Origin: a virus
Lineage: Duplodnaviria > Caudoviricetes
Length of the DNA: 64,000 bases
Virus record (IMG/VR): IMGVR_UViG_3300046615_000177
Coordinates: 32,001 to 96,000 of that record
Direction: 5' to 3' (one strand)
Numbering within the stretch: position 1 is the first letter of the stretch; each line of letters begins with the position of its first letter. The notes under the pieces were generated by a model that did not search any database, was not told the DNA's origin, and saw only the letters and a list, made by a program, of their open reading frames with translations. The position numbers and the translations under genes are program-made. Below are positions 1 through 64,000 of the stretch, piece after piece.

Positions 1-3000
1 GTTGGCGAAGTGCTCACGGTTCCGCATGAACGTATCGTAGTTGACGATATGGAAGTCATGATCTTCGGAAGCATGAGCTGATGTGTTCTTCTTGAAGCTC
101 TTGAAGTCCACCGCTTCCTGCTCATTGCCCGCCTGACCCCACATGCTGCGGCCGCGCTCGTTCTTGACGCCCTTCAGGCCGGAACCGATGAATAGCGCTG
201 TGCTGTTGGTGTGGGACCCGACTTCCTTACCCCAGTCAGACATGATGCCCTTCGGAGATACGATCAGGGTCTTCTTCGGCTTACGCCCTGCTGCCAGCTC
301 TTCTGCCTTGTAGTGCAGTCCGGCCACGACGCCCAGAATGGTCTTCCCGGTGCCCATGCCGTGCCCGGCGATTGCTCTTCCGCGCTTCCGAAGGTGGGCG
401 GCTCCTTCAAGCTGCGTCCCGTAGAGTCCTTGGCTCGGGTTCATCAGGTAGGAGTGTTCGTTGAACTGCGCCTTGTAGTGCTTGTCGAATTCCGGGTTGC
501 TCGTCTTGACCGTCGATGGCTGGAACTGATCACGAAGCTCCGGCACGCTCTCCGGTTTGCGGTCCTTGCGGGCAAAGTGGTCTTTCAGGTACTCCGACGC
601 TTCGTGCGTCAGCGATATGCCTCTGCTGTCCTTGCCAAGGTCTTCACGCAGCTTTTCGAACATGGCGGTGGATATGCGAGCTGTCCCGTCATTCAGAACC
701 CGGACGCCTGCGGATTCGACATGCTTCCGCATAGAATCGGGCACGTGTACCTCCAGCTCCTTGACGTACGAGCTGCTGAACTTCGCCATCAGCTCCTTGC
801 CCGCTTTGGAACGTCCCAGCACCTTCGCCAGCCGCTTGTGCTGCTGGTCAGACAGCTCGATGTCCTTCTGAAGGTTTCCGTCCTTATCGAACGCTCCTTG
901 ATTGACGTTAGCCTTCTGGAGGGCTTGTGTGAACAGGTCCTTGGCGAGGTCTGCCCGGCGCTGAGATTTTGGGTCTTCTCCCTTGAAGGCCTCCGCGATG
1001 TTCATCCGGTGCGCGCCAGATTTTGCTACTTTGACGACAGCGTTCCCGGAATCGGACAGGATTCGACCTTCTTCCCTAGCTGCCTTCAGCTCGCCTTTGC
1101 CAAACATCCCAATGACATGGCCTTTGCCGTCTGTGACCTTATAGGTGTCGCCCTCAATCGAGTGGATTCGACCCTTTCTGTACCCTGCGCCGTCCTTATA
1201 CATCACCGCGTTGCCTGCTTTCATGGCGACGTCGTTCTGTGTCGTAAAGCGTCGGTCCACCAGCTTACCGTTTTTAAACAAGGCCTTCACGGGTTCCCCA
1301 GTGGTCGGGTCGATACTGCCCTTCGGAACATCGCGGCTGTCAATATAGCGGTAACCGTCATACTTGCCTCCGACGACGCGCGGCGCTCCCTTACCGTCGT
1401 ATTCGAGCTGAATATGGTGACCCAGTGCGTCTCCGATGTGAATATCGCTGCCAAAGTGTGCCGTAATCCAGCGTCGGTTACCTACTGCGGACTTCAGAAG
1501 CTCGTTAAGGTCCGATTCGTTGGAAATAGGCTTACGCTGGTTCAACAAGCGCGCCATCAGAGGGTCCTTAATGTACCCTTCAGCATCGGTCGAGATGTGG
1601 TTAACAGTTCCATCCGCCATCTTCTGTGCGAAGGTCTGCATCTTGATCGAGCCGTCACTATCGCGAGCTTGGTCAACCAGCTTGAACTCTTTGTGCAGCA
1701 TGGTGTCCTGAAGCCCTGCTTTAGTGTTGGCGCGATGCTTCGCCCATTCGTCGTCTGTGATCTTCTTCATGAATGGCTTGTCTGCATCGGTGTTGGCAAA
1801 CTGCGTTAGGGTAGCCTTAAGGTTGGAAGCGTCCTTTCCGGTGTACCCTAGCGCCCGGCCAAGGTGTCCCCAGTTCGTTAAGTCCTCATGTGCCCCGCCG
1901 TCCGGGTCGAACGCTTCAGTAACAGCACTCGTGTACTTACCGCGCTCTTCGTTACCATCGGCGTCCTTCTTACGGGAGCCTGCTCCCCCTGTGAAGTCTC
2001 CGCCGATCTCCACCAGCATTGTCTTCCCGGTGATCGGGTTGCCAATCATGTACTTACCTTCCGGCAGCAGGTTCTTCCCTGCTTCCTCACGGGCGCGGCC
2101 CATTTCCTTCACGCCAAAAGACTCGGCCAGTGCTTCCATATTCCCGTCGGCTGCTGGGTTCATGCTGGCTACATCCTTCAGAAAGCTTCCCATTTTGTCC
2201 TTGTTACGGCCAGCTACTGAACCGATACCTGCCAGAACCTCGCGGGCCTTGGCTTCAGCTTCGGAAGGGTTCTTACCGGATTTATAGGTATCATGATAGG
2301 CTTGCAGCGCCTCTTTGACGCCCGGCTTGTTCAAGAAGTGACTTCCAAGATGGGTCCGCTTCTCGTCCTCTGTCATGCTGTCCAGCTCTTCGCGCTCAGC
2401 GTCTGGCAGGTCAGAGTAGACATCCAGCGCTTTATGGGAGTGGTTGTCAAGAAAGTCTTTCACATGTCCCCCTACAAGCCTATTGCCGTCCTTCTGCTTC
2501 CAGTCAGAACGCATCCGCTCCATTTGCTCGCGGAATGCTTGAACGCCGTGGTCGACCACATGGCGGTTATCCTCGTTGACGTCCGCATCACGGGTGAACT
2601 GAATATCTCCGGCGTCATCGAAGTCAACGCCCCGGTTCTTCTTGGCGTAGCTCGCGCGCTCAGTAGCGTAGTCAAAAGTACCGTCCTTCTTCCCGGCGTT
2701 CTTCTCTTTGGCTGCGATGTGGCTCTTCCATCCCTCACGAGCGGAGGCCTCGCGGCCCTCTTCGTGAGAAGCCAGCGCTTCCCTCTCATGATGAAACTCC
2801 AGCTTGTCCTCCTGCGCACCTGCGTTGTGCTCGTCCCGATGCGCCGCATTCGACGAATCATACAGAAGCTCCCCGGTAGTAGAGCTGACAAGCACACGCT
2901 TGCCGCCCCACGTAATCCATGCAGAGCCGGGGTTCTTCAGCAGCAGCTCTTCCGACCATGTCTTACCGCCACCCTTGGATCGGGCGGCGGCGTGCTGTTG

Positions 3001-5163
3001 TTCAGAGATACTTCCGTACTTCTTCTTGTTGGCCTTCACATACTCGGTTGCCCGGCTGTTAACGGCGTGGTTACTCCCGCCTTTATGGGGGAACATGGAC
3101 TTCCGAAGCTCGTTACGGTGCGCGTTGAACGACTTATACAGGTCGTTGTCCGGCGGCAGCGTAAGCTCGGTGATGTGCGCCACGACGTCGCCTTCGTCCA
3201 GCATGATAAAGCTGCCCACGTACTCGTGTGGCTCCATGGACTTCAGAAGGTCATCCTTGCTATCAGCATACAGCGTCCGGGTGTAGGTCTGCTGTAGAAC
3301 ATCGACACCCACACCCCAAGACCGCAGGGACTTCACGAGGTCGTATTCGTAGAAGGCCTTCATGATCGAACCAACTACAAGGGACTTCAGCATCCGTAGC
3401 TGCTGGATGGCAGGGTGATTCTGCATAACAGCGGCGCTGATCTTCTTCATTGCCCGACCAAGGGTGTTCTCGACCCATTTCGTGTCCACGTCCGCCCCGT
3501 GCTTGTCGTTGAGACGCTGCGCCACTTCGGAAGCCGTCATGCTCGCCTTACTGCCTGTTTCGGAAGCTTGGGAGTGCTTAATGGTCATTGCCCGGATTTC
3601 GTCGTCCGTCAGTCCCATGTCACGCATAGCCTGCGGAAGCGCACCCTTCAGTTCGGCCTGCCGCTCTTTCTCGATAGCTGCTTCTTCTGGGGAGGCTCCG
3701 GTACGCTCAGTTACGCTGTCCTTAATGGACACGGTCTTCCCATCGGCGCTCTCTGCGGCTGCTTTGTCGATGCTCGTCGTCTTCTGCTGAGCGCTGTAGT
3801 TCTTCAGTGCTCGAAGCTTGTCAGATGGGTCCTCATACCGCTTGTTGGTTTGCACCCAGTCGCCCTTAGCGTCGTCGTAGTGTGGCGCACGCACAATCGG
3901 GGCGTCCTTGAATGCCTTGGAGTTGGCTTCGAGATGGTCAGCCAGCTCCCCATGCGTAGGTGCCCGGCCAAGCTTCTGCGTCAGCGACTCTTCATGCTTC
4001 CGCATATCCCCGATAGCTCCACGAATCTCGTGCGGTGCCGGGATGTCGTTCATGAAGTCGTAGATATCGCGGTGGAGCTTCTGCTTCATCCGGGAAATGG
4101 TATGAGCTGCGATGGATGTCCCCTGCTCGGGGTTCTGGCTACCGGACAGGACACTATGCAGTGTTTCGTACATGGAGCCGCGAGCTGCCTGAAGCAGGTC
4201 ACCGTATACACCCTGCTCTTGCTGCACATTAGCATCCTTGGCAGCTTCCTTCTTGCCCTCTGCGGAACGGTTTGCCCCTTTATGCCGCTTCAGGATGTGC
4301 ATCTGTCCCATGACATGAAGTCCCCGGGACTCGGCCATCTTCTTCACAACATGGCGGGCCAGCTTGTCGTTAGCCTGCGTGATCGCCCCGGCCACGTTCT
4401 TGATGTCCTCCGCATTGCGCTTGTTGACGGGCAGCGCCATAATAGCCTGCACCTTAGGCGTGTTCCACATCGCATCAATGTGAGTAGCTTCAGCGCTCGG
4501 TGTGGACTCCAGCTTGTTCAGCTCGTCCGCTGCCTTGCTCTGCTCGTTAGCCTTCGGGTCCTCCTGCTGCCGCTTGCGGTTCTGCGGGATGGTGCCCTTG
4601 ACCTCCTTGGTCTTGCTGCTCTCGTCGTGCGTGGTATCGCGCTTCAGCACAGGCGCTTCCAAAGCCTGCGTCCGCTTACTCTTACGACCTTCGGAAGCTT
4701 GCACAATGTTGTCGATTGCCGTCGATGCGGTTGCTGTCGATTTCGACGGCTTCCGGGTGTCGGATGCTGTCGAAACGGTAGGGTCTGTCAAATTTTGGCC
4801 CCGACCCGTGCCTCCCGTGGCATTGGTCTTGTTGGCCTCTTTAGTAGCCTTGCCCTTCGCAGCGGCGTTCGCTGCACGCTTAGCTTTGGCGTCGGCCTTC
4901 TTCTTGGCCTCTACGACCTTGGCGTGGTCGTTGGCATGCAGCACGTTCTCGCGTTTGACCTTACCGACTCTGCCGTCTTCGAACCGCACCTTGTGGTGGG
5001 TGTCTCCGGTCTCCTGCACGACTCCTGCTTTGCCCGTGCTCGTTACAACCTTGCTGCCGCCCTTGATGGCCGTGAACTTACCGTACGTATCACGTGGGTG
5101 TAGCGAATCTCTCCACGACTTCTGAAGGCGGTCGCTCCCGATATACAGCACAACATCTCCCAT
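1..5163 (-). CDS. Giant polyvalent virion-type protein (>=1721 aa, runs off window): sigma70-like domain + SNF2 helicase/ATPase
   Basis: Absent from the ORF track because it has no stop in the window. ATG at 5163 follows RBS AAGGAGG. Manual translation begins MGDVVLYIGSDRLQKSWRDSLHPRDTYGKF. Sigma r2 YGDLLQAARGSMYETL (~4160-4206), r3 SLTQKLGRAPTHGELADHL, r4 MTASEVAQRL...RAMKKI (~3440-3540). SNF2 motifs HGMGTGKT (340-363), LIVSPKGIMSDW and IVNYD. Confidence 0.88.
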   Translation of the reverse strand, partial: MGDVVLYIGSDRLQKSWRDSLHPRDTYGKFTAIKGGSKVVTSTGKAGVVQETGDTHHKVRFEDGRVGKVKRENVLHANDHAKVVEAKKKADAKAKRAANAAAKGKATKEANKTNATGGTGRGQNLTDPTVSTASDTRKPSKSTATASTAIDNIVQASEGRKSKRTQALEAPVLKRDTTHDESSKTKEVKGTIPQNRKRQQEDPKANEQSKAADELNKLESTPSAEATHIDAMWNTPKVQAIMALPVNKRNAEDIKNVAGAITQANDKLARHVVKKMAESRGLHVMGQMHILKRHKGANRSAEGKKEAAKDANVQQEQGVYGDLLQAARGSMYETLHSVLSGSQNPEQGTSIAAHTISRMKQKLHRDIYDFMNDIPAPHEIRGAIGDMRKHEESLTQKLGRAPTHGELADHLEANSKAFKDAPIVRAPHYDDAKGDWVQTNKRYEDPSDKLRALKNYSAQQKTTSIDKAAAESADGKTVSIKDSVTERTGASPEEAAIEKERQAELKGALPQAMRDMGLTDDEIRAMTIKHSQASETGSKASMTASEVAQRLNDKHGADVDTKWVENTLGRAMKKISAAVMQNHPAIQQLRMLKSLVVGSIMKAFYEYDLVKSLRSWGVGVDVLQQTYTRTLYADSKDDLLKSMEPHEYVGSFIMLDEGDVVAHITELTLPPDNDLYKSFNAHRNELRKSMFPHKGGSNHAVNSRATEYVKANKKKYGSISEQQHAAARSKGGGKTWSEELLLKNPGSAWITWGGKRVLVSSTTGELLYDSSNAAHRDEHNAGAQEDKLEFHHEREALASHEEGREASAREGWKSHIAAKEKNAGKKDGTFDYATERASYAKKNRGVDFDDAGDIQFTRDADVNEDNRHVVDHGVQAFREQMERMRSDWKQKDGNRLVGGHVKDFLDNHSHKALDVYSDLPDAEREELDSMTEDEKRTHLGSHFLNKPGVKEALQAYHDTYKSGKNPSEAEAKAREVLAGIGSVAGRNKDKMGSFLKDVASMNPAADGNMEALAESFGVKEMGRAREEAGKNLLPEGKYMIGNPITGKTMLVEIGGDFTGGAGSRKKDADGNEERGKYTSAVTEAFDPDGGAHEDLTNWGHLGRALGYTGKDASNLKATLTQFANTDADKPFMKKITDDEWAKHRANTKAGLQDTMLHKEFKLVDQARDSDGSIKMQTFAQKMADGTVNHISTDAEGYIKDPLMARLLNQRKPISNESDLNELLKSAVGNRRWITAHFGSDIHIGDALGHHIQLEYDGKGAPRVVGGKYDGYRYIDSRDVPKGSIDPTTGEPVKALFKNGKLVDRRFTTQNDVAMKAGNAVMYKDGAGYRKGRIHSIEGDTYKVTDGKGHVIGMFGKGELKAAREEGRILSDSGNAVVKVAKSGAHRMNIAEAFKGEDPKSQRRADLAKDLFTQALQKANVNQGAFDKDGNLQKDIELSDQQHKRLAKVLGRSKAGKELMAKFSSSYVKELEVHVPDSMRKHVESAGVRVLNDGTARISTAMFEKLREDLGKDSRGISLTHEASEYLKDHFARKDRKPESVPELRDQFQPSTVKTSNPEFDKHYKAQFNEHSYLMNPSQGLYGTQLEGAAHLRKRGRAIAGHGMGTGKTILGVVAGLHYKAEELAAGRKPKKTLIVSPKGIMSDWGKEVGSHTNSTALFIGSGLKGVKNERGRSMWGQAGNEQEAVDFKSFKKNTSAHASEDHDFHIVNYDTFMRNREHFAN

Positions 5164-5189
5164 GCCTTACCCCTCCTTATTTCGCGCAC

Positions 5190-5218
5190 AAAAAGCACCC
5201 GGCCTATCCACCGGATGC
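5190..5218 (-). terminator. Rho-independent terminator-like hairpin
   Basis: Minus strand GCATCCGG-N8-CCGGGTGC followed by TTTTT. Confidence 0.6.
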
Positions 5219-5301
5219 AAATTGTCGGTTATTGGCGAGTTCATTCTATCAGACCCGCCATGGTTTTGAATAGGTTAGACTTCGGAAGTCCTGTAAACGA
5301 C

Positions 5302-5332
5302 AAATAACCCTAGCCATTTAGACTAGGGTTAT
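5302..5332 (-). terminator. Terminator-like hairpin after the polyvalent protein gene
   Basis: ATAACCCTAG...CTAGGGTTAT perfect 10-bp stem, T-rich tail on the minus strand. Confidence 0.6.
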
Positions 5333-5436
5333 AAGCAGTGAAGAGGTGTCGAAGCTCCCACCTAATAACAGTGAAGCCTACTTCGGCGGAGTGGAATCTA
5401 CCGTTTCGTGCCTAGTTCTACATTAGCACATCACAC

Positions 5437-8400
5437 CTACTCTCGCAAGGTCTCTCCGTCATTAAATATCTTCCGGTCCTCGTCCGGGTTCGGAATAGGG
5501 ACGATGACGCCGACCCCGAAAGGTACAGGCTGGCGGCTCACCAGCTCTCCGTGTTCGTCCTCTTCAATCCACGGAGGCTTCGGAAGTGCGATGACGTAGG
5601 CAGCAGTCTCGTCGTACAGGTCGTACTGGGAAATGGCGTAGCCCAGCGCCTGCTCAAACAAGTTGGTAAAGCAGGTCTCCTGTGCTTCCTTGTCGTCATC
5701 ATTACCCTTGCCCTTAGTTTGCACGTAGCCCTTGGCATTGATAGCTTCAAGCTCTTTCTGCCCGATGCCACGGTACATGACATTGGGGTCTCCGCCGAAG
5801 GGGTCGTTGCCCGCTGGGTCAGCGATGATCGACTTCCACAGCACCCGGTACTTGGCGATGGCTTCCCGCCGCTCGGCTTCATCCTTGCCCTTCACGATGC
5901 AAGGGACATGGGTGTAGTCCTTCTCCTTGGATGCTATCCAGCGGTGGTGCCCGTCGTGGACGTCATCGTCGTATCCGATCTCCACAGGCTTCAGGCCGAC
6001 GCCCTGCGTCATCTTCTCCATATTCTCGCGCACCTTGTCCCAGTTGGTCGCTTCCTCGGTTTGGTACACCATTTTCAGGCGGTTGACTGGGATGTAGATA
6101 ACTTCTGAAGGGTCGGTCTCATGGTCGATAGCGTAGGCGCTCCGCTCGGTGATGCCGGAGACCACAGCGTCCGGGTCTCTGCGGGCTTGCATAGCCGCCA
6201 GCCTTGCCACGTAGTCGTTGCCCTTCGCTCGAAGCTCCTGCTCATTGAACAGCACATGCCCGTCGTACCGCCCGGTCAGCTCCTTATTGCGAATCTCCGT
6301 CAGGCTTATGTCACCCATGGACTTGCGTAGCTCCATGTCCATCGCCTTCTTCAGGGCCTTGGTCTTGGTGATGTGCTTCAGGAGCGCATCCATGGCGGCG
6401 TGCATGTGCTTGCGCTCGTCACCTACTGGGAACGGCGCGTCGAGGTTTCCCTTGGAAGTCTTCGTGTCCCACACAAGGTAGTTGTTTTTACGCTTCTTGG
6501 CGGTCAGTTTATCCTCGATCATGGACTCGAACACCCGGGCAAACATCTCGCACCCTTGGGCGTAGTATGACTTCCCGCCTCCGTCAAACTCCTGCATCCG
6601 GGTGTAGTACTCACTCTTACCCGTGGGCACCTGAATCTCGCCCTTGTACTCGGCTCCGGTCTTGCGCTTCATCTCGTAGGCGACCATGTGAGGCAAGGCA
6701 TTAAGCTCTTTCGTATGATTACGCTGCGCAATCTTAATACGCTTCTCCCGGTCCTTATCGGATTTTACGAAAGAGCTATTCATGACTCGGCTGACCGCAC
6801 GGTCGTACTCGTTGTCGATCTTGTCCTTCCAGCGGGTATACACCGTTTCAGGACTGTCCCCTGCCTCTATTTCCCGGCGCATGCTTGGGTAATAGGAGCC
6901 TGCGGGTCTGGCCGTGGAGTCTATCGAAATCTTTGTTACACCGCCGGGCTGTCCCGGTGCAGGCTTGCGAACGGCTTCCATCAGGTCACCGTATAGTCTC
7001 TTCAGCTCGGGGTCCCCATCGCCCATCGACTGCGGCGCATCGGATGCCAAGGATAGCGATCCAGCGCTACCATGCGAGTAGGCATACATGATATTGTCCA
7101 TCGCATGGCCCCACTCATGCGCGAGGGACCCCGCGCCGCCGAACTTGGTCATGTTGATGACCTTACGGTCCGGCTCATAGTGGGCTACTGCTCCAGCTTT
7201 ACCACGAGCACCGAACGCTATCGACAGCCGCCCATTCAGGGATACGTCCTTGTCCTCCACTCCGATGATATCAGCGAGGTCACTGAAGGCTTCGGAAGCA
7301 CGCTTCAGGTGGTACAGGCCAGACGAATCGTCCACCCAGTTACCAAACTCCACGCCCTTCACGTTGAACTGCTTGACCATGTCCTCCGGCTTCTTGACGG
7401 TCGTTTCCTTCCCACCTGTTCGCTGGTGCTCACTGACGGCCATGCGCTCCCACTTCTTCCTGCCTGCTCCCCGTGTGGAGGAACGGTCCTTCTCGTCGGC
7501 CCCATCTGCTGCGGCTTCGGAAGGCTTGAAGTAAGTGTCCCAGTTCAGCTTCTTGTCGACCACTGTCTGGAAGGTGCGCACGCGAGAGTTGCCGTTTGTG
7601 AAGAAGTTATTCAGCTTGTCTCCCATAGCCTCGAAGTCCATAACCTTCTTGGCGGCTTCGGCCTTGCTGATACGCTCGTTGTAGTAATCGTGGTTGAAGT
7701 AGGAGGCTGAACCGCTGTTTGCTACCTTATGCTTCAGCTCCGCCAGCCCGTCGCTCTCTCTTGCAATGGTGCCCAGCTCAGACACGGACTTCCGAATGTT
7801 GTCCCACGTCTTAATAGGGGCGAGCACCCGGTGAAGCTGCCGGATACCGTTCAGGTAGGCCGCACGATCCTCGGGCTTGTCACCCGCAGGCTTCGGTGCT
7901 ACCCGGTCGTATATAAGCTGCTTCAACATAGCAGCGTTAATCTCCACACCGTTCTTCTGCTCCTGCTCGAAGTCTACAGGTGGCAGGATGTTCTTCTTCA
8001 CACACATCTTCTGTGCCACTTCCGGCGCAACCTTCTCCAGCGCTTCAAGGTTCTGCATCGTCGGCTCGGTAGTAAAGTTCTTTTGGAACGTGTCCTTGCG
8101 AGCGCCGCCCACCTTGTCGCCTACGTCGTAGGCCAGCTCTCGGTTAGCTTGGGCTTCGGAACGAATGTCGGCTACCTTGCCCGGCGCTTTCGCTTGTTTG
8201 CCCCCTGCCGGAGCCGCTTTTGGTGACTTCGGCTTCGCGGCTGGTTTGCGGTCTGGTTTGATGTCCACAGGTACTGTGAGTGTGGCGGGCTGCTTACCTC
8301 GAACAGGCTTCTTTCCAGCTCCGCCCACTGTTCCTGAGTCGATTTCTTTTCCGGCGGCGGGCTTTCGCTTAGCCGCAGGTTTGCCAGCGCTGCTACCAGC

Positions 8401-8856
8401 CTCGCCATCGACGGCCTTCCCAGCCCCACGACTATTACCCTTTGCCGCTCCTCCACTGGCTGCGCTCCCCTTCTTTGCCGCTACTCGTTTTTGCTTGGCT
8501 GCGGCCTTGGCTTCAGCGGCAACGTTGGCCTGATGCTTCTGAAGCTGCGGTTTGGTGGCCTTCTTCGCGCCACCACTAACTGCCGGAACCGATCCTGCCA
8601 GTACCTTGCCGTCCTTGACGTAAATATGGTGACCACTCATGGTCACCCATTGCCCACCCGGAGGCAGTTCCTTATGAACCGCCTTGGCTTGGGTCTTCGT
8701 TATCTTCGTCGTCTTCTTTGTCGTACTGGCGGTACCACTCCCCGCAGATTTTACCTTCGTCTTCGTCGTCGGTGGTTTGGTCGTCGTGCTTTTCAGTGCC
8801 TTCCGAAGTTCCTCCGGGTTGTTGATGATGTTCAGGCTGCTCGCGTCCAGTAGCAT
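5437..8856 (-). CDS. Large polyvalent protein: Lys/Ala-rich N-terminus, LPD1/zincin-like domain, ParB/Srx-like domain, ADP-ribosyltransferase-like C-terminus
   Basis: LPD1-type motifs GVEFGNW, LSIAFGARG, AHYEP, SLAHEWGHAMD and EMFARVFE. ParB/Srx motif DGHHRW. ART-like MYRGI...CFT...ALGYA...EHGELV. Start moved to the ATG at 8856 (RBS GGGGGAG). Confidence 0.8.
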   Translation of the reverse strand: MLLDASSLNIINNPEELRKALKSTTTKPPTTKTKVKSAGSGTASTTKKTTKITKTQAKAVHKELPPGGQWVTMSGHHIYVKDGKVLAGSVPAVSGGAKKATKPQLQKHQANVAAEAKAAAKQKRVAAKKGSAASGGAAKGNSRGAGKAVDGEAGSSAGKPAAKRKPAAGKEIDSGTVGGAGKKPVRGKQPATLTVPVDIKPDRKPAAKPKSPKAAPAGGKQAKAPGKVADIRSEAQANRELAYDVGDKVGGARKDTFQKNFTTEPTMQNLEALEKVAPEVAQKMCVKKNILPPVDFEQEQKNGVEINAAMLKQLIYDRVAPKPAGDKPEDRAAYLNGIRQLHRVLAPIKTWDNIRKSVSELGTIARESDGLAELKHKVANSGSASYFNHDYYNERISKAEAAKKVMDFEAMGDKLNNFFTNGNSRVRTFQTVVDKKLNWDTYFKPSEAAADGADEKDRSSTRGAGRKKWERMAVSEHQRTGGKETTVKKPEDMVKQFNVKGVEFGNWVDDSSGLYHLKRASEAFSDLADIIGVEDKDVSLNGRLSIAFGARGKAGAVAHYEPDRKVINMTKFGGAGSLAHEWGHAMDNIMYAYSHGSAGSLSLASDAPQSMGDGDPELKRLYGDLMEAVRKPAPGQPGGVTKISIDSTARPAGSYYPSMRREIEAGDSPETVYTRWKDKIDNEYDRAVSRVMNSSFVKSDKDREKRIKIAQRNHTKELNALPHMVAYEMKRKTGAEYKGEIQVPTGKSEYYTRMQEFDGGGKSYYAQGCEMFARVFESMIEDKLTAKKRKNNYLVWDTKTSKGNLDAPFPVGDERKHMHAAMDALLKHITKTKALKKAMDMELRKSMGDISLTEIRNKELTGRYDGHVLFNEQELRAKGNDYVARLAAMQARRDPDAVVSGITERSAYAIDHETDPSEVIYIPVNRLKMVYQTEEATNWDKVRENMEKMTQGVGLKPVEIGYDDDVHDGHHRWIASKEKDYTHVPCIVKGKDEAERREAIAKYRVLWKSIIADPAGNDPFGGDPNVMYRGIGQKELEAINAKGYVQTKGKGNDDDKEAQETCFTNLFEQALGYAISQYDLYDETAAYVIALPKPPWIEEDEHGELVSRQPVPFGVGVIVPIPNPDEDRKIFNDGETLRE

Positions 8857-9133
8857 CGGTTTGCTCCCCCTTCTCATGCAAGATGGCAGGGACTGCGTTG
8901 TCCGTGTAGTAAGCATTGACATGACCTTCGCCCACGTCCACCTTCACCAGCTTTAGTAGCCCCTTGCGCACCAGCTTCTTTAGTCCGTTCTTGCTGATCA
9001 TATCCGACTCTGTAAGCACGATTCCTGCGACAGGCATCCCGGTGGATACCACCATGCCGTCAATGGCGGTCAGAACGAAGCCCTCGCGGGATTGTCTGAA
9101 TTGCAGCGTGCCCTCGGTCTGTGGGTAATTCAT
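8672..9133 (-). CDS. Hypothetical protein
   Basis: RBS AAGGAG; 3' end overlaps the next gene by ~185 nt. Confidence 0.6.
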   Translation of the reverse strand: MNYPQTEGTLQFRQSREGFVLTAIDGMVVSTGMPVAGIVLTESDMISKNGLKKLVRKGLLKLVKVDVGEGHVNAYYTDNAVPAILHEKGEQTDATGREQPEHHQQPGGTSEGTEKHDDQTTDDEDEGKICGEWYRQYDKEDDEDNEDPSQGGS

Positions 9134-9153
9134 AGCTACCAGCTCCTTTATAA

Positions 9154-9657
9154 TTAGGCCTCAGTGACTTCGACCTGTAAGTATACAACAATCATGAACC
9201 GATGCTGCTCTGCGATGCGCGCCAGCCGCATGAGAGTAGGAGGCACCAGCACTTTAAGTTTTACGCGAGCCGGGTCAATGGTCAGGTCTCTTTCCTTTGT
9301 GGTGAACACCTTACGCTCTTCAGCCGGAAGGTATCCCTCTGGATATGTCTCTACTGCGCTATACGCGCTTGGCAGGTGGACGGTCATTGGTTCCTGACCT
9401 TCGGAAGGTACGAAGCCGTCAAAGTGCGGAGCCAGTAGCCCTGCAATTGCGTACCCTAATCCCTCAGCAAAGTCCTCTGTCGCCTTTGCAACAACATCAT
9501 CGTCGTTCTCATAGGCCTTGTACGTGTAGGTGCGCCCGTAGCACTTAGTGCCGCCTGTGGTGAACACCTTCTCGTTAGGTAATGCCTCATACAGCCCGCC
9601 TATCTCCAGTTGCTGCGAGTTGTGCTCATACGGAATGTTCTCAATTTCGAGTCTCAT
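9154..9657 (-). CDS. Hypothetical protein
   Basis: 167-aa ORF with purine-rich RBS, fits the gene packing. Confidence 0.7.
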   Translation of the reverse strand: MRLEIENIPYEHNSQQLEIGGLYEALPNEKVFTTGGTKCYGRTYTYKAYENDDDVVAKATEDFAEGLGYAIAGLLAPHFDGFVPSEGQEPMTVHLPSAYSAVETYPEGYLPAEERKVFTTKERDLTIDPARVKLKVLVPPTLMRLARIAEQHRFMIVVYLQVEVTEA

Positions 9658-9726
9658 TGTCCTTCATCCCCTTAATTGGTATTTGATGGCCCCATGCTAT
9701 ACTAGGCCTTCCGAAGCCGTCAAGCA

Positions 9727-11019
9727 TTAAAGATTTGGATCAGGCGGCAGTCCTCGCTTGGCGCGCTCTTCCTGAATCAACTCAGAGGCGGACTTCAGCG
9801 TCGGTACGCCCTCCACCATCTTGTAGAACCGGGAGATGCGGTGCCAGCGGCAGCGACATAGCGGGTGCATTGGGATGCACGGACGGTATGTAGCCACTCT
9901 GCGGCCGAAGTTGGTCTTTCCCGGCCACACCATCTGTGCGTCGCTGGCCTCGGACTCTTCGGAAGGCGGCTCCCGCAGCACGGTGAACTGCTTGCCGATG
10001 ACCATCTCCTTGCAGTGCTTGCAGGCGTCCACGCTGCCCATCCCAATCACCTGCTCGCCATCCTCCAGCTCTGACAGGTAGGCATCGCTCGCTACCATTG
10101 CCAGCTCCGTGATAGCTACACGTCTCCAGTCCCTATTCTGCTCCCCGTACAGGTCGAATAGCTCCTGTTCGAGGCGCTTCGGAAGCCAGCGCTCCTTCTT
10201 GGCCCGGATGATTAACTGCTTGATTCCCGCCCGGTGCCTGTCGTCCACTTCCTGCACCTTGTCTGCTGCGCCGTGGGTGGCATGAGAAACGGCTGCGGCT
10301 TCACGGGGGGTAAGTGGGAGGATGGTAACCTTGTGTCCTTCTGAAGCCTTCTCACGGGCTTCTCGTTCTGTAAGGACGACGGACTCTCTCCGGGAGGCTT
10401 GGATGCTCTCCGGGAATCGGTCAACCATGGCCCCGATGGTGCTGATAACCTGCTTCTCGGACTCGTTGCGAATCTTGCCGATAAATCCCGCACGTACCAT
10501 GTAGGCCTCGACAGTTTTCGCATAGTCCGGTAGGCGGGACCGTAGCATTTTGTCGATCTTTGCCAGCTCCGCCTTCTTGAAGGGGTTGGTGTCCTGAATG
10601 TACTTGACGAAGGACTCCCGCCGCTCCTTGGAGACGGCCACAAGGTCCGATATGCGGCGCTTGGCGTTACCCATCCAGCCCTGCTTCGACTTTGTCAGGT
10701 CGTCTACATAGGTCTCATACTCTAAAGTGAATGCCTTCTCGGTGTCCAGATCGTCAACGTTTAGGCCCAGCGCAGCAAATATGTCGGCCATACGCTGAGC
10801 GCTGGCTTCCTGAAGCTCTTCGTATAATCCGTCCTCTGCCTGCCCCAGCAACTCGTCTCCGTTACGCTCCCACATGTTGTGCTCGTCGCCCCTGCCCGCT
10901 ATTACGTTCATAACCTTCGGAAGCTCCATGGCCTGACGGAGAGTAACCAGTATCTGCTCCCGCACTTCAGCGGGAGCTTGTTGGATGTCCTTCGGAAGCT
11001 GGATGTTTAGTTTGTTCAT
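9727..11019 (-). CDS. Head morphogenesis / minor capsid protein (SPP1 gp7 / Mu gpF-like)
   Basis: RRVAITE, ACKHC and PMHPLCRCRW motifs; downstream of the portal. Confidence 0.85.
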   Translation of the reverse strand: MNKLNIQLPKDIQQAPAEVREQILVTLRQAMELPKVMNVIAGRGDEHNMWERNGDELLGQAEDGLYEELQEASAQRMADIFAALGLNVDDLDTEKAFTLEYETYVDDLTKSKQGWMGNAKRRISDLVAVSKERRESFVKYIQDTNPFKKAELAKIDKMLRSRLPDYAKTVEAYMVRAGFIGKIRNESEKQVISTIGAMVDRFPESIQASRRESVVLTEREAREKASEGHKVTILPLTPREAAAVSHATHGAADKVQEVDDRHRAGIKQLIIRAKKERWLPKRLEQELFDLYGEQNRDWRRVAITELAMVASDAYLSELEDGEQVIGMGSVDACKHCKEMVIGKQFTVLREPPSEESEASDAQMVWPGKTNFGRRVATYRPCIPMHPLCRCRWHRISRFYKMVEGVPTLKSASELIQEERAKRGLPPDPNL

Positions 11020-11243
11020 AGCGCACCTGCTGGTTCACTTCGGAAGGTATAGCCATTTAGCGACAGGACGTATATAAATCCCGGTAGCTGAGCTGCGGGT
11101 ACTGTAAATACGATGTCGGTCGCTGCATCCTCTCCATCCAGCACGTCGTCGATCTCGATGGTGACGACATAGTACTCAGGATGTTCGAGGGCGATAACAG
11201 CTTCTGACTCTTGGCTAAATCGGTTGTAGCTCTCCATTCCCAT
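11016..11243 (-). CDS. Hypothetical protein
   Basis: RBS AAGGGAGG; ATGA overlap with the next gene. Confidence 0.65.
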   Translation of the reverse strand: MGMESYNRFSQESEAVIALEHPEYYVVTIEIDDVLDGEDAATDIVFTVPAAQLPGFIYVLSLNGYTFRSEPAGAL

Positions 11244-11262
11244 GTGTGAACCCTCCCTTGGT

Positions 11263-13194
11263 TTAGTAGTTATCCCAGCTAATCACGATGTTCAGCGTGG
11301 TGCCTTCTTCGTCTTCGGAAGCCAGCGACTTCTTCAGCGGGGCAGGCTTGCCCTTCTGCTTGACCTTTTCCAGTTCCATGTCATGCTTGTGCGCCAGCTT
11401 CATCTTCTCCAGCTCTTTCTCGTGCTGATCGTCCGGGTCCGGCTTGTCGTCGCCCTTGGACTTATCAGCCCCATCCTTCGCCTTGTCGCCGTCTGCCTTG
11501 GCTGACTTCTCTTGCATCTTGGCAGCGTTATCGGCCTTCAGCTTCTCCATCTTAAGCTGGTGCTCCTGATCGGCCTGCTTCTGTTCCATGGTCTGCTCGT
11601 GCTGCTTATCCAGCACTTCGAGTTGCTTGCCGTGCCCGTCATCCTGCATCTCCAGCGCTTTACCGTGCTGGTCGTCTGCGGAGGCCTGCTCTGCTTCTGG
11701 ATCGTCCGGGTCGGCATTCGGGTCTGTCTGCTGCCCCATCCCGCTCTCTGCCATGTACACCTGAATCAGCGTAGCGTTGGCCGGAGCATTTGCCCACTTC
11801 GGAAGCTCTCCGCCGTTCTGCTTTTTGATCTCGTCGATGTCCACGTCGTTCTCTGCCCACACCATGGCGACCGTCTTCACACCGGAGTTGATCTGCTTCT
11901 CTTGGCGCTCCATCTTCCGGTCCTCGTCGTCTTCGTCCAATCCCACCCAGTAGAAGGCGTACTGGTCGTCGATCTGATCGACAATCTCGGAATTGAAGGT
12001 ATCGGAGAGGAAGTTCATCAGTGGAATGAGGCCCTTGTCCTTGGACTTATCCATCTTCTCTTCGGTGTTGTCAGACTGGCTCATGCCCCCGCTCTTGCTC
12101 GTCCAGCTCTTGAATCCTACCTCGTTCGGGTCGATCTGATAGACCGCGCACGCGATGTTAAACAGGAACTCCAGAAACTCGTTAAACTGCATGTCTTGGT
12201 TGGACTGCTTCAGCGGTGTCCACTGGAACCCGGAGCCTTCCTTGGAGGCCATGATAGGCACAGCCCACTTTCCGGCAGCACCGCTTGTGAGCTGCTTCCA
12301 GTGGCGCTTGAACCCTTCGAGCGTCTTGTCATCATAGCTACCGACGAAGGACAGAACGCCCTGCGGCAGGTGGCTATGAGTGAAGTATGTCGTATTGTAG
12401 CGTACGCCGTTGACGATGCCGCTCACAATCTCCACCAATACCTCCAGCTCTGACATTCCGAAGTCCGTGGTCATGATGTCGGTGCGCGGGTTACGGATAG
12501 CGTAGGCCAACTCTTCCTCTGTGTACTCTGCCACAATCTGACCGCTGATACGCTGTACGTAAGCAATGTCCCCGGCTATCTTCTTGCCCCGGTTAGTCAT
12601 GGGGTCGTACACCACAGGCTCGAACGCATCCGATACAGGCGAGTTGCTAACTAGCTCAATGGTCGAGCCATCAAGCGCCCACATCTCCGCCAGATTGCCT
12701 CCAATGGTTGGCACGGTCTCAATGGTCACCACGTCGAGGGTCAGCGTGTCGTCCACGATCTTCCGAAGGAAGGTGTTAAAGTTGTCCTTGCGCTTGCGGT
12801 TCTTGGCGTAGCCTGTCTTCAGGAAGAACTCTTCAATCTCGTGGGCCTTCTTGGCCTGCGCCTCCGTCATCTTCTCTCTGGAGTCCTTCAGGCCGATCTT
12901 GAATCCGATGTCTCCGTCGAACCGTGGACGCCGTGCATGTCGGCTGACTTGGTTCTTCCGGGTCAGCAGGATTGCCGCAATCGCCGGGACCTTTGCCATC
13001 GCCCGCAGGGTTCCGAATGGTATGATTGACTGCTTCGACCGTGTACCACCTACACCGTAGCTGTTGGCTGGGTCGATGATGGCTGACTTTGGCTGTGCAG
13101 CTTGGCGCTCCTGCTCTTCCTTCTCTGCGGAGAGTGCCTTGTGAAGCTGCTGGCCGTATGGTGCTTTCTCCCACATCTCTAAAATGTTATCCAC
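11263..13194 (-). CDS. Portal protein with charged C-terminal extension
   Basis: DNFNTFLRKIVDDTLTLD, NPRTD...FGMSELE and DMQFNEFLEFL...IACAVYQIDPNEVG resemble SPO1/Twort-type portals. GTG start at 13194 after AAGGAGG. Confidence 0.9.
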   Translation of the reverse strand: MDNILEMWEKAPYGQQLHKALSAEKEEQERQAAQPKSAIIDPANSYGVGGTRSKQSIIPFGTLRAMAKVPAIAAILLTRKNQVSRHARRPRFDGDIGFKIGLKDSREKMTEAQAKKAHEIEEFFLKTGYAKNRKRKDNFNTFLRKIVDDTLTLDVVTIETVPTIGGNLAEMWALDGSTIELVSNSPVSDAFEPVVYDPMTNRGKKIAGDIAYVQRISGQIVAEYTEEELAYAIRNPRTDIMTTDFGMSELEVLVEIVSGIVNGVRYNTTYFTHSHLPQGVLSFVGSYDDKTLEGFKRHWKQLTSGAAGKWAVPIMASKEGSGFQWTPLKQSNQDMQFNEFLEFLFNIACAVYQIDPNEVGFKSWTSKSGGMSQSDNTEEKMDKSKDKGLIPLMNFLSDTFNSEIVDQIDDQYAFYWVGLDEDDEDRKMERQEKQINSGVKTVAMVWAENDVDIDEIKKQNGGELPKWANAPANATLIQVYMAESGMGQQTDPNADPDDPEAEQASADDQHGKALEMQDDGHGKQLEVLDKQHEQTMEQKQADQEHQLKMEKLKADNAAKMQEKSAKADGDKAKDGADKSKGDDKPDPDDQHEKELEKMKLAHKHDMELEKVKQKGKPAPLKKSLASEDEEGTTLNIVISWDNY

Positions 13195-13225
13195 TGTCCT
13201 GTCCTCCTTTTCTCCCCGTATCAAC

Positions 13226-13267
13226 AAAACAAGGGCTTCGGAAGCCCGTAGACTCCGAAGCCCCTGC
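13226..13267 (-). terminator. Terminator hairpin containing the CTTCNGAAG motif
   Basis: GGGGCTTCGGAGTC-TACG-GGCTTCCGAAGCCCT then TGTTTT. Confidence 0.65.
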
Positions 13268-13275
13268 TTCAGTGC

Positions 13276-13488
13276 TTAGTGATTTGCCCGACCGTGGATG
13301 TGTCCACAACTTGGGCAATGCTTTTCACCAGTCACGGAAGGCGCACGCTTCGTGCTAGTAATGCCTCTCGGCACCGCCAGCACTCCACAGGCTGCGCATT
13401 TCACCTTGGATGGAGACGTGTCTTCCGACTTGTCTGTCATCAGGCGAGTGGTTCCGTACTGATTACCGCCCTTGCTCGCTTGCGTCAT
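13276..13488 (-). CDS. Small zinc-ribbon protein
   Basis: CAAC...CPSC. Confidence 0.65.
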   Translation of the reverse strand: MTQASKGGNQYGTTRLMTDKSEDTSPSKVKCAACGVLAVPRGITSTKRAPSVTGEKHCPSCGHIHGRANH

Positions 13489-13535
13489 ATGAGCACCCCT
13501 TTCCGCTTATCGCGCCACTATCATACCAGCAACGG

Positions 13536-14066
13536 TCACACTTCGGAAGTGTTTTGTTTATGGGCTAAATTCCTTGCCATCACCTTACCACTACATACGC
13601 ATTTATCAGTGCGGTGCTTGCAGTAGTGAGAGGAGTTACACTCCGCCGCCCAGTAGGCATCGGACTCTGCTACTTCGGAGAAGCCCATCTTAGCCATGAT
13701 CATGTCGGAGGTCACTTCTCCCGGATACTCTAACGGGTGAACCCAGCATTCCACGAACACGGTCTCACCTACTAATCCCTCCAGTGTCAGTGCAGCGAGC
13801 CTGCTGCCTATGCCTCTACCTCGGAAGGCAGGGTGCAGGGCTATCACCTTCCAGTCTACGAGACCACTCCCGGCACGCACTGCGATGGAAACACCGACGA
13901 CTTCAGAACCATCGCCAACTACCCACGCCTGCACCGCTCTGCTAAGCATGCGCTCTGTGTCTTCCAGCGTGTGCGGGTAGCTAAAGTAAATGTGAGCCTT
14001 CAGCAGGGCGTTGATCCCCGCAACGTGGGATGCCGTGGCTGCACTAATGTACTCCATCGGAGGCAT
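13536..14066 (-). CDS. GNAT-family acetyltransferase
   Basis: IALHPAFRGRGIGSRL (motif A), KMGF. Confidence 0.8.
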   Translation of the reverse strand: MPPMEYISAATASHVAGINALLKAHIYFSYPHTLEDTERMLSRAVQAWVVGDGSEVVGVSIAVRAGSGLVDWKVIALHPAFRGRGIGSRLAALTLEGLVGETVFVECWVHPLEYPGEVTSDMIMAKMGFSEVAESDAYWAAECNSSHYCKHRTDKCVCSGKVMARNLAHKQNTSEV

Positions 14067-14454
14067 CTTCTTTCAGCACGTCCTCGGTATCGAACTTCGG
14101 AACCTTGTGAATTACGGCCTCCGCTTTCAGGAAGTAACACCACAGCGGCTGCACGGTCTCATACTCCGTAACGAAAGGCCTGCCGTAGTGGTGGGCGTTT
14201 ACAGGTATGCGCAGGATACCATCCTGCCGGAAGCGAGCCATCATGGTGGCGACGTTGGCAGCGCCCCACACGCCTCGGATGTTCTCTGGATTAAACGTCT
14301 CAAACTCCTTCATGCCATACACCACGAAGTATTGATCGTCGAAGAAGTCGGCCGGAGCAGTCACCATCTCGAAAGTCTCCACAGCCTTGCGGTTGTACTG
14401 GGCAATCTTCAGAAGGCCATCGCCTCCACCCGGAACGATGTGGTCACCACTCAT
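14044..14454 (-). CDS. Hypothetical protein
   Basis: ATGA overlap at 14451-14454. Confidence 0.6.
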   Translation of the reverse strand: MSGDHIVPGGGDGLLKIAQYNRKAVETFEMVTAPADFFDDQYFVVYGMKEFETFNPENIRGVWGAANVATMMARFRQDGILRIPVNAHHYGRPFVTEYETVQPLWCYFLKAEAVIHKVPKFDTEDVLKEDASDGVH

Positions 14455-14837
14455 GCTTCCACCTGCTCCCCGTTCAGGAGCTTTTCGAGCTTTCCACACA
14501 CTTGCGCAGCTCCGTGGGTCAGGCCCTGCACTGCGTAACGACGGAACGAGGTAGGATCGGAGCTGCGAGGGGCGTGTGCTCCCCTGCGGTCGCCTATGAG
14601 TTCACGCACACCGTCCATCTCTGGGCAAGTCACCGTCAGCATGTGGTCTGAGTGGTTGTCTCTTCCGAAGCCTTCCATCTGGGATATCTCATGTATTGCC
14701 CGGTCGAACTCTTTACGTACCCGGCCTACGTACTGGCTAACCGTCTCGTCTGCCACAGTCTCCTGCCAGTCCTCAAATACATGAGTTACTGCGTCCACTG
14801 CCTCTTCTCCGTGCGCCTTGACTGTAATTGTGGTCAT
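14451..14837 (-). CDS. Hypothetical protein
   Basis: RBS AAAGGAG. Confidence 0.65.
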   Translation of the reverse strand: MTTITVKAHGEEAVDAVTHVFEDWQETVADETVSQYVGRVRKEFDRAIHEISQMEGFGRDNHSDHMLTVTCPEMDGVRELIGDRRGAHAPRSSDPTSFRRYAVQGLTHGAAQVCGKLEKLLNGEQVEA

Positions 14838-14860
14838 GCATACCAGCTCCTTTGTGTTGG

Positions 14861-15598
14861 TTATTTTAGCTCGCCTAGCGTGATGCCGATCTTATCCGCC
14901 CACTGGGACACCTTGCCCCGGTAGTTGTTCGGAAGGTCGACGGTAGCTGTGAAGCTCTTCTTACTCATGTGCTTCTGGTAGACTTGGAAGGCTATTAGCC
15001 GTTCCGTGCCGTACCGTTCTACCTTGCCGTCGACTTGCTCACTGTGCCCGATGACTATGCCCCGGCTCCGGTCGTCGTGCAGGCGAGTCAGGATTAGCTG
15101 AAGGTCGACCGCGCTCCGGGCATTCTGGGCCTCGTCTATGATCAGGTAGGTGCGCTTGTTGCGCCCGCGCATGTAAGTATCCGTAACCATTTCGAGCGTG
15201 CCCTTGGCGCATAGCTCTGCTACCACTTCAGGCTGCAAGCCACACTCGGCCAGCGCCTCGTAGAATGGGGCCATCATAGGCCGTACCTTATCCTCCACGA
15301 ACCCCGGCAGGTAGCCAAGGTTGCCGCTGCGTGGGTCTGGGAATCGCATGTAGGTAATTTGGTCGACTTGACCACTACGAAGCATGTTTAGACCTTCCAT
15401 GACGGCGACCGTTGTCTTCCCGGTACCTGCGGGGGCGTCGACGAAGGTGACGATATGCTTGCGGATAGCCTCCACATACGTCCGCTGATAAACGTCGAGC
15501 TTCTTCCACAGCCTGTCTGTGTGCCCGGCGTTCATCAGGGCCGCTATCGCCTTGTCTTCCTTCGTGGTCTCAACTACGTGTAACTTGGGCTTCGACAT
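14861..15598 (-). CDS. phoH: PhoH-like ATPase
   Basis: APAGTGKT, LGYLPG, YMRGR, IIDEAQN, LTRL. Confidence 0.92.
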   Translation of the reverse strand: MSKPKLHVVETTKEDKAIAALMNAGHTDRLWKKLDVYQRTYVEAIRKHIVTFVDAPAGTGKTTVAVMEGLNMLRSGQVDQITYMRFPDPRSGNLGYLPGFVEDKVRPMMAPFYEALAECGLQPEVVAELCAKGTLEMVTDTYMRGRNKRTYLIIDEAQNARSAVDLQLILTRLHDDRSRGIVIGHSEQVDGKVERYGTERLIAFQVYQKHMSKKSFTATVDLPNNYRGKVSQWADKIGITLGELK

Positions 15599-15617
15599 GC
15601 TGAACCCTCCCAGTGAG

Positions 15618-15959
15618 TTATACTTCTTCCCCTTGCTCCGCTCTCAGGGCCTTGTCCACCGAATCCCGCAACGCTATGAGCTGTGCAGTGCTCAGCAGCT
15701 CCAGCGGAGCGGTATGTGGGATAACCAGTAACCCCAAGTGCGTACCCGCCTGCTTGTTCATTTCCTGCCATGCCCCTCGAAGGTTGTCCAGCTCCTGCAT
15801 GGTCATCTCTTGGTTGATGACGTACATACCTTGGCGGGCTAGAACCTGCGGCTGGATAGTGAAGGTGGTGCTTACCAGCTGCTCCGGCTGCGTAACGGTC
15901 GTGACGATAATCGGCGGCAGGTGATGCATGCTGTCTCCCCATTCTACTTCCTTGCCCAT
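15618..15959 (-). CDS. Hypothetical protein
   Basis: RBS AAAGGAG before the ATG at 15959. Confidence 0.6.
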   Translation of the reverse strand: MGKEVEWGDSMHHLPPIIVTTVTQPEQLVSTTFTIQPQVLARQGMYVINQEMTMQELDNLRGAWQEMNKQAGTHLGLLVIPHTAPLELLSTAQLIALRDSVDKALRAEQGEEV

Positions 15960-16113
15960 ATTTACCAGCTCCTTTGTCCGCATCATACAACGAAGCCCGC
16001 CTGCTGGGAATCCCCAGTTGACGAGCTTCGGAAGTACTACTGTGCTCCGCCTTGGATGTCCTGCTCTCTTGCCGCCTCCGCCTTATCCTTTACCCACGCC
16101 TACCTCCAACTCC

Positions 16114-17934
16114 TTAGTAAAAGAATTCTGACCCACCGTCGTCGATGACCTTCCGAAGGGCGATAGTCAGGTAGTTCATTGCATGGCCGAAGTGATCTCC
16201 GCCCGGTAGTGTGCCTACCCGCTGCTTGATGACTTCCTTCTTTGTTTTCTCGTCGGTCTCGATGTCCCGGACGAGCACGAGGTTGGTGACGTGCAGGATG
16301 AAGGTCTCAAAGAGTGGGTTCTGTGCTACCCACGCCGGGATGACAAACCGCCCATCACGGAACATCTTCGCCATGATCATGAGGGTCATGGTGCGGTCTA
16401 CGCTTACCTTAGCGTCATCCTCGTTCCATACGTCCTCAATGGTCTTGGTGATGTCCGTCGACAGCGACGGATAGAAGCAGCTGAACACCTTCCCGGGGAA
16501 GTCCTGCATCAGCTCCCAGTTACGGTCCTTCCCGTAACCAGCATCGAACACTCCACGCCGGGCATCCCACTGGCGCAGCTTCTCGCCTGTCTTGCGAATG
16601 TGGGGGTTATCCTTGCGGCCGTCATGCATCTCCGCCTCGTCCTCCTTGATGTCCCAGATGTCGAGGATGATGATCTTGTCCGGGTTGTCCGGGTGGCGCA
16701 TGCCGTTGGCTCCCCACGAGCGGTTACCCCAGTCGACGCCTTGGGCGACGTTGTCTCTTCGGAAGTCGTAGGGGCTTGTCATGCTATTGTCGATACACCG
16801 CATGATGTCTCCCCGGCTGACCATGACGTTGTCCCCTAGATAAGGGCGACCGATGACGTAGTTCTCGAAGAGCTGATCGAGGGCGTAGTCCTCTTTCTTC
16901 TTCATGAGCTGGGTAGCGCTTATCCACGGGCATATGAGCTGGCTGATCTGATAACCCCGGACACCCTTCCGGTAGTCGTACAGCGGACGCCAGAAGCCAC
17001 GGACACGGGTCTCGTCGCTCACAAACTGGTGACACTTGGTGCAGACATAGGCGAAGGTGTCGGTCTCCCGGATGAAGCTGTTCGACAGGTGCAGGCCGTG
17101 GTTAGCGTTACCGTAGGTATCGCGCCGCAGCTCCACCACACACTTCGGAAAGTCGTGGATAAGGGTCATCCAGTGATTACAGTGAGGGCACTTCATGAAC
17201 CAGTGCTGTTCATCGCTCTTGCTGAAGCTTGCGTTCACGCCTACACCCGGCAGCGATGGCGTGGAGATATCCCGCCGCCAGCCGTAGGCCGACGAAGACA
17301 GAGTTTCGTTAAACGCTATCATGACGTTAGGGTGCATGCGGTCGATCTCGTCAAACCGCACCACGTCAACGTCGATACCTTCCCCTGCTCGTGCGGTGTG
17401 GCCGGAGCGGAAGAATATCCAATGGTCTGCTCCCATCTTCCGAAGCCGGACATTGTCGACCGGGTCTTCCCCGGGCTTCTTCTTGCCTGTCACTGCATCG
17501 TACCCCATGCGGTCCCGCACATACGGGCTGTCCTTCATAACCGCATCGACACGAGTCTTCGAGAAGTCCGCTACTTGGTCGAAGGTTGGGAAGACATACG
17601 CCTGCTTGGTATAGGGGTGTGTGTCCCCGAACCATAGCAATTCCCGTACCTCGTTCTCGCTGGCTCCACACTGCCGGGACTTCTGCATGGCCTTATGTGG
17701 GTGCTGGTCGTCGAGCGGTTGCTGTAGGAACTGACGCTGCCCACGTAGGCCGATACGCCAATCATCGGATGGTATCTCTATCGCCTTCCGAAGGTCGAGC
17801 GAGCCATCCTCCCGGAGCTGTTCGAAGCGATAAGGCTTACCCCGGAGCTGGGTATGGTACTGAGACCATATGCTGGGACGCTTGTTGATCTGATACTGAA
17901 GGAGCTGGTCCTGTGTCAGTCCGTCGACAGCCAT
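16114..17934 (-). CDS. terL: Terminase large subunit
   Basis: KSRQCGASE Walker A variant, RFDEID, ISTP, CPHC/CTKC zinc finger, GVDWG and DHFGHA nuclease motifs. Confidence 0.93.
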   Translation of the reverse strand: MAVDGLTQDQLLQYQINKRPSIWSQYHTQLRGKPYRFEQLREDGSLDLRKAIEIPSDDWRIGLRGQRQFLQQPLDDQHPHKAMQKSRQCGASENEVRELLWFGDTHPYTKQAYVFPTFDQVADFSKTRVDAVMKDSPYVRDRMGYDAVTGKKKPGEDPVDNVRLRKMGADHWIFFRSGHTARAGEGIDVDVVRFDEIDRMHPNVMIAFNETLSSSAYGWRRDISTPSLPGVGVNASFSKSDEQHWFMKCPHCNHWMTLIHDFPKCVVELRRDTYGNANHGLHLSNSFIRETDTFAYVCTKCHQFVSDETRVRGFWRPLYDYRKGVRGYQISQLICPWISATQLMKKKEDYALDQLFENYVIGRPYLGDNVMVSRGDIMRCIDNSMTSPYDFRRDNVAQGVDWGNRSWGANGMRHPDNPDKIIILDIWDIKEDEAEMHDGRKDNPHIRKTGEKLRQWDARRGVFDAGYGKDRNWELMQDFPGKVFSCFYPSLSTDITKTIEDVWNEDDAKVSVDRTMTLMIMAKMFRDGRFVIPAWVAQNPLFETFILHVTNLVLVRDIETDEKTKKEVIKQRVGTLPGGDHFGHAMNYLTIALRKVIDDGGSEFFY

Positions 17935-18416
17935 GGCTTACACTCCCCTTCTGGAAGCTGGTAGACCGTCACTACTTGACGCCGCCACATAGCCCCATGT
18001 ATGTCCCTGATGTACTTTTCTAAGCTCCCCGCCTCCGCCTCGGTCATCTCACGAGGCTCACATAAACCATCCGGCAGCTTCACGCTACTGAATGGGCTTA
18101 CTTCCTCGTAGGGGCGCAGCGCTTCCTCGTAGGGGTTAGCTGCTCCGTTGTATGTGATCGTAGATAGTACCTGCTTCGGTAGCAGCGCCTCCTGTACTAC
18201 ACGGTCAGGCTCTGGCACCCTACTCCCATAGGGTATGCGTGATATCACTCTGTCTTCCCACCCCGGGAACAGCGCCTCCGATCTGCCTACTGCGCTGCTC
18301 TTAATGATCGTTACCTCTTGCACCGGACGCGGTATATTGCTACCGCCTGTCGGTGGCTTGCCTATTAGCCCTCTGTGTTCCGTCGGTTGCATAATTATTC
18401 CCCTCCCCATCATCAC
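17916..18416 (-). CDS. Hypothetical protein
   Basis: 166-aa ORF; start uncertain. Confidence 0.55.
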   Translation of the reverse strand: MMMGRGIIMQPTEHRGLIGKPPTGGSNIPRPVQEVTIIKSSAVGRSEALFPGWEDRVISRIPYGSRVPEPDRVVQEALLPKQVLSTITYNGAANPYEEALRPYEEVSPFSSVKLPDGLCEPREMTEAEAGSLEKYIRDIHGAMWRRQVVTVYQLPEGECKPWLSTD

Positions 18417-18452
18417 AAAAAGCTTCGGAAGCCTAGAGCGGCACCGAAGCTC
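18417..18452 (-). terminator. Terminator hairpin containing the CTTCNGAAG motif
   Basis: GAGCTTCGGTGCC...GGCTTCCGAAGCT-TTTT. Confidence 0.6.
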
Positions 18453-18458
18453 GTATAT

Positions 18459-18719
18459 TTACACCAGCGCTGACCGCTGTATCAGGCTGGGCTTGATCTT
18501 ATCCCATTCCCGTTGCATGTCCTGCTCGCTCAGCAGGTCCAGCACCATAACGATGGCGTACCCTGCATGCAGCTTCTTGCAAGCATCCACCTCTGTATAC
18601 GCCTTGGACACAAGCACTACCTGCGTACCATCATGACGCACACACTTGCCGAAGAACTTCGTCGGCTTCTGCTTGACCACCTTCGGAAGTACACTTACCC
18701 CATTGTTTCCCACGCTCAA
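18459..18719 (-). CDS. Hypothetical protein
   Basis: 86-aa ORF between terS and terL. Confidence 0.6.
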   Translation of the reverse strand: MSVGNNGVSVLPKVVKQKPTKFFGKCVRHDGTQVVLVSKAYTEVDACKKLHAGYAIVMVLDLLSEQDMQREWDKIKPSLIQRSALV

Positions 18720-18759
18720 CCGCCTACCCCTCTCGATTTTGCAGGTATGTCAGGTACCC

Positions 18760-19539
18760 CTACCCGACATCCTTAGTCCCCGTCAGGTTACGAATGATAT
18801 CGTTCCCCATGGCGTCGAATTCGGCCTCCAGTGCCTTGCGCTCTTCCTCCGTCTTGGACTTCAGAAGCTCGGACACATCTAAGCTTGCCGTAGTTACAGT
18901 ACCGCTAAGGTTCGTGTTCTGCTCGACATGCTGCTGCTCGACGAACTCGCCTTTCTCTTGGGCGAGCTGCTTCATCCCGGCCAGTACTCCTGTAATCAGG
19001 GAGCCGATAGACTTGTCAGTGATTGGTATCAGATCAGCGTTATCCACGATCTTCTCGAAGAGCTTACGAGTCAAGCGGGACAGCCCTGCAATACGCTCGC
19101 GCTGGCTGGCGAAGCCAGTCTCTAACACGAGGGCGTCTATGTGCTCCCGGAACTCCGGGTGCTGAAGCCAAGCGTAGATAATGTGCCTGCTGGCAATGCC
19201 TACGTCCGGGTCCTCTACTACCTGTGACACGGGAAAGCCCAGTGCGATAAGCTCTGCCGCCTTCATCCGGCGCTCATTCCACGTCCACACCTTCGGGATG
19301 TTAGGAGCGTAGCTGGCGGGCACGGTGATCTTATACTTCTTCCCCTTGGAGCTGGCAACCTCTAGCGTGATGTACTCCTGAGCTTTCCGATGCAGAAACT
19401 CCGGCGTCGCCACTTCGGGTAGTTCCTCCGTCGGTGGCGGCTCAGGTAATGCGGTTGTTCGTGCGAATTTTAGGTTCTCTGTGCCGGGCACCTGTACTGG
19501 CTTGACGGCCTTCTTGATCTGGCTCGTGATGCGGGTCAT
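18760..19539 (-). CDS. Putative terminase small subunit (HTH + helical region)
   Basis: WNERRMKAAELIALG...VGIASRHIIYAWLQHPEF HTH; upstream of terL; RBS AGAGGTGA. Confidence 0.7.
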   Translation of the reverse strand: MTRITSQIKKAVKPVQVPGTENLKFARTTALPEPPPTEELPEVATPEFLHRKAQEYITLEVASSKGKKYKITVPASYAPNIPKVWTWNERRMKAAELIALGFPVSQVVEDPDVGIASRHIIYAWLQHPEFREHIDALVLETGFASQRERIAGLSRLTRKLFEKIVDNADLIPITDKSIGSLITGVLAGMKQLAQEKGEFVEQQHVEQNTNLSGTVTTASLDVSELLKSKTEEERKALEAEFDAMGNDIIRNLTGTKDVG

Positions 19540-19573
19540 GCGCTCACCTCTTTTCGGCCTCTATAGGGCCAAC

Positions 19574-19665
19574 TTGTGCATGGTTGTCCATTGTTGTCTA
19601 TACTTGTAACTACAGTATAGCTTAGTCCCACTAGATTCGACAAGAAATATCTTCATATTTCGACA
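19574..19665. promoter_or_regulatory. 10-bp-period TTGT array plus two Spo0A boxes upstream of terS
   Basis: TTGT at 19574, 19584, 19594 and 19604; TTCGACA at 19636 and 19659. Confidence 0.55.
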
Positions 19666-20041
19666 ACATTCGGCAAGCCATGCAGCACTAAGTCTCTCCA
19701 GCCACTTCCGAAGACCTCTCCGACGTATAGCGCTCAGATGCCTCACCCTATCTACGTTCCTGCACAACTTTGCACATATTTACTTCCGAAGCTCAGCTAC
19801 CAATCCGCCACGACTCCGCTGAGGCTCCACCGCTCTACCTTACAAAATTTGACAGTACATTAAAAATAATGCCTTATATAAGAGAGGTCTTTACTCTCCC
19901 TTGACTTAACAACTATTTTGGTCCGTCGTTTAATATAGATTTATGTACACTATACCCTATGGGGGTATATTTGTAAGATACTAGGAGATGGTAACTACTG
20001 GTAGCTGTCTGATAATCAGAGAAATAATCAAACTTTTGCAA

Positions 20042-20205
20042 ATTCAGTACGAGTTGGTACGGAATACTCACATGTTTTCATTTTTTATTTTTCAATTTGA
20101 AAAAAATATTTTTTATTTTTTGAAAAAAGAAAAAATAATTCGTGGGGGGAGGGGGGGTATATTTTCTGTGTGACACCCGTTATTCAGTACGTACTCGTAC
20201 GGAAT
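20042..20205. repeat. Two 24-bp imperfect palindromes ATTCAGTAC-N6-GTACGGAAT flanking an AT tract
   Basis: Copies at 20042-20065 and 20182-20205. Confidence 0.8.
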
Positions 20206-20335
20206 TGATAAAAGTTGACCGAAAAAGCATTTTTCAGGGGTGTGGTATGCCGTCGAATCCGTCGAATTTGTCGATTTGGTAGGGGTGGGGGTATACGTCC
20301 GGGTAGCCAAGGGTACCCTCATGGGGTATAAAAGG

Positions 20336-20360
20336 AAAAACCCCGCCGGGGTGGGCGGGG
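20336..20360 (-). terminator. Rho-independent terminator
   Basis: Minus-strand GC stem CCCCGCC...GGCGGGG followed by TTTTT. Confidence 0.75.
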
Positions 20361-20479
20361 CATTCTCTGGGGTATATGCGGTTGTGTTCCGTTTGGGGTA
20401 TGCCTTATATTACCCTGCCTGTTGCCGGATAAACAAGGCCCAATATTTCCCTTGTTGTCGATCTTCCGAAGCGCGGAGC

Positions 20480-20893
20480 CTATGGTGTAGTAGGTTCGTC
20501 GATTGGCGCCGCCGGATTATCCGGGTCTGCATCCACCCAGTCCGGGTTAGGCTCAGTGCCCAGTACAGTCTCCACTCGTGAGTATGATAGGTATCCGTCA
20601 ATTAGCGGGCTGAATGCTCCCTCAATTCCGGTGTCTCCCACAATAGCATCCCACGCCTCCACGGTTAGTGCGCCTAGTGTAATACGGGCGTTGATGATTG
20701 CTGCCGCGCCCTCGGCAACTCTGCCTACCTGTGCCAAGATAGCAAGGGGTTTCTCCATCAGTGTTAGGTCTGCCCGCGAGTAGAAGCGAATGACCTCCAC
20801 CGAATCTCCGCTGGCCTTATTCTGGAGTGCAATGGTTTTACGCTCCGTTGGTTTGCCGACATCCAAAGTCAGCACTGTTGCCACAATTGCCAT
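20480..20893 (-). CDS. Hypothetical protein
   Basis: RBS GGGAGAGG before the ATG at 20893. Confidence 0.65.
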   Translation of the reverse strand: MAIVATVLTLDVGKPTERKTIALQNKASGDSVEVIRFYSRADLTLMEKPLAILAQVGRVAEGAAAIINARITLGALTVEAWDAIVGDTGIEGAFSPLIDGYLSYSRVETVLGTEPNPDWVDADPDNPAAPIDEPTTP

Positions 20894-20929
20894 GTCTATC
20901 CTCTCCCTTCGGAAGCATGATAACACGGG

Positions 20930-21745
20930 TTATCCGCCGACGTATATAGCGTTTCCCGGGATGTGATCGTCATTCACTGACACCTGTGTTACCGGGATTC
21001 CCCTGTAGTGGGTGAGCTTGCCCGCTATTTTCTTATCCGGGTATGGTTTTGTGATTTCCGCATATAGTTCGTCGTAAGCGACGTGTCCCAGCACAATAAT
21101 TGCAGGAGGAAAACCAACCGCCTTCGTGTGTCCTTGTATTTTACGCCGCAGCTCTTGCTCCGGCGACCACGAGCTGCCCTTTCCGAAGAATGGGGTTCCC
21201 GCAGGTACCGCCGCATCCTCGGTCAGCCCCTCGTAGTATGTTTTAGGAGTCGGCGCGGGTGGTACCGTTGGCAGGGTATCGTTCATCTCTTGTAGTGCCC
21301 TGTGCGTGTGGGTGTCTTCGAATCTCCCGTTCGCAGCGCCTCCGGCCGTTTCTGTGATCATCTCCCCGTGGAGCGATTTAACCGCAGCGTAGGTAATCAT
21401 CGTGTCAGAGAATTGCCTAACCGCCGCCTCCCCTTGCGCCATATAATTGGGCGCCTGCCGCAGCTCGGTAGCTTCGTATTTAGCGAACATATGCTCGTAT
21501 TGCTCAATCTCCGGTGCACTGAATACAGGGACATGGGCATCCTGCGCCTCGCTCCAGCGCATGAGGTAGCTAGTCTTTTGTACCTGCACAGCTGGTCGTC
21601 TGTGCGCCCACATTGCCTTAATTATTTCCTCCTGCGTCGGGTAGTGGTCGAACGCTCCACAGAAGAGGTTGCCATCTGCTGCTCGCAGCTCAAATACTTC
21701 CTTGGTAGTATCCTTGCCGCGCTTGCTCTCATCATTCGTAATCAT
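20930..21745 (-). CDS. Hypothetical protein
   Basis: 271-aa ORF, ATGA overlap. Confidence 0.7.
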   Translation of the reverse strand: MITNDESKRGKDTTKEVFELRAADGNLFCGAFDHYPTQEEIIKAMWAHRRPAVQVQKTSYLMRWSEAQDAHVPVFSAPEIEQYEHMFAKYEATELRQAPNYMAQGEAAVRQFSDTMITYAAVKSLHGEMITETAGGAANGRFEDTHTHRALQEMNDTLPTVPPAPTPKTYYEGLTEDAAVPAGTPFFGKGSSWSPEQELRRKIQGHTKAVGFPPAIIVLGHVAYDELYAEITKPYPDKKIAGKLTHYRGIPVTQVSVNDDHIPGNAIYVGG

Positions 21746-21981
21746 TGGTCATGTCCTCCTTTAGTTTGTGGCTCAATGCGGCTGCGCAGCACCGGAGCCT
21801 CTTTGTTCATTTGCTCGTAGCGGTTGATTTCCCGCTGCGTGTTGCTCCCGGAACGTTCCTCCAGCCGTCTGGCATCCCTCATGGGCTGCACGGCGCGGGT
21901 GTCCAGCATAATGTTCTGACAATCCCTTGCTCCCTTGTCTGCGGGCAGCTTGGCTCTTCTCCCTGTCCGCTGCTTGGTCAT
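21742..21981 (-). CDS. Hypothetical protein
   Basis: ATGA overlaps at both ends. Confidence 0.55.
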   Translation of the reverse strand: MTKQRTGRRAKLPADKGARDCQNIMLDTRAVQPMRDARRLEERSGSNTQREINRYEQMNKEAPVLRSRIEPQTKGGHDQ

Positions 21982-22169
21982 TTGGCGAGCAGGTTGGCTG
22001 CTGCCTCTTTGATGGCCTCGATCTGCTCCGCGTCAGATAGCGCAGCGAACGCCTCAACAACGTCATCCGGCACACTCTCGTATGCACCTTCCAGCTCAAC
22101 GAGGTTGCTCATAAAGTCGTACTCGCTGTTAGACAGCCAGTCAATAACAGTCTGCTGGTCATCAGTCAT
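21978..22169 (-). CDS. Hypothetical acidic protein
   Basis: RBS AGGAG. Confidence 0.65.
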   Translation of the reverse strand: MTDDQQTVIDWLSNSEYDFMSNLVELEGAYESVPDDVVEAFAALSDAEQIEAIKEAAANLLAK

Positions 22170-22188
22170 TTACCACATCTCCTATCTG

Positions 22189-22485
22189 CTAGATGGTCTC
22201 TTCCAGCGCCTCTACCGCGCTTCCGAAGTCATCGAATGACTCCTGTATCTGCCCCAGTGCCTCCTTAAGGCGCTCTAATACTTCCATGCGGCTGTTGTAG
22301 GTTTCCAGCCGCTCTGACAGTGTAGCTCCCAGTTCTTCCATGCTGTCCAAACGGTCAATCTTCTGCTCCAGCTCGTCCGCTAATTCCTCATAAAGCTCAG
22401 TCAGCCGTGCTACCTCGTCCAGCGGGAAAGCGGCTGTAAGCGCCGCCGCCTCCTTGACTGCCTTCTGGGTGTCTTGCTTATTCAT
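22189..22485 (-). CDS. Hypothetical coiled-coil protein
   Basis: Heptad-rich ORF, ATGA overlap. Confidence 0.65.
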   Translation of the reverse strand: MNKQDTQKAVKEAAALTAAFPLDEVARLTELYEELADELEQKIDRLDSMEELGATLSERLETYNSRMEVLERLKEALGQIQESFDDFGSAVEALEETI

Positions 22486-23120
22486 GGCTCATTACTTTCT
22501 TCGTATCCGCCCCATACCTTGATGCCCTTGATACCCGGAACCTCCATTAGCCGCACCGAATCGTATGTTAGCGTAGTCGTTGCACCTGAAGGTACTTTGC
22601 CTAGTACTCTGCCTACATCGGCGCGCTTCGATTTCCGATCCACGACTTGGTAGGCTTCGGAAGACAGGAACACGAAATCCGGCGTTCTACGTGCAGGAGC
22701 ACCCGGTGGAAGTGGCTTTGCTCCGTAGATTGCGGCATGCACCAGTAGCTCTACATCTGGCGGGGAGTACAGCACGGGATGCTCGTTGCCCATGCGGATA
22801 ATGAAATCTTCCCGCAGCTCTGCGCGTGGCTCCCAGCAAAATGCCTCGACGAGTCTGCGATGCTCCATCTCCGGGTTAAGCTGCTCTGTTACGATAATGG
22901 TGCGGCTAATGGAGTCCGTCACGTCATGCTGCTGCGTGCTCATGTAGTCCATCTGCACAGCCTCACCGCTTGGGTTTACATAAATTATTGCGAGCACTCG
23001 CACGTCATACTGAAGTCTACGCCCTTGGGTGCGAGCCTTCAGGGTCTGGAACAGCTCACCAACTTTCATGGACTTCGGAAACTCGTAAGGCTTAGGCACA
23101 GTGCCTGATTGATCTGTCAT
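22482..23120 (-). CDS. Hypothetical protein
   Basis: RBS AAAGGAG. Confidence 0.7.
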   Translation of the reverse strand: MTDQSGTVPKPYEFPKSMKVGELFQTLKARTQGRRLQYDVRVLAIIYVNPSGEAVQMDYMSTQQHDVTDSISRTIIVTEQLNPEMEHRRLVEAFCWEPRAELREDFIIRMGNEHPVLYSPPDVELLVHAAIYGAKPLPPGAPARRTPDFVFLSSEAYQVVDRKSKRADVGRVLGKVPSGATTTLTYDSVRLMEVPGIKGIKVWGGYEESNEP

Positions 23121-23150
23121 GGCTTGATCTCTCCTTTAGGTGTAGTGTAC

Positions 23151-23765
23151 TTACAAGCTAAGCTGCTGCTTTAACGAACGGTTGATAAACTCGGCAGCAA
23201 ATGCGGCCTGCGCCTCCTGCTGTGGATCAATAGGCTTTCCACTCTTACTGATCAGCACGACAACCCCCTGAGTGTCGTCTTCGATACCACCAATGCGGCG
23301 CAGGTGGTAAGAGTGGGAAGGGATCGTACCCCATCCGCTATCGAGGTCAAGCTCACCCGGGTCGCATAGCTTCAGGTACGCGCGGTCTCCTTCAATCGCA
23401 CTGATCGTGCATTTAACACTATCCGTTCTTAAGAAGTCACTGATATCCTCCCCTACACTACTGCCCGAAGGGATACGCTGAAGCCCGCGAGTGACTATTA
23501 CCTCGGCCGTGTCTGTAATGACGACCGCGCAATCGCTTGACTGGAACAGGGACTCTGCAATTGTGGAGGCGTGGTCCGCAATATTGCCTACAGTGCTATA
23601 CCGCCGCATTAGTACAGAACCATCCTTACCCAGCATGATCTCCAAGGGGTCACCCTCCCGCGCGTGCATAGCGCGGCGGATATCTTTAGGGATTACGACG
23701 CGTCCAAGGTCGTCGATACGGCGTACAATCCCTGTAGCTCTCCATTCATTTGATGCTGTTGACAT
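23151..23765 (-). CDS. spoVT: SpoVT-like regulator (AbrB domain + GAF-like domain)
   Basis: RATGIVRRIDDLGRVVIPKDIRR...EGDPLEI; C-terminal VVITD, GVVVLISK and AAFAAEFI match the SpoVT architecture. Confidence 0.85.
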   Translation of the reverse strand: MSTASNEWRATGIVRRIDDLGRVVIPKDIRRAMHAREGDPLEIMLGKDGSVLMRRYSTVGNIADHASTIAESLFQSSDCAVVITDTAEVIVTRGLQRIPSGSSVGEDISDFLRTDSVKCTISAIEGDRAYLKLCDPGELDLDSGWGTIPSHSYHLRRIGGIEDDTQGVVVLISKSGKPIDPQQEAQAAFAAEFINRSLKQQLSL

Positions 23766-23920
23766 ATGTGTATCCTCCTCATTTTGGGGCTTACTTAATG
23801 CGCTTCGTTTTATATGACAGGGTCATCCGTATCAAGTAGCAGGCTTCGCGGGCTTCGTGGAATTCTCCCTTGTACGTCTGTTTCACCATGTTACGAAACA
23901 GGAACCATAACAGCCTCGCC

Positions 23921-24592
23921 TTATCCCGCATCTTCGCCACCATCAGACTTCGGAAGCTCGAATGGGTTAGCTACTAACAGCTTGTGCTCCCAGCTCATGG
24001 CGTTGTACGTCTCATGGCATTCCGTGCAATTGCACGAGTTGACAATTACTTTTTCTTTTAGGTCATAGTTACCCCTCAGGGTGTCCCCCAGTAGAGCGTC
24101 GCATCGGGCGCAGCTTACCTGCGCCATGGATGTGCGGACAACGTTGCTGTGCCCCAGTATGGCGCACACCACAGCAGGCGTGCGAGGATCGGATAGGGTC
24201 AGGCCAAGCTGCGCCAGCAAGTGCAGGAGCTGGTGACTTCCGTAGATGCCCGCCTCTTCCTTGACGGTGACGGCCTTGTCATCCCAGTACTCATGCGCGT
24301 AGATTTTAGGACTCCGGCCCTCAAACCAGCGGAATGTCGACGGGTGATGCTCGTTGAAGTACTTAATCGGCAGGTTGTACTCCTTGATGACCTGCTTGGC
24401 ATCCTCCAGCTTATAGCCTGAGCGGCAGGTCCACAGCACGAACTCCGTGTGCGGGTTGGCGGCGAGCTGCCCTTTCATCCGGTCAACCGTGGACTGAATA
24501 ATGTGGCCTTTGGTAATGTCCGGCCAGCCGCCAGCATAGATGCAGTCATCGAAGTCGATAGCGATAATGTACAGCGGGTCGCGCTCTTTCAT
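23921..24592 (-). CDS. HAD-like hydrolase with Cys-rich C-terminus
   Basis: IIAIDFDDCI, LWTCR, KIYAHEYWDDKA; start placed at ATG 24592 (uncertain). Confidence 0.7.
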   Translation of the reverse strand: MKERDPLYIIAIDFDDCIYAGGWPDITKGHIIQSTVDRMKGQLAANPHTEFVLWTCRSGYKLEDAKQVIKEYNLPIKYFNEHHPSTFRWFEGRSPKIYAHEYWDDKAVTVKEEAGIYGSHQLLHLLAQLGLTLSDPRTPAVVCAILGHSNVVRTSMAQVSCARCDALLGDTLRGNYDLKEKVIVNSCNCTECHETYNAMSWEHKLLVANPFELPKSDGGEDAG

Positions 24593-24620
24593 AGGCTCGT
24601 TCCTCGTTTCGTAGTATTTA

Positions 24621-25169
24621 TTAAGGTCTTCGGAAGTTAAGGGTGTGCTGCGGCCAAGCGCTCCGCGTGGCTTCGGGTTCGTTCTTCTCCCTCCAGCGCC
24701 TGTCGAGCTGTTCACATTTCGCCTCCATCGCAGATGCGAGGTCAATGCCTAAGTAGTCTGCCGCGACTGCGATGTTCCACACCATGTCAGACAGCTCGTA
24801 CCCGATAAGCCTCAGACGTATGTCGCGCGGCCCATCTTCAATGCGGACCCCTTCTAACCGGATAATCTCCTTGGCTACTTCTCCAAGTTCGGAAGTAAGG
24901 TGCAGCATGCGGTTCGCTATGGGTACGTCGTACAGACCGTGCTGCTTGGCTGATTCAGCTACCCGCGCCTGATACTCACTCATTCCATACTTCGGAAGTT
25001 CGGCACTGCCACTCTTCGGAAGTACAGTGGGTAAGCAGTCAGAACAATAGTTGATTACCATGTCCACGCCGTGGGACTCTCCGCATACCTTGCATGTGCC
25101 ACTTGGCACCGGGTGCCCTACCCATTCGTGCAGAGGCTTGCACTTCTCGCAGTTACATATCTCTTTCAT
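24621..25169 (-). CDS. MazG-like nucleotide pyrophosphohydrolase with N-terminal zinc finger
   Basis: HLTSELGEVAK...ELSDMVWNI...GIDL. Confidence 0.8.
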   Translation of the reverse strand: MKEICNCEKCKPLHEWVGHPVPSGTCKVCGESHGVDMVINYCSDCLPTVLPKSGSAELPKYGMSEYQARVAESAKQHGLYDVPIANRMLHLTSELGEVAKEIIRLEGVRIEDGPRDIRLRLIGYELSDMVWNIAVAADYLGIDLASAMEAKCEQLDRRWREKNEPEATRSAWPQHTLNFRRP

Positions 25170-25320
25170 TCTTGATCGTCCTCCTTTGATTCGTCCGTAT
25201 TATGTTCGCTGTTGTACAGCCTCTCTGCCCGCTCCCGGGCGTCGGCCTTGCTGAAGGCAAATACGTTATACTTTTCGCCCTTGTGTATCACGGTGTACAC
25301 ACGCATCGGTAGCCACATGT

Positions 25321-25527
25321 TCATAGATCATGTTCCGAAGTGTAGTGCACAGACTTCTCGCACGAGGGGCACGACGGCGGACAAGAGTAGCTGCTGGTTG
25401 TGAAGAACTTCTCCCCACAGTCCTTGTCGTCACACTGGCACTCGTACAACCGCATGCCCAGCACGTCAATGATGCGGCCGCTTGCTGTGTAGGTAACGTT
25501 GGCGGCGTGACTGTGCTTTGTAGTCAT
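25321..25527 (-). CDS. Small zinc-finger protein
   Basis: YECQCDDKDCG...CPSC. Confidence 0.6.
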   Translation of the reverse strand: MTTKHSHAANVTYTASGRIIDVLGMRLYECQCDDKDCGEKFFTTSSYSCPPSCPSCEKSVHYTSEHDL

Positions 25528-26183
25528 AGATCGTCATCCTCTCCGATATCCCACATCACCCATGCAGTACGTTTCTGCCCACGGTCGAAGTATTTGAAGT
25601 TAGCCGTAATCCACTTAAGCTGCGCCACGGTGGCTCCGCTGAATTCGAGGTTAAGCCCGCCCAGCTTTGGGGAGGTAGTAATGATTCCGTCTCCGTCTTC
25701 ATTCGGGTCAGCCTCACCCCTGTACCGCCGGACGCCGGAGAAGTAGATGAAGGTGAACTGCTCTTCGAAGGTGTAGTCACGCAGCACCAGCGCATGCTCA
25801 GTACTCGCGCATTTCAGGAACACCCCATTTGGCAGCAGTACCCCGCTGACTCCCATGCCTTCCTCGAATTCGTACTGCGTAGCAAGGTCTGCGCCGCTCA
25901 GCGCCTTCTGCTTCATGTACCAATCGGCCAAGCTACGGGGATCGGCAGTAAGGCTCATGCCGACTGTCATTCCCCTATTCACCATGTGCACCAGTATGCT
26001 TCGGAACTCTTCACCGATTAGCTCCTTAATCTCGTACTCTGCCGCGACCTCGTCCACAATCTGGGATGCATGGTACTCGCTGTGCATCTTTAAGGCTTCC
26101 GCAATCTGATCGTTTGAGAGTCCGAACGCCCCGCCCACTCTGCGCGGGATAACAGGGTCTTTCTTGTGCTCTTCTTCAGCCAC
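25524..26183 (-). CDS. Hypothetical protein
   Basis: GTG start after GGAGG. Confidence 0.65.
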   Translation of the reverse strand: MAEEEHKKDPVIPRRVGGAFGLSNDQIAEALKMHSEYHASQIVDEVAAEYEIKELIGEEFRSILVHMVNRGMTVGMSLTADPRSLADWYMKQKALSGADLATQYEFEEGMGVSGVLLPNGVFLKCASTEHALVLRDYTFEEQFTFIYFSGVRRYRGEADPNEDGDGIITTSPKLGGLNLEFSGATVAQLKWITANFKYFDRGQKRTAWVMWDIGEDDDL

Positions 26184-26475
26184 AGACGGGCACCTCCACC
26201 ACGGGCACCGGGACGCCCAGCAGCTCTGCGAGGGTGTCATAGTGAGCCTGCATGTCATCCCGCTGCTGCCGCAGAATAGGTAATCTGTGCTTGGCCCGGT
26301 GCTTCAAGGTCTCATACGCCTTGTCCGACCGGAATGGACCGTTGTCCACAAGGCGCGCTACTTTCTCCATATGCTGAACCTGTGCGTTGAAATTTTTCAG
26401 TTGCTCCGCTGCTTCCTTATACGCCCATTGGAGCGAGACGTTGACCTGCTGTGTTACGTTAATTTGAGTACTCAA
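26176..26475 (-). CDS. Hypothetical helical protein (paralog of 26472-26723)
   Basis: Shares LxWAY..A..QL...ME..AR...LP.L...H..TL.E.LG.P with its neighbour. Confidence 0.65.
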   Translation of the reverse strand: MSTQINVTQQVNVSLQWAYKEAAEQLKNFNAQVQHMEKVARLVDNGPFRSDKAYETLKHRAKHRLPILRQQRDDMQAHYDTLAELLGVPVPVVEVPVCG

Positions 26476-26723
26476 TGTTGCACCTCCGGTGGTAAGCCTA
26501 ACGCCTCAGACAGCGTCTTTACGTGGCGGGTTAATTCTGCATGCTCTGCGTACAGCTCCGGGAGCTTATCCTCACAGGCTCTACGGTAGGATTCCGATTG
26601 CGGCACATGGGGTGTAGGCCGGGCGTTGCTCTCCATCTGTGCAGTTATGCGCTTGTTCACGCTTAGCTGCGCGACGGCTTGGGTGTACGCCCACAGCATC
26701 GCGTCTATAAGCTGTTGTTCCAT
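26472..26723 (-). CDS. Hypothetical helical protein (paralog of 26176-26475)
   Basis: Same shared pattern as the adjacent paralog. Confidence 0.65.
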   Translation of the reverse strand: MEQQLIDAMLWAYTQAVAQLSVNKRITAQMESNARPTPHVPQSESYRRACEDKLPELYAEHAELTRHVKTLSEALGLPPEVQH

Positions 26724-26971
26724 TCGTCCACCATTTCCCTTCCTCGGGCGGTCAGTCTGGCTGCAAAGTAGGCCCGGCGACCTGTGCCGTCCGTTACGTC
26801 GATGAACTTCGGAAGCTCGTGAGTAGGTATGATTGTAATAGCTTCCGGGTGCAGCGCCTGCACCTCCCGGAGACGAACGGCTGATGCGTACTCGAACACG
26901 GTCGCGCCGTTGTCAATGATGTCCATGCACTCATAGTGATCGTCGGTTAAAGCGGTGAGTTTTTGGGCCAT
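26705..26971 (-). CDS. Hypothetical protein
   Basis: Packed ORF. Confidence 0.6.
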   Translation of the reverse strand: MAQKLTALTDDHYECMDIIDNGATVFEYASAVRLREVQALHPEAITIIPTHELPKFIDVTDGTGRRAYFAARLTARGREMVDEWNNSL

Positions 26972-27225
26972 GATTTAATCGTCACCTGCTCTCTTCTGGC
27001 CTCGTTGTACTTCTGAAGTACTTCGGGGTCTCCGTAAAGTGTGAATATTGCCATGCACTGGCGGCAATCCATTCCGACGTGTAGTGTACGATCAGGGGAC
27101 TCGACGATAATTACGCCGAATTTCCCCTCTCCCGGTTCGGGCTTGGCCGCCGATGCTGCACGCCCCGGCGAATGATTGCCACAGGTGCAGGTCATGGGAC
27201 CCATGGTGATGATGTTAGCGTTCAT
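26947..27225 (-). CDS. Hypothetical Cys-containing protein
   Basis: CTCG...CRQC, ATGA overlap. Confidence 0.6.
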   Translation of the reverse strand: MNANIITMGPMTCTCGNHSPGRAASAAKPEPGEGKFGVIIVESPDRTLHVGMDCRQCMAIFTLYGDPEVLQKYNEARREQVTIKSWPKNSPL

Positions 27226-27968
27226 TGTGCTGCCACCTCTCTATGGTTATCAATGTAGCTGTTCACGAACTGCTGTACATACTGGCCGCTCACGTAGCAG
27301 GCGATATTCAGGTACGTACCGTTCGCCTCTTTCATTACTGCATACGTAACGCCGACTACTTGCCCGCTGTAGTTAAGGATCGGACTGCCGGAGTTTCCGG
27401 GGCGCTGCATGATGCTAACCAGCCCCGTAGCAGGGTTCTCGATGATCCCTTCGTTGCGGCGCGGGTAAGTGCTACCCATGCTCTCCAGTGGGAATCCCAT
27501 TGCTGCAACGGGTGTCCCCGGAGCATCGACGCCGAATGCGAAGGGTGTCACATACTCGCCATCCTTCGCGTCAATCTCAAGCAGCGCTAAGTCTCTTGCA
27601 GTATCCACAGCGACGACGTTGGCGCTTATTGCTACTTTGCGGTGGTCCTTATCTCCGGTGTTGTAGTACAGATTAATGGCCGTCCGGCCATGGATATCTA
27701 CCACATGACGGTTCGTTACGAGCAGCGTCTTGGTTACAAAGAACGCGGTGCCCAGTGTGCTGTCGATGGCGGTAGTCACATCGTCAATAGGTCTCGCGGA
27801 CATCACATGTACTTCCGCTACGCTACCCCGCAGCGCATCGAGCGCCGGATAGGCCGCCTCTCCTACGACTGTTCCTGATACGACAGTACCTACGACGGGG
27901 TCAGCACATACGGTTTGACCTGCGAGCAGGATAGAGAGCATAACGGATAGGATAATTTTCTTAAACAT
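27222..27968 (-). CDS. Secreted trypsin-like serine protease
   Basis: Signal peptide MFKKIILSVMLSILLAG; catalytic triad motifs TNRHVV, DLALL and PGNSGSP. Confidence 0.88.
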   Translation of the reverse strand: MFKKIILSVMLSILLAGQTVCADPVVGTVVSGTVVGEAAYPALDALRGSVAEVHVMSARPIDDVTTAIDSTLGTAFFVTKTLLVTNRHVVDIHGRTAINLYYNTGDKDHRKVAISANVVAVDTARDLALLEIDAKDGEYVTPFAFGVDAPGTPVAAMGFPLESMGSTYPRRNEGIIENPATGLVSIMQRPGNSGSPILNYSGQVVGVTYAVMKEANGTYLNIACYVSGQYVQQFVNSYIDNHREVAAQ

Positions 27969-28008
27969 GATTCAACATCTCCTTTAGTGGGTATGGCAGG
28001 TCTCCCTG

Positions 28009-28046
28009 CTCATACCCACTATACACAGGCAACTCATGGAACTCTT
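28009..28046 (-). promoter_or_regulatory. Phage-specific promoter-like element, copy 1
   Basis: AAGAGTT-CCAT-GAG-TTG-CCTGTG-TATAGT-GGGT-ATGAG. Confidence 0.8.
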
Positions 28047-28497
28047 ACCAGTTAACGTCATCGGTCATAAACAGGTTGGCCTTATGGGGTGTGTTCGTCT
28101 CGTAGAACTCTTCACCCTTATCGTGGCCCCATTTCTTAGCCCACGCGCGACTCTTTTCGATGGTTAGCGCCCGGCTGTAGCGGTCGCCGGACTTGCCGCA
28201 GTCGTGGCAGTGTGACCGGGTAAAGTACAGTCCGCCGCCTTGCCATGGCTCGCCGTCTGTCTCTACGTTAGCGTGTGGGCAGTGGCGCTGTAGTGTTTCA
28301 AGCTCCCACTGAATAACGCGCCTACTGCCCTCTGCTGCCCGCTCCTCCATCTTCGCAGCTTCCAGCCGTTCCTCAATCCGCGCCCGTGCAATGCGCAGCT
28401 CTTCCGAAGGCAGGGACTTGATGTGTATCGGTAGGTAGGTCGGAGCTATGCCCCTCCTCAGGTTGATCGGTGTAGGTCCTTGCAATGCCTTTACCAT
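28045..28497 (-). CDS. Hypothetical protein with zinc finger
   Basis: CPH...CHDCG. Confidence 0.65.
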   Translation of the reverse strand: MVKALQGPTPINLRRGIAPTYLPIHIKSLPSEELRIARARIEERLEAAKMEERAAEGSRRVIQWELETLQRHCPHANVETDGEPWQGGGLYFTRSHCHDCGKSGDRYSRALTIEKSRAWAKKWGHDKGEEFYETNTPHKANLFMTDDVNW

Positions 28498-28862
28498 TGG
28501 ATCACATCCTTGTTCAAGTCTTTGACCTTCTGAAGTGCGTACTCGTGACGCTTCTCGCCCTCACATAGCGTTTTCCAGATCATGGAGCCTTCCACCAGTG
28601 CTGCACCATGCTCCGCGAGTAGGTGCGCTTTGACGGCCAAGATATGCTCCAGTGTCATCCCGCCCTCATTTGGCGGTTTTAAAGGGGACAGCGTGCGTCC
28701 TCGCTTGTCCCGCCATTTGTTGCTTGTAAGTACATCCTCTGTTCGATCCTCGCGCGACGGCAGGTACGGAGAGCCGCTGCTGTGGAACTTCTTTCCGCTC
28801 TTCGAGAACCACTCACCCTGATTCAGGGCGAGGTCCATATAGTAGTCCGCCATCTCACCCAT
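28491..28862 (-). CDS. Hypothetical protein
   Basis: MGEMADYY N-terminus, packed ORF. Confidence 0.65.
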   Translation of the reverse strand: MGEMADYYMDLALNQGEWFSKSGKKFHSSGSPYLPSREDRTEDVLTSNKWRDKRGRTLSPLKPPNEGGMTLEHILAVKAHLLAEHGAALVEGSMIWKTLCEGEKRHEYALQKVKDLNKDVIQW

Positions 28863-29343
28863 TAGCGTCAGCCTTCGGAAGTGCTTCGAGGTCTTCTTGG
28901 AGCCTCCGCAGATCGTCTGTGATATCCCGCGTGCGCTGCATAATCAGCAGTACCACCGGGACCATATCCGTCTCGAAGGCACTCAGGGCGTTGTACTCGT
29001 CCAGCAGCGTGTTAATACCGTCTTGCAGCATAGAGCGCTTGTACTCGATATCGCGCTTCGGAAGTATGTACCCTGTGATCTGCCGGATGGCCTGTTTCTT
29101 ACCTTCTAGCTCTTTCTCCAGCCGCTGGCGCTGCGTCACAAGATAGGCACCCTTACGCTCCAGCTCTTCGTTACCTTCGTTTGTGCGAATGAAGTATTGG
29201 TGGATGCCGTCCTCGATCATGACCACATCCGGCAGCACCCGCTTGATGGTCTCGAACCTCTCCTTGGCGAGTTCGAGATTAGCCATCTCAATGCTGTGGA
29301 AGGTGCGCAGGCGTTCGATATCATCTATCGCCATAGGGGCCAT
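28855..29343 (-). CDS. Hypothetical coiled-coil protein
   Basis: Packed ORF. Confidence 0.65.
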   Translation of the reverse strand: MAPMAIDDIERLRTFHSIEMANLELAKERFETIKRVLPDVVMIEDGIHQYFIRTNEGNEELERKGAYLVTQRQRLEKELEGKKQAIRQITGYILPKRDIEYKRSMLQDGINTLLDEYNALSAFETDMVPVVLLIMQRTRDITDDLRRLQEDLEALPKADANG

Positions 29344-29725
29344 CTCCCTTGTATCCGCGCGGGCGCATTACCCGACCGCTGGTGGCACCGTACATACTGT
29401 CAATCATCCGGTTGGCCCGCGCCTGCACCATACCTTTATGTGTGGCCGAAATAACAGCTCCTACCATCTGCCCGTAGTTGTTGTTTTCTGGAGGTGAGAT
29501 CAGCTTGTTAAGGACCTCTTGCAGCTTGGCCGCTCCTTCGTCATCTCCCACTGCCTGCATGCTCTCGATGGACTCTTTGGTCATTTCAACCACGCCCTTA
29601 ATGAGCGGATGGTCTGAAAGTGTGCCTTCTGCCAGCTCGTTAAGAAGTTGTACCGCTTGCGCGGAGAGGGTGACGGTCAGTGTGCCGTCCTCGTTCAGGG
29701 TCCAGCTCTTGCTCTTGTCACTCAT
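29321..29725 (-). CDS. Hypothetical protein
   Basis: RBS AAGGAG. Confidence 0.65.
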   Translation of the reverse strand: MSDKSKSWTLNEDGTLTVTLSAQAVQLLNELAEGTLSDHPLIKGVVEMTKESIESMQAVGDDEGAAKLQEVLNKLISPPENNNYGQMVGAVISATHKGMVQARANRMIDSMYGATSGRVMRPRGYKGDGPYGDR

Positions 29726-30020
29726 AGTGGATAGTCTCCTTTGGGGCTTCCGCCCTTAGTTCTGTAGTAGCTTGGATTAGCACCTGTTGCTGCTCTGTCA
29801 CGGTTAGTAGCCGGAATCGTGGTACTTCATTTCCTTCTGCATCCTGCACCGTTGTATGGAAGGACTTCTCGGACCGTACCCATACCTGCGGCTTGTCAAC
29901 GTGCATATTTTGATACACGACTGTAGCCTCGCCGTCAGCTTCGCGCTTCGCGTCTGCTATAAGCACCCGATAGTACTCCTTACTCTTATAATGCTGGTAC
30001 ACGCTGCCCGGGTAGATCAT
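29718..30020 (-). CDS. DUF1653-like protein
   Basis: YQHYKSKEYYRV..A..E....VVYQ...WVR...F...PRF pattern. Confidence 0.75.
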   Translation of the reverse strand: MIYPGSVYQHYKSKEYYRVLIADAKREADGEATVVYQNMHVDKPQVWVRSEKSFHTTVQDAEGNEVPRFRLLTVTEQQQVLIQATTELRAEAPKETIHYE

Positions 30021-30640
30021 TAGCCTTTCTCCGGCGCAGAGGGCGGTGTGGCAGCAGGTGCATTAAAGGACAGCGCGCCGGACATCAGCATGGAACCGAT
30101 AGCCTTCGTGACCAGCTCTTGCAGCATCCCGTCTACCCGCTTTTCGTCGAAGTTGGCTGCGACCCGCTCCCTGTACTCCTCAGTCACGTATTGTGGGATA
30201 AGCTTCCGAACCTCGACTTCAACGAGCGGCTTCAGGTCGTCGGTAGCTTTCTGCCACGACTTGCGATAGTCGTCTCCATAATTGCGCACAACTTCCTCAG
30301 CCATCGCCCGGATGGTCTGTCCACTACCTGTGTTGAGGCCCGCCGTTTTCATAGCATTATTGAAGTGTTCCGCAAGGATTTCTGCTCCCCACCCGGAGAA
30401 CGAACGCTTGTGTCCGTTCCACACGTTAGCCTCGTCTATCTTAATGGCAGCGTCAATCATCTGCTGCACCTTACGCTCAGCCAGCTTAGTAGCCTGCTCT
30501 TCCACCTTAGCTGCGATGTGCGGGTTGTTCAGCCACGCGTCCAGCATGGCGCTCGCAAGATTTTGCTTGATCTGCGCGGTAGGCAGTTCCCCATGTACGA
30601 ACCCGATCAGTTCTTCAATGCTCAGTGTAATTTTACCCAT
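30020..30640 (-). CDS. Hypothetical protein
   Basis: RBS AAAGGAG. Confidence 0.7.
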   Translation of the reverse strand: MGKITLSIEELIGFVHGELPTAQIKQNLASAMLDAWLNNPHIAAKVEEQATKLAERKVQQMIDAAIKIDEANVWNGHKRSFSGWGAEILAEHFNNAMKTAGLNTGSGQTIRAMAEEVVRNYGDDYRKSWQKATDDLKPLVEVEVRKLIPQYVTEEYRERVAANFDEKRVDGMLQELVTKAIGSMLMSGALSFNAPAATPPSAPEKG

Positions 30641-30698
30641 TATTTCCAGCTCCTTTGATTTTGTTTGATGGGCAGGTTGCTACCCTGCCCAGTCTTCG

Positions 30699-31007
30699 CT
30701 ACTCCAGCTCTTCTTCTCCGTCATCGTCCCAACTACCCGCGCCTTCGTCCTCTGCCTCTTCCTGCTCTGTCACCCATGTGCGGATGATCTCGCGTTCCCG
30801 TTCGCCCGGTTTGAGGCTGCTGTTGAAGCGGTTTACTACGCCTGCCGCCCGCGCTGTCAGAGCATTACCGACCTCGTCATCGGACAGAGAACCATCATTG
30901 ATGCTCTCTTCTTCGATCTCCACCAGTACCTCTTCCCACGAAGCGGAGGCCTCAAGCTCTTTAGTCTTGGACTTCCGAACCTCACCGTGCACTACGAATA
31001 CCTTCAC
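30699..31007 (-). CDS. Hypothetical acidic protein
   Basis: GTGA overlap. Confidence 0.6.
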   Translation of the reverse strand: MKVFVVHGEVRKSKTKELEASASWEEVLVEIEEESINDGSLSDDEVGNALTARAAGVVNRFNSSLKPGEREREIIRTWVTEQEEAEDEGAGSWDDDGEEELE

Positions 31008-31624
31008 TCCTGCCCGCTCCCTTTAGCTTCCACGGTCTCCATGGCGCTCTCGATTTCTGTTGCTCCCTCTGCCCCGTCTGAGGCGTCGGCTATCTGCTGC
31101 ATCTCTTCAGTCAGCATTCCCATGGTGCGCATACCTGCCTTATTAAAGGCCTCTTCTAAACTTGCCAGCGTCCTCATGGTATACACTCGGGTCTCCAGCG
31201 AACCGCTCAGTCTGTGCATTGCAGTATGAAGGTTCTCAACCTCTTTAAGTAGCTGCGGGTTGCGCAGCACAAAGCTCTTCAGCGGTGCCGCCATGGATAC
31301 AAAGTCCTTATGCTCCCGGCGAATCTTGCGATTCTCTTTAAGCTTCAGAAGTATGCCGTGCGCATCCTTGCGTGGAAAGTCGGCCAGCTCGACCGCGTGG
31401 GTCAAGTCTCCATATTCAAGGTCCATCGCATGCACTTGGTCATGTGCTGCGTCATGCAGGATCGGTACCTTAACCAGCGCATGGTGCAGCATGTCAATCA
31501 GCATCAGAAGCCCACCTGCACCCTTCAGAACCTCGGCGGGTATCGCGGTCTTCATTGCCTGCTCTCCCTGCCGCTTACTCTCTACCAGCCTACGTCTTGC
31601 CTGCCCCATCTCAATCAGTCCCAT
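31004..31624 (-). CDS. Hypothetical coiled-coil protein
   Basis: DLTHAVEL...LKENRKIRREHKD. Confidence 0.65.
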   Translation of the reverse strand: MGLIEMGQARRRLVESKRQGEQAMKTAIPAEVLKGAGGLLMLIDMLHHALVKVPILHDAAHDQVHAMDLEYGDLTHAVELADFPRKDAHGILLKLKENRKIRREHKDFVSMAAPLKSFVLRNPQLLKEVENLHTAMHRLSGSLETRVYTMRTLASLEEAFNKAGMRTMGMLTEEMQQIADASDGAEGATEIESAMETVEAKGSGQE

Positions 31625-33213
31625 CTATCCAGTTTGTATGAGGCTGTGCCTGTTGCTGCTGTCACTCGTATAGTAGCGTTAAGTGCCGCGCCACTTTGTA
31701 GGCGGATACCACATGCCGACGCTTCTTCGTATCCACCAAGCTGTGCGTTCTTCGAATACGATTCGATAGTGGAGCGTACTTCCCGAAGCTCGGACTTCAG
31801 CGTCTCAGGGAATAGCGCAATCCCTGCGCGTCCGGCGCGGTTGTCCCTCGCTCCGTCAAGTATGAAGATAACGGCCTTGCCTTGGTGCGCGTTCTCCTCG
31901 TACCACATGGACGGCTGATATGTGATGCCTGTTACCTTGCACCATCCACTCGTGAGTCCCCATTGAGACGGTGCAGAGCCGCCGCTATATACGTACCAGT
32001 TAACTGGGTTGCGGCGTTCCTCTGTATCCCATTGCAGGATAGGCGGCGCGTCCGCGTTGACAGCGGTCAGGAGCGCGGTGAAGACATCGGTTCCACTACG
32101 CACTTGGTACTCGATAACTTCAGCGTTCGGAAGCACGGTCTCCAAGAACTTACGCCATGTCATAGTGACCGTTGGGAGCGTCATCGCCTTGGCTGGGGTT
32201 GGAGCGTCCTTTGCCTTCAAGTGGCCGAACAATCCGCCAGCCTCTTGCTCGTTCTTCGGAAGTGCAGGCTTCCATATCGTTTCGATCTCGTCCAGCCTTG
32301 CGAATCGGCGTTCTAGTGATGGTGCAAGTCCCAGCTTCTCGAATATCTTCTCGGCTTGGGCGATGTTCCCGGCGCTCGATGCCGCTTGTGGGCGCTGGTA
32401 CTGCAATGGGTTCATCTTGGCAGAGAAACGCTTCTTCACGCTCTCAAACTCCATGCCGGACTGAATGTCGTCGAGCAGGGTCCCGATCATGGAGCTTCTG
32501 ACGTGGGCGAATCCAGCCGGAGCAGTAGCCACCGCCAGCCATACTGCGTTGTTGCGGGTCTTGAGGTTCTTGACATGCACACTGCTTTCCGCCAGCTTCA
32601 GGAACCATTCTGCCACGCCCAGCGTCTTCTCACTACGGTACAGCACCTCACTCTTTAGAAGCGTGACCGCTTGCTGTATGGTTGGCAGGCTGTACGACTG
32701 AATAGCTTCCTGAAGCATCCGATAGTCTTCGCGCTTCTCAGCCATCTTCTGGCCTGCCGTCATAAGGCGGCTTGTGTACACGGACTTCGGAAGCTGGGTA
32801 ACAGACATGTGTGTCCATTCGCCTGTCTGCGGTTGTCCCCATACCTTTTCTTCCGACAGGAACACTCCTGTCACCTCGGCCTTCTTGACCGCCTCAATCA
32901 CTGCATTCACGGACGGCAGGAAGAACGTTGGCGCGTTCAAGTCCCACATGACAGGCTTTATCGTACTGTCCGCCCCGATGGTCACCAGTCCGCCGAAGCG
33001 GTTGACGAAGTTCGCGCAGGCCCGGCAGGTGTAGTACTGTCGAGCTTCGGCGGGCAGGTTGTGTAGGAACAGCTCGAACAGGTTGCCCGCGTCTGTTGTA
33101 AACAGGCGTGTTCCCTCCATTACGTTCGCGCTGTAGTTGTGCCTAACAGCCTGCTCCAGCGCCGGATAGTTGTGGTTGTTCTCATTAGGGGCCGTCCCCG
33201 TAGTCATTGTCAT
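31615..33213 (-). CDS. Large phage protein of unknown function
   Basis: 532-aa ORF, CRAC...F..RFGGLV motif. Confidence 0.8.
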   Translation of the reverse strand: MTMTTGTAPNENNHNYPALEQAVRHNYSANVMEGTRLFTTDAGNLFELFLHNLPAEARQYYTCRACANFVNRFGGLVTIGADSTIKPVMWDLNAPTFFLPSVNAVIEAVKKAEVTGVFLSEEKVWGQPQTGEWTHMSVTQLPKSVYTSRLMTAGQKMAEKREDYRMLQEAIQSYSLPTIQQAVTLLKSEVLYRSEKTLGVAEWFLKLAESSVHVKNLKTRNNAVWLAVATAPAGFAHVRSSMIGTLLDDIQSGMEFESVKKRFSAKMNPLQYQRPQAASSAGNIAQAEKIFEKLGLAPSLERRFARLDEIETIWKPALPKNEQEAGGLFGHLKAKDAPTPAKAMTLPTVTMTWRKFLETVLPNAEVIEYQVRSGTDVFTALLTAVNADAPPILQWDTEERRNPVNWYVYSGGSAPSQWGLTSGWCKVTGITYQPSMWYEENAHQGKAVIFILDGARDNRAGRAGIALFPETLKSELREVRSTIESYSKNAQLGGYEEASACGIRLQSGAALNATIRVTAATGTASYKLDRWD

Positions 33214-33462
33214 TGGTTTAATTCACTCCCTGTTCGTAGTCAATATCGAACTCATACATCTGCGGCAAGTACTGCCGCTTAATCACCAGCCATGCACACC
33301 CGCTCTCATGGTGTGCCATAACGAATACGATCTGATAAGGCTCGCCGCGCACGTTGACCATGCCGCCCTCCCTATACCTACCCCAGCGTTCCAAGATGGA
33401 TACGCTAGGAATGTAGGTGAAGGCGGGATCGTACGGCCTAAAGCGTTGGTGCTCGGTGTCCT

Positions 33463-34341
33463 CTACTTTGGGGAGGGTGGAGCCGGGCGCGGTCTACTAA
33501 CTGGAGGTGCAGGCTGTGTACTCCGTTCATCTATGGTCTGCTCCGCCCCTTGTGACACCGGAGCCGGGACAGCCTTACCCATCACCTGCTGCTGGAACGG
33601 CCTGCCCACATTGGTACGCTTGGTAGCCTTCCCGTTAGCACTGTGATAGATCGTCTCATGGCCTTGGGGCTTCAGCATGACACCTTGTGGATACGATCCC
33701 GCCATGGGTTCCCCGTACTGGCGCTTGTAGCCCAGTATATTGATATAAGGTGTAACGTCTTCCTGCTCATGCATAATCATCAGCAGGTCAACCAGTGCCA
33801 TGGTGTCCTCCATCGCGGAGTGAGCACCTTCGAGCGATACCCCATAATGTGCGGCCATCGCTGTCAGCTTGTGACTACCCTTCGGAACCCGGTCACGCGC
33901 AATGGTTAACGGGCATATGATGTCGATAAATTCGAGATCACCGAAGTGGCCCAGCTGGCGCTCCAGCATATTCTTCAGCACCGTGTAATCAAAGTTGGCG
34001 TTATAAGCGACCAGCACCGGGTCCTCTGCCGTCTCTTCTGGCTCGTTCTCTGCCCCCAGTATCATGTCCCATAAGATGCTTGCCGCTTTGTATTCTGCCA
34101 TACCCTTCAGAAGGTCGGCGCGGCTATGATGTCCGTTCTCCAGCGCCTGCGACCAGCCCGTTTCCGGGTGGTCGTCTGGGTTATAGTAAATCAGGGTGTT
34201 AAACATGCTAGTGACTTCTCCGTCTACTACCCGGACGGCGCACACCTCCACAGGTCTCTGCGCCATCAGATCGAGCTTACCGTCTGGGGTCTGCGCCCCA
34301 TTGGTTTCAAAGTCGAGGAAGAGCATTGTCCGTAAGGTCAT
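33463..34341 (-). CDS. DEDDh 3'-5' exonuclease (DnaQ-like)
   Basis: FLDFETNG, VAYNANFD, AHSAMEDT. Confidence 0.9.
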   Translation of the reverse strand: MTLRTMLFLDFETNGAQTPDGKLDLMAQRPVEVCAVRVVDGEVTSMFNTLIYYNPDDHPETGWSQALENGHHSRADLLKGMAEYKAASILWDMILGAENEPEETAEDPVLVAYNANFDYTVLKNMLERQLGHFGDLEFIDIICPLTIARDRVPKGSHKLTAMAAHYGVSLEGAHSAMEDTMALVDLLMIMHEQEDVTPYINILGYKRQYGEPMAGSYPQGVMLKPQGHETIYHSANGKATKRTNVGRPFQQQVMGKAVPAPVSQGAEQTIDERSTQPAPPVSRPRPAPPSPK

Positions 34342-34628
34342 TAGCTTTCGGCCTCCTCGGTTAGATGCAAATATGGCATAGCGACGGGAGGTTTTGGTGC
34401 AGGAGCTAAAATGTACCGGGTGTAGCTCAATTCTTGAAGTTCTCTCTGCGCCTGTTCCTGCTCTTGTTTCAGCAGCTTAATACCCCTCTTAACAGCTGGA
34501 TCATCGCTCTCGCCGCCGTTGCGTAGTGCTTCGATGGCTGTGCCCCAGTCTCGCACGTTTTCCTGCGCCCGGATAATACAGTCTGCGATATACTCACCAC
34601 GAAGGGATGCGGATGGCATGCTACTCAT
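34341..34628 (-). CDS. Hypothetical protein
   Basis: Likely start MSSMP after GGAGG. Confidence 0.55.
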   Translation of the reverse strand: MSSMPSASLRGEYIADCIIRAQENVRDWGTAIEALRNGGESDDPAVKRGIKLLKQEQEQAQRELQELSYTRYILAPAPKPPVAMPYLHLTEEAES

Positions 34629-34950
34629 TGTCTTCAACCTCCTTGTCCTCAATTTGATCGTACACAATATAATTGTCGTCCTCTCCAAGTACGTAGCGGA
34701 CGCCATCTTTGACGTAGCCCCTGCACCACTTGACGAAAAGGTCGCGCGGTACGCCGCTGGTGTGGCGGCAGTTCGGGGTAGTGTTGTACAGTACATACAT
34801 CCATGTGGTCGCTACGATGTGGCGGCGACGCACTCCGCCGTTGTGAAACTCGGTAACCCCTTCATCCACTAGCTTAGCGAGCTGGGGCCAGCTCAGGCTT
34901 TTAAGTTTGCGACGTGCACTCTCTGCTGCGTTCTTTTGGGTGGCGGTCAT
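34621..34950 (-). CDS. Hypothetical protein
   Basis: ATGA overlap. Confidence 0.6.
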   Translation of the reverse strand: MTATQKNAAESARRKLKSLSWPQLAKLVDEGVTEFHNGGVRRRHIVATTWMYVLYNTTPNCRHTSGVPRDLFVKWCRGYVKDGVRYVLGEDDNYIVYDQIEDKEVEDNE

Positions 34951-35276
34951 TTCGATCTACCCACTTCCGAAGTAGGTGGCGGAGGCGGCTCAATGCCTAA
35001 CGCGATGCGCAATCTCCGGGTCGCTACGTCTACCCGGTATGTCGCGATGTTCATATCGTCGATTGCTACGTTGATGTAGGCGGACTCTGCTTGGTCGAAG
35101 TTCTTCTCAGCTCGCCGGAGTTCCCGGTTGGCCTCAAAGAATTCAATCTGCGCGTCCATGATCCCGTCGTGCGCCGGATTTTTGCCCTTCGGAAGGTCGG
35201 ACAATGCTCCGATTTTTGCCTTGTGCTGATCAATACCGAACAGCCCCGCCATGCTACCGAAAACGCCTTTTACCAT
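34947..35276 (-). CDS. YaaL/DUF2508-like protein
   Basis: A.REL..AEKNFDQAE..YI..AI..MN pattern. Confidence 0.55.
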   Translation of the reverse strand: MVKGVFGSMAGLFGIDQHKAKIGALSDLPKGKNPAHDGIMDAQIEFFEANRELRRAEKNFDQAESAYINVAIDDMNIATYRVDVATRRLRIALGIEPPPPPTSEVGRSK

Positions 35277-35302
35277 ATTCCCAATCCCCTCACGTTGTTG
35301 TT

Positions 35303-35929
35303 TTAGCAGGAGCCGTTAAGTAGACTCACATCTGCTGATAAATGGATAATTGCCGGAAGATTCGCATTCGTCTTTTCGACGAAGTCAATTGTCGATACCC
35401 CCAGAGCCTGTAAATGCTCCAGAGCCTGCTTGCCGCTTGCTGCCGTGTCAATCACGTTATTAAGCTCGTTCTTCAGCTTGTGGACATCCTTCTTATCCTT
35501 AAGCAGCTTCTGAAGTGCGGCGTCCTTCTGAAGCTTGTGGATAAGGTTACCCACCTCTTCGTTACCATAGGATACGTACTCCCCGCCGCTCTCGATGGTG
35601 TTAATGGCCCGGTGGCTCAGCGCATTCCTAACGGTGCCAAACAGGTGAGCAGTCATCTTGCGGGTGTCTGAGATGTCCTGCACAACGCCGCTGTAATTTG
35701 TGGTGCTGTTCATGAGCTTCTGAAGCTGCTCAGTCAACCCACTGTCGAACTTGTGCATGATGTCCTTTCCGTGAGTTGGGATGTCACCGATCAGCCCACG
35801 GATGATGCGGTTCAGCTCCTCGTGGAAATGCTCCTTGTAGTAGGCCTCGACCTGCTTCGTCAGATTCTCCCGGCTACGTGTGGACAGCATTTCGACAAAA
35901 TCCCGCACGTCTTGCTTTCTGATTGCCAT
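35303..35929 (-). CDS. Hypothetical protein
   Basis: RBS GAGGGAG, first gene after a sigmaA-type promoter. Confidence 0.75.
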   Translation of the reverse strand: MAIRKQDVRDFVEMLSTRSRENLTKQVEAYYKEHFHEELNRIIRGLIGDIPTHGKDIMHKFDSGLTEQLQKLMNSTTNYSGVVQDISDTRKMTAHLFGTVRNALSHRAINTIESGGEYVSYGNEEVGNLIHKLQKDAALQKLLKDKKDVHKLKNELNNVIDTAASGKQALEHLQALGVSTIDFVEKTNANLPAIIHLSADVSLLNGSC

Positions 35930-35958
35930 TTTTACCGCTCCCTCTTAGTGTCAGTTGG

Positions 35959-36020
35959 TGTCGAACGCTCTCAGTATACAACAAGTTTGCACAAGTGTAA
36001 ACAAGTTTCGACAAGTTTCT
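35959..36020 (-). promoter_or_regulatory. SigmaA-type promoter overlapped by a 10-bp iteron / Spo0A-box array
   Basis: TTTACA(36001-35996)-N17-TATACT(35978-35973); ACAAGT at 35981, 35991, 36001 and 36011; perfect 0A boxes at 35959 and 36007. Confidence 0.75.
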
Positions 36021-36059
36021 TCAACGAGGGTATACAAGATTCGACTTTCCACAGGGTAC

Positions 36060-36090
36060 AAAAAGGCGCGGACCACAATCTCCCGCGCCA
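36060..36090 (-). terminator. Rho-independent terminator
   Basis: GGCGCGG...CCGCGCC-TTTTT. Confidence 0.7.
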
Positions 36091-36097
36091 GTCTTGC

Positions 36098-36394
36098 TTA
36101 TTCTGAATCTGCGACTTCCACTTCCATGTCCGGCAGGCTCTCCATTACCTTCATATAGGCGGCGGAGAACCGCGCCTGTGCGTCCAGCTTCTGCTCCAGC
36201 TCGTTGGCGAGCACGCTGCGCACGCGCTCCGGCGCGCTGTACTTCAGAGGCACGTCAGGAGCCTCCCCCAGTAACCACTGAAGATACAAAACTTCGTCCT
36301 TCAGCAGCTCACTCTCTGCCTGCACCTGCTTAACTGTGAATACTGCCACATTACCCACTCCTTCCCTCCCGTTCTGGCTGACCAGTGATGCCAT
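36098..36394 (-). CDS. Hypothetical protein
   Basis: True start probably GTG ~36348 after GGAGGGAAGGAG. Confidence 0.55.
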   Translation of the reverse strand: MASLVSQNGREGVGNVAVFTVKQVQAESELLKDEVLYLQWLLGEAPDVPLKYSAPERVRSVLANELEQKLDAQARFSAAYMKVMESLPDMEVEVADSE

Positions 36395-36431
36395 CTAGAA
36401 CTATGCAGGTGTGGAGCGCTGGTGTCAATCT

Positions 36432-36665
36432 CTACATGACAGTACGCATGTATGCGTTGATGCCGACGACCTTGCATAAGCAGGTAATCTCATTCGGCTC
36501 AATATCCATAACTTCCCAGTACACCGCTTCCTGCTCAGGCACGTTTCCTGCGCTTCGGAAGACCTTGCCTACGAACAAAACCTCTTTACCTAGTATGGTC
36601 AGCCTGTGCTCGTCGCCCATCTCGTATACTGTAGCAGAATTCTCGCTCTCACCCATCCCAATCAT
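36432..36665 (-). CDS. Hypothetical protein
   Basis: Packed ORF. Confidence 0.55.
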   Translation of the reverse strand: MIGMGESENSATVYEMGDEHRLTILGKEVLFVGKVFRSAGNVPEQEAVYWEVMDIEPNEITCLCKVVGINAYMRTVM

Positions 36666-36669
36666 CTCC

Positions 36670-37143
36670 CTATAAGTTGTATGCCATCACTTCTTCAGCG
36701 CCGCGAGCCACTAGCACTCCCGGGAGGGCGCACAGGCCCAAGGCAGCGAGCCGCCCGGACATCATGTCGTCCTGCTGCCGCCAGTACGCTACATCGGCAG
36801 CGGTGCCCATCTGCGTGACCTCGATGTACGATCCGTATCCGGTATTAACGCACACTACCTCAATGCACACAACACCGCTGAACTTCCGAAGGAAGGCAGT
36901 GTTCGGTCCGTCCCACTCCGGCAGGTCAACCAGCTCCTGAACCCGGACAAGCTTGGACACACCCAGTTCCCATAGTCCAGCTGTGCGCTCCCCAAACAAG
37001 GCATACGCAAGGTTACGCGCCCGCCATCCGTTCAGCGGAAGCACCTGCGTTTCTACGCCAGTCCCCGTATGGCGGACCCCTGTTGCTTTGCCTACCTCCG
37101 TGTCCACACGCACCAGCTCGTACCCGTATTTTAAGTTGATCAT
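36670..37143 (-). CDS. Hypothetical protein
   Basis: ATGA overlap, RBS AGGGAG. Confidence 0.65.
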   Translation of the reverse strand: MINLKYGYELVRVDTEVGKATGVRHTGTGVETQVLPLNGWRARNLAYALFGERTAGLWELGVSKLVRVQELVDLPEWDGPNTAFLRKFSGVVCIEVVCVNTGYGSYIEVTQMGTAADVAYWRQQDDMMSGRLAALGLCALPGVLVARGAEEVMAYNL

Positions 37144-37367
37144 TTTGCAACTCTCCCTTGTCTTTGTGTTGGCAGTACCTTAACGCCGTGCGAAGCTAAC
37201 AGCGCCGCATCTGTGGCACGAGCAAACGGTATAAACTCTTCGAAGGTCATCGGTTTCTTCCGATTGTTACTATACTTCCGAAGCTTACACTCATATGATC
37301 TGTACCTACCTGCTAGGAATCCAAAGTTACCGGAGTACCTTGGCCTCCATGCTCGTTTCTCGCTCAT
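37140..37367 (-). CDS. Hypothetical basic protein
   Basis: TAATG overlap with the upstream small gene. Confidence 0.55.
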   Translation of the reverse strand: MSEKRAWRPRYSGNFGFLAGRYRSYECKLRKYSNNRKKPMTFEEFIPFARATDAALLASHGVKVLPTQRQGRVAK

Positions 37368-37537
37368 TACGAATTTCTCCGCCAGTTTATAATAACATCC
37401 ATCATACCCTCTTCTGCGGCGCGACGGGTTTTAAATTCCCCTCTTGTCTCTGCACCGTCGGTAATAGTGAAGTAGGATTCCCCGGACTCATTCGGCCAGC
37501 GCGACGGAACAACGGAAAAGCTTTGTACATCAGACAC
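37367..37537 (-). CDS. Small protein (56 aa) not in the ORF track
   Basis: GTG start after AAGGAG; MSDVQSFSVVPSRWPNESGESYFTITDG...NWRRNS*. Confidence 0.6.
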   Translation of the reverse strand: MSDVQSFSVVPSRWPNESGESYFTITDGAETRGEFKTRRAAEEGMMDVIINWRRNS

Positions 37538-37545
37538 ACTATCAT

Positions 37546-37623
37546 CTCCTTAGTTTTATTTGGGGTATCCTCCCCAAGTCAAAGGCCAAGCTATTGACTC
37601 CGCTTGGCCTTATCCTTCGTTAG
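37546..37623 (-). ncRNA. Candidate structured RNA leader, copy 1
   Basis: CGAAGGAT-[AAGGCCAAGC/GCTTGGCCTT]-TGACTTGGGGAGGATACCCCAAATAAAACTAAGGAG. Confidence 0.55.
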
Positions 37624-37624
37624 G

Positions 37625-38059
37625 CTACCCGACGATCCGGGACTCACTAATTATTACTTCAAACTCCTTGCCTTCGTCTTTCCGCTGAAAGCGCGCGGTA
37701 CCACTAGATAAATGGTCAGCTATTACCATATTCTCGATAATATCCAGCTCGCGCGCCTGCGCTGTGTCGAAGGCCTTAGACACCGCTGTCCGGTAATCCC
37801 TTGCTTCCCCTACCGAAAGGAAGCCCTCCGTAGGGCACACAGTGAAGGTCTTACCATTGGCCGGAATGTGGATGGCAACTAGGTAAATCAGCGGCGTACC
37901 CCTGTTCGGGTCGTACTGATTGGAGTATGTGAACATATTCCACTTATCTGGGCTGTCAATCAGGCGGGTGTTCCACCATTCCATGGTGGCCTTGCTGAAC
38001 CAGTGATGGCCGGAAGCCTTATCGTTTCTCTTCATCGCTGCAAAAGTCATCTTTTTCAT
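37625..38059 (-). CDS. Hypothetical early protein
   Basis: Start MKKMTF behind a phage promoter element. Confidence 0.7.
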   Translation of the reverse strand: MKKMTFAAMKRNDKASGHHWFSKATMEWWNTRLIDSPDKWNMFTYSNQYDPNRGTPLIYLVAIHIPANGKTFTVCPTEGFLSVGEARDYRTAVSKAFDTAQARELDIIENMVIADHLSSGTARFQRKDEGKEFEVIISESRIVG

Positions 38060-38101
38060 TGTCAGTTCCCCTTTGGTTTTTGGTTTGGAAGCTCCCGCTC
38101 C

Positions 38102-38139
38102 CTCATATTCAATATACACAGGTTTCTCGTATAACTATT
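38102..38139 (-). promoter_or_regulatory. Phage-specific promoter-like element, copy 2
   Basis: AATAGTT-ATAC-GAG-AAA-CCTGTG-TATATT-GAAT-ATGAG. Confidence 0.78.
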
Positions 38140-38163
38140 ATGGACTTCCGAAGAGCACCCGGC

Positions 38164-38373
38164 TTATACCGCTTTAGCTGGGCGTACTGCATCTAGGTGT
38201 GTGGTGGGGTTGCTGTGTACTCCGTTGCAGAATCCTACGTTGTACGCTTGGTCGCCATACGTGCGCCATCCCGTTCTCATGATCTGCTCTTCAGAACCCG
38301 GAGTAGGTTTGTGCAGCTTACCGCAGAGGGCGCACCAGTACGAACGCCCTGCTGTTCCGAATTCTTCCTGCAT
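38164..38373 (-). CDS. Small Cys-containing protein
   Basis: RBS AAGGAGG; CALCG. Confidence 0.65.
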   Translation of the reverse strand: MQEEFGTAGRSYWCALCGKLHKPTPGSEEQIMRTGWRTYGDQAYNVGFCNGVHSNPTTHLDAVRPAKAV

Positions 38374-38444
38374 TGTTCTATCCTCCTTCCTTTCACGGAT
38401 TAAAGAGGGGAGGGCAGCACGTCTGCCACCCGTCGCTCTTTGTG

Positions 38445-38924
38445 TTAAGGCTTCATTAGCTGGTAAAACCCTCTCTTACCTGCGTTCTCCAGTAGACCGC
38501 TACGGACAATGTGGTTATGAGCACTCGCGTAGTTATTCCACTTGAACCCGCTTGACTCCATCCGGGTGCGTATGTGGCTAAACTCCAGCGGACGTCCAGC
38601 GTCCCGCATAACCGCCCGTAGGGTGTCGTCGAAGTTCAGCCGCTCGGTAGCGCTCATTCTGCCACTAACCTCAACGGTTGTCGTGGTAGAGTACACCGTG
38701 CGTACCATATTGCGCTCGTCGAAGCGTGCCCACATATCATGCTCCATGATCAGTTCCGCGCGCTCCAGCTTCAGAGCCTCCAGCTCCTTGGTGATCTCCA
38801 GCATACGGTCGTCTACTTCATACATCCGGTGCTGAATAGCTTGGTTACGCTTGGAGATGATGTCGTTTGCTGTGACTACTGGAATATCCGAAATCAGGTC
38901 GTTGAGGTTGTTCATTTGTGGCAT
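38445..38924 (-). CDS. Rok-like DNA-binding protein (coiled coil + winged helix)
   Basis: N-terminal coiled coil ...LKLER...; C-terminal VMRDAGRPL...KWNN...RGFYQL resembles Bacillus Rok. RBS AAGGAGG. Confidence 0.55.
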   Translation of the reverse strand: MPQMNNLNDLISDIPVVTANDIISKRNQAIQHRMYEVDDRMLEITKELEALKLERAELIMEHDMWARFDERNMVRTVYSTTTTVEVSGRMSATERLNFDDTLRAVMRDAGRPLEFSHIRTRMESSGFKWNNYASAHNHIVRSGLLENAGKRGFYQLMKP

Positions 38925-38973
38925 GTTTATGCCCTCCTTAGATTTGTTTTGGGAGCGGTAGGTATCCGCTCCC

Positions 38974-39011
38974 CTCATATATAACATACACAGGTAACTC
39001 TCGGAACTCTT
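38974..39011 (-). promoter_or_regulatory. Phage-specific promoter-like element, copy 3
   Basis: AAGAGTT-CCGA-GAG-TTA-CCTGTG-TATGTT-ATAT-ATGAG. Confidence 0.8.
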
Positions 39012-39046
39012 GTGGCACTAATGCTATCACTTTATGGTGAATTTTG

Positions 39047-39781
39047 TTAAATGTCAATACTGTCACCCGAATTTTGTCGTTCTTGACGGTATGCCTCGTT
39101 GTCCAGTTCAACGCTGCGCGCTTCTCGGCAGTACTCGTCATCCTCCAGCTTACCACTGCCTACACAGTAGTTTGTGCAGGTGCAGGCAGACTCGCAGGGT
39201 GCTTCATCCTCGACGCTCTGTATCATCCAGCCATCGCGCCGCAGTGCTCGCAACGCCGTATGATATTCTTCGTCCTTCGGAAGTGTACGAGGATACAGAT
39301 GGTCAAAGAAGAATCCAAAGTCGTTACGGTCGTGCACCTTGTAGTTGCTAACAGTCTGCATAATGGAATCGTACTTCTCGCGCACGGCGGCAATCACCGG
39401 GTTCTTCAGCGCCTCTGTAACTCTCACATCTTCCGGGACCAGCGTGCTAGGTACAAGACTAAACCTCATTAGGTGCGCGTAATTGTGCGCCCCGTCAAGA
39501 GTCTGGGAGACCCCGACGTAAGCTTCCTTTCCTTGATGCAGTCCGTGGTACTGTAAAAGCCACTTCCGAAGTGGGGCAGCAGCGTCCAGTGCATTGTGCA
39601 TGAAGTTACGGTGCCGTCTCCGGGAACCCAAAGCTGCGGAAATCGCGCGTTTGTCGGTCGCTACGCCGTACACAAGCTTCCAGTAGGTCAGCCATATTTC
39701 AACGCACTCGCGGCGTTGCTCTTGCGTCATGTCCGTTACACTGTAGGGCAAATGTCTAATCTGATCATAGGGTGGTTTCAT
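39047..39781 (-). CDS. Hypothetical protein with C-terminal Cys cluster
   Basis: RBS AAGGAG. Confidence 0.7.
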   Translation of the reverse strand: MKPPYDQIRHLPYSVTDMTQEQRRECVEIWLTYWKLVYGVATDKRAISAALGSRRRHRNFMHNALDAAAPLRKWLLQYHGLHQGKEAYVGVSQTLDGAHNYAHLMRFSLVPSTLVPEDVRVTEALKNPVIAAVREKYDSIMQTVSNYKVHDRNDFGFFFDHLYPRTLPKDEEYHTALRALRRDGWMIQSVEDEAPCESACTCTNYCVGSGKLEDDEYCREARSVELDNEAYRQERQNSGDSIDI

Positions 39782-39846
39782 AGTAATCTCTCCTTTTGGG
39801 TTATGTAGCGATAAGGCCGAAGCTTCGGAAGCCCCGGCCTTATCGC

Positions 39847-40569
39847 TTATTTGTAGAAATTTGTATAGAAACGGGCGTTAGGGCTGAAGACGAAACCAGA
39901 TTCTTCAGCATGCCGGGTAAGTGCCTGATCTTCCACGATCTCGAACTCATGGTCAAGGGATAGCTGCTTTTGCCATAGCTTCGCGTACTCTTCTGCTGCC
40001 TTTAAGGTCTTGAACTTCTCAATAAGCCCATGACCTGCGGGCATCCCCTTGTACTTGTCCTTCACGTAGCTGTAGTTCGCGTACCCTCCATTGACCTCAT
40101 GCGGGGTCTCTCCCAGCGTTGTGTGGGTGCCCTGCACGTGGACCTCATACCTGTAGCTTTTCAGGTCGTCACGGTCCCATACATAGGTCTTAAAATGATA
40201 GGCGGATGTTTGAAGCTCCCACATCGCCAGCATTTTTGCGTTGCGGGCCTCCGCGCCTCCTTCTACCCATGCCCCTACCTTCAGGTACCTAGCCATCCCT
40301 GCCAGCTTGTTCATCCGGGTAATGCGCCGGAGGTGGTTGTCCTCCACCTTCTTAAGCTCAGCAATCCGCTCCGTTAGCTCCCGGCGCTCGTCGGTGGCCT
40401 GCTGCGCCATCCGCAGCTCCATATCCATAGCTTCTTGATACGAGACCTTTCGGGTCGCACGTTTAACTTGGTTCATTATTATCGTCTCCTTGTATAGGTT
40501 TTTAGCGGTTGGGAATGCTGTGTACTGGGCGCCTGTACGGTCACCAGTGATACCCATCGGTGCGCCCAT
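39847..40569 (-). CDS. Hypothetical protein
   Basis: AAGGAG precedes both ATG 40569 and ATG 40476. Confidence 0.7.
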   Translation of the reverse strand: MGAPMGITGDRTGAQYTAFPTAKNLYKETIIMNQVKRATRKVSYQEAMDMELRMAQQATDERRELTERIAELKKVEDNHLRRITRMNKLAGMARYLKVGAWVEGGAEARNAKMLAMWELQTSAYHFKTYVWDRDDLKSYRYEVHVQGTHTTLGETPHEVNGGYANYSYVKDKYKGMPAGHGLIEKFKTLKAAEEYAKLWQKQLSLDHEFEIVEDQALTRHAEESGFVFSPNARFYTNFYK

Positions 40570-40616
40570 TGTCTCTCCTTGGGGAGCCGCCTTTGGTCTG
40601 GGTGGCTCCGCTTTGC

Positions 40617-40823
40617 TTACTTCTGAAGTGGTCCCTTTACGAACACATACCGCAGCACGAACCTGCGCACCTTCATATACAATCTTCCGCTGGTGGTCTT
40701 AATCTCTATATCGCCGTCACCATTAAAGTCGGGGTGGTCAGAGGCACCCACGACGCAGCAGTACTTTCCGTGCTCCATGTAGTCCTCGTCTACACACTGC
40801 CAAAAGCTGCCCGATTGGATCAT
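40617..40823 (-). CDS. Hypothetical protein
   Basis: ATGA overlap. Confidence 0.6.
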   Translation of the reverse strand: MIQSGSFWQCVDEDYMEHGKYCCVVGASDHPDFNGDGDIEIKTTSGRLYMKVRRFVLRYVFVKGPLQK

Positions 40824-41293
40824 AGTTCTTCTTCGGAAGCCCGCATCGGTTCGTACTCCACCACTCCGGCTGCAACCAACTCGTCGCGGCGGAGCACATA
40901 TTCCCTGAAATAGCCGTCCATCGCTGCTGCGGCCTCCGGTTCGGCGGCACGCATCGTCTCGATATACATGCGAAGCAGCTCGTTCAGTCCCTTTAGCCGC
41001 CCTTGCTCGTACGTATCACATTCGGAAAATCCTCTCACCCGGTTAACAGGCAGTTGCATTTCCCGGCCGTAGTAGTCCGTACCGATCAGGCAGTACACCT
41101 TGCCGTGGTATGGAAGGTCCACTTCCTGCATTTCTGTGATAGCGAACTCCCGTACCGTCGACTGCGCGGTCAGGAGCACCATGCCCATGTCCCGCTGTGC
41201 TTTCGGCATATAACCATAGGTGCCTTCCATGGTGATGTCGAGCACCCGGTTAACCATCGTTGCCGCCCGTACTTTTCCGTTTTCGATAATCAT
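40820..41293 (-). CDS. Hypothetical protein
   Basis: ATGA overlap, RBS AGGAG. Confidence 0.7.
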   Translation of the reverse strand: MIIENGKVRAATMVNRVLDITMEGTYGYMPKAQRDMGMVLLTAQSTVREFAITEMQEVDLPYHGKVYCLIGTDYYGREMQLPVNRVRGFSECDTYEQGRLKGLNELLRMYIETMRAAEPEAAAAMDGYFREYVLRRDELVAAGVVEYEPMRASEEEL

Positions 41294-41499
41294 TTGTCAT
41301 CGCTCCTACTTTCGATTTTTACGGTCAGGCCTAGCTCTTCTAGTACCTTATCCAGTGTGTCAATGTTGTAGTTGCTACCGTTCAGTATGCGGTGAATTTG
41401 CGGGTGATCCCATCCCAGATTAGCAGCCAGTCCCCGCTTGGACAGGCCTTTCGAGAGAAGGGCAGATTCGATAGCCGCCGCGAACTGCTGCTTTAGCAT
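41290..41499 (-). CDS. XRE-family HTH regulator
   Basis: KGLSKRGLAANLGWDHPQIHRILNGSNYNIDTLDKV. Confidence 0.8.
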   Translation of the reverse strand: MLKQQFAAAIESALLSKGLSKRGLAANLGWDHPQIHRILNGSNYNIDTLDKVLEELGLTVKIESRSDDK

Positions 41500-41948
41500 G
41501 GCGGCTGGTCTTCCGACATGCGCTTCTCGTAATCGAGAATTTCCTCGTACGTCAGCCACTCCGGCTTATGGCCTTCGGGGAACGAGTCGTGAAGCTCTTT
41601 CATTTTCTCAATCTGTCCCTCTACGGTACCTGCCCATAGCTGAGAAACAGCTCGATTCCCATTCCCTAGGAAGTACTTACAGTCACCTTGCAGCCTATCC
41701 AGCAGCATATAGCTAAATCTGTATGGACTCTCTTCATATTTGGTCTTGAAGACTACCACCAGCTCGCTCTTGATGGGAGTACAAGGCTCGCCGTCAAACT
41801 CCCCATTGCTGCTACTGTACAGATCGGGAGTACTCCCATCCGATAGGTCCTTCCATAGGTTGCCGTTTTCGAGGCACTTATACACGGGTCTATCCCAATC
41901 ATCCTTACCGATAAACTCCATTGTTCTTACGTTCGTTGCAGCTTCCAT
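41493..41948 (-). CDS. LPD11-domain protein
   Basis: YMLLDRLQGDCKYFLGNGNR...LWAG.VE.QI..MKEL...KPEWLT. Confidence 0.8.
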   Translation of the reverse strand: MEAATNVRTMEFIGKDDWDRPVYKCLENGNLWKDLSDGSTPDLYSSSNGEFDGEPCTPIKSELVVVFKTKYEESPYRFSYMLLDRLQGDCKYFLGNGNRAVSQLWAGTVEGQIEKMKELHDSFPEGHKPEWLTYEEILDYEKRMSEDQPPC

Positions 41949-41957
41949 TCTCAGCAT

Positions 41958-42036
41958 CTCCCTTAGTTTTGTTTGGGGTAGGCTCCCCAAGTCAGGCCCG
42001 GAACCTTTGCAAGCGCTCCGAACCGTCCTTCGATAG
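41958..42036 (-). ncRNA. Candidate structured RNA leader, copy 2
   Basis: CGAAGGAC-[GGTTCGGAGC/GTTCCGGGCC]-TGACTTGGGGAGCCTACCCCAAACAAAACTAAGGGAG. Confidence 0.55.
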
Positions 42037-42037
42037 C

Positions 42038-42673
42038 TTACTGCAATGGTCTCGCCAGCTCTTCCTTGATAAATGCGTGCCAGTCCGTAGGCCGGAGCCA
42101 CGTCAGCATGATACTGCCGCGTTCTTCCAATGCCTTTACATGGTCGTCCCACTTCCGAAGTTCTCCATAAAAGAACTTCGAATTCCAGAACGCCTTTAGC
42201 TCCTTCAGGTTGGACACCTGATTCGTGATTCGCTCGATCGACTTATGTGTCTCGGTGAACAGCTCTACGAGAAAGAGGGTATCCTTCTGGGTTGTAGGAT
42301 CAGAGAAGATGACATTCGCGTCCGCCTCGTTCGGGTCATCCTTTCGCAGGATGAACCGAATACTTGACTTACCTCTTGTGTACCTGACTTCCGGGCAGTC
42401 AAAGGTGTCATTATGAATACTCTCTATGATGGAACCTTTGGCTACCGGAAACTCATTGGTCTTCCATTTGAAGCTCCGCACCTGCCGCTCTGCCTCCCGT
42501 AGGAGCTTCATGCCGTCCCCGTCCTTCTGAAGGGTGAAGGTGTCCAGCAGCTTCTTCTCCCCGGTCAGAGGGTTGATCGCGTGGGCATCCCACGTCGACC
42601 GTCCCTCCGTGTTTGTTCCTGCGACAAGCTCTCCAACAATAACTCCGGCTTTTGCGACGATCATTTTCATCAT
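42038..42673 (-). CDS. Hypothetical early protein
   Basis: Start MMKMIV behind a phage promoter element. Confidence 0.7.
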   Translation of the reverse strand: MMKMIVAKAGVIVGELVAGTNTEGRSTWDAHAINPLTGEKKLLDTFTLQKDGDGMKLLREAERQVRSFKWKTNEFPVAKGSIIESIHNDTFDCPEVRYTRGKSSIRFILRKDDPNEADANVIFSDPTTQKDTLFLVELFTETHKSIERITNQVSNLKELKAFWNSKFFYGELRKWDDHVKALEERGSIMLTWLRPTDWHAFIKEELARPLQ

Positions 42674-42712
42674 GCTCCCTATATTTGTGATAGGGGCGGA
42701 GGGTACCGCCCC

Positions 42713-42750
42713 TTCATTTTCATTATACACAGGTTTCTCGTAAAACTCTT
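42713..42750 (-). promoter_or_regulatory. Phage-specific promoter-like element, copy 4
   Basis: AAGAGTT-TTAC-GAG-AAA-CCTGTG-TATAAT-GAAA-ATGAA. Confidence 0.82.
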
Positions 42751-42770
42751 AGTGTCCCAAGGCTTGCGGC

Positions 42771-42917
42771 TTAAAGCACGTCGCCCCAAGTTTTTCCGTG
42801 CTTGGCGTTCAGCCAGTCTCCCAGATCGGAGAACCACATATCGAGTGCGGGGTCGTAGAAGCCTTCTTGCTTGTCGTGTACCAGCGTGTCCATATCTCTC
42901 ATAACCTTTGCATCCAT
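42771..42917 (-). CDS. Small protein (48 aa) not in the ORF track
   Basis: RBS AGGAG; MDAKVMRDMDTLVHDKQEGFYDPALDMWFSDLGDWLNAKHGKTWGDVL*; has its own promoter element. Confidence 0.65.
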   Translation of the reverse strand: MDAKVMRDMDTLVHDKQEGFYDPALDMWFSDLGDWLNAKHGKTWGDVL

Positions 42918-42954
42918 CAGTACCAGCTCCTAAATAATATTTGGGGTTCCTCCC

Positions 42955-42992
42955 CTCATTCACACTATACACAGGCCTCTCACAGAACTCTT
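42955..42992 (-). promoter_or_regulatory. Phage-specific promoter-like element, copy 5
   Basis: AAGAGTT-CTGT-GAG-AGG-CCTGTG-TATAGT-GTGA-ATGAG. Confidence 0.8.
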
Positions 42993-43058
42993 TTGCGTCA
43001 TATCCGGCTCTATCGGGTAGTGTTCTTGTACAACGGCAAAAGGAAGGAGGCCGCGCCA

Positions 43059-43145
43059 ATGTTCCCGCAAAGGCTGCGCCTATACCTAGCCCTGTTTGGC
43101 ACTGGTTACGCCACTATCGCCATCTATCTACTCACCCGTGTATAA
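43059..43145 (+). CDS. 28-aa hydrophobic peptide (type I toxin-like candidate)
   Basis: RBS AAGGAGG 8 nt upstream; MFPQRLRLYLALFGTGYATIAIYLLTRV*; followed by a bidirectional terminator. Confidence 0.6.
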   Translation: MFPQRLRLYLALFGTGYATIAIYLLTRV

Positions 43146-43190
43146 AGCACCGTCCAGTTGGGCATAACTACTAGCGACGACTATTTATAG

Positions 43191-43227
43191 AAAAGCCACG
43201 ACTTCCGAAGGGGAGGCCGTGGCTTTT
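43191..43227. terminator. Bidirectional terminator containing CTTCCGAAG
   Basis: AAAAGCCACG...CGTGGCTTTT. Confidence 0.75.
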
Positions 43228-43232
43228 CGTCG

Positions 43233-43556
43233 TTACCGGGAACGGGTGTCTTGATAGCGCGGCTCTGTCCGGTTCTGCTTACGGCCATTCGTATACAGCC
43301 GATCAGGAGCCGGAGGGATAGCCGCAATCTTGGCCTCCTGTTTGGTCAGGTGCTCGGTCAGGTAGTAGGAGAGGGCAAGCCCGATGATAAAGTCCCGGTC
43401 TACCGGGTCCTTATCCGTCGCTTGGTCCGTCTCGTTGCGGATGTAGATCAGCGTTTCGAGTGCCATGTAGAGTTGGGCAGGGAGGATAACCTGCATTTTC
43501 ACGGAGTGCCGATCCCGGTAGAGCGCGCCGACCATCTTACCAAAAATGTTGCTCAT
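43233..43556 (-). CDS. Putative ribbon-helix-helix protein
   Basis: KMQVILPAQLYMALE...DRDFIIGLALSYYL. Confidence 0.55.
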   Translation of the reverse strand: MSNIFGKMVGALYRDRHSVKMQVILPAQLYMALETLIYIRNETDQATDKDPVDRDFIIGLALSYYLTEHLTKQEAKIAAIPPAPDRLYTNGRKQNRTEPRYQDTRSR

Positions 43557-43843
43557 TACACAAACCTCCCTGTCCGCACGGTAGCCGAATCGACCACGTA
43601 GTAGCCACGAGTTACGTCGCGCGGGAATTTATTCTGCATAAGGGCGTGGAAACCATCGCTAGTGCTCGCATACAGAATCGCCTCGTTGTACGTAACGTTT
43701 AGGGAAACATTATGGCGAAACGATAGGGCGTCGATCTCATTGTGAAGCGTCGCGTCGATGCGCAGCGGAAATCTGTGCTTCTTCTTGCTGCTGACATTGA
43801 CAGGCTGTTGCCCCTTTCCTCTTCTCGTTTTAGCCACTCTCAA
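43556..43843 (-). CDS. Arc-like ribbon-helix-helix protein
   Basis: RFPLRIDATLHNEIDALSFRHNVSLN. Confidence 0.7.
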   Translation of the reverse strand: MRVAKTRRGKGQQPVNVSSKKKHRFPLRIDATLHNEIDALSFRHNVSLNVTYNEAILYASTSDGFHALMQNKFPRDVTRGYYVVDSATVRTGRFV

Positions 43844-43867
43844 CCCTCCCTTTTGGTGGTAATGCTC

Positions 43868-43964
43868 GATGTCATGATGTCATGGCGTCACTTTTTGGCT
43901 GCGAGTAGGGACCGATAGCTGAATATCGCTGGCTACCGACCACTACCGCTAACTATCGGCGGTA
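43868..43964. repeat. Iteron cluster next to tubZ (candidate tubC/operator)
   Basis: GATGTCAT-GATGTCAT-GGCGTCAC at 43868-43891; TAYCG at 43924, 43934, 43944 and 43954 with inverted copies at 43913 and 43960. Confidence 0.5.
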
Positions 43965-45065
43965 GCGAGACAGGATGTCGGCCACACCCTGCTTCGCGCT
44001 TGGCACTCCTGCGGCCTGTAGTGCCCTCTGCCGGGGCTTGCTGGTTTGAACCGTCTTAGGCTTGTACTCTTCCTCTTCTCGCGTGTCCGGGGAGCCTGCG
44101 GCCTCTATCCGGGCGTCGATCTGCTCGAACCGGGTTTTAGGGAACGGTAGGCCTGTCAGCACGGTCAGGATGCGCCCGCCGTTGTCCTCGTGATAGTAGC
44201 CTTCAAACAGGTCAATAGGCGCCCTTCCGAAGGGGCTGAAGATCGTAGCTGCATCGAAATGGTTCATAAGGGACTCCTGCCCATCGTAGATAAGCGCTGC
44301 CTTGGTAACGCGGTCGTACTCAATGGTGGAGAATATGGAGGACGTCCAAGAGCTTTGTATGGTGCCTGCAATGCCCTCTGGCGTGATGTCCGTTTTTCCC
44401 CGGGATACCTTGGCAATCTCCGCCTCTGCGATAACCCCAATCCCCGGCTGGCTGAATAGCGTCGCGAGGTCGGTACGGTCAAAGTTACCGTTCCGGCTCT
44501 CCTTCTCCGTGAAGGCGTTCAGATCGAACAGAAAAGAGCTAAAGCGCTCGTTTGTCTCCCGGTACTGGGCGTTCTTTCCGCCGCTAATCTTGTCATTGTC
44601 TACGGGCAGTATGCATACGCCAAGCTTCAGAAGCTCGGACATCGTCGCACTGGTATTCGCCTGACTGACAGGGGCCTCCGTTCCGCACGGCAAGATAGGT
44701 ACAGCCACGAACACCTTATCTTGCATAAGCTCCGCCAGCAGGTCGAGCAGAATCGGGGCCATCCCTGCCCCGGAGCCGCCGCCCGTAGCAAAAGGCACGA
44801 AGATCAGGCGGTAAGACGGGCTTCCGAAGTTCTCCTGCACGAACTGGTACACCATGTCATAGTGCTCTGCCATCAGGGTAATTGCCAGCTCACGATCATG
44901 TCCTACGCCCTCTGAACCCGGCACCTTCAGCTTGTGCTTTACACTGGCCGCGCTGTTGAGGTCGCGCTGTGAGAAGTTGATAGCTGCGGCGTGGATGCCC
45001 AGCAGGCTCGCCTCGTTGGCGATGTTTCCGCCTGCTCCGCCCAACCCTAAAACTGCGATTGTCAT
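43953..45065 (-). CDS. tubZ: Tubulin/FtsZ-family GTPase (TubZ-like)
   Basis: VLGLGGAGGNIA, GGGSGAG signature, NFDRTD T7 loop. Confidence 0.88.
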   Translation of the reverse strand: MTIAVLGLGGAGGNIANEASLLGIHAAAINFSQRDLNSAASVKHKLKVPGSEGVGHDRELAITLMAEHYDMVYQFVQENFGSPSYRLIFVPFATGGGSGAGMAPILLDLLAELMQDKVFVAVPILPCGTEAPVSQANTSATMSELLKLGVCILPVDNDKISGGKNAQYRETNERFSSFLFDLNAFTEKESRNGNFDRTDLATLFSQPGIGVIAEAEIAKVSRGKTDITPEGIAGTIQSSWTSSIFSTIEYDRVTKAALIYDGQESLMNHFDAATIFSPFGRAPIDLFEGYYHEDNGGRILTVLTGLPFPKTRFEQIDARIEAAGSPDTREEEEYKPKTVQTSKPRQRALQAAGVPSAKQGVADILSRYRR

Positions 45066-45066
45066 A

Positions 45067-45363
45067 TTAGTTTCCCTCCACCATGGATAGAATTTTCTGG
45101 AGCGCCGTCTGGCCGTACAAAGTGATGAACATTCCGTGCTCTTTGGAGTCCGTACGGAGCACGATAAACTGAAGTGCTGTAAGCCTTGCTACGGACTTCC
45201 GAAGGATAGCCTCTGATAGCTTCCCCTTCGTCATCGCTGTGCGATACGGTACGGCCTTGAACTTGGCCGTGGCGTCCTCGTCGAGCAGAACGCCAAGCAG
45301 TTGGGTGTCCTCCGTGGTTAAGCTGGCTATCACCTCGTCAAAATAACTGGCAACTTCTGTCAT
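45067..45363 (-). CDS. Winged-helix protein, putative TubR adaptor
   Basis: LSEAILRKSVARL...FI...FITLYG; directly upstream of tubZ. Confidence 0.65.
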   Translation of the reverse strand: MTEVASYFDEVIASLTTEDTQLLGVLLDEDATAKFKAVPYRTAMTKGKLSEAILRKSVARLTALQFIVLRTDSKEHGMFITLYGQTALQKILSMVEGN

Positions 45364-45450
45364 CCGGGTTCCTCCCTTGATATTTGGCGGGCGGTGAATA
45401 TCACGTCCGATAATTAAGTATACGTGGCTATCGAGGTTTTAGACCAAAAT

Positions 45451-45480
45451 AAAAACGCCCAGTCTATGCGAGACTAGGCG
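45451..45480 (-). terminator. Rho-independent terminator
   Basis: CGCCTAGTCT...AGACTGGGCG-TTTTT. Confidence 0.7.
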
Positions 45481-45486
45481 CTTCGA

Positions 45487-46737
45487 TCAGAGTTGTTCGA
45501 GGTGGACATGAAAGCGATAAGACTCCCCTTCCTGCATCTGGGAACCCAATACGTGGACAAAGGATTCAATAGCAGAGATATCCACTCGGTCGAGCGTCAA
45601 GGTGATCGCTGGCCTGCGCGCTTTAACTGGAGTCTCTGCCCGTTCGATCAGCATGCTGTCCTCAGTGGTTACTGCCTCCGTGTTCGGCTCCAGTGCGGGC
45701 GGGTGTGCTGCTCGCGCTTTGGCTGGCGTCGCATGTACTTCCTCTGCTTCTGGATTAGCAGGCGCTTCCGCTGACTGGTGTGTTACACGTACTTCGGAAG
45801 CCTGCTCCGACGGTGGGACAACCGTAATGGCAGGAGACGGTTTCCGCTTAAACCGATCTTCCAGCCGCCGCTGCTCTTCGGAGGTCAAGGTCCGCAGGAA
45901 GGCCTCCACCCTTGGCTGGATAGCATCGTCTGCTGACACGCCCAGCATCTTGCCGTTGTCGTACTTTTGGCGGTGCTTACCTACCATTACCCCGGAGCAG
46001 CCTACAATATTTGCTATCTGCCCATTGTTTAGGGCCGTCGTTTCAAAAATGTGCTTCAGGTGCCCCTTGTTGATCGTCGCCATCTTTACCACTTTCCCCT
46101 CTGTTTGGGTTGCGCTCCCCTTCGCGCATGCGATACTGTGCAGCTTCTTTTTTATGCGGGCCATTGTACGAGAGATGTAGGACTGTGATAATCTCAGCTC
46201 TTCTCCTATCTCCGCCATACTCTTACTCTCCCCGTAGTACATCCGCAGGATTGCAGCTTCACGAGGGTTAGCCCCTCGGAAGAACGCGTCCAATACCTCT
46301 TGGGCAGCAGCGATGTGCTCTTTACGTGCGTCTGCTTCTGGGTCCCCTGCGGCGATTACATCTGACAGCGTTAACGCGTCGCCATCGAAGTTAATATGTA
46401 GTGGGTCGTCCAAGCTGCTGGTCGTTCCTGTGAACTTCTTCCCCTTCCGAAGGAACATCAAAATCTCATTCTCCATACACCGGGAGCTATAAGTGGCAAA
46501 CTTTACGCCTCTAGCAAGCTCAAATGTGTTGTAGGCCTTCACGAACCCCACTTGCGCCAAGCCGATAAGATCGTCTAAGGGGTGCCCTGAGTTTACAAAT
46601 TTCTGAGCTACGAAAAGGAGTAGGCGGTAGTTATGGGCAAAATATAAATCCTTGGCGTGGGTGTATCCACCCTTTGCGCGCTTCAGAAGCTCGTAGTTCT
46701 CCTCTTCCGGTAAGGCCGGGAGCGCCGCTACTGCCAT
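45487..46737 (-). CDS. Sporulation-type (SigK/SigE-like) RNA polymerase sigma factor with long C-terminal extension
   Basis: HNYRLL, DDLIGLAQVGFVKAYNTF, KFATYSSRCMENEILMFLRK, LSQSYISR; RBS AAGGAG. Confidence 0.9.
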   Translation of the reverse strand: MAVAALPALPEEENYELLKRAKGGYTHAKDLYFAHNYRLLLFVAQKFVNSGHPLDDLIGLAQVGFVKAYNTFELARGVKFATYSSRCMENEILMFLRKGKKFTGTTSSLDDPLHINFDGDALTLSDVIAAGDPEADARKEHIAAAQEVLDAFFRGANPREAAILRMYYGESKSMAEIGEELRLSQSYISRTMARIKKKLHSIACAKGSATQTEGKVVKMATINKGHLKHIFETTALNNGQIANIVGCSGVMVGKHRQKYDNGKMLGVSADDAIQPRVEAFLRTLTSEEQRRLEDRFKRKPSPAITVVPPSEQASEVRVTHQSAEAPANPEAEEVHATPAKARAAHPPALEPNTEAVTTEDSMLIERAETPVKARRPAITLTLDRVDISAIESFVHVLGSQMQEGESYRFHVHLEQL

Positions 46738-46823
46738 AGTTTTCCACTCCTTGTGCATACACAAAAGCCCACAGGTTTCCGGCGTGCTCATTGGTTATCT
46801 GTAGGCTCTTAGGTGTGTGGTGC

Positions 46824-47165
46824 TTAGTGTGTTGGTGCGTTTACGATCCAGCAGTGGCCGGAGGTATCTACGAATAAGTCATGACGGTCCGGGTCAAATT
46901 CCTCCAGCGGTGTTCCCAGCAGCGCAAGCGCTCCGCCCATCGTATAGGCGTACCCTTGGTACAGAGCATCGAAGTCCTGAATGAGTGCGTCGATCTGCTC
47001 CTTCTTCAGCTGGAGCTTTGCCATGGTCTCCCGGACAGCCATGGCATCACCCTTCGGAAGCTTACCTACGTACTTGCCGTTCTCAGTACACTTTAGGTCG
47101 TCAGTAACAGAGCGAGTGTCTATCCGGCGACGAGTGAACAGGTCGTATACGTTGTTCTTACTCAT
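46824..47165 (-). CDS. Hypothetical protein
   Basis: Packed ORF. Confidence 0.65.
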   Translation of the reverse strand: MSKNNVYDLFTRRRIDTRSVTDDLKCTENGKYVGKLPKGDAMAVRETMAKLQLKKEQIDALIQDFDALYQGYAYTMGGALALLGTPLEEFDPDRHDLFVDTSGHCWIVNAPTH

Positions 47166-47640
47166 GAGGTGTTCCGATCTTCAGCGCGTCTGCGGCGACG
47201 TTCTGGATACGCGATATCTTCCAGCGAATCTCCCGAAGCTGTACCTCCAGCTCGGATATCCGCAGGTTGGCGCTGTAAAGGTCTGTATACCCCTCTCCCG
47301 GCGTTGGTGGAGTAGGCTGATCCTCACGGAAGGTGTAGTTAGGCTTCGCTGGACGTACAGGGCGCGGCTGCGCGGTGTACTCCGCCCGGAATGATCCCTT
47401 TTGTGGGAGGCAAGCCCCCCACCATTGACGGAACTGTGTCCGGCCCCAGCTTGTGTACTTCCTCCGCTCGCTCTCAATCTCAAAATTCCGACATATCTGT
47501 CCGAAGGCTTGCTGCTCGTCCAGATCGTCAAATAGATGCGCCATCCCTACGATGGCCTGCATACCCAACAATAGGGACTTAGTCGAATGCACTGTCCTCT
47601 GCTCGATTATCGCGTCAAGCTGGCTTACCGCTCTATCCAT
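47158..47640 (-). CDS. Hypothetical protein
   Basis: RBS GAGGTGA. Confidence 0.65.
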   Translation of the reverse strand: MDRAVSQLDAIIEQRTVHSTKSLLLGMQAIVGMAHLFDDLDEQQAFGQICRNFEIESERRKYTSWGRTQFRQWWGACLPQKGSFRAEYTAQPRPVRPAKPNYTFREDQPTPPTPGEGYTDLYSANLRISELEVQLREIRWKISRIQNVAADALKIGTPHE

Positions 47641-47821
47641 CGGATTTCACCTCTTCCGTCTTTTGAGAGTAAGGGGTCTTGTGCTGCTCCCCGTCGTCAG
47701 TGGGGCGGGCATAGTATGCCTCCCACGCCTTGCGGTGCTGTATCCTCCGGTTGATAGACGCACCCATAATTGCGAACGCTATCGAGAGCACCATTACAGC
47801 GTCAGTTATATTGCTACCCAT
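47633..47821 (-). CDS. Small membrane protein
   Basis: Hydrophobic segment AVMVLSIAFAIMGASI; RBS GGAGG. Confidence 0.55.
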   Translation of the reverse strand: MGSNITDAVMVLSIAFAIMGASINRRIQHRKAWEAYYARPTDDGEQHKTPYSQKTEEVKSDG

Positions 47822-49073
47822 CACTACCGACCTCCACTTCCCACAAACAATCTGCGGCGTTCTTGTCATCCCGGAAGCGTTCGAATTGCGGGTGCCGGAA
47901 CATACCTTTCTCCGTACGCTCCATAGCGCTGACTTCGATGACTTGACCCTTCAAGTCCTCGATCAGGTCTGTGAACATATCCCGGACGCCGTCGTCCATT
48001 CCAGAGCAGGTGCCTGCCTCTACCAGCTCACGTACGCCCTCTGCATTCTCCTTGTAGAGGCCGAACACAATGGAGCCAATCCATCCGTGGTAGAAGAACC
48101 TGCTGATTGGCCGGATGGTATCCCAGTCTGCGTGCTTATACGCTTCCTCAGAGCCAGACAGCTCCGCTTTGCTGCCGTTCGCATACTGCCAGTACTTCCA
48201 CGTCGCTAGTTCCGAAGTCTTTCCCTTGTGCTCGACTTCCGGTGGTAGGGTTCCCAGCACGATAACATCCGCGAATATCTTACCCTTCACCCGGTACCAG
48301 TACTTTTGCGGGCGTTTGTCACACTGGTAGTCGCTGTTGATATTCTTAAATACGATACCCTCTTCACCGTTCTCCTCTGCCCACTTCAGAAGGGCGCGCT
48401 TGGCGCTCTCGCCCTCAAACGGGCTGGAGATGTGGATGTAGTCTTCGGAGCTGGTGCCCTCAATGTTCTGCTCGTAGAACTTTTCCAGCGCATCGCGGCG
48501 TACCGTCCACGGCTGCTTCCGAAGGTCATTACCATTCTCGTCATAGGTCATTTCAAACAGCATGTAGTGTACCGGGCCATGGTCCGCTCGAAGGAAGGCG
48601 GCACTATCTTTGTCGATCTTGATCTCCGGGTCTTCTTCCTGCTCCTTCCACAGCCACATACCTGCGTCCTCGTTAAAATCGTAAATACCGAATCCTTGGC
48701 GCATACGCGCCTTCCACCCGTCGCACCCCATGATGCTGGTAACATGGTTGGACTTCTTTTGCGGGTAGTACACTTCGCCCTCCACGATCATCCTCGGCCA
48801 CGCCTTTAGGGCGTTTTGGAGGTGAGGAACGTTGTCCGTCTTCTCGACGGGCATTCCCAGCGTCTCCGGCTTTTTCTTGTTCTCACTCTTCTTGCGGCTA
48901 AAGAATCTGCCGCCGATACTGGTATAGCGGTTGCCGTCGCGCTTCAGCTCTGCGATGTAGGTATCATCTGCAAACATCTTATCAACCTTGCCGTCGGAGT
49001 TGTTCACGTTCATAGGGATGTACGGGACATCCCACCCGAACTGCTGCATTAGCTGCTTCATCTCTTCGGCCAC
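47814..49073 (-). CDS. lig: ATP-dependent DNA ligase
   Basis: ELKRDGNR (KxDG), VEGEV, EEGIVFK, WYRVK, FRHPQFERFRDDK. Confidence 0.92.
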   Translation of the reverse strand: MAEEMKQLMQQFGWDVPYIPMNVNNSDGKVDKMFADDTYIAELKRDGNRYTSIGGRFFSRKKSENKKKPETLGMPVEKTDNVPHLQNALKAWPRMIVEGEVYYPQKKSNHVTSIMGCDGWKARMRQGFGIYDFNEDAGMWLWKEQEEDPEIKIDKDSAAFLRADHGPVHYMLFEMTYDENGNDLRKQPWTVRRDALEKFYEQNIEGTSSEDYIHISSPFEGESAKRALLKWAEENGEEGIVFKNINSDYQCDKRPQKYWYRVKGKIFADVIVLGTLPPEVEHKGKTSELATWKYWQYANGSKAELSGSEEAYKHADWDTIRPISRFFYHGWIGSIVFGLYKENAEGVRELVEAGTCSGMDDGVRDMFTDLIEDLKGQVIEVSAMERTEKGMFRHPQFERFRDDKNAADCLWEVEVGSDG

Positions 49074-49555
49074 TCCCTTCCCCCGATCGGCTCTGTAGGT
49101 TTCCAATCATCCCCCGGCCTACGCCGCCCTTCCGGCGCTAGCACATTAATAAACATGCCACCACGGTACTCTGCCGGAACGTCAATCGCTGGGTAAAAGG
49201 CATCGGCTGAGACGGTAACTATCGTGTACTTTACGCCGTTACCAAGGAACTTCCGAAGTACTCGTTTCGGGATAAGCTTAATCCAGCGCATCTTCTTAGG
49301 GTCTTGTGTCCATACAGTCAGCAGCTGCTCCTTTAGCGCCTCCACCCAGTTCTCCGGGTACCGAACTTTTACGGCGTGGTCTACCCGGTGCTTAGCTATC
49401 AGAGACACCAATTGGTAGGCGACGCGGTCCGGTTCCTCCTGAGCGCTTATGACCATGTTGCGAATCCCTTCAGGATACTTCTTTGCGTAGGTAGTAGCAG
49501 CCTGCCGTACTACGTCCAGCCTTATCATCCTCTGCTCATAGGTGTCGTGGCTCAT
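49058..49555 (-). CDS. Hypothetical protein
   Basis: RBS AGGAG. Confidence 0.65.
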   Translation of the reverse strand: MSHDTYEQRMIRLDVVRQAATTYAKKYPEGIRNMVISAQEEPDRVAYQLVSLIAKHRVDHAVKVRYPENWVEALKEQLLTVWTQDPKKMRWIKLIPKRVLRKFLGNGVKYTIVTVSADAFYPAIDVPAEYRGGMFINVLAPEGRRRPGDDWKPTEPIGGREWPKR

Positions 49556-49616
49556 TTTACCAGCTCCTAAGTAATGGTGAAGGCTTCCAAACTTCGGAAG
49601 CCCTCCCGGTAGTATC

Positions 49617-51164
49617 CTACAGCTTGATGACCTTGTTAACGTGCCCGCAGAAGGTGCACTTCTTCGTCAGCCCCGGACCAAGTTTCTGGTAGGTGACTTC
49701 CTTTTTACAGTTCGTGCAGGTGATCGCCTTCTGACCGTCGACGATACGCTCTTCCGCCTCCACCGCTGGGGTAGGCGCTCCCAGTATAAGCTCCCCGGTA
49801 GCCGTGAACATATCCTTGGCTCCGTTCATGGCCGTCTTCTCAGCTTCGGAAGCCGTGAGCGTTGCCTGTGCCGATGGGGAAAGGTCTGTGCCTGCTTCAG
49901 GTGCCTCGTCTACGAGGAACTTGGTATAATCCAGCGCTCCGATGTCTACCAGTTGCAGGAATCCATCCTGATCTACACCCTTCGGAACCTTGCGGCTGTC
50001 GATACGGATAAGGGATACCTGCCCAGCATTGTCGTCCTCGAAGCTCCACACCAGCTCTTCAGGGCACGATACCCAAGCGGCGGCTGGACGTACAGCCAGC
50101 CCGTTTGTCTGCGGGTTCCAGCAATGGTCGTAGTACTCACAGTACTGTGGCTGGTTATCTCGGTGCCCCCACGAGCACGGGAATCCGTCTGGCTTGTCAG
50201 AGCAGCGGTCCGGTACCAGTCGAGCGATAGCGGCGAGGTCGCCTTCAGCATCGGCCTTCTGAAGTTCTTCGACTACGCTCCACAGCCGGGAGATGCGAGG
50301 CACTACACCTTCACGGGTGTCGTCTCCGTAAAATCTGCCGCTGTCAATCTTGATGCGCACAACGTCCGGGGCCATCTCACCGTGCAGCTCAGTTTCCCAG
50401 TCCAGTTCCACACCGTCGTAGAAGTCCGTCCACAGAATCTGCACTTCCACCGTGTCGTTGTTGTCCTTCGACTCAATGTAGATCGAGCCATATGGTGTTC
50501 CCAGCATGTACATGTAGAAACTGATCTGATCAACGTAGCCAGTAATCTTCGATACGTCGCGCTTATTCTTGATGTCCTTAAACCCGTATGGGTTCATGGT
50601 CTTGATATCGGCCACCATTGTGCGCGGCTGGTAAGTATCCAGCGGTGTGACCACACCGCCCTCGATGGAGAACAGCCCAATCTGCTGCCCGTACTCAGGA
50701 TCGAGGTCAACCACAATTTCCCATTCCCCAGTGTCCTCATTACGCACGGACTCCACTTTAGCCTTGCCTGTCGCGTGTGCGCGGATGATGTTCAGGTCAA
50801 GCTCCCCATCGTAGTGCCCGGCCCACTCCCACGGAAACTCCTTCAAATATTCATCGTTCTTCGAGGATAGCCGCCGCTCCATGGAAACCAGCACGCCCAT
50901 CTCTTCCCATGCCCGCTGAAAGCGCTCGTGCACGAAGTCGCCGTTCTCCAGTTGGCGGAGGTTCTTAGCTGCCTTGCCGACCTTCGGAAGGTGGTGACCG
51001 AAGAAGCTGTACACAATCTTGCGGTCGTCGCTGCCCAGTTCGGAAGCCCGAAAGAACTTCTTTGCTCCGTTGTTCGATCCTGTCATGTCGGTGTACTGTG
51101 CCTTTACGTTTTCCTTGTGTTCCCGCTTAGCCACCTGAAATGAATCCATAGCACTTGATAACAC
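49617..51164 (-). CDS. PD-(D/E)xK Cas4-like exonuclease with C-terminal zinc ribbon
   Basis: RASELG, G..VHE, GHYDG, ADIKT, QISFYM, YCEYYDHC, CTNC/CTFC. Confidence 0.8.
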   Translation of the reverse strand: MLSSAMDSFQVAKREHKENVKAQYTDMTGSNNGAKKFFRASELGSDDRKIVYSFFGHHLPKVGKAAKNLRQLENGDFVHERFQRAWEEMGVLVSMERRLSSKNDEYLKEFPWEWAGHYDGELDLNIIRAHATGKAKVESVRNEDTGEWEIVVDLDPEYGQQIGLFSIEGGVVTPLDTYQPRTMVADIKTMNPYGFKDIKNKRDVSKITGYVDQISFYMYMLGTPYGSIYIESKDNNDTVEVQILWTDFYDGVELDWETELHGEMAPDVVRIKIDSGRFYGDDTREGVVPRISRLWSVVEELQKADAEGDLAAIARLVPDRCSDKPDGFPCSWGHRDNQPQYCEYYDHCWNPQTNGLAVRPAAAWVSCPEELVWSFEDDNAGQVSLIRIDSRKVPKGVDQDGFLQLVDIGALDYTKFLVDEAPEAGTDLSPSAQATLTASEAEKTAMNGAKDMFTATGELILGAPTPAVEAEERIVDGQKAITCTNCKKEVTYQKLGPGLTKKCTFCGHVNKVIKL

Positions 51165-51179
51165 TGATAACCAGCCCCT

Positions 51180-51299
51180 TGTCGAATAAAGTAGAATTGT
51201 GTTAGTTCGTACTTTATTCTACCTTCAGCCTGTACAAGTGTCAACAAGTTTTTACAAGTTTGAACAACTTTCGACAAAGAAAAGACGACTCTTGTCGAA
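51180..51299 (-). promoter_or_regulatory. SigmaA-type promoter with five 10-bp iterons and three Spo0A boxes
   Basis: TTGACA(51244-51239)-N17-TAGAAT(51221-51216); ACAA every 10 bp from 51234 to 51274; 0A boxes at 51180, 51270 and 51293. Confidence 0.8.
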
Positions 51300-51321
51300 T
51301 CGTCTCCCTTAGTGCGGTATG

Positions 51322-51678
51322 CTATTTTAAGTAGTACGTTTCCAGCGCATCTATCGCGCTCTCTGCTAACTTCCGTACCCTACCAAATTCCTCGCTAAGT
51401 GCGACAACAAGATTACCTTTAATTGCCTCAACGCCGTCGAACACCCATACATGAGCAGAAGCGCTGCGTGTACTTTGTACGTTTAGTACAATCTCGCCCA
51501 CGCTGTCCTTCGGAATGTTCCGGGAGCGCTTAGGTGCATCGTTACAAGTCTCTCGAACCATGTAGCTCTTAGGCGTGTCGTTAGTCACGGTGTACTCGGT
51601 AACATTAGCTGACACCTCTTGGTCTGATCCTCCCGTGTACACCACAACTACCCTAAACAGTTTGGTGGGCGATGTCAT
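51322..51678 (-). CDS. Hypothetical protein
   Basis: ATGA overlap. Confidence 0.65.
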   Translation of the reverse strand: MTSPTKLFRVVVVYTGGSDQEVSANVTEYTVTNDTPKSYMVRETCNDAPKRSRNIPKDSVGEIVLNVQSTRSASAHVWVFDGVEAIKGNLVVALSEEFGRVRKLAESAIDALETYYLK

Positions 51679-52403
51679 CCTTGCACCCCCGTACTTCCGA
51701 AGCCGTCTGTTCCACGGTCGGTGTCCGTACTGACCTTTCCTTCAACGATCTCCAGCGGGCGGATGACCTCCACCAGCACGAGCTGCGCAATACGATCACC
51801 CTTCCGAATCAGGTAGGTGCCGTGTGCGTTGGCTGTGAAGTTCCCAGTGAATATGTGCCCGCCGTCGATGGCCCGAACGTACGAGCTGGTCATCTTGTGC
51901 AGCTCGACCCGTGTCACCGCGTTGGTGTCGTCATCCCGCTCATGCTCGACTTCGAACTCCGCCCATGCGTTGTTGTCTATGATGATCTTCAACTCACCTC
52001 GGAAGGTGTTGTCGATAGTGCCCGGCGCATTGCTCACCCGGAGGGCAGACTTCGCGCTTACACCGGAACGCGGGCGTGCCTGCATCTCCCAGCGGTACCC
52101 CAGCTCGTGGAACGGGTGGCGCGGAATAGCCACCAGCAAGCCCAGCGGAATCAGCGCTGTCTCACCCGGTGTCAGCATGATATCCTCCACCGCATACACG
52201 TCCATGCCGCTGTCTCCATCCTTTGCGTACTTCGGAAGTACTGCATCAGGGTGGATGCGTTCGAACGTGAGGCGGGTCATCACCGGAACGACCTTACCAT
52301 CACCATACCCAGCAAGCCGCGAACCCTGCGCCTTCAGCTCTCTATAGTAACCTGTCTCTCTACCACTCTCGTTGAAGTACATTGTTCCGTTATCTTCGTA
52401 CAT
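51675..52403 (-). CDS. dut: Trimeric dUTPase with insertion
   Basis: GDSGMD, RPRSG, GTIDNTFRGE, GDRIAQLV, DRGTDGFGSTG. Confidence 0.93.
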   Translation of the reverse strand: MYEDNGTMYFNESGRETGYYRELKAQGSRLAGYGDGKVVPVMTRLTFERIHPDAVLPKYAKDGDSGMDVYAVEDIMLTPGETALIPLGLLVAIPRHPFHELGYRWEMQARPRSGVSAKSALRVSNAPGTIDNTFRGELKIIIDNNAWAEFEVEHERDDDTNAVTRVELHKMTSSYVRAIDGGHIFTGNFTANAHGTYLIRKGDRIAQLVLVEVIRPLEIVEGKVSTDTDRGTDGFGSTGVQG

Positions 52404-52458
52404 TGCTACCAGCTCCTTTTAATATTGGGAGCCAAGGAAGGCTCCCGTATGAGTACTC

Positions 52459-54849
52459 TTATCTAATTGGGCATGCGCCGCTTTCGCAGTCTGCCCCTTC
52501 CAGCTCTACTTCCTGCCCGTGGTCGAACTTCCGAAGGATGTCCATATCGAAGTCGGACATCGCCGCCACCAGCTCGTCGTATCGTTCTGGGTTCTGCTCG
52601 TAAGGTGCGAGCTGATAGGACCCTCCGTCCTTCGCAAGGAAGGAGACTCCGACAAAGTCGTTCCAGTTGGTGTGCACGATCCCGGAAGCTACCATCCACT
52701 CTGAAGGGTCCAGCACGATAGTATTCGAGCTGTTGTGGTCGGTGTAGTGTGCTTGGAACCGGAAGTAGTTATCAAACTGCTGGTACACATCAACGTCCTG
52801 CTCGGTCAGCTTAGCCTCCGACTTAATAGGGAAGTCAACAACCAGCGTCCGGGCGTTAGACAGCTTCTCAGCGTCCGTATCCCCTTCTGTACCCACTTCC
52901 GGCGACACTGTCCAGCCTGCATGCTCCTGCACAGCCTTCGCCAGCGGGTCAACTGAGTTGATGCGGATACGGCGTACGCCCTTCCGAACCTTGGCGAAGT
53001 GCAATCCGCTCGATCCTGCACCTAGTACCAACGTCAGCGTGCCCTCTGGCTTCACGGTAGTGACCAGCAACGGTGTAGGAACGCGCAGCTCACGGGCGTA
53101 CGCTTCCGCCGTTACGTTAGCGGTCTCCCGCAGGTCATGCAGCAGGTCCGCTTCAGTCTCTTCAGAAGCTCCAATCTCGCCCATAGCATCCTTCCACCCG
53201 GTTAGACTCACGCCCAGCAGGACGTCCTGCTTCTGGCGCGCATCCCAGTTCGGAAGTTCGAGGGTAACCAGCGTCATCCGAAGCCCCGCCCGCGTAGATA
53301 GTATCTGCGCGTCGATCAGTCCTTCGTAGTCCAGCCTACCATTCTGCACGAACGCTTTGACGTTGATGGTAGTCAGGTTGCACACACCCTTGCTATACAG
53401 GTCAATCTCGCCGCACGGGTTCACCCCAAGGTAGTAGGCCAGAGCGAGGATCGCTTCCTCTGTTGGCTCCACGCCCAGACGGTTCAGGCGGCGGATAGCC
53501 AGCTCCCGGAGGTTGACGAAGCCCGGCTCGCCTTCCTTCTGCATGACCTCGAATAGGAAGTCGAGGAAGCTCTGCTCTGGCTGGTGCAGGAATCCGATAG
53601 AGTTATTCGACATCCGGCGGTGGTGCAGGGCACGCTCTTCGTTGCAGGGGTACGGGTAGTACTCGATACCCTGTCTTGCAGCGTAGGCGATAGCTACATC
53701 TACATCTGGGGTCTTCAAGCGTACGCTGCCCTTATCGTCCTTGACGACATACCACTTCACGGCCAGTGTGTCCCAAAACGCAGGTACCGGAATACCCAGC
53801 GCTTCCATGCGGCCACGGAGATACTCATGATGGGCGAATCCTTCCTCGCCCCATATACCGTTAATGCCGTACTTGGCAAAGATGAATTCCCAATCATCGG
53901 CAGCACCAAGGGCAATTTCTGCCGTTCTGCGCACGCCTCCAACTACAACGTTATAGCCGATCAGGTTGCACATATCCACCACATGAATGGGGCGCACCTT
54001 CACGTACCCATTACCGACATCCTCCAGCGGGGCGAGGAACGGGTCGATTTGGTTGTTCAGGACTTTCATAAAGCCCTCGAACATCTCCATCAGCGGGATG
54101 TGCCCGGACGCAGTGCCTCCGAACGTTTTCAGCGCCTCCCCGTTAGGGCGCACCCAGTCATAGTTGAAGACGATGGTCTTGATACTTGCGTATTGCGCTT
54201 CGGTCAGTATTTGTAAGAACTTCCGAAGTGCATCCACCCATCCTTCCTTGCTGTCACCCACTCGGATATAGGCTGTTGTTAACACGGCCTGTGTGATAAG
54301 GTCGGTCTTATCCTCGCGGTCCCACTTCGGAACTGGTTCATAGGAGTCATGCACGACCTTCACGTTGCTGCGGATTGGGGCAAGTTTCGCTGCCATTTCC
54401 GGGATGCTCTTAAATCCGACGCCCGTACCTACGAGCAGCAGGTAGAAGGCTTCCGCGAGGTCTTCCCACGTTTCGGTGATCGTAAAGGAGCAGTTGAAGT
54501 TCGCCAGCGGGTACTTGTCAGCTACGCCGTTCTCGGCTCCACCTACCCACATTGTGCGCCCAGATAGGGCCTGCTTCAGCCCGAACATGTTGTCAAACAA
54601 CATCCGAAGCTCTTTGCGCATGCGTTCGCGCGGGATCGGAAGGCCAAGCTTCAGGCGGTGCTTCATTTCAAGTCCTACGCTGTATGTTGAAGCCCGCAGC
54701 ACTGTCTCCCGGAAGAATTCCCGGCGCTTCTCGCGTGGTAACGGACGTGAATATGTTCTGAGGTACGTAAACTTTCCAATAGGTGTCATATGGTCCGGGA
54801 ACTCCGGGTATTTCGCGACTTCCTCGGCTGACAGTTCGATATCTTTCAT
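52459..54849 (-). CDS. nrdJ: Class II (adenosylcobalamin) ribonucleoside-triphosphate reductase
   Basis: RTYSR, SGRTMW, NFNCSF, GGVRRTA, NPCGEI, TVKPEGT, C-terminal CESGACPIR. Confidence 0.95.
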   Translation of the reverse strand: MKDIELSAEEVAKYPEFPDHMTPIGKFTYLRTYSRPLPREKRREFFRETVLRASTYSVGLEMKHRLKLGLPIPRERMRKELRMLFDNMFGLKQALSGRTMWVGGAENGVADKYPLANFNCSFTITETWEDLAEAFYLLLVGTGVGFKSIPEMAAKLAPIRSNVKVVHDSYEPVPKWDREDKTDLITQAVLTTAYIRVGDSKEGWVDALRKFLQILTEAQYASIKTIVFNYDWVRPNGEALKTFGGTASGHIPLMEMFEGFMKVLNNQIDPFLAPLEDVGNGYVKVRPIHVVDMCNLIGYNVVVGGVRRTAEIALGAADDWEFIFAKYGINGIWGEEGFAHHEYLRGRMEALGIPVPAFWDTLAVKWYVVKDDKGSVRLKTPDVDVAIAYAARQGIEYYPYPCNEERALHHRRMSNNSIGFLHQPEQSFLDFLFEVMQKEGEPGFVNLRELAIRRLNRLGVEPTEEAILALAYYLGVNPCGEIDLYSKGVCNLTTINVKAFVQNGRLDYEGLIDAQILSTRAGLRMTLVTLELPNWDARQKQDVLLGVSLTGWKDAMGEIGASEETEADLLHDLRETANVTAEAYARELRVPTPLLVTTVKPEGTLTLVLGAGSSGLHFAKVRKGVRRIRINSVDPLAKAVQEHAGWTVSPEVGTEGDTDAEKLSNARTLVVDFPIKSEAKLTEQDVDVYQQFDNYFRFQAHYTDHNSSNTIVLDPSEWMVASGIVHTNWNDFVGVSFLAKDGGSYQLAPYEQNPERYDELVAAMSDFDMDILRKFDHGQEVELEGADCESGACPIR

Positions 54850-54871
54850 GGTTGTTCCCCCAGTGTGTAGG

Positions 54872-55390
54872 CTACCTTCTCGCTAGTAGCTCGAAGGTGC
54901 ATAACCCAATCGCCGCACTATCCCAAACGTGATCAGGTTGACGCGCCAACATAACACGGGACTCAGGAAGACGCTGCATGACGTAGTGCTGGACCTGCGC
55001 TTTGTTGGCTCTTCCGGCCTTCAGAAGCGTACGTTTCCAGAATGCATTCTCATACACCGCCGTTTCTAGGCCCAGCTCCCGACCTACCATGCGGAAGTGC
55101 TCTGTTAACCACGACATTTCTTTATAGGTCTTGCCCACGAGCTTACCCTGCTCGGTAAAATCCTCAATGGCAATATGCGTCGAGTGGCAGTTTGTGGCAA
55201 GGGTCCGCAAGCTCTCCCCCAGTGAGTCGATGCGCTCACGAACTTCGGCGGTGCCTCCTTGCTCCTTAGCGGTCTTCAGAAGTCCATAGCGTTCCAGCCT
55301 CACCCTACGGGTTGTGGGATCACCTACAAGTAGTGAATACCCAGTATTGGCCGTACCGGGGTCAAGCCCTATAATGCGGACCGTGCTCAT
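54872..55390 (-). CDS. ruvC: RuvC-like Holliday junction resolvase
   Basis: IIGLDPGTANTGY, IAIED, GRANKAQV, DHVWDSAAI. Confidence 0.9.
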   Translation of the reverse strand: MSTVRIIGLDPGTANTGYSLLVGDPTTRRVRLERYGLLKTAKEQGGTAEVRERIDSLGESLRTLATNCHSTHIAIEDFTEQGKLVGKTYKEMSWLTEHFRMVGRELGLETAVYENAFWKRTLLKAGRANKAQVQHYVMQRLPESRVMLARQPDHVWDSAAIGLCTFELLARR

Positions 55391-56013
55391 TTGAACCGCC
55401 CCGGCAAGCGCTTCAGGGTAACATCCAGCAGGTTGGCCGTCACTACTGCCATAGGGCGATTAGCAACCACCTTCACGAACCGCTCGTCTGTCTGTGCCAG
55501 TTGGAGCATACCATCATTGATCTTCTTGAAGAAGGCGTCTCCCAGCCTCTCGAATCGGTCGTCGTTCGGAACCTTACGGTGGCTCTCGCCTGTCAGCACA
55601 AAGGTTAGATCAGGCATCAATGCACCCGTAGTGGCTTGGTGGAGCCGCAGGAGAAACGCTTTCCGCCAGCCGCGTCCGTGCCCTTGGTAGACCGTTGTGC
55701 TATCGACATAGCGGTCGCATACGACGATCTTCCCGGCCATTATCGCAGGCTTCAAGACTTCTTTGTAGTGCTGTGCACGGTCTGCCATGATGATGAACAG
55801 CTCTGCCGCATTGGAAATGTCGCGCGCCGGGTCAAGGTACAGCTCCCGTAGCTTCTGCCCCAGCTCTGTACCTCCTGTCTCCCTTGTCCATACCGCGTCG
55901 TACCCACGCTTCCGAAGCTCTTCTACAAGAAGGTGGGACTGTGTAGTTCCACCCAGTCCTTCCACGGTCTTCTCAAAGGTGATGAAAAACCCTTTGCGCT
56001 CGCTGGCTCTCAT
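55387..56013 (-). CDS. tmk: Thymidylate kinase-like protein with deviant P-loop
   Basis: [38 protein letters not shown]. Confidence 0.88.
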
Positions 56014-56864
56014 ACGCTAACTTCCCCTTTAATGGCAGGATGCGGGTCGTACCCGGTCAGCACGAAGTCTTCATACACGAAGTCGTCAATGCACTTCACG
56101 TCCGGGTTAAGAATCATACGCGGGCGTAGTCTAGGGTACCGCAGAATCTGCTCGCTGACCTGCGGAAGGTGGTTCGTGTAGATATGAGCATCACCGATGG
56201 TGTGGACAAGTTCTCCCGGCTCCAGATCGGTCACCTGCGCTATCATCATCGTAAGCAGGGCAGCAGAGGCGATATTGAATGGAAGCCCAAGGAACACATC
56301 CGCCGACCGCTGGTACACCTGACACGACAGCCGTCCGTCTGCTACGTAGAACTGATAAAGCACATGGCATGGCGGGAGTTTCATCTGCGAAAGCTCAGCC
56401 ACGTTCCAAGCGTCGATGATCATGCGGCGGCTATCCGGGTTTACCTTGATCTGCTCGATGACGTCTGCTACTTGGTCGATCTCGAAGCGCCGGAATCGGC
56501 TCGTGTAGCCTCGCGGCGAGTCATGGAACGTGAAGCTGCTGGATACTGGTTCGTACGCCGGGTACCTTCTCCACTGACTTCCATAGACAGGCCCAAGCTC
56601 TCCGTTCTCGTCAGCCCATGCATCCCAGATTGTAACGCCGTTCTCCTTCAGGTACTTAATGTTTGTCTCACCCTTTAGGAACCACAGCAGCTCATGGACA
56701 ATCGACTTCAGGTGCACCTTCTTGGTGGTGACTAGTGGGAAACCATCCCGCAGGTCGAAACGTAGATGCCGCCCAAACACAGATAGTGTGCCTGTCCCTG
56801 TGCGGTCTTCTTTCTTCGTACCGTCCTTCAAAATCTGGCGGCACAGCTCGACGTATTGACGCAT
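56010..56864 (-). CDS. thyA: Thymidylate synthase
   Basis: [42 protein letters not shown]. Confidence 0.97.
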
Positions 56865-57030
56865 ATTGCCAGCTCCTTAATTTTTTGCCCCACCATTCTA
56901 GCATCGGGCTTTTCGTTTTGTCTTCCCTAAAGAAATGTACTTCCGAAGCTTCTACTATCGTTAAGTAAGCGCTCCGTATGAATCGGAAGGCCTTCGCCCC
57001 GTTCCCGCAGCTACAGCCTTCCGAAGCTCG

Positions 57031-57381
57031 TCACTCGAAGTGATAGAACGGCTCGTCGATGTCTTCTTGAATAAAGACCACACCATGAGATAGCCTTATG
57101 TTGCGCACGACAGGAGCGTAGGCTGGAACCAGTGCTCGCAGCTCTTCCCGCTGATAAAACCCTTCAATACGAGAAAGATGCCCGATAATCTCCGGGTTGA
57201 CGACCAGTGTCTTAGGAGTCTGCCCTGTCCAGTGGTAGTATGACAGGTTATGATTCTCCATCTCGTGAAAGAAAAAGTCCAGTTGGTTGGCGGCCGATTC
57301 CTGCGCTTTGGCAATCAGCTTATCTACAATGCTCTGCGATTCGACTTTACCCATGATGTCGCTCACGTTATATTCATCCAC
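57031..57381 (-). CDS. Hypothetical protein
   Basis: GTG start, RBS GGGAG. Confidence 0.65.
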   Translation of the reverse strand: MDEYNVSDIMGKVESQSIVDKLIAKAQESAANQLDFFFHEMENHNLSYYHWTGQTPKTLVVNPEIIGHLSRIEGFYQREELRALVPAYAPVVRNIRLSHGVVFIQEDIDEPFYHFE

Positions 57382-57526
57382 GCTGTACCGCTCCCTTCCG
57401 AAGCATATCTCCTATAGCGTCAGCAGCTTCGCTGTACCCCATTTGGCTCTTAAGCATCTCTTCCTTGCCGGGCACCCAGCGATACCCGAACTGCCGCATC
57501 CATTCACTAAACGTCTTTGTCTCCAT
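57374..57526 (-). CDS. Small protein (50 aa) not in the ORF track
   Basis: RBS AAGGAGGTGA; METKTFSEWMRQFGYRW... Confidence 0.6.
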   Translation of the reverse strand: METKTFSEWMRQFGYRWVPGKEEMLKSQMGYSEAADAIGDMLRKGAVQRG

Positions 57527-57540
57527 TAGCTTTCACCTCC

Positions 57541-57753
57541 TTAGAGCTTATTCACTTTGCGGAACAGGTGGTGCGCAGGAAGGCCCTCACTTCGGAAGGT
57601 CGCCCTGCACTGCTTCATCTGCTCCGTTTCCCCTACATACATCCATCCGACCTGAAAGCCAGAGGTACGAGAGATGTCGAGCCGTATTTCCAGCCCGAAG
57701 TCCTTTGCTCTCTTGACGAAGTCACCTGTGTGTACCAGCTTGTAGGGTTCCAT
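57541..57753 (-). CDS. Hypothetical protein
   Basis: Starts immediately after the pol stop codon. Confidence 0.55.
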   Translation of the reverse strand: MEPYKLVHTGDFVKRAKDFGLEIRLDISRTSGFQVGWMYVGETEQMKQCRATFRSEGLPAHHLFRKVNKL

Positions 57754-60700
57754 CTATGCCACCTTGATTCCGGCCAGCTCATACATATGCATGTATGGCT
57801 CGATCATCTCGTAGGTCACGTCCATGGCTTCCTTCTTGACCTTCTTAGGCTTCACGTATGGATTGCCGTGCTCGTCCCATTTCAGGTCTAGGGCAGTGTC
57901 CCACGTTGCCCCAATAGCAGGCTCGGCTACAATCGGCATGATGTCGCTAAAGCCGTCAATAGGGCGCTCCATAACCTCCTGAATAAACATAGCTGCCTCA
58001 ACCGCATGCTCTACAGGGGCCTGCCCCTGAAGCTCGTCATGAATCTGCATATGCATCGAAAGTGCTGGACAACGGTGCTGCTCCTTACGGATGTTGACCA
58101 TCGCCAGTGCGATGATGTCGGCCGCAGAGCCTTGGATAGGTGTGTTCATACAGATGTTCTCTGCCTTCTGCCGCACCCACTGGTTACTATCATTGATATG
58201 AGGCACTGGGCGGCGATGGTTGAACATCGTAGTTACATAGCCATTCTTACGAGCAAAGGAAATCATCTCGTCGGCGTACTCTCGCACTCCCGGGAACGTC
58301 GCCATGTAGTCCGCGATGAATTTTTTGGCTTGGGCGACAGTCATGCCCATTGCGGGGTCCTTCGCTAGTCCAAACTCTGTCATACCGAACACGATTCCGA
58401 AGTTGACCTTCTTGGCGCGGTACCGATGGGACTTGAACAACTCTTTGACCTCTTCCAACAGGCAGGCCAGCTTGAACACCCGGTGCGCTACCCAAGCATG
58501 CAGGTCTCCCCCGGAAGCGAGGGTATTGATCATACCCATCTCCCGGGCAAACCACGCCAGCACCTTCAGCTCAATCTGCGCGTAGTCAGCTCCGATGTAG
58601 AACACGTGGCCGGACAGCTTTTGCTTGACGATGAAGTGCCACGTCTTGGCGGTGAAATCGTTCAGCTTGTCCGGCGTGATGATCTCTCCGCCTGCAAATA
58701 GCTGCTCGGTCTTCTCCTTATCCGCCAGCAGAATGCGCTTGTCCGGCAGAATAATCTCCCCGGAAGGCGGAAGGAACGGTGCTACGAAGACCGACCGGAT
58801 GCCCATAGGGTCATTATCGGGGCGCGGGATATTCTGAAGGTTCGGTTTCTTTGACGACAGCCTCCATGTGTTGACAAGGTTCAGTGCGGTATGGAGCCTG
58901 TCCGTGTCTGTCCGGCAGAATGGGAGCATTCCGTTAACGTACGTCGAGTTGATCTTGTCGTACTTGGACTTCTCCTTCAGAATCTTCATGAATGGGCTAT
59001 CACCGTCGTAGTTCTCAATGAAGCGGTCGACGGTCTCCGCGTTTGTCGTCGGAAGGCCAGAGTCTCCGCGCTGCACTCCCTCCAGCGGGAACTTCAGAAT
59101 GTGGTAAAACAGCCACTGCCGATGCCCCGGACTCGCCCAGTTGAACGGTTTACCCTCCTTGATGAACAGGGAGATAGGCGCTTTACTGCGTTCACCCTTC
59201 TTACGTCCCTCACCCATTGGGTACTCTCCGGCAGGTACAATGACGTTCTCGCGGCCCAACTCTTCGTCGTATACGACCTCAGCATGCGGAACAATCTCGA
59301 TCAGCTCGTCGTTCAGAAGGCTCTCCAGCCCTTTGATACCTGCGTCCGTGCTCGCATTTGGGTCGCCCTTCAGCGCCTTCATTGCTACCTGCTTCAAGGC
59401 GAACAGTCTATCGCGGCTGACGTGCCACCCAGTTAGTTCGTACTCTGCCAGCACCATCATGCGCGGCACGTCAAGTTCGAACATGACCTCCATAACACCC
59501 GTCGCTTCAGCCAATGGCAGTAGGTAGTAGTAGAGTCCCAGCGCCCAGTCGGAGTCGGACGCGCCATAGTCAATAGAGTGCTTATCTACAGGAAGCTCAT
59601 TGAACGTCCGGCTGCGGGAGTGCTTTGATACCTTGGCTTTTTTCTGGCCTTTTTTAGCCCCGGATTTGTAGTGGCCCATAGACTCCTCCCAGTACTCCGT
59701 GGTCCACTCATGCTTTCCGACCGTATCCTTAAAACTCTTAATCTCGTCGATGCTCAGTAGCCCATGCACCATACCGTGCTCGTCGGCCAGCAGCGCCTTA
59801 GTTGCAGGCTTCAAACCTACCCGAACCTCGTAGGACTCACCGTCGAACTCGGTGTTTTCGGGCAGGGCCAGCAGCTTCACCATCAGCATGGTGTCCACTA
59901 CCTTATGCTTCAAGGCTTTGTGGAAAAAGTCGATCCCGTGCGTCAGGCTCCACTGGTACTCTGCCTTGATGTTGTGGGCAATCAGCAGGATGTCCGGGTC
60001 TTCAAGCAGCGGCTTCAGGAAGATGCTACGCAGCTCCTGCCAGTCCCAATTGGCCCCGTAGTTGTCATGCCTGATCGGTAGATAGACCGCAAACTTCAGC
60101 TTCCATGTGAAGGAAACCCCGACGATGTAGTGGTCCTGCGGGTCTGTCGTATCGTCGTCGGGGTCTCCGTTGGTTTCATAGTCGAACGCCATAACTTGAT
60201 GGAGGATGATCTGCGCTTTGTAGTACATCAGCGCCTCTCGGTCATTCTTTCCTACTGCGATGTAACCGTCCGGGATCGGCTCGGCCAATACGTTGTGACC
60301 GCCCTTCAGAAGTGCCTCAGCCTGCGAGGGGTTAAGCTTGGCAGGCTTTACAGGTGCCCCGGGAGGTACCGGACGTGACGGTCTTGGCGGTATACCCATC
60401 GCTTTTGCAGAGTTGTCGTACGCCTGCTGCGACGATAGCTTGTTGACAACTTCCTGCGCACCCTGCTGCGTGGCCGTAGTGATAATGTCCGCTACCGGGC
60501 TTCTGAAGCTGTCTACCTGTGCCCTCACGGCCTCCAGCGCCTGATCGTTCACGGCTTCCTGCCGCATTCCCGGAGGAACAGGACGCTTCGGTCTTTGTGG
60601 CCTCGCAGGAGCCGCTGTGGTGGCTTGTGGTGGTGCTGGCTCCGCCTTTACCGACACTTCACCCTGCGGCGTCCATATCGTCGCTGGCGCGGGTGCTGGT

Positions 60701-61131
60701 GGCACTGGCCGGGTGACCATTGCCGGAGTGTTCTTCCGATTTACCCCTATACCGTCCGTGGATAGCACAGACTCACCGGGCTGTCTACCACTACGCTGCG
60801 CGGCGATCTTGGCCTGCGCGTCTCTTAAACTCAATGCTACCAGCTCCTTGTTGTTCCTTAGTTCGACCAAAACATCTCCGTGGCACGCCTCTGGCTTACA
60901 GAAGCACCCCAGCACCTTACCGTCTAGCTCTCCGGCCAGCAGCGCCTCCAGCAGTGGTATCTGGGTCAATATCCATTCCCGGTACCTCTGGATGGATTCT
61001 GCACGGGTTTTTACCCGGTAGAGGGCCAGCGTGCCGGACGTATGTGAGAAGGGGTTACCCCACTTGCTACCGCGTCCGATGTACACGTCGTACACTGCAC
61101 CGAAGTGCCGCTTATTGACGACCTGCTTCAC
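57754..61131 (-). CDS. polA: Family A DNA polymerase with N-terminal DUF4326-like domain
   Basis: FDYET and AHNIK (exonuclease); RLSSKKPNLQNIP, ADYAQIEL, AKKVNFG, NTPIQGSAAD, QIHDEL; N-terminal DVYIGRGSKWGNPF...LGCFCKP..CHGDVL. Confidence 0.95.
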   Translation of the reverse strand: MKQVVNKRHFGAVYDVYIGRGSKWGNPFSHTSGTLALYRVKTRAESIQRYREWILTQIPLLEALLAGELDGKVLGCFCKPEACHGDVLVELRNNKELVALSLRDAQAKIAAQRSGRQPGESVLSTDGIGVNRKNTPAMVTRPVPPAPAPATIWTPQGEVSVKAEPAPPQATTAAPARPQRPKRPVPPGMRQEAVNDQALEAVRAQVDSFRSPVADIITTATQQGAQEVVNKLSSQQAYDNSAKAMGIPPRPSRPVPPGAPVKPAKLNPSQAEALLKGGHNVLAEPIPDGYIAVGKNDREALMYYKAQIILHQVMAFDYETNGDPDDDTTDPQDHYIVGVSFTWKLKFAVYLPIRHDNYGANWDWQELRSIFLKPLLEDPDILLIAHNIKAEYQWSLTHGIDFFHKALKHKVVDTMLMVKLLALPENTEFDGESYEVRVGLKPATKALLADEHGMVHGLLSIDEIKSFKDTVGKHEWTTEYWEESMGHYKSGAKKGQKKAKVSKHSRSRTFNELPVDKHSIDYGASDSDWALGLYYYLLPLAEATGVMEVMFELDVPRMMVLAEYELTGWHVSRDRLFALKQVAMKALKGDPNASTDAGIKGLESLLNDELIEIVPHAEVVYDEELGRENVIVPAGEYPMGEGRKKGERSKAPISLFIKEGKPFNWASPGHRQWLFYHILKFPLEGVQRGDSGLPTTNAETVDRFIENYDGDSPFMKILKEKSKYDKINSTYVNGMLPFCRTDTDRLHTALNLVNTWRLSSKKPNLQNIPRPDNDPMGIRSVFVAPFLPPSGEIILPDKRILLADKEKTEQLFAGGEIITPDKLNDFTAKTWHFIVKQKLSGHVFYIGADYAQIELKVLAWFAREMGMINTLASGGDLHAWVAHRVFKLACLLEEVKELFKSHRYRAKKVNFGIVFGMTEFGLAKDPAMGMTVAQAKKFIADYMATFPGVREYADEMISFARKNGYVTTMFNHRRPVPHINDSNQWVRQKAENICMNTPIQGSAADIIALAMVNIRKEQHRCPALSMHMQIHDELQGQAPVEHAVEAAMFIQEVMERPIDGFSDIMPIVAEPAIGATWDTALDLKWDEHGNPYVKPKKVKKEAMDVTYEMIEPYMHMYELAGIKVA

Positions 61132-61225
61132 TTCCGGGGTGCACGGATGATGTGCTTCACCGGGTGGCCTCCGATATGAGTCAGCTTCAGGGGATCATCT
61201 AGGCTACGAATAACTTGTGTGATAG

Positions 61226-61594
61226 TCATCCCTTCACCTCCGTATCGTGAACTTCGGATTCAGGGTAGTACTTCATGTGCAGCGGGCGGTCAAGGAAGCG
61301 CTGGTACAGCTCGTCGATATGCTGCTGCTTGGCGAGCGCCTGACCCGCAGCATCTATGGACCCTGCTGCGAAGGCATCTGCAATGTACCGCCCTGTTAAG
61401 ATGCGGCACTCTGTGTACCTACGACCGACTTCAATAATGCGCTTAGTAGTAAGCTCTGCGCTGCGCATAAGCGCCAGCAGTACACTCTCTTCAGCATAGT
61501 AAGCGTGGGAGGCTTTAGGTAAGGACACTTCAGCCATCCATAGAGCGTGCCGCTCTTTTTCGGTTATCCACATGCTACTCACACACCTTCTCAA
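61226..61594 (-). CDS. Hypothetical protein
   Basis: Likely start MWITE (~61573). Confidence 0.6.
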   Translation of the reverse strand: MRRCVSSMWITEKERHALWMAEVSLPKASHAYYAEESVLLALMRSAELTTKRIIEVGRRYTECRILTGRYIADAFAAGSIDAAGQALAKQQHIDELYQRFLDRPLHMKYYPESEVHDTEVKG

Positions 61595-61952
61595 TGAATT
61601 TTTCGTGCAGCTCGTCCATGCGTCCCGTAGCTATGTAGTACTTTTTGGACTCCCGCCGGACAAGGCCATATTCCTTAAACTTCCGAAGCCTCTGAAGCAC
61701 AGGCTTGTCTGCGCATCCCAGCGATTGGTAGATGTCGTCGGCGGTGCATATACCTACTTCGACAAGGTACTCTACCAATCGACGGGTCAGGTCTTTGCTC
61801 TCCCGCCTGTTGGTCGGGTGAAGCGCCATCTTAATACTTAAAACGTCAGGGATCGACAATGGCTGAAGCTCTTTGTGCTGGCTGTGTATTGCTCTCAGCC
61901 GCTCGGCCTTGTCGCGGTACTCCGCCAGTATTTGTTGCGGCGATTTGGTCAT
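61575..61952 (-). CDS. Winged-helix DNA-binding protein
   Basis: LVEYL...CTADDIYQSLGCADKPVLQRLRKFKEYGLV...YY; RBS AGGAGG. Confidence 0.75.
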   Translation of the reverse strand: MTKSPQQILAEYRDKAERLRAIHSQHKELQPLSIPDVLSIKMALHPTNRRESKDLTRRLVEYLVEVGICTADDIYQSLGCADKPVLQRLRKFKEYGLVRRESKKYYIATGRMDELHEKFIEKVCE

Positions 61953-61968
61953 ATTGCCCTCCTGTACA

Positions 61969-62071
61969 CAGTACGAGTTCGTACTGACTTACGACAAGTA
62001 TAGACAAGTTTGCACAACTTTGCAATAGAAAAACGCCGAAAAATGTCGAATTTTCCGGCGTTCATGTCGAA
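61969..62071 (-). promoter_or_regulatory. SigmaA-type promoter with palindromic operator, iterons and Spo0A boxes
   Basis: TTGCAA(62025-62020)-N17-TATACT(62002-61997); CAGTACGA-GT-TCGTACTG at 61969-61986; ACAA at 61994, 62004 and 62014; TGTCGAA at 62044 and 62065. Confidence 0.75.
62029..62063 (-). terminator. Terminator hairpin with a 0A box in the loop
   Basis: AACGCCGGAAAA-TTCGACA-TTTTTCGGCGTTTTT. Confidence 0.65.
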
Positions 62072-62098
62072 CCTTGTATTTTAGTGTCCCATGGGCGG

Positions 62099-62380
62099 TC
62101 ACTGCTCCCTGCTGGGTAGGCGCTCATGGGCGGCGCGACGCCAAGCTCGCCTGTTGGCCTCGTGGTCGCCCGCCCCTTTTGTGTTCTCTCTGTGTACTTC
62201 GGAAGCCAGTGCCCTTACGTTCAGCCATCCGGGATTCAGATCGTCCACACAGACAACAAGAATCTCCACCAGTCTTCCGAACACCCGGTCTGAGCGCATG
62301 GACGATACTACATAGCCCACGAACCCTTCTCCCGCAAATAGGTCTTGCTGCGTATTAAAGCTCACCTCTTCTACCTTCAT
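62099..62380 (-). CDS. Hypothetical protein
   Basis: RBS AAGGAG. Confidence 0.6.
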   Translation of the reverse strand: MKVEEVSFNTQQDLFAGEGFVGYVVSSMRSDRVFGRLVEILVVCVDDLNPGWLNVRALASEVHRENTKGAGDHEANRRAWRRAAHERLPSREQ

Positions 62381-62383
62381 CAG

Positions 62384-62695
62384 CTACTCCTTTCGGATAG
62401 CGGCTTCGTACATAGCCGTAGCTGCCTGTACGAGAGTTCCCAGTTTTTCGATCTCGCTCATTGCAACGACCATGCCTACACGTTCGGTATGGTAATCCTG
62501 CGGGAGCTTCTCCAATATCAGGGAAGCTACCTGATCGGTTACCTTCACCATCTTACGTGCGGCGCTGATAAATTCGTCAGTTAAGTCCTGCATCTCTACC
62601 CTCTCCTCTCGTAGCTGCGGGAGGTGAAACTGGGTGCGCCACCGCTCAATCAGCGACGCGCTCAGCTCTGCCTTTAAACGGTCGAAGCAGTTCAT
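62384..62695 (-). CDS. Hypothetical protein
   Basis: ATGA overlap. Confidence 0.6.
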   Translation of the reverse strand: MNCFDRLKAELSASLIERWRTQFHLPQLREERVEMQDLTDEFISAARKMVKVTDQVASLILEKLPQDYHTERVGMVVAMSEIEKLGTLVQAATAMYEAAIRKE

Positions 62696-64000
62696 GAGTT
62701 TAAGAACTCTATGAACTTCGGAAGCTTACGAAGACCTTCGCGAGTCCGGCTGATCATCGAATGTTTGGTCAGGATTGCAAGCCGGGCATTAACCTGCCCT
62801 CGCTCGTATCCCAGCATGTCAATGATCTCATTCGGCTTCAGAATCTCGTTGCGGCGGAACAACTCCAAGATTTCAGTAGACACCGCAGCGTTGTCACTGA
62901 AGTCAATGTCGTGAAGCTCCTTGGCGACGGTCTTACGGTCTTCCTCAGTCAGCTCTGTCTCGCCCTGACTCTTAGCGCTATAGGTGTCAAGCCGGGCGTT
63001 CTTGTTGTCGTACACGACCTGCAAGAATTCGGCTGCGTAGTCCACATGCTCCGGCTGCACCATAACGTTCTCGTGCGTGTCGTCTGCCGAATGCACAAGA
63101 GCGGCCAGTGCGATAGCTAAGCGGCATATCTTCTTCCGAAGGTCGGAAGGCTCCATCAGCGGTATATCTTGGGCGTATCCATACTTAGTCCCCAGCAGGT
63201 CTGCAAAGTGCAGTACGCGCTTCATGGCAGGCTTGGTGATCACAATCTGATCGGCCTTCCGGCTCCACGCCCATAGGATGCTGTTGCGCATGGTCTCCGA
63301 AGAGATGATCTGTGTCCGCTTGGTCTCGTCCTGCTCAGAGTTAAGCACGGACTTCGGAACATCGCCGGACTGAAGGAATACGGCCAAGTCCAGACGGCGT
63401 ATATCTGCCGGGCTTGCGAACAGTGACTTTAGCGCCTCCACCCCATGAGTAAAGGACGACAGCGTACGTGCCCGGGTAGGGTTAGTGAGCAGCAGCAGGC
63501 GTACTCGTGCGTTAGTTTCTGTATCCATCCCGGCCCGGTTAACCTTCAGAACGCCAGTGGTGCGAGCTTCCGTGATCTTCCCAAAGTCATCCGGTGGCAT
63601 CTCGGAGAACTCGTCCAAGGCCATCAGGCGGCGGTCAGACAGAGGGTAGCTTCCCCACTTAATGAACCAGCGCTCTCCGATCTGCTCCAGCATATAGACC
63701 AGCCCGGTACGGCTGGACCCTTCGCCGGAGGTCATATTCCCAAGGCCACAAAACTCCATAATATTACTTACGAGCTGCGTCTTAGCCTGCCCAGAGTCTC
63801 CGACGAAGATTGTCTCCATCCATCCGCGCTTTTCGAGCTGCCCCTGAAAATAGTAGTTCAGGCAGGAGTGGTACGTCATTAAGGCGGCAAGATGGGCCTC
63901 GAAGCGCTCCCGAACCAATGTGACATTACCCACAAGGTCCTCAATAATCAGCGACACCCGGTCATCCAGCGTCTCGCCCGGAGCCTTCTGAAACACCTTG
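62692..64000 (-). CDS. MCM-family AAA+ replicative helicase (5' part outside the window)
   Basis: VGDSGQAKTQ, SSRTGL, LDEFSEM, NARVRLLLLTNP, RRLDL arginine finger, C-terminal winged helix. Confidence 0.85.
   Translation of the reverse strand, partial: KVFQKAPGETLDDRVSLIIEDLVGNVTLVRERFEAHLAALMTYHSCLNYYFQGQLEKRGWMETIFVGDSGQAKTQLVSNIMEFCGLGNMTSGEGSSRTGLVYMLEQIGERWFIKWGSYPLSDRRLMALDEFSEMPPDDFGKITEARTTGVLKVNRAGMDTETNARVRLLLLTNPTRARTLSSFTHGVEALKSLFASPADIRRLDLAVFLQSGDVPKSVLNSEQDETKRTQIISSETMRNSILWAWSRKADQIVITKPAMKRVLHFADLLGTKYGYAQDIPLMEPSDLRKKICRLAIALAALVHSADDTHENVMVQPEHVDYAAEFLQVVYDNKNARLDTYSAKSQGETELTEEDRKTVAKELHDIDFSDNAAVSTEILELFRRNEILKPNEIIDMLGYERGQVNARLAILTKHSMISRTREGLRKLPKFIEFLNS

Follow-up and report, generated by a model that had tools for sequence, protein, structure and literature searches.

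A selected, highly iterated 9-bp palindrome in a clade of uncultured phages

The palindrome and its setting in the phage genome

The sequence analyzed here (the window) is a 64-kb stretch covering positions 32001-96000 of a 106,642-bp genome, referred to as G000. Portal, terminase, and capsid genes are present on this 106.6-kb virus contig. All 133 called genes lie on one strand, and no tRNA genes were found. TerL is approximately 31% identical to that of SPO1-like phages; no close relative was found among isolated phages, and no TerL relatives were retrieved from GTDB genomes by the pattern method. The clade to which the genome belongs consists of uncultured phages, about 100 kb in size, with a distant relationship to SPO1-like phages. 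The genome carries a SpoVT-like gene, suggestive of a spore-forming Bacillota host. The sequencing runs listed as carrying the sequence are rhizosphere DNA metagenomes, two of them possibly the source sample, with no RNA run among those listed.

A short palindromic word, CTTCNGAAG, is dispersed throughout the window. The features discussed below are as follows (window coordinates).

63-63141, no strand assigned: 110 exact copies of CTTCNGAAG scattered along the window, the centre being C/G in 83 and A/T in 27 (exact count)
5280-5288, no strand assigned: example of an intergenic site (gene calls)
9708-9716 (genome 41708), no strand assigned: site within a putative sigma-A-like promoter spacer, arranged as TTGACG, 1 base, the word, and a -10-like TATAGC (promoter assigned by eye)
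24990-25022, no strand assigned: two S-centred sites 24 bp apart, intergenic (count and context)
57590-60312, no strand assigned: largest site-free gap, 2714 bp (gap given as 57590-60304), in the gene for DNA polymerase I (probability of a gap at least this long, 0.77)

The window contains 83 CTTCSGAAG sites, compared to 0.49 expected (maximum of 3 in 100 dinucleotide-preserving shuffles), and 27 CTTCWGAAG sites, compared to 0.46 expected. These exact numbers are close to the manual counts of the initial annotation (about 80 and 25). The full genome carries 191 sites, including 151 S-centred and 40 W-centred sites, at a uniform density of 12 to 22 per 10 kb. Spacing in this genome is more even than random (CV 0.85, P = 0.013), with 7 gaps shorter than 50 bp against 16 expected, showing that close pairs are rarer than chance. 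Spacing CVs below random and depletion of close pairs were likewise found in two related genomes, G003 and G411, and thus in three of the five complete word-bearing genomes described below; in the other two, G001 and G002, spacing is no more even than random.

Frame 0, in which the word encodes L-x-K, accounts for 99 of the 191 sites, frame 1 for 41, and frame 2 for 20, with the remaining 31 in spacers. Spacers cover approximately 8.5% of the genome and hold about double their share of sites. More than half of the spacer sites (16 of 31) lie 2 to 17 nt past the stop codon of the upstream gene. Seven sites in the window had previously been regarded as non-coding; six of them (5280, 9708, 19783, 20463, 38145, and 56940) are indeed intergenic, but the site at 19705 lies within a 68-aa ORF call. 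Three sites in the genome are embedded in putative promoters assigned by eye, one at 9708 and two outside the window.

No gap in the genome exceeds the 2714 bp in the DNA polymerase I gene, yet a gap of this size is ordinary for 191 randomly placed sites (P = 0.77), and core genes carry more sites (1.75 per kb) than accessory genes (1.44 per kb). The gap noticed in the initial annotation is real, but the accompanying suggestion that sites are sparse in conserved cores therefore does not hold as a rule.

Symmetry of the word and selection on DNA

The word has a strict core, TTCNGAA, with a preferred outer C/G pair and, in most lineages, a C or G at the centre. The centre base shows no strong strand preference (81 G and 70 C). 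One-mismatch variants had been described as numerous. This proved correct for the two outer positions, where variants occur at 1.7 to 6.7 times expectation (for example, GTTCSGAAG/CTTCSGAAC at 5 to 7 times) and both positions tolerate change about equally. Variants at inner positions remain near expectation, mostly 0.2 to 1.5 times with a few up to 3.1. In oligonucleotide form, the word is carried by CTTCGGAAG, and CTACGGAAG is an example of an inner-position mutant. The palindrome stops at 9 bp and its flanks are no more complementary than chance, which rejects a hairpin or cruciform as the selected feature.

These properties also bear on the possibility that the word acts in RNA. Every copy would be transcribed, given that all genes are on one strand, and CUUCGG contains the stable UUCG loop motif. 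The two centre variants, however, are about equally frequent, and the two arms are equally constrained, something that a reader of single-stranded RNA would have no need of. The flanks also lack any complementarity that could lengthen a hairpin. Moreover, some sites lie in putative promoter spacers, upstream of transcript starts. We consider a function in RNA highly improbable.

Sites occupy all three coding frames as well as spacers, and codon-aware shuffles do not reproduce their number. The 120 coding S-centred sites compare with 10.4 ± 2.4 (maximum 19) in 100 synonymous shuffles that preserve every protein, and with 2.3 ± 1.1 after codon permutation. The enrichment thus persists under the codon-preserving shuffle and split by frame that the initial annotation had proposed, sites are not limited to one frame, and a codon or peptide artefact is rejected. 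These results confirm that selection acts on the nucleic acid. The word has also shaped the proteins, as proposed earlier: peptides compatible with it are enriched 2 to 5 times in word-bearing phages, compared to 1.0 to 1.9 times in a word-less sister lineage.

The word recurs in related phages, where the initial annotation had suggested looking for it. It is the most common 9-mer in G001 (G+C content 45%, 127 S-centred sites), G002 (57%, 107), G003 (55%, 145), and G411 (43%, 29 S-centred and 50 W-centred), and thus in all five complete word-bearing genomes, which hold 79 to 191 copies each. These are distant relatives, with only 53 to 56 of the 133 G000 proteins common to each of G001-G003 at approximately 50% identity. 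Orthologous sites are nevertheless conserved in 17 of 79, 22 of 87, and 25 of 89 cases against a background of 2.4 to 4.8%, that is, at 5 to 9 times background. They are bimodal, being either intact or altered by 3 to 6 changes. Between G411 and G000, 6 of 33 sites are conserved, whereas comparisons with an equally distant word-less lineage gave 0 of 75 and 1 of 36. A pair-pattern scan of IMG/VR found 7 dense loci among 114 stretches, all 7 within this clade. The word is absent from the nested sister lineage G412/G413, which has the lowest G+C content (40%), from the outgroup L346, and from SPO1-like phages. Natural selection maintains the word at approximately one copy per 0.55 to 1.3 kb across the clade. 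As it is selected lineage-wide, with proteins altered to suit it, something presumably reads the word on phage DNA.

Comparison with bacterial genomes and known iterated sites

No dense occurrence of the word was seen in approximately 800 sampled Bacillota genomes. Among 5 + 401 Bacillota genomes, none held more than 115 sites, a level comparable to that of the reversed-word control. Spaced double-site and triple-site proxies were also used, for which a genome as dense as the phage is expected to give approximately 10 to 13 matches. With the triple-site proxy, 397 of 401 Paenibacillales genomes gave no match, and the matches in the other four were tandem repeats; the double-site search, covering 12 genomes, likewise revealed no host signature. 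A GTDB-wide pair scan showed no word enrichment among the matches listed (at least 120 stretches). The host check called for in the initial annotation thus revealed no host-like enrichment in the genomes searched. Considering the selection, the site conservation, the lineage-limited presence, and the lack of dense bacterial occurrence, the word is a selected trait of the phage lineage and not a host signature in the genomes searched.

The bacterial survey is also relevant to a role as a palindromic Chi-like signal that would tame a host nuclease of the AddAB/RecBCD type from either end of the linear genome. A palindrome works from both ends, and the observed density would halt a nuclease within approximately 1 kb. 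In addition, the word-less sister lineage carries a strand-biased CAGAGGC (72 copies compared to 9.9 expected, 57 on the coding strand) with the polarity of a classical Chi, but this bias may be a mere coding effect. Known Chi sequences lack symmetry and are enriched in the genome of the host itself, and no sampled bacterial genome is enriched for the phage word. A Chi-like role is thus very unlikely.

The initial annotation compared the word to HIP1, and the likeness is close in abundance, outer-letter deviations, and conserved sites (PMC4390886, PMC5861425). HIP1 is GCGATCGC, and cyanobacteria also have alternate highly iterated palindromes (Elhai, 2015, PMC4390886; Xu, Lawrence and Durand, 2018, PMC5861425). 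As there described, HIP1 resembles the phage word in being a short exact palindrome, over-represented tens to hundreds of times, at approximately one copy per gene. With 83 sites in the window compared to 0.49 expected, the phage word fits the 15 to 300 fold over-representation typical of such palindromes. Both occur in spacers and in genes whatever the frame, are conserved between genomes (for the phage word, beyond background), have been lost in a related lineage, and lack an established function. The phage word differs in residing in a phage clade rather than in a cyanobacterial chromosome or other cellular genome, and in being an interrupted palindrome with a degenerate centre. For HIP1, periodicity has been reported at 10 to 90 kb, and the phage genomes are too small to reveal such periodicity. 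Unlike HIP1 (Elhai, 2015, PMC4390886), the phage word has no cognate DNA methyltransferase of families PF00145, PF02086, or PF01555 in four of the five complete genomes.

This last difference weighs on the idea, proposed for HIP1, that the word is made and maintained by methylation-linked or otherwise biased repair, with no function for a reader. In its favour, one-letter deviations cluster at the two end letters, as reported for HIP1 (PMC4390886), and the only genome with an N6/N4 methylase, G001, also has a second iterated word, CTTCGAAG, in 68 copies compared to 3 to 12 elsewhere. A six-frame profile search for C5, N6/N4, and D12-class methylases, however, found none in the four other complete genomes: PF00145 and PF02086 were found in none of the five, and PF01555 in G001 only. 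Individual sites also persist between genomes far more often than the background predicts and have disappeared from the word-less sister, and their spacing is more even than random in three of five genomes. Taken together, repair bias appears clearly unlikely, although a methylase or repair system encoded by the host may contribute.

Stoperators of Cluster A mycobacteriophages offer a phage-borne parallel, being many copies of one word across a phage genome, also inside genes, and read by a phage-encoded protein (PMC9283540, PMC6550527). They are described as asymmetric sites read by a monomeric immunity repressor (PMC9283540). By comparison, the word described here is a 9-bp palindrome with nearly equal centre variants, present in 79 to 191 copies per complete word-bearing genome. 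Stoperators number a few dozen per genome and are oriented with transcription. No repressor or integrase was recognized among the approximately 85 of 133 G000 proteins scanned against Pfam. Noc-NBS, SlmA-SBS, and ParB-parS are systems in which dispersed palindromic sites mark a whole replicon for a dimeric DNA-binding protein. Unlike the phage word, their sites are 14 to 16 bp long and number only tens per several megabases, and their readers are identified. No printed description of such a word in phages was found in main texts under searches for the word itself, for highly iterated palindromes with phage, and for dispersed over-represented palindromic sites.

Candidate readers and a proposed role

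Candidate binders named in the initial annotation do not track the word. The accessory winged-helix, RHH, and Rok-like genes (window 19.5-45 kb) mostly lack homologues in other word-bearing genomes, and the polyvalent LPD1/ParB-like protein (window 5437-8922) is also found in the word-less sister lineage. Two further proteins, an HU/TF1-like protein (genome 3295-3567; Pfam E = 3e-32) and a 146-aa neighbour of the protease described below, are non-discriminating because both are present in the word-less lineage. An RNase T-like exonuclease (window 33463-34341) is missing from G412/G413, but the region is uncovered by those incomplete contigs. A 68-aa four-cysteine zinc ribbon (genome 29665-29871) has its slot approximately 2 kb upstream of the capsid gene. 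It is present in every word-bearing MCP locus that covers this slot, whereas the G412/G413 loci, contiguous across the slot, all lack it. It was downgraded as a co-lost gene since it is present in the word-less outgroup L346, which makes presence/absence evidence fragile here. Its homodimer prediction score is 0.21, compared to a mark of 0.42, and fold searches returned only generic zinc-ribbon rows (Z ≤ 2.5).

The only gene with a verified loss alongside that of the word encodes a Spartan-like zinc protease with a C-terminal HTH and lies outside the window, in the early region. The fallback of the initial annotation, a gene outside the window, is borne out to the extent that the sole co-varying gene lies there; its role as the reader is that of a candidate. 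The protein is present in all five complete word-bearing genomes. Profile searches allowing E values up to 10 did not find it in G412/G413, whose sequence runs unbroken through the syntenic slot. The co-variation represents a single evolutionary loss event in one lineage, and for this reason the protein is regarded as a candidate only. Another 11 IMG/VR loci encode a full-length homologue and all of them bear the word, which adds no independent support because all word-bearing genomes are related.

The protein combines an SprT-like protease (PF10263, E = 2.1e-8), which includes a zinc-binding part, with a C-terminal alpha/beta domain that is conserved; most lineages add an NtrC/Fis-type HTH on a long flexible linker. 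It has the SprT fold with an HExxH zinc site, whose residues H212, E213, and H216 show little or no variation among 40 sequences. By fold, the protein is closest to Spartan (6mdx; Z 11.5, rmsd 2.3 over 105 residues); Wss1 gives Z 7.0, and the C-terminus resembles NtrC1/NtrC4 DNA-binding domains (Z 5.0-5.7). The SprT fold, HExxH motif, and cysteine-rich part are shared with Spartan/Wss1 (6mdx, 5xbn), whereas the extra alpha/beta domain and NtrC-type HTH are not. By this likeness, the protein is predicted to be a DNA-dependent protease. We know of no link between Spartan-family proteases and a specific DNA word. The G411 copy lacks the HTH, yet this genome keeps the word, which speaks against the link; its lower density of sites and missing C/G-centre preference speak for it. 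Furthermore, two HTH heads normally read half-sites approximately 10 bp apart, not 5 bp, which counts against the protease HTH as the reader.

Alternatively, the word may be read by the host, for instance by a nucleoid-associated protein, a global regulator, or a defence sensor that the phages recruit, titrate, or evade; the lineage loss would then reflect a change of host. The phage reader is a candidate from sequence, three sites lie in putative sigma-A-like promoter spacers as judged by eye, and the low G+C content of the word-less lineage would fit a host of another kind. In the G411 variant, the core TTCWGAA may also resemble the centre of the Firmicutes CodY box. On the other hand, the G+C range of the word-bearers (43-57%) argues for several hosts, all of which would need the same reader, and the loss of the word coincides with the loss of a phage gene. 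The sampled bacterial genomes are unenriched, though sites of a host protein need not be. On balance, we regard a host reader as rather unlikely.

Our preferred reading, to which we give somewhat less than an even chance, is that a two-fold symmetric factor encoded by the phage recognizes CTTCNGAAG in double-stranded phage DNA and that the word serves as a genome-wide mark of phage DNA, with the Spartan-like protease as the candidate system. Binding of the word by a protein, the identity of the binder, and the effect of binding are all conjectured here from sequence comparison. The word may tether or switch on the DNA-dependent protease on phage DNA only. In a more specific form, which we consider very doubtful, the word would be a self-mark that licenses the protease to clear phage DNA, both on entry and during replication, of host silencers, restriction complexes, or other defence proteins bound to it, leaving the host chromosome untouched, a candidate sequence-addressed counter-defence protease.

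In practical terms, the word provides a simple sequence tag for spotting uncultured members of this clade in metagenomes. For decades, the highly iterated palindromes of cyanobacterial genomes have lacked an explanation, and the same type of signal is now found in a 100-kb phage. With a sister lineage that has naturally lost the word and a very short list of co-varying genes, the question of who reads an iterated palindrome, and why, becomes testable. Should the reader prove to be a phage protein, the word would constitute a self-marking system spanning a whole viral genome.

Form and coding context of the palindromic word

The phage genome G000, one virus contig of 106,642 bp with a G+C content of 54.8% whose positions 32001–96000 form the window, contains 151 S-centred (C or G) and 40 W-centred (A or T) copies of the 9-bp palindrome CTTC-N-GAAG, hereafter the word. 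Its commonest 9-mer, by far, is CTTCCGAAG. Exact counting in the window gave 83 CTTCSGAAG and 27 CTTCWGAAG sites against 0.49 and 0.46 expected from dinucleotide-preserving shuffles, bearing out the enrichment that the initial annotation had estimated by manual counting.

G000 shows no enrichment of the two arms at a spacing of 0, 2 or 3 bases (3, 15 and 4 copies, respectively), and the two centre variants of the S-centred word are nearly equal in number (81 vs 70). The flanks show weak bias only, with T disfavoured 5' and A disfavoured 3' of the word. No extension of the palindrome beyond the word was found in five genomes, flank complementarity being at expectation. Among one-mismatch variants, enrichment is limited to the first or last letter. 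Relative to a trinucleotide Markov model, itself inflated by the word, C1 is replaced by G 5–7-fold, by A about 3-fold and by T 2–3-fold over expectation, and variants at positions 2–4 are about as expected. Variants of the left and of the right arm are broadly alike in number when counted on the coding strand. Tolerance at the outer letters only, the likeness of both arms and the near-equal centre variants are the hallmark of a factor that reads duplex DNA symmetrically, with TTCNGAA as its strict core. Rival readings of the same site are an RNA motif and a palindromic Chi-like signal.

Simple ORF calling placed all 133 G000 genes on the minus strand. The 191 sites are distributed over frame 0 (Leu-x-Lys, 99), frame 1 (41), frame 2 (20) and spacers (31), the spacers making up about 8.5% of the DNA; W-centred sites are almost all in frame 0 (35 of 40). 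The coding S sites number 120, compared with 10.4 ± 2.4 (maximum 19) in 100 synonymous shuffles that preserved every protein sequence and per-gene codon usage, and with 2.3 ± 1.1 after codon permutation within genes. A coding artefact as the source of the word is ruled out by the sites in all frames and spacers and by both codon nulls. The synonymous null exceeds the permutation null, indicating that the protein sequence itself is bent by the word. Word-compatible peptides are raised in word-bearing proteomes, to 2.1–3.6 times expectation for L[PRQL]K, 2.9–5.2 times for [SPTA]SE[VADEG] and 1.7–2.3 times for F[RG][SR], compared with 1.0–1.9 times for the same three patterns in a word-less sister lineage. 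The initial annotation's view that sites occupy three coding frames and non-coding DNA, and that selection on the word has shaped the proteins, thus holds, and the enrichment survives an amino-acid- and codon-preserving shuffle.

A Leu-x-Lys-(Ser/Ala) 'head-protease cleavage motif' (window 1489–13150 and genome-wide) is confounded by the DNA word, because the frame 0 sites read CTT-CNG-AAG, or L-x-K; L[PRQL]K is found 119 times, where 33 would be expected. As A is rare directly after the word, Ser/Ala-type codons are favoured next.

Distribution, turnover and loss in the phage clade

Relatives were retrieved from IMG/VR with the terminase and major capsid protein. Three complete genomes each have 53–56 of 133 proteins in common with G000, and when the word was tested in these related phages it was the top 9-mer in every one, at a mean protein identity of 47–52%.

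Complete relatives and their S-centred sites
G001: 104,950 bp, G+C 45.3%, 127 sites
G002: 94,044 bp, G+C 57.1%, 107 sites
G003: 99,180 bp, G+C 54.6%, 145 sites

Every capsid-gene locus of at least 70% identity contains 0.4–1.7 S sites per kb, with the word ranking first among 9-mers everywhere but in one short 4.7-kb locus. A blind IMG/VR scan for two sites at most 30 nt apart returned at least 114 stretches; among those listed, seven display the dense dispersed pattern, all encoding clade proteins. SPO1-like relatives (33–40% capsid identity) have 0–1 S-centred and at most two any-centre sites per 2–21 kb locus. The word is a trait of this phage clade.

Site density along G000 is uniform (12–22 per 10 kb), with 1.44 per kb in genes lacking a homologue in the other three genomes and 1.75 in core genes. 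Sites are spaced more evenly than expected at random in G000 (CV 0.85, P = 0.013), G003 (CV 0.72, P < 0.001) and the complete word-bearing genome G411 (CV 0.76, P = 0.006), and are not in G001 or G002. G000, G001 and G003 have fewer gaps below 50 bp than expected. In codon alignments, G000 sites are found at the same position in orthologues in 17 of 79 cases in G001, 22 of 87 in G002 and 25 of 89 in G003, and arbitrary 9-mers keep all eight fixed letters in 2.4–4.8%. Conservation is bimodal, sites being either intact or altered at 3–6 letters. These alignments indicate selection on individual sites, with turnover: about three quarters of sites are unshared, and density is nonetheless maintained.

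The clade splits at 67–68% capsid identity. Beyond the split, W-centred sites (50) outnumber S-centred ones (29) in G411 (102,131 bp, G+C 42.7%), and the nested word-less lineage has two in G412 (80 kb, 83% complete) and one in G413 (38.5 kb). G411 is nearer to G412/G413 (57% identity, 38 proteins in common) than to G000 (50%) and shares 6 of 33 site positions with G000 (background 1.8%). In the G412/G413 lineage, 0 of 75 sites of G000 and 1 of 36 sites of G411 are retained. The common ancestor therefore had the word, and G412/G413 erased it, a loss which also shows that protein constraint does not account for site conservation. The more distant metagenomic capsid relative L346 (49% identity) has zero sites in 17.4 kb; the origin of the word thus lies inside the clade.

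The word-less G412 (L321–L324) carries a strand-biased heptamer, CAGAGGC, in 72 copies (9.9 expected), 57 on the coding strand, a bias that may be a coding effect; G413 has 42 copies. A G412 tandem array of 24-bp period containing CAGGTGTAAC lies at about 46080–46296.

Methylases and candidate readers

Six-frame profile searches identified no C5 or D12-class methylase in any of the five complete genomes, and an N6/N4 methylase in G001 only:

L014:68-862 (record 40065-40862), minus: N6/N4 DNA methylase, E = 4.6e-30

G001 also contains 68 copies of a second iterated palindrome, CTTCGAAG (G000 3, G002 5, G003 12), which reaches 0.6–0.8 per kb in fragments of its closest relatives (L163, L170, L270) and may be a methylase-linked 'alternate' word.

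The G000 gene set was screened for genes in at least three of the four other word-bearing genomes and absent from G412/G413, yielding seven proteins:

Genome 104687-106408, early region, outside the window: protein (a), Spartan-like, 573 aa
Neighbour of protein (a): protein (b), 146 aa
Protein (c), 238 aa, missing in G411
Protein (d), RNase T-like exonuclease
Protein (e), 68-aa zinc ribbon
Two proteins of 109 and 86 aa, missing from G411, without Pfam or PHROG match

Protein (b) was rejected as co-lost, being present in G412 by profile search (E = 4e-16). The region of protein (d) falls outside the incomplete word-less contigs. Protein (e) is absent from G412/G413, where its slot is contiguous, and was downgraded as a word-tracking candidate since it is present in the word-less L346.

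For protein (a), searches of G412/G413 gave no match up to E = 10 without filters. The flanks of its slot are contiguous in G412, and the slot itself is taken up by other small genes, for an HTH_36 and a RepA_N protein. Full-length homologues occur at 11 more IMG/VR loci, all 11 of which bear the word; a locus where no more than a distant SprT domain is present is word-less. The one loss event is suggestive of protein (a) tracking the word. It has a SprT-like domain (Pfam E = 2e-8), with HExxH invariant or nearly so and cysteines conserved among 40 homologues, all metagenomic. The solved fold closest to its AlphaFold model (mean pLDDT 73.7; domains at high confidence) is that of Spartan (6mdx), with Z 11.5 and an rmsd of 2.3 across 105 residues (Foldseek E = 1e-3), and the predicted C-terminal three-helix domain resembles NtrC1/NtrC4 DNA-binding domains (Z 5.0–5.7). 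Two points count against this candidate. A pair of HTH heads usually calls for half-sites spaced by one turn of the helix, which makes the word's geometry awkward, and G411 keeps the word with a copy that stops before the HTH. G411 is also the genome of lower site density and without the C/G-centre preference.

An HU/TF1-like DNA-binding protein, resembling TF1 of SPO1, belongs to the conserved core of every clade genome, those of the word-less lineage among them:

Genome 3295-3567 (L001:3295-3567), minus, outside the window: HU/TF1-like protein, PF00216, E = 3e-32

Host context and known systems

G000 DNA was found in rhizosphere metagenome runs. Three window genes were identified by Pfam:

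23151-23765, minus: SpoVT-like regulator (MazE/AbrB N-domain + SpoVT_C)
43953-45065, minus: tubulin/FtsZ-family GTPase
45487-46791, minus: sigma-70-family factor

Of these, the sigma factor alone is matched by a homologue in two of the other three genomes compared. The SpoVT-like gene and the SPO1-like affinity of TerL and PolA suggest a spore-forming Bacillota host.

The word occurs 29–115 times each in five assorted bacterial genomes and 1–115 times each in 401 genomes sampled within the phylum to which a Paenibacillus genome belongs, similar to a reversed-word control. A triple-site proxy gave 0 in 397 of 401 Paenibacillales genomes, and the four matches are tandem repeats. A GTDB-wide site-pair scan (at least 120 stretches) revealed no dense loci among 80 inspected. 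The initial annotation had allowed for a host signature; the bacterial genomes searched, which may not include the host's, show no phage-like enrichment of the word. Reading of the word by a host protein is a rival explanation.

The four Paenibacillales repeats (G606:C34:32589-32749, G768, G796, G553), of 38–68 bp period and each with the 9-mer, are the sole multi-site matches among the 401 genomes. A 15+15-nt inverted pair, AGACTTCCGAAGTCT, 3–5 nt, AGACTTCGGAAGTCT, forms a perfect long hairpin in GTDB MAG contigs; many MAGs of Chloroflexota and Planctomycetota have one or two at a locus (including L028, L029, L035, L042, L059, L061, L064, L092 and L093). In appearance it is a mobile or terminator-like element of small size with the same 9-mer core.

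Among phages, the closest parallel to a site array that spans the genome is the stoperators of Cluster A mycobacteriophages, which are oriented with transcription. According to PMC9283540, stoperators are asymmetric and their reader is a monomeric repressor. The phage word resembles cyanobacterial HIP1, as portrayed in excerpts of PMC4390886 and PMC5861425, in abundance, frame-independence, conserved sites and deviations at outer letters. It differs in that the methylase link proposed for HIP1 fails over the C5, D12 and N6/N4 classes searched and in that it sits in a virus; a repair drive, as proposed for HIP1, is a rival account of how the word is made. The term 'phage' is absent from Elhai's HIP1 paper (PMC4390886), and our literature search found no description of a phage HIP-like palindrome or CTTC-N-GAAG word.

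The analysis shows a symmetric DNA word that is under selection, is specific to the phage lineage and covers the genome evenly. It is most economically read as a putative binding site of a dimeric phage factor that would mark phage DNA, and the word may address the Spartan-like, presumably DNA-dependent, candidate protease to that DNA.

What the first reader, a model, noticed from the sequence alone, without database searches (positions are those of the whole stretch)
28009..42992. Five exact-length 38-bp promoter elements with a non-host -35 (AAGAGT) and a 5' hairpin
Seen: the minus-strand consensus AAGAGTT-N4-GAG-N3-CCTGTG-TATRNT-N4-ATGAR occurs at 28009, 38102, 38974, 42713 and 42955 with identical spacing. 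AAGAGT lies exactly 17 nt from a TG-extended -10. Each copy is followed by a GC hairpin, an A-rich leader and an RBS, and precedes a small accessory gene, as in an SPO1-like host-takeover layout. Conservation of spacer bases and of the +1 region exceeds what sigmaA needs. Inference: these may be the cognate promoters of a phage sigma, most plausibly the virion-fused sigma domain, together forming an injected-sigma/early-promoter system.
Basis: partly seen in the sequence, partly recalled or inferred. Interest (0 to 1): 0.82.

Follow-up and report, generated by a model that had tools for sequence, protein, structure and literature searches.

The report
Phage-specific promoters matching a giant sigma protein
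These repeated 38-base elements are real phage promoters of a special class that the host's main sigma factor should not read, and comparison with four related phages points to a sigma-like module inside a giant phage head-region protein as their most likely reader.

Summary
All five 38-bp elements are at the stated coordinates (0 matches in 100 shuffles). The whole 106.6-kb phage genome has seven.

They are one promoter class: heptamer AAGAGTT/AATAGTT, 14 nt, TGTATRNT, a purine start about 7 nt on, then a hairpin at the RNA 5' end, an A-rich leader and an RBS.

Four syntenic uncultivated relatives have the same architecture, 42 sites in 5 genomes. All are co-directional with the genes and all use the 14-nt spacing. 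Each phage has its own heptamer: AAGAGTT, TAGAATT, TAGAGAA, TCCACTT, TATACTT. The same phages also carry TTGACA-type and canonical TGn extended -10 promoters, so this class is distinct.

The ordinary phage sigma (434 aa, sigE/K-like) is missing from relative G003, which is complete and still has seven such promoters. The only sigma-like protein in all five is a module of a ~2,300-aa SNF2 protein between the portal and capsid genes.

Best reading (about 0.5): that module reads these promoters with host core RNA polymerase. Packaging, injection and early timing are inferred, not shown.

The scan has noted sigma-SNF2 giants before on other DNA; the matching promoter class is new here.

The parts
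42955..42992 (-). P-class promoter 1: heptamer 42992-42986, -10 hexamer 42969-42964, predicted start 42957/42956. 5' hairpin 42955-42943; ORF 42917-42771 (48 aa).
42713..42750 (-). P-class promoter 2: heptamer 42750-42744, -10 42727-42722 (TATAAT), predicted start 42715/42714. 5' hairpin 42715-42689 (-18.5 kcal/mol); ORF about 42682/42670-42038 (~210 aa).
38974..39011 (-). P-class promoter 3: heptamer 39011-39005, -10 38988-38983 (TATGTT), predicted start 38976/38975. 5' hairpin 38973-38951; ORF about 38933/38924-38445 (~160 aa, phrog_34763, function unknown). A TTGACA-N17-TAAAGT site lies 46 nt upstream (39057-39029).
38102..38139 (-). P-class promoter 4 (variant heptamer AATAGTT): -10 38116-38111 (TATATT), predicted start 38104/38103. 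5' hairpin 38102-38087; ORF 38059-37625 (144 aa). CTTCGGAAG lies 14 nt upstream of the heptamer.
28009..28046 (-). P-class promoter 5: heptamer 28046-28040, -10 28023-28018, predicted start 28011/28010. 5' hairpin 28009-27996; ORF 27968-27222 (248 aa, N-terminal hydrophobic leader, phrog_9683 'protease').
1..5163 (-). N-terminal 1,721 codons of the 2,321-aa giant protein (gene = genome 30198-37163, running past the window start). The sigma-like module is at about aa 220-640 (about window 4500-3240). The SNF2 ATPase at aa ~1598-2201 lies mostly outside the window. This is the proposed reader of the promoters.
45487..46791 (-). Conventional phage sigma factor (434 aa; Sigma70_r2 + r4; closest solved relatives sigE/sigK region 2), followed by an intrinsic terminator at 45484-45452. 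This is the rival reader.
51216..51244 (-). Example of the coexisting host-type class: TTGACA-N17-TAGAAT upstream of the 515-aa gene operon that also contains the 434-aa sigma gene. It is conserved at the orthologous site of G001. Others are at window 67762 (outside the window end), 62025 and 36001.
5241..5270 (-). TTCAAA-N16-TAGAAT with TGA before the hexamer (TGnTAGAAT), directly upstream of the giant gene. A TGnTAnAAT extended -10 stands at this place in all five phages.

Best explanation
The five elements, seven in the genome, are promoters of a phage-specific class. A heptamer (AAGAGTT or AATAGTT here) sits at the -35 position and is followed by 14 nt, of which the last four are CCTG. Next comes TGTATRNT, whose TATRNT is the -10 hexamer. 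Transcription is predicted to start at the G or A of the conserved T-G-A-G, 7-8 nt after the hexamer.

The RNA begins with a GC stem-loop within 1-4 nt of its 5' end. An A-rich stretch (AAAACAAA-like) and a strong Shine-Dalgarno sequence follow. I infer that this leader protects the mRNA from 5'-end-dependent decay and drives strong translation.

The class drives variable small accessory genes and, in relatives, some replication genes.

The phage encodes no RNA polymerase, so the promoters must be read by host core polymerase carrying a phage-supplied specificity factor. The most likely factor is the divergent sigma70-like module (about aa 220-640) of the 2,321-aa SNF2 protein, encoded between the portal and the prohead protease and capsid genes. 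Its region-2-like part would read the conserved TGTATRNT. Its variable region-4-like helix would read the phage-specific heptamer.

Shown here: the elements, their geometry, their family-wide conservation, the presence and absence pattern of sigma genes, and the sigma-like nature of the module.

For: (1) Significance and geometry. There are 5 of 5 window matches against 0 in 100 shuffles. In each of five genomes the phage's heptamer and TGTATRNT co-occur only at 14-nt spacing, with 7, 10, 13, 7 and 5 sites. None occur at any other spacing from 8 to 20, and none on the opposite strand. The heptamer patterns were derived from these sites, so this check is partly circular.

(2) Information is confined to promoter elements. 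The heptamer carries 1.6-1.9 bits per position, the 4 nt plus TGTATRNT 1.6-2.0, the spacer 1.0-1.3 and the upstream 25 nt 0.35-0.7.

(3) The class is distinct from host-type promoters in the same genomes. TTGACA-N17-TAnAAT sites are conserved at orthologous positions of G000 and G001. TGnTAnAAT extended -10 sites are conserved in all five upstream of the portal operon and of the giant gene.

(4) Heptamers differ between phages (AAGAGTT, TAGAATT, TAGAGAA, TCCACTT, TATACTT) while TGTATRNT is constant. This argues for a phage-encoded -35 reader.

(5) No RNA polymerase beta or beta' Pfam domain was found in any of the 5 genomes.

(6) Conventional sigma (Pfam r2) is present in G000, G001 and G002 only. 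G003 is CheckV 100% complete and contiguous through the syntenic site, has 7 such promoters, and has no conventional sigma.

(7) The giant protein with the sigma-like module is present in 5 of 5. In a local HMM search of all ORFs of 60 aa or more, the best non-self hits of a sigma profile are the giant proteins, and the reverse also holds.

(8) The module is sigma-like by three methods. Pfam Sigma70_r3 is sub-threshold (E 4.9e-4). hhalign of 13 homologues against a sigma alignment gives probability 97.7%, E 1.5e-12, covering regions 2 to 4. An AlphaFold model (pLDDT 70.6) gives Foldseek PDB hits whose listed titles are all sigma-containing RNA polymerase complexes or sigma models (E 1.9e-4 to 6e-3, 320-416 columns). 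One homologue carries JGI's name 'specialized sigma subunit'.

(9) Within the module the region-2-like part is well conserved. The helix aligned to region 4.2 varies at the positions that contact DNA in sigma70 (that mapping is recalled). It is most alike in G003 and G004, whose heptamers are also alike.

(10) The 434-aa sigma keeps a constant SQSY(I/V)SR helix in three phages whose heptamers differ.
Against: No start-site, expression or binding data exist; only DNA runs hold this sequence.

Over five genomes, helix identity does not correlate with heptamer similarity (Spearman 0.22, p 0.55). Heptamer similarity instead tracks overall divergence (0.71, p 0.02). The covariation argument is therefore anecdotal.

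Many other proteins are also shared by all five phages, so co-occurrence alone does not single out the giant protein.

The module lacks the aromatic residues that melt the -10 in sigma70; invariant His and Arg stand at those aligned positions. Its Pfam matches are below threshold.

The three phages with the 434-aa sigma share an AGA core in their heptamers, while the two without it share ACTT. This could also fit a role for the 434-aa sigma in the first three.

G003 is classed 'linear' and G004 is only 83% complete.

The -10 hexamer itself is host-sigA-like.
Confidence: 0.5

Rival explanations
1. Host sigA holoenzyme reads the sigA-like -10 (TATRNT). A non-sigma phage protein, either an activator or a sigma-appropriation pair of the T4 MotA/AsiA kind, binds the phage-specific heptamer in place of region 4.
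For: The hexamer keeps A at position 2 and T at position 6 in 42 of 42 sites. Heptamers are phage-specific, which any phage-encoded DNA-binding protein could explain. Orthologous genes carry a host-type promoter in one phage and a P-class promoter in another: G000 genome 88924 versus G001 24918, and G000 106474 versus G001 6937.
Against: No candidate activator was identified. The heptamer stands at exactly the sigma region-4 distance (17 nt to the hexamer) in all 42 sites. A full sigma-like module is available in every one of the five phages.
Confidence: 0.2
2. The conventional 434-aa phage sigma (sigE/K-like) is the cognate factor, giving a middle class that follows sigA-driven expression of its gene.
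For: It is a bona fide sigma: Pfam r2 1.7e-12 and r4 6.3e-9. Its gene lies in an operon behind a TTGACA promoter and 2.5 kb upstream of the promoter cluster. No sigE/K-type CATA -10 class exists in G000 or G001 that could be its own targets. The three phages that have it share an AGA heptamer core.
Against: G003 has 7 such promoters and no conventional sigma, with 0 candidates by protein, Pfam r2 and local HMM searches, and it is contiguous across the syntenic site. Its region 2.4 and 4.2 helices are nearly those of host sigE/K and are constant in three phages whose heptamers differ. Published work suggests such sigmas act on host sporulation (Schwartz et al., listing and abstract only).
Confidence: 0.1
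3. A host alternative sigma factor reads them without any phage factor.
For: The phage appears tied to sporulation biology: it has a sigE/K-like sigma, and other readers' notes report Spo0A-box-like arrays. Hosts of this kind have many alternative sigmas.
Against: Five related phages of 40-55% GC each use a different heptamer. No match to the sigE/K -10 was found. Comparison with sigH, sigF, sigG, sigB and sigD consensus sequences was made from recall only.
Confidence: 0.05
4. The elements are not promoters but another cis element, such as a partition or packaging site, an RNA processing site, or recently duplicated cassettes with no function.
For: There are no transcript data. Three G001 copies are near-identical over the whole cassette, as recent duplication would produce.
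Against: All 42 sites are co-directional with the genes and lie 64-91 nt before a start codon wherever the gene call is clean. Conservation is confined to -35/-10-like blocks with unconserved flanks. The architecture persists across genomes of 40-55% GC whose shared proteins are mostly 30-75% identical. There is no Rfam match.
Confidence: 0.05

Closest known systems
SPO1 sigma cascade (host sigA early, gp28 middle, gp33/gp34 late promoters) and the SPO1 host-takeover module
   Same: The phage is a distant relative by terminase (about 31% identity to SPO1-group phages). It has many closely spaced strong promoters, each with its own RBS, before small accessory genes. Phage-encoded sigma-type factors redirect host core polymerase (cascade as described in PMC13401047, passages read).
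   Different: SPO1 takeover genes use host sigA promoters; these do not. The proposed sigma is a module of a 2,321-aa SNF2 protein in the head region, not a small free sigma, and it had no tblastn match in 50,697 GenBank phage records. A resemblance of G001's CGTTAGAAT to the SPO1 late -35 is recalled only and was not tested.
Virion RNA polymerases delivered with the DNA (N4 vRNAP; phiKZ/AR9 virion RNAPs; Salmonella phage Arash, whose particles contain RNAP beta/beta', a sigma and a helicase by mass spectrometry)
   Same: The concept is the same: a transcription specificity component is made late, carried in the particle, and reads a dedicated early promoter set. Arash shows that a sigma can be found in virions (PMC10585845, passages read). 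For N4, listings and abstracts only were seen.
   Different: Those phages bring a whole polymerase. These five genomes encode no beta, beta' or single-subunit RNAP domain (the single-subunit search had no positive control). N4 promoters are DNA hairpins upstream of the start (recalled); here the hairpin is in the transcript. Packaging is not shown here.
Polyvalent proteins of phages and conjugative elements (Iyer et al. 2017, PMC5512222), including P1 DarB-type head proteins
   Same: It is a giant multidomain protein with a SWI2/SNF2 ATPase. It is encoded next to an LPD1/ParB polyvalent protein between the portal and head protease genes. Such proteins are proposed to be injected to 'jump-start transcription or replication' (abstract and passages).
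   Different: The word 'sigma' occurs 0 times in the main text of that paper. No methylase was found here. No matching promoter set has been linked to such a protein.
T4 middle promoters (MotA box with AsiA-remodelled sigma70)
   Same: A host-like -10 is combined with a phage-specific element in place of the -35.
   Different: The MotA box is centred at -30 and is read by a non-sigma protein (recalled). No MotA or AsiA homologue was looked for or seen here.
5'-terminal stem-loop mRNA stabilisers (E. coli ompA leader, B. subtilis aprE leader, SP82 early-RNA stabiliser)
   Same: A stable stem-loop lies within a few nt of the predicted 5' end and is followed by a strong RBS. Stems differ in sequence but not in position.
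   Different: The comparison is from recall. The 5' end is predicted, not mapped. The same hairpin, A-rich and RBS module also occurs between genes without a promoter, so it may also mark processing sites.

Membership tests
sigma70-family bipartite promoter | Two conserved blocks about 17 nt apart, the downstream one TAnnnT-like with A at position 2 and T at position 6 | tested here: met
   42 of 42 sites in 5 genomes have 17 nt between the first six bases of the heptamer and TATRNT.
sigma70-family bipartite promoter | Transcript 5' end 6-8 nt downstream of the -10 | not testable with these tools
   Only DNA runs hold the sequence. A conserved T followed by purines stands at that place.
Host sigA (housekeeping) promoter | -35 close to TTGACA | tested here: not met
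   Heptamers are AAGAGTT/AATAGTT. The generic sigma70 scan of window 26500-46000 lists none of the five. TTGACA-type sites exist elsewhere in the genome.
Host sigA extended -10 promoter | TG one base upstream of the hexamer (TGnTATAAT; consensus recalled) | tested here: not met
   TG abuts the hexamer in all 42 sites. True TGn sites occur upstream of the portal operon and the giant gene.
sigE/sigK-type (mother-cell) promoter | -10 beginning CATA (consensus recalled) | tested here: not met
   CATAYANT and CATANNNTA are not enriched on the transcribed strand (2 and 7 forward against 7 and 10 reverse in G000). None is at these sites.
N4-type virion-RNAP hairpin promoter | The phage encodes and packages its own RNA polymerase, and the DNA hairpin lies upstream of the start | tested here: not met
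   No RNAP domain in 0 of 5 genomes. The hairpin lies downstream of the predicted start.
sigma70 family (for the module of the giant protein) | Regions 2, 3 and 4 in order, recognisable by profile and by fold | tested here: met
   hhalign probability 97.7% over regions 2-4. Foldseek hits are all sigma-bearing complexes or models. Pfam gives only sub-threshold r3.
sigma70 family (for the module of the giant protein) | Binds core RNA polymerase and directs promoter-specific initiation | not testable with these tools
   The one modelling attempt gave no answer (see Tried and rejected).
Polyvalent / injected head protein | Present in virions and delivered with the DNA | not testable with these tools
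   Gene position only: portal, 430 aa, 167 aa, LPD1/ParB protein, giant protein, then prohead protease and major head protein.
5'-terminal stem-loop stabiliser | Stem-loop within a few nt of the mRNA 5' end that raises half-life | tested here: inconclusive
   A stem starts 1-4 nt from the predicted start in 15 of 15 G000+G001 sites. In the 42-site set, two or three sites lack one (G001 6937 and 24918, G004 21735). The 5' end and half-life are unknown.

The most novel reading that the evidence does not exclude
The sigma-like module is packed into the capsid as part of the 2,321-aa SNF2 protein and enters the cell with the DNA. There it captures host core RNA polymerase for the phage-specific promoters, making them immediate-early and independent of host sigA. 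The SNF2 motor may help draw in or clear the DNA, or recycle polymerase. This would be a virion-delivered sigma factor with its own promoter code, a takeover route between ordinary phage sigma cascades and injected whole polymerases.
Probability: 0.27. Interest if true: 0.9.

Novelty: new variant of a known kind. Interest (0 to 1): 0.72.

Why it matters
Phage-specific promoter classes read by phage sigmas are textbook, but three things here are unusual.

First, the likely reader is a module of a giant SNF2 protein encoded among the head genes. No cultured phage in GenBank has it.

Second, the promoter code is now defined in five genomes (42 sites), with a constant -10 block and a phage-specific -35 block. 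That supplies ready-made swap experiments.

Third, it turns the scan's repeated but unanchored observation of sigma-SNF2 head proteins into a testable system with a ligand: core polymerase plus the module on these promoters.

If the protein is injected, this would be a new way for a virus to seize host transcription at time zero.

The compact cassette (promoter, 5' hairpin, A-rich leader, RBS) may also serve as an orthogonal expression part for Bacillus-type hosts.

Tried and rejected
Searches for relatives and context:
- Megablast of window 27000-45000 against GenBank phages gave no match.
- Exact-pattern scans of IMG/VR found only chance hits in about 35-39% GC contigs, plus the G001 family.
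- Single-protein scans with the 434-aa sigma and with P0019 found no relatives.
- The one metagenome scan, using sigma alignment A1, was swamped by bacterial sigE/K genes and gave no phage relative.
- The major head protein against 185,579 species genomes gave no relative, so the host stays unknown.
- No tRNA genes were found.

Structure, RNA and expression:
- No Rfam family was found in the window.
- The generic sigma70 and terminator scan was not enriched over shuffles.
- A sigE/K-type late class was looked for and not found.
- Helix-versus-heptamer covariation was tested and is not significant.
- The look-up of sequencing runs listed no RNA holder, only rhizosphere DNA runs.
- Complex prediction of the module's region-2 part with B. 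subtilis beta' residues 220-340 gave 'no answer' (score 0.15 against a mark of 0.32). This is neither for nor against binding.

Literature:
- Searches for a virion-packaged or injected sigma found no such description other than Arash, which was reached through and read.
- Supplementary files were not opened.
- Consensus sequences for SPO1 gp28 and gp33/34, B. subtilis alternative sigmas, the TRTG/TGn extended -10, the T4 MotA box, N4 promoters and the sigma70 region 4.2 contact residues are recalled, not from calls.

Full report
**Observation.** The stated consensus, allowing up to 3 mismatches, matches five times in the window. All matches are on the minus strand at the coordinates given, with no match in any of 100 dinucleotide-preserving shuffles. 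The window is bases 32001-96000 of a 106,642-bp virus record. The record's ends overlap by about 115 bp, so it is effectively a closed assembly. It is 55% GC, and nearly every gene is on the minus strand. The whole genome holds seven copies; the two extra ones are at genome 2778-2815 and 3194-3231.

Each copy has AAGAGTT (5 copies) or AATAGTT (2 copies), then 10 variable bases, then CCTG (GCTG once), then TGTATRNT. Six further bases end in T, followed by GAG/GAA. If transcription starts at that G, a stem-loop begins 1-4 nt from the RNA 5' end in 7 of 7 copies. Stem sequences, lengths (4-10 bp) and loops all differ, and two of the seven hairpins are no more stable than shuffled sequence. A Shine-Dalgarno sequence and a start codon follow 40-52 nt after the predicted start.

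TG abuts the hexamer instead of standing one base away.

**What the phage is.**
- The terminase is about 31% identical to those of SPO1-group Bacillus phages.
- The window encodes a family A DNA polymerase, a class II ribonucleotide reductase, a ligase, a tubulin, the portal and the terminase. It also encodes a 434-aa sigma factor with Pfam regions 2 and 4.
- That sigma is closest to solved sigE/sigK region 2 structures and is followed by an intrinsic terminator.
- Outside or partly outside the window lie a primase-MCM helicase, a free SNF2 helicase and a tape-measure protein with lysin domains. There is also a 2,321-aa protein with an SNF2 ATPase and a sub-threshold Sigma70_r3 match.
- The gene order is portal, 430 aa, 167 aa, LPD1/ParB polyvalent protein, the 2,321-aa protein, prohead protease/scaffold, major head protein, then tail genes.
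- Only rhizosphere DNA runs hold the sequence. No host was identified.

**The class is distinct from host-type promoters.** Intergenic regions of the same genome carry TTGACA-N17-TAnAAT promoters, for example at genome 99762, 94025, 83244, 68001 and 3647. Several of these are conserved at orthologous sites of relative G001. Canonical TGnTAnAAT extended -10 sites are conserved in all five related phages upstream of the portal operon and directly upstream of the giant gene. The host's main holoenzyme is therefore served by ordinary signals, and the AAGAGTT class is something else.

**Relatives.** Through the 434-aa sigma I reached G001 (99,180 bp, sigma 38% identical, 55 shared proteins in synteny). 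Through the sigma-like module I reached G002 (104,950 bp), G003 (102,131 bp) and G004 (80,258 bp, 83% complete). Their GC content ranges from 40 to 55%.

All four have the same cassette, each with its own heptamer:
- G001: TAGAATT-N10-CCTG-TGTATAGT, 10 sites
- G002: TAGAGAA-N10-CGTA-TGTATGGT, 13 sites
- G003: TCCACTT-N10-CCTA-TGTATAGT, 7 sites
- G004: TATACTT-N10-CCTT-TGTATAGT, 5 sites

In every genome the heptamer and TGTATRNT co-occur only at 14-nt spacing. There are 0 sites at spacings 8-13 or 15-20 and 0 on the other strand, and 42 sites in all. The heptamer patterns were derived from the sites, so this is a consistency check rather than an independent test.

Information content peaks in the heptamer and in the 12 bases ending the -10. 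It is intermediate in a purine-rich spacer and near background upstream. A 5' hairpin followed by an AAAACAAA-like stretch and an RBS is present at all but two or three of the 42 sites.

The class precedes:
- variable small genes between the replication and packaging modules, in all five phages;
- the free SNF2 helicase gene, in G001, G002 and G003;
- other replication-module genes;
- in G003 and G004, a gene just upstream of the giant gene.

**Who reads them.** None of the five genomes has an RNA polymerase beta or beta' domain. A single-subunit polymerase search was also blank, but it had no positive control. Host core polymerase must therefore be used.

Five different heptamers at a fixed -35 position argue against any host sigma and for a phage-encoded reader.

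The conventional sigma is found in G000, G001 and G002 only. This holds by protein search, by Pfam r2 and r4 and by a local profile search of every ORF of 60 aa or more. G003 is complete by CheckV and contiguous across the place where the sigma gene lies in the others, yet it has seven promoters of the class. G004's absence is not informative, because its contig ends near that place.

The 434-aa sigma keeps an unchanged SQSY(I/V)SR recognition helix in three phages whose heptamers differ. Its region 2.4 is almost that of sigE/K. No CATA-type -10 class exists in the phage. It may therefore act on host sporulation promoters, as proposed for other phage sigmas (Schwartz et al., listing and abstract only).

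The giant protein is present in all five. Evidence that its residues about 220-640 are sigma-like:
- phmmer aligns them colinearly, though weakly, to sigA regions 2.4-3.0.
- A profile of 13 homologues from the 1.8-billion-protein library matches a sigma alignment over regions 2-4 with hhalign probability 97.7%, E 1.5e-12.
- An AlphaFold model (mean pLDDT 70.6) retrieves only sigma-containing RNA polymerase complexes or sigma models among the listed Foldseek hits. TM-scores are low, as expected for a flexible multi-domain protein.
- One homologue is named a 'specialized sigma subunit' by its source.

Within the module, the region-2-like part is well conserved among the five phages. The helix aligned with region 4.2 is variable, and it is most similar between G003 and G004, whose heptamers are also the most alike in that they share T..ACTT.

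Against this, a rank correlation over the ten genome pairs is not significant (0.22, p 0.55), and heptamer similarity follows overall divergence. The case therefore rests mainly on two points. The module is the only sigma-like protein common to all five promoter-bearing phages. The alternative sigma is absent from one complete genome.

**Mechanism proposed.**
- Shown: the cassette, its geometry, its conservation, and the gene content.
- Inferred: host core polymerase with the sigma-like module initiates at the purine 7-8 nt after the hexamer. The 5'-terminal hairpin shields the transcript, and the A-rich leader and strong RBS give high translation.
- The same hairpin, A-rich and RBS module also occurs between genes without a promoter. 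It is thus a general leader element of this phage and not part of promoter recognition.

Whether the class is immediate-early or middle depends on whether the giant protein is delivered with the DNA. Its position among head genes, next to an LPD1/ParB polyvalent protein, fits the injected 'polyvalent protein' pattern (PMC5512222, passages). However, it also has its own conserved host-type extended -10 promoter, so it could simply be made after infection. I put injection plus early use at about 0.27.

**Comparison with what is known.** The nearest working analogues are the SPO1 sigma cascade, virion-delivered polymerases (N4, phiKZ/AR9) and phage Arash, whose particles contain a sigma together with the phage's own polymerase (PMC10585845, passages). 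The differences here are three: no phage polymerase, a sigma module fused to an SNF2 motor, and a defined promoter code.

The polyvalent-protein survey does not mention sigma (0 occurrences). Three literature searches found no injected-sigma description. The module has no tblastn match in 50,697 GenBank phage records.

Earlier notes of this scan report sigma-SNF2 giants on other DNA, and on this genome, with delivery 'inferred, not shown'. None of the notes shown to me links them to promoters.

**Verdict.** The elements form a phage-specific promoter class, most likely read by the giant protein's sigma-like module (0.5). Rivals are host sigA plus an unknown phage factor (0.2), the 434-aa sigma (0.1), a host alternative sigma (0.05) and not promoters at all (0.05). 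This is a new variant of a known kind. Interest is 0.72.

Noticed in passing
whole window; e.g. 38140-38160; also G001: The palindrome CTTC(C/G)GAAG occurs 151 times in G000 and 145 times in G001 against fewer than 1 expected. It lies within 60 nt upstream of 9 of the 17 P-class promoters of these two phages, often 10-15 nt before the heptamer. It also sits in the spacer of three TTGAC-type promoters (genome 3647, 29662, 41723). Other readers noted it as well.
   Followed up: partly
window 51200-51320, 61950-62100, 35970-36010; genome 99688-99842: TTGACA-type promoters before replication genes sit in arrays of AAAGTTGT/AAACTTGT and TGTCGAA-like repeats. They are conserved at orthologous sites of G001 and look like operator arrays. 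Other readers call them Spo0A boxes.
   Followed up: partly
window 13489-13535 and 5164-5436; orthologous sites in G001-G004: Canonical extended -10 promoters (TGnTAnAAT, with no clear -35) are conserved in all five phages upstream of the 70-aa/portal operon and directly upstream of the giant sigma-SNF2 gene.
   Followed up: partly
genome 20566-20640 (outside the window); orthologous sites in G001-G004: A hairpin CCCCTACC...GGTAGGGG immediately followed by TTGTTnTATAAT is conserved in all five phages upstream of a 179-aa tail-module gene. It may be a terminator-promoter junction or a late promoter type.
   Followed up: no
window 52404-52458, 41903-42037, 40570-40616, 37538-37624, 30641-30698: Copies of the GC hairpin + AAAACAAA-like + RBS module occur between genes without any promoter motif. 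They may be processing or stabiliser sites for polycistronic RNA.
   Followed up: no
G001 54230-54852 and 71292-71506; G004 upstream of the terminase: Group-I-intron-like cores (AAGATATAGTC) interrupt or flank the terminase gene and split the giant sigma-SNF2 gene of G001 into ORFs of 1,590 and 726 aa.
   Followed up: no
window 43953-45065: A tubulin/FtsZ-family GTPase gene (Pfam Tubulin 5.6e-14; phrog 'tubulin PhuZ') lies just downstream of the 434-aa sigma gene. No homologue was found in G001-G004.
   Followed up: no
window 39029-39057: A TTGACA-N17-TAAAGT site lies 46 nt upstream of P-class promoter 3, which may make a tandem pair of promoters of two classes.
   Followed up: no
genome 1-120 and 106509-106642; G001 50802-50989: A G-rich element (GGGGAGGGAGGGGGGG) beside A/T runs and short inverted repeats sits at the assembly junction of G000. 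A similar element sits at a different map position in G001. It may be a packaging or replication signal.
   Followed up: no
G003 71449-73154; G004 tx-index 13789-16083: In the two phages without a conventional sigma, a P-class promoter lies 1.7-2.3 kb upstream of the giant gene itself, in front of a ~500-aa ORF in G003. This would make a positive feedback loop if the module reads the class.
   Followed up: partly
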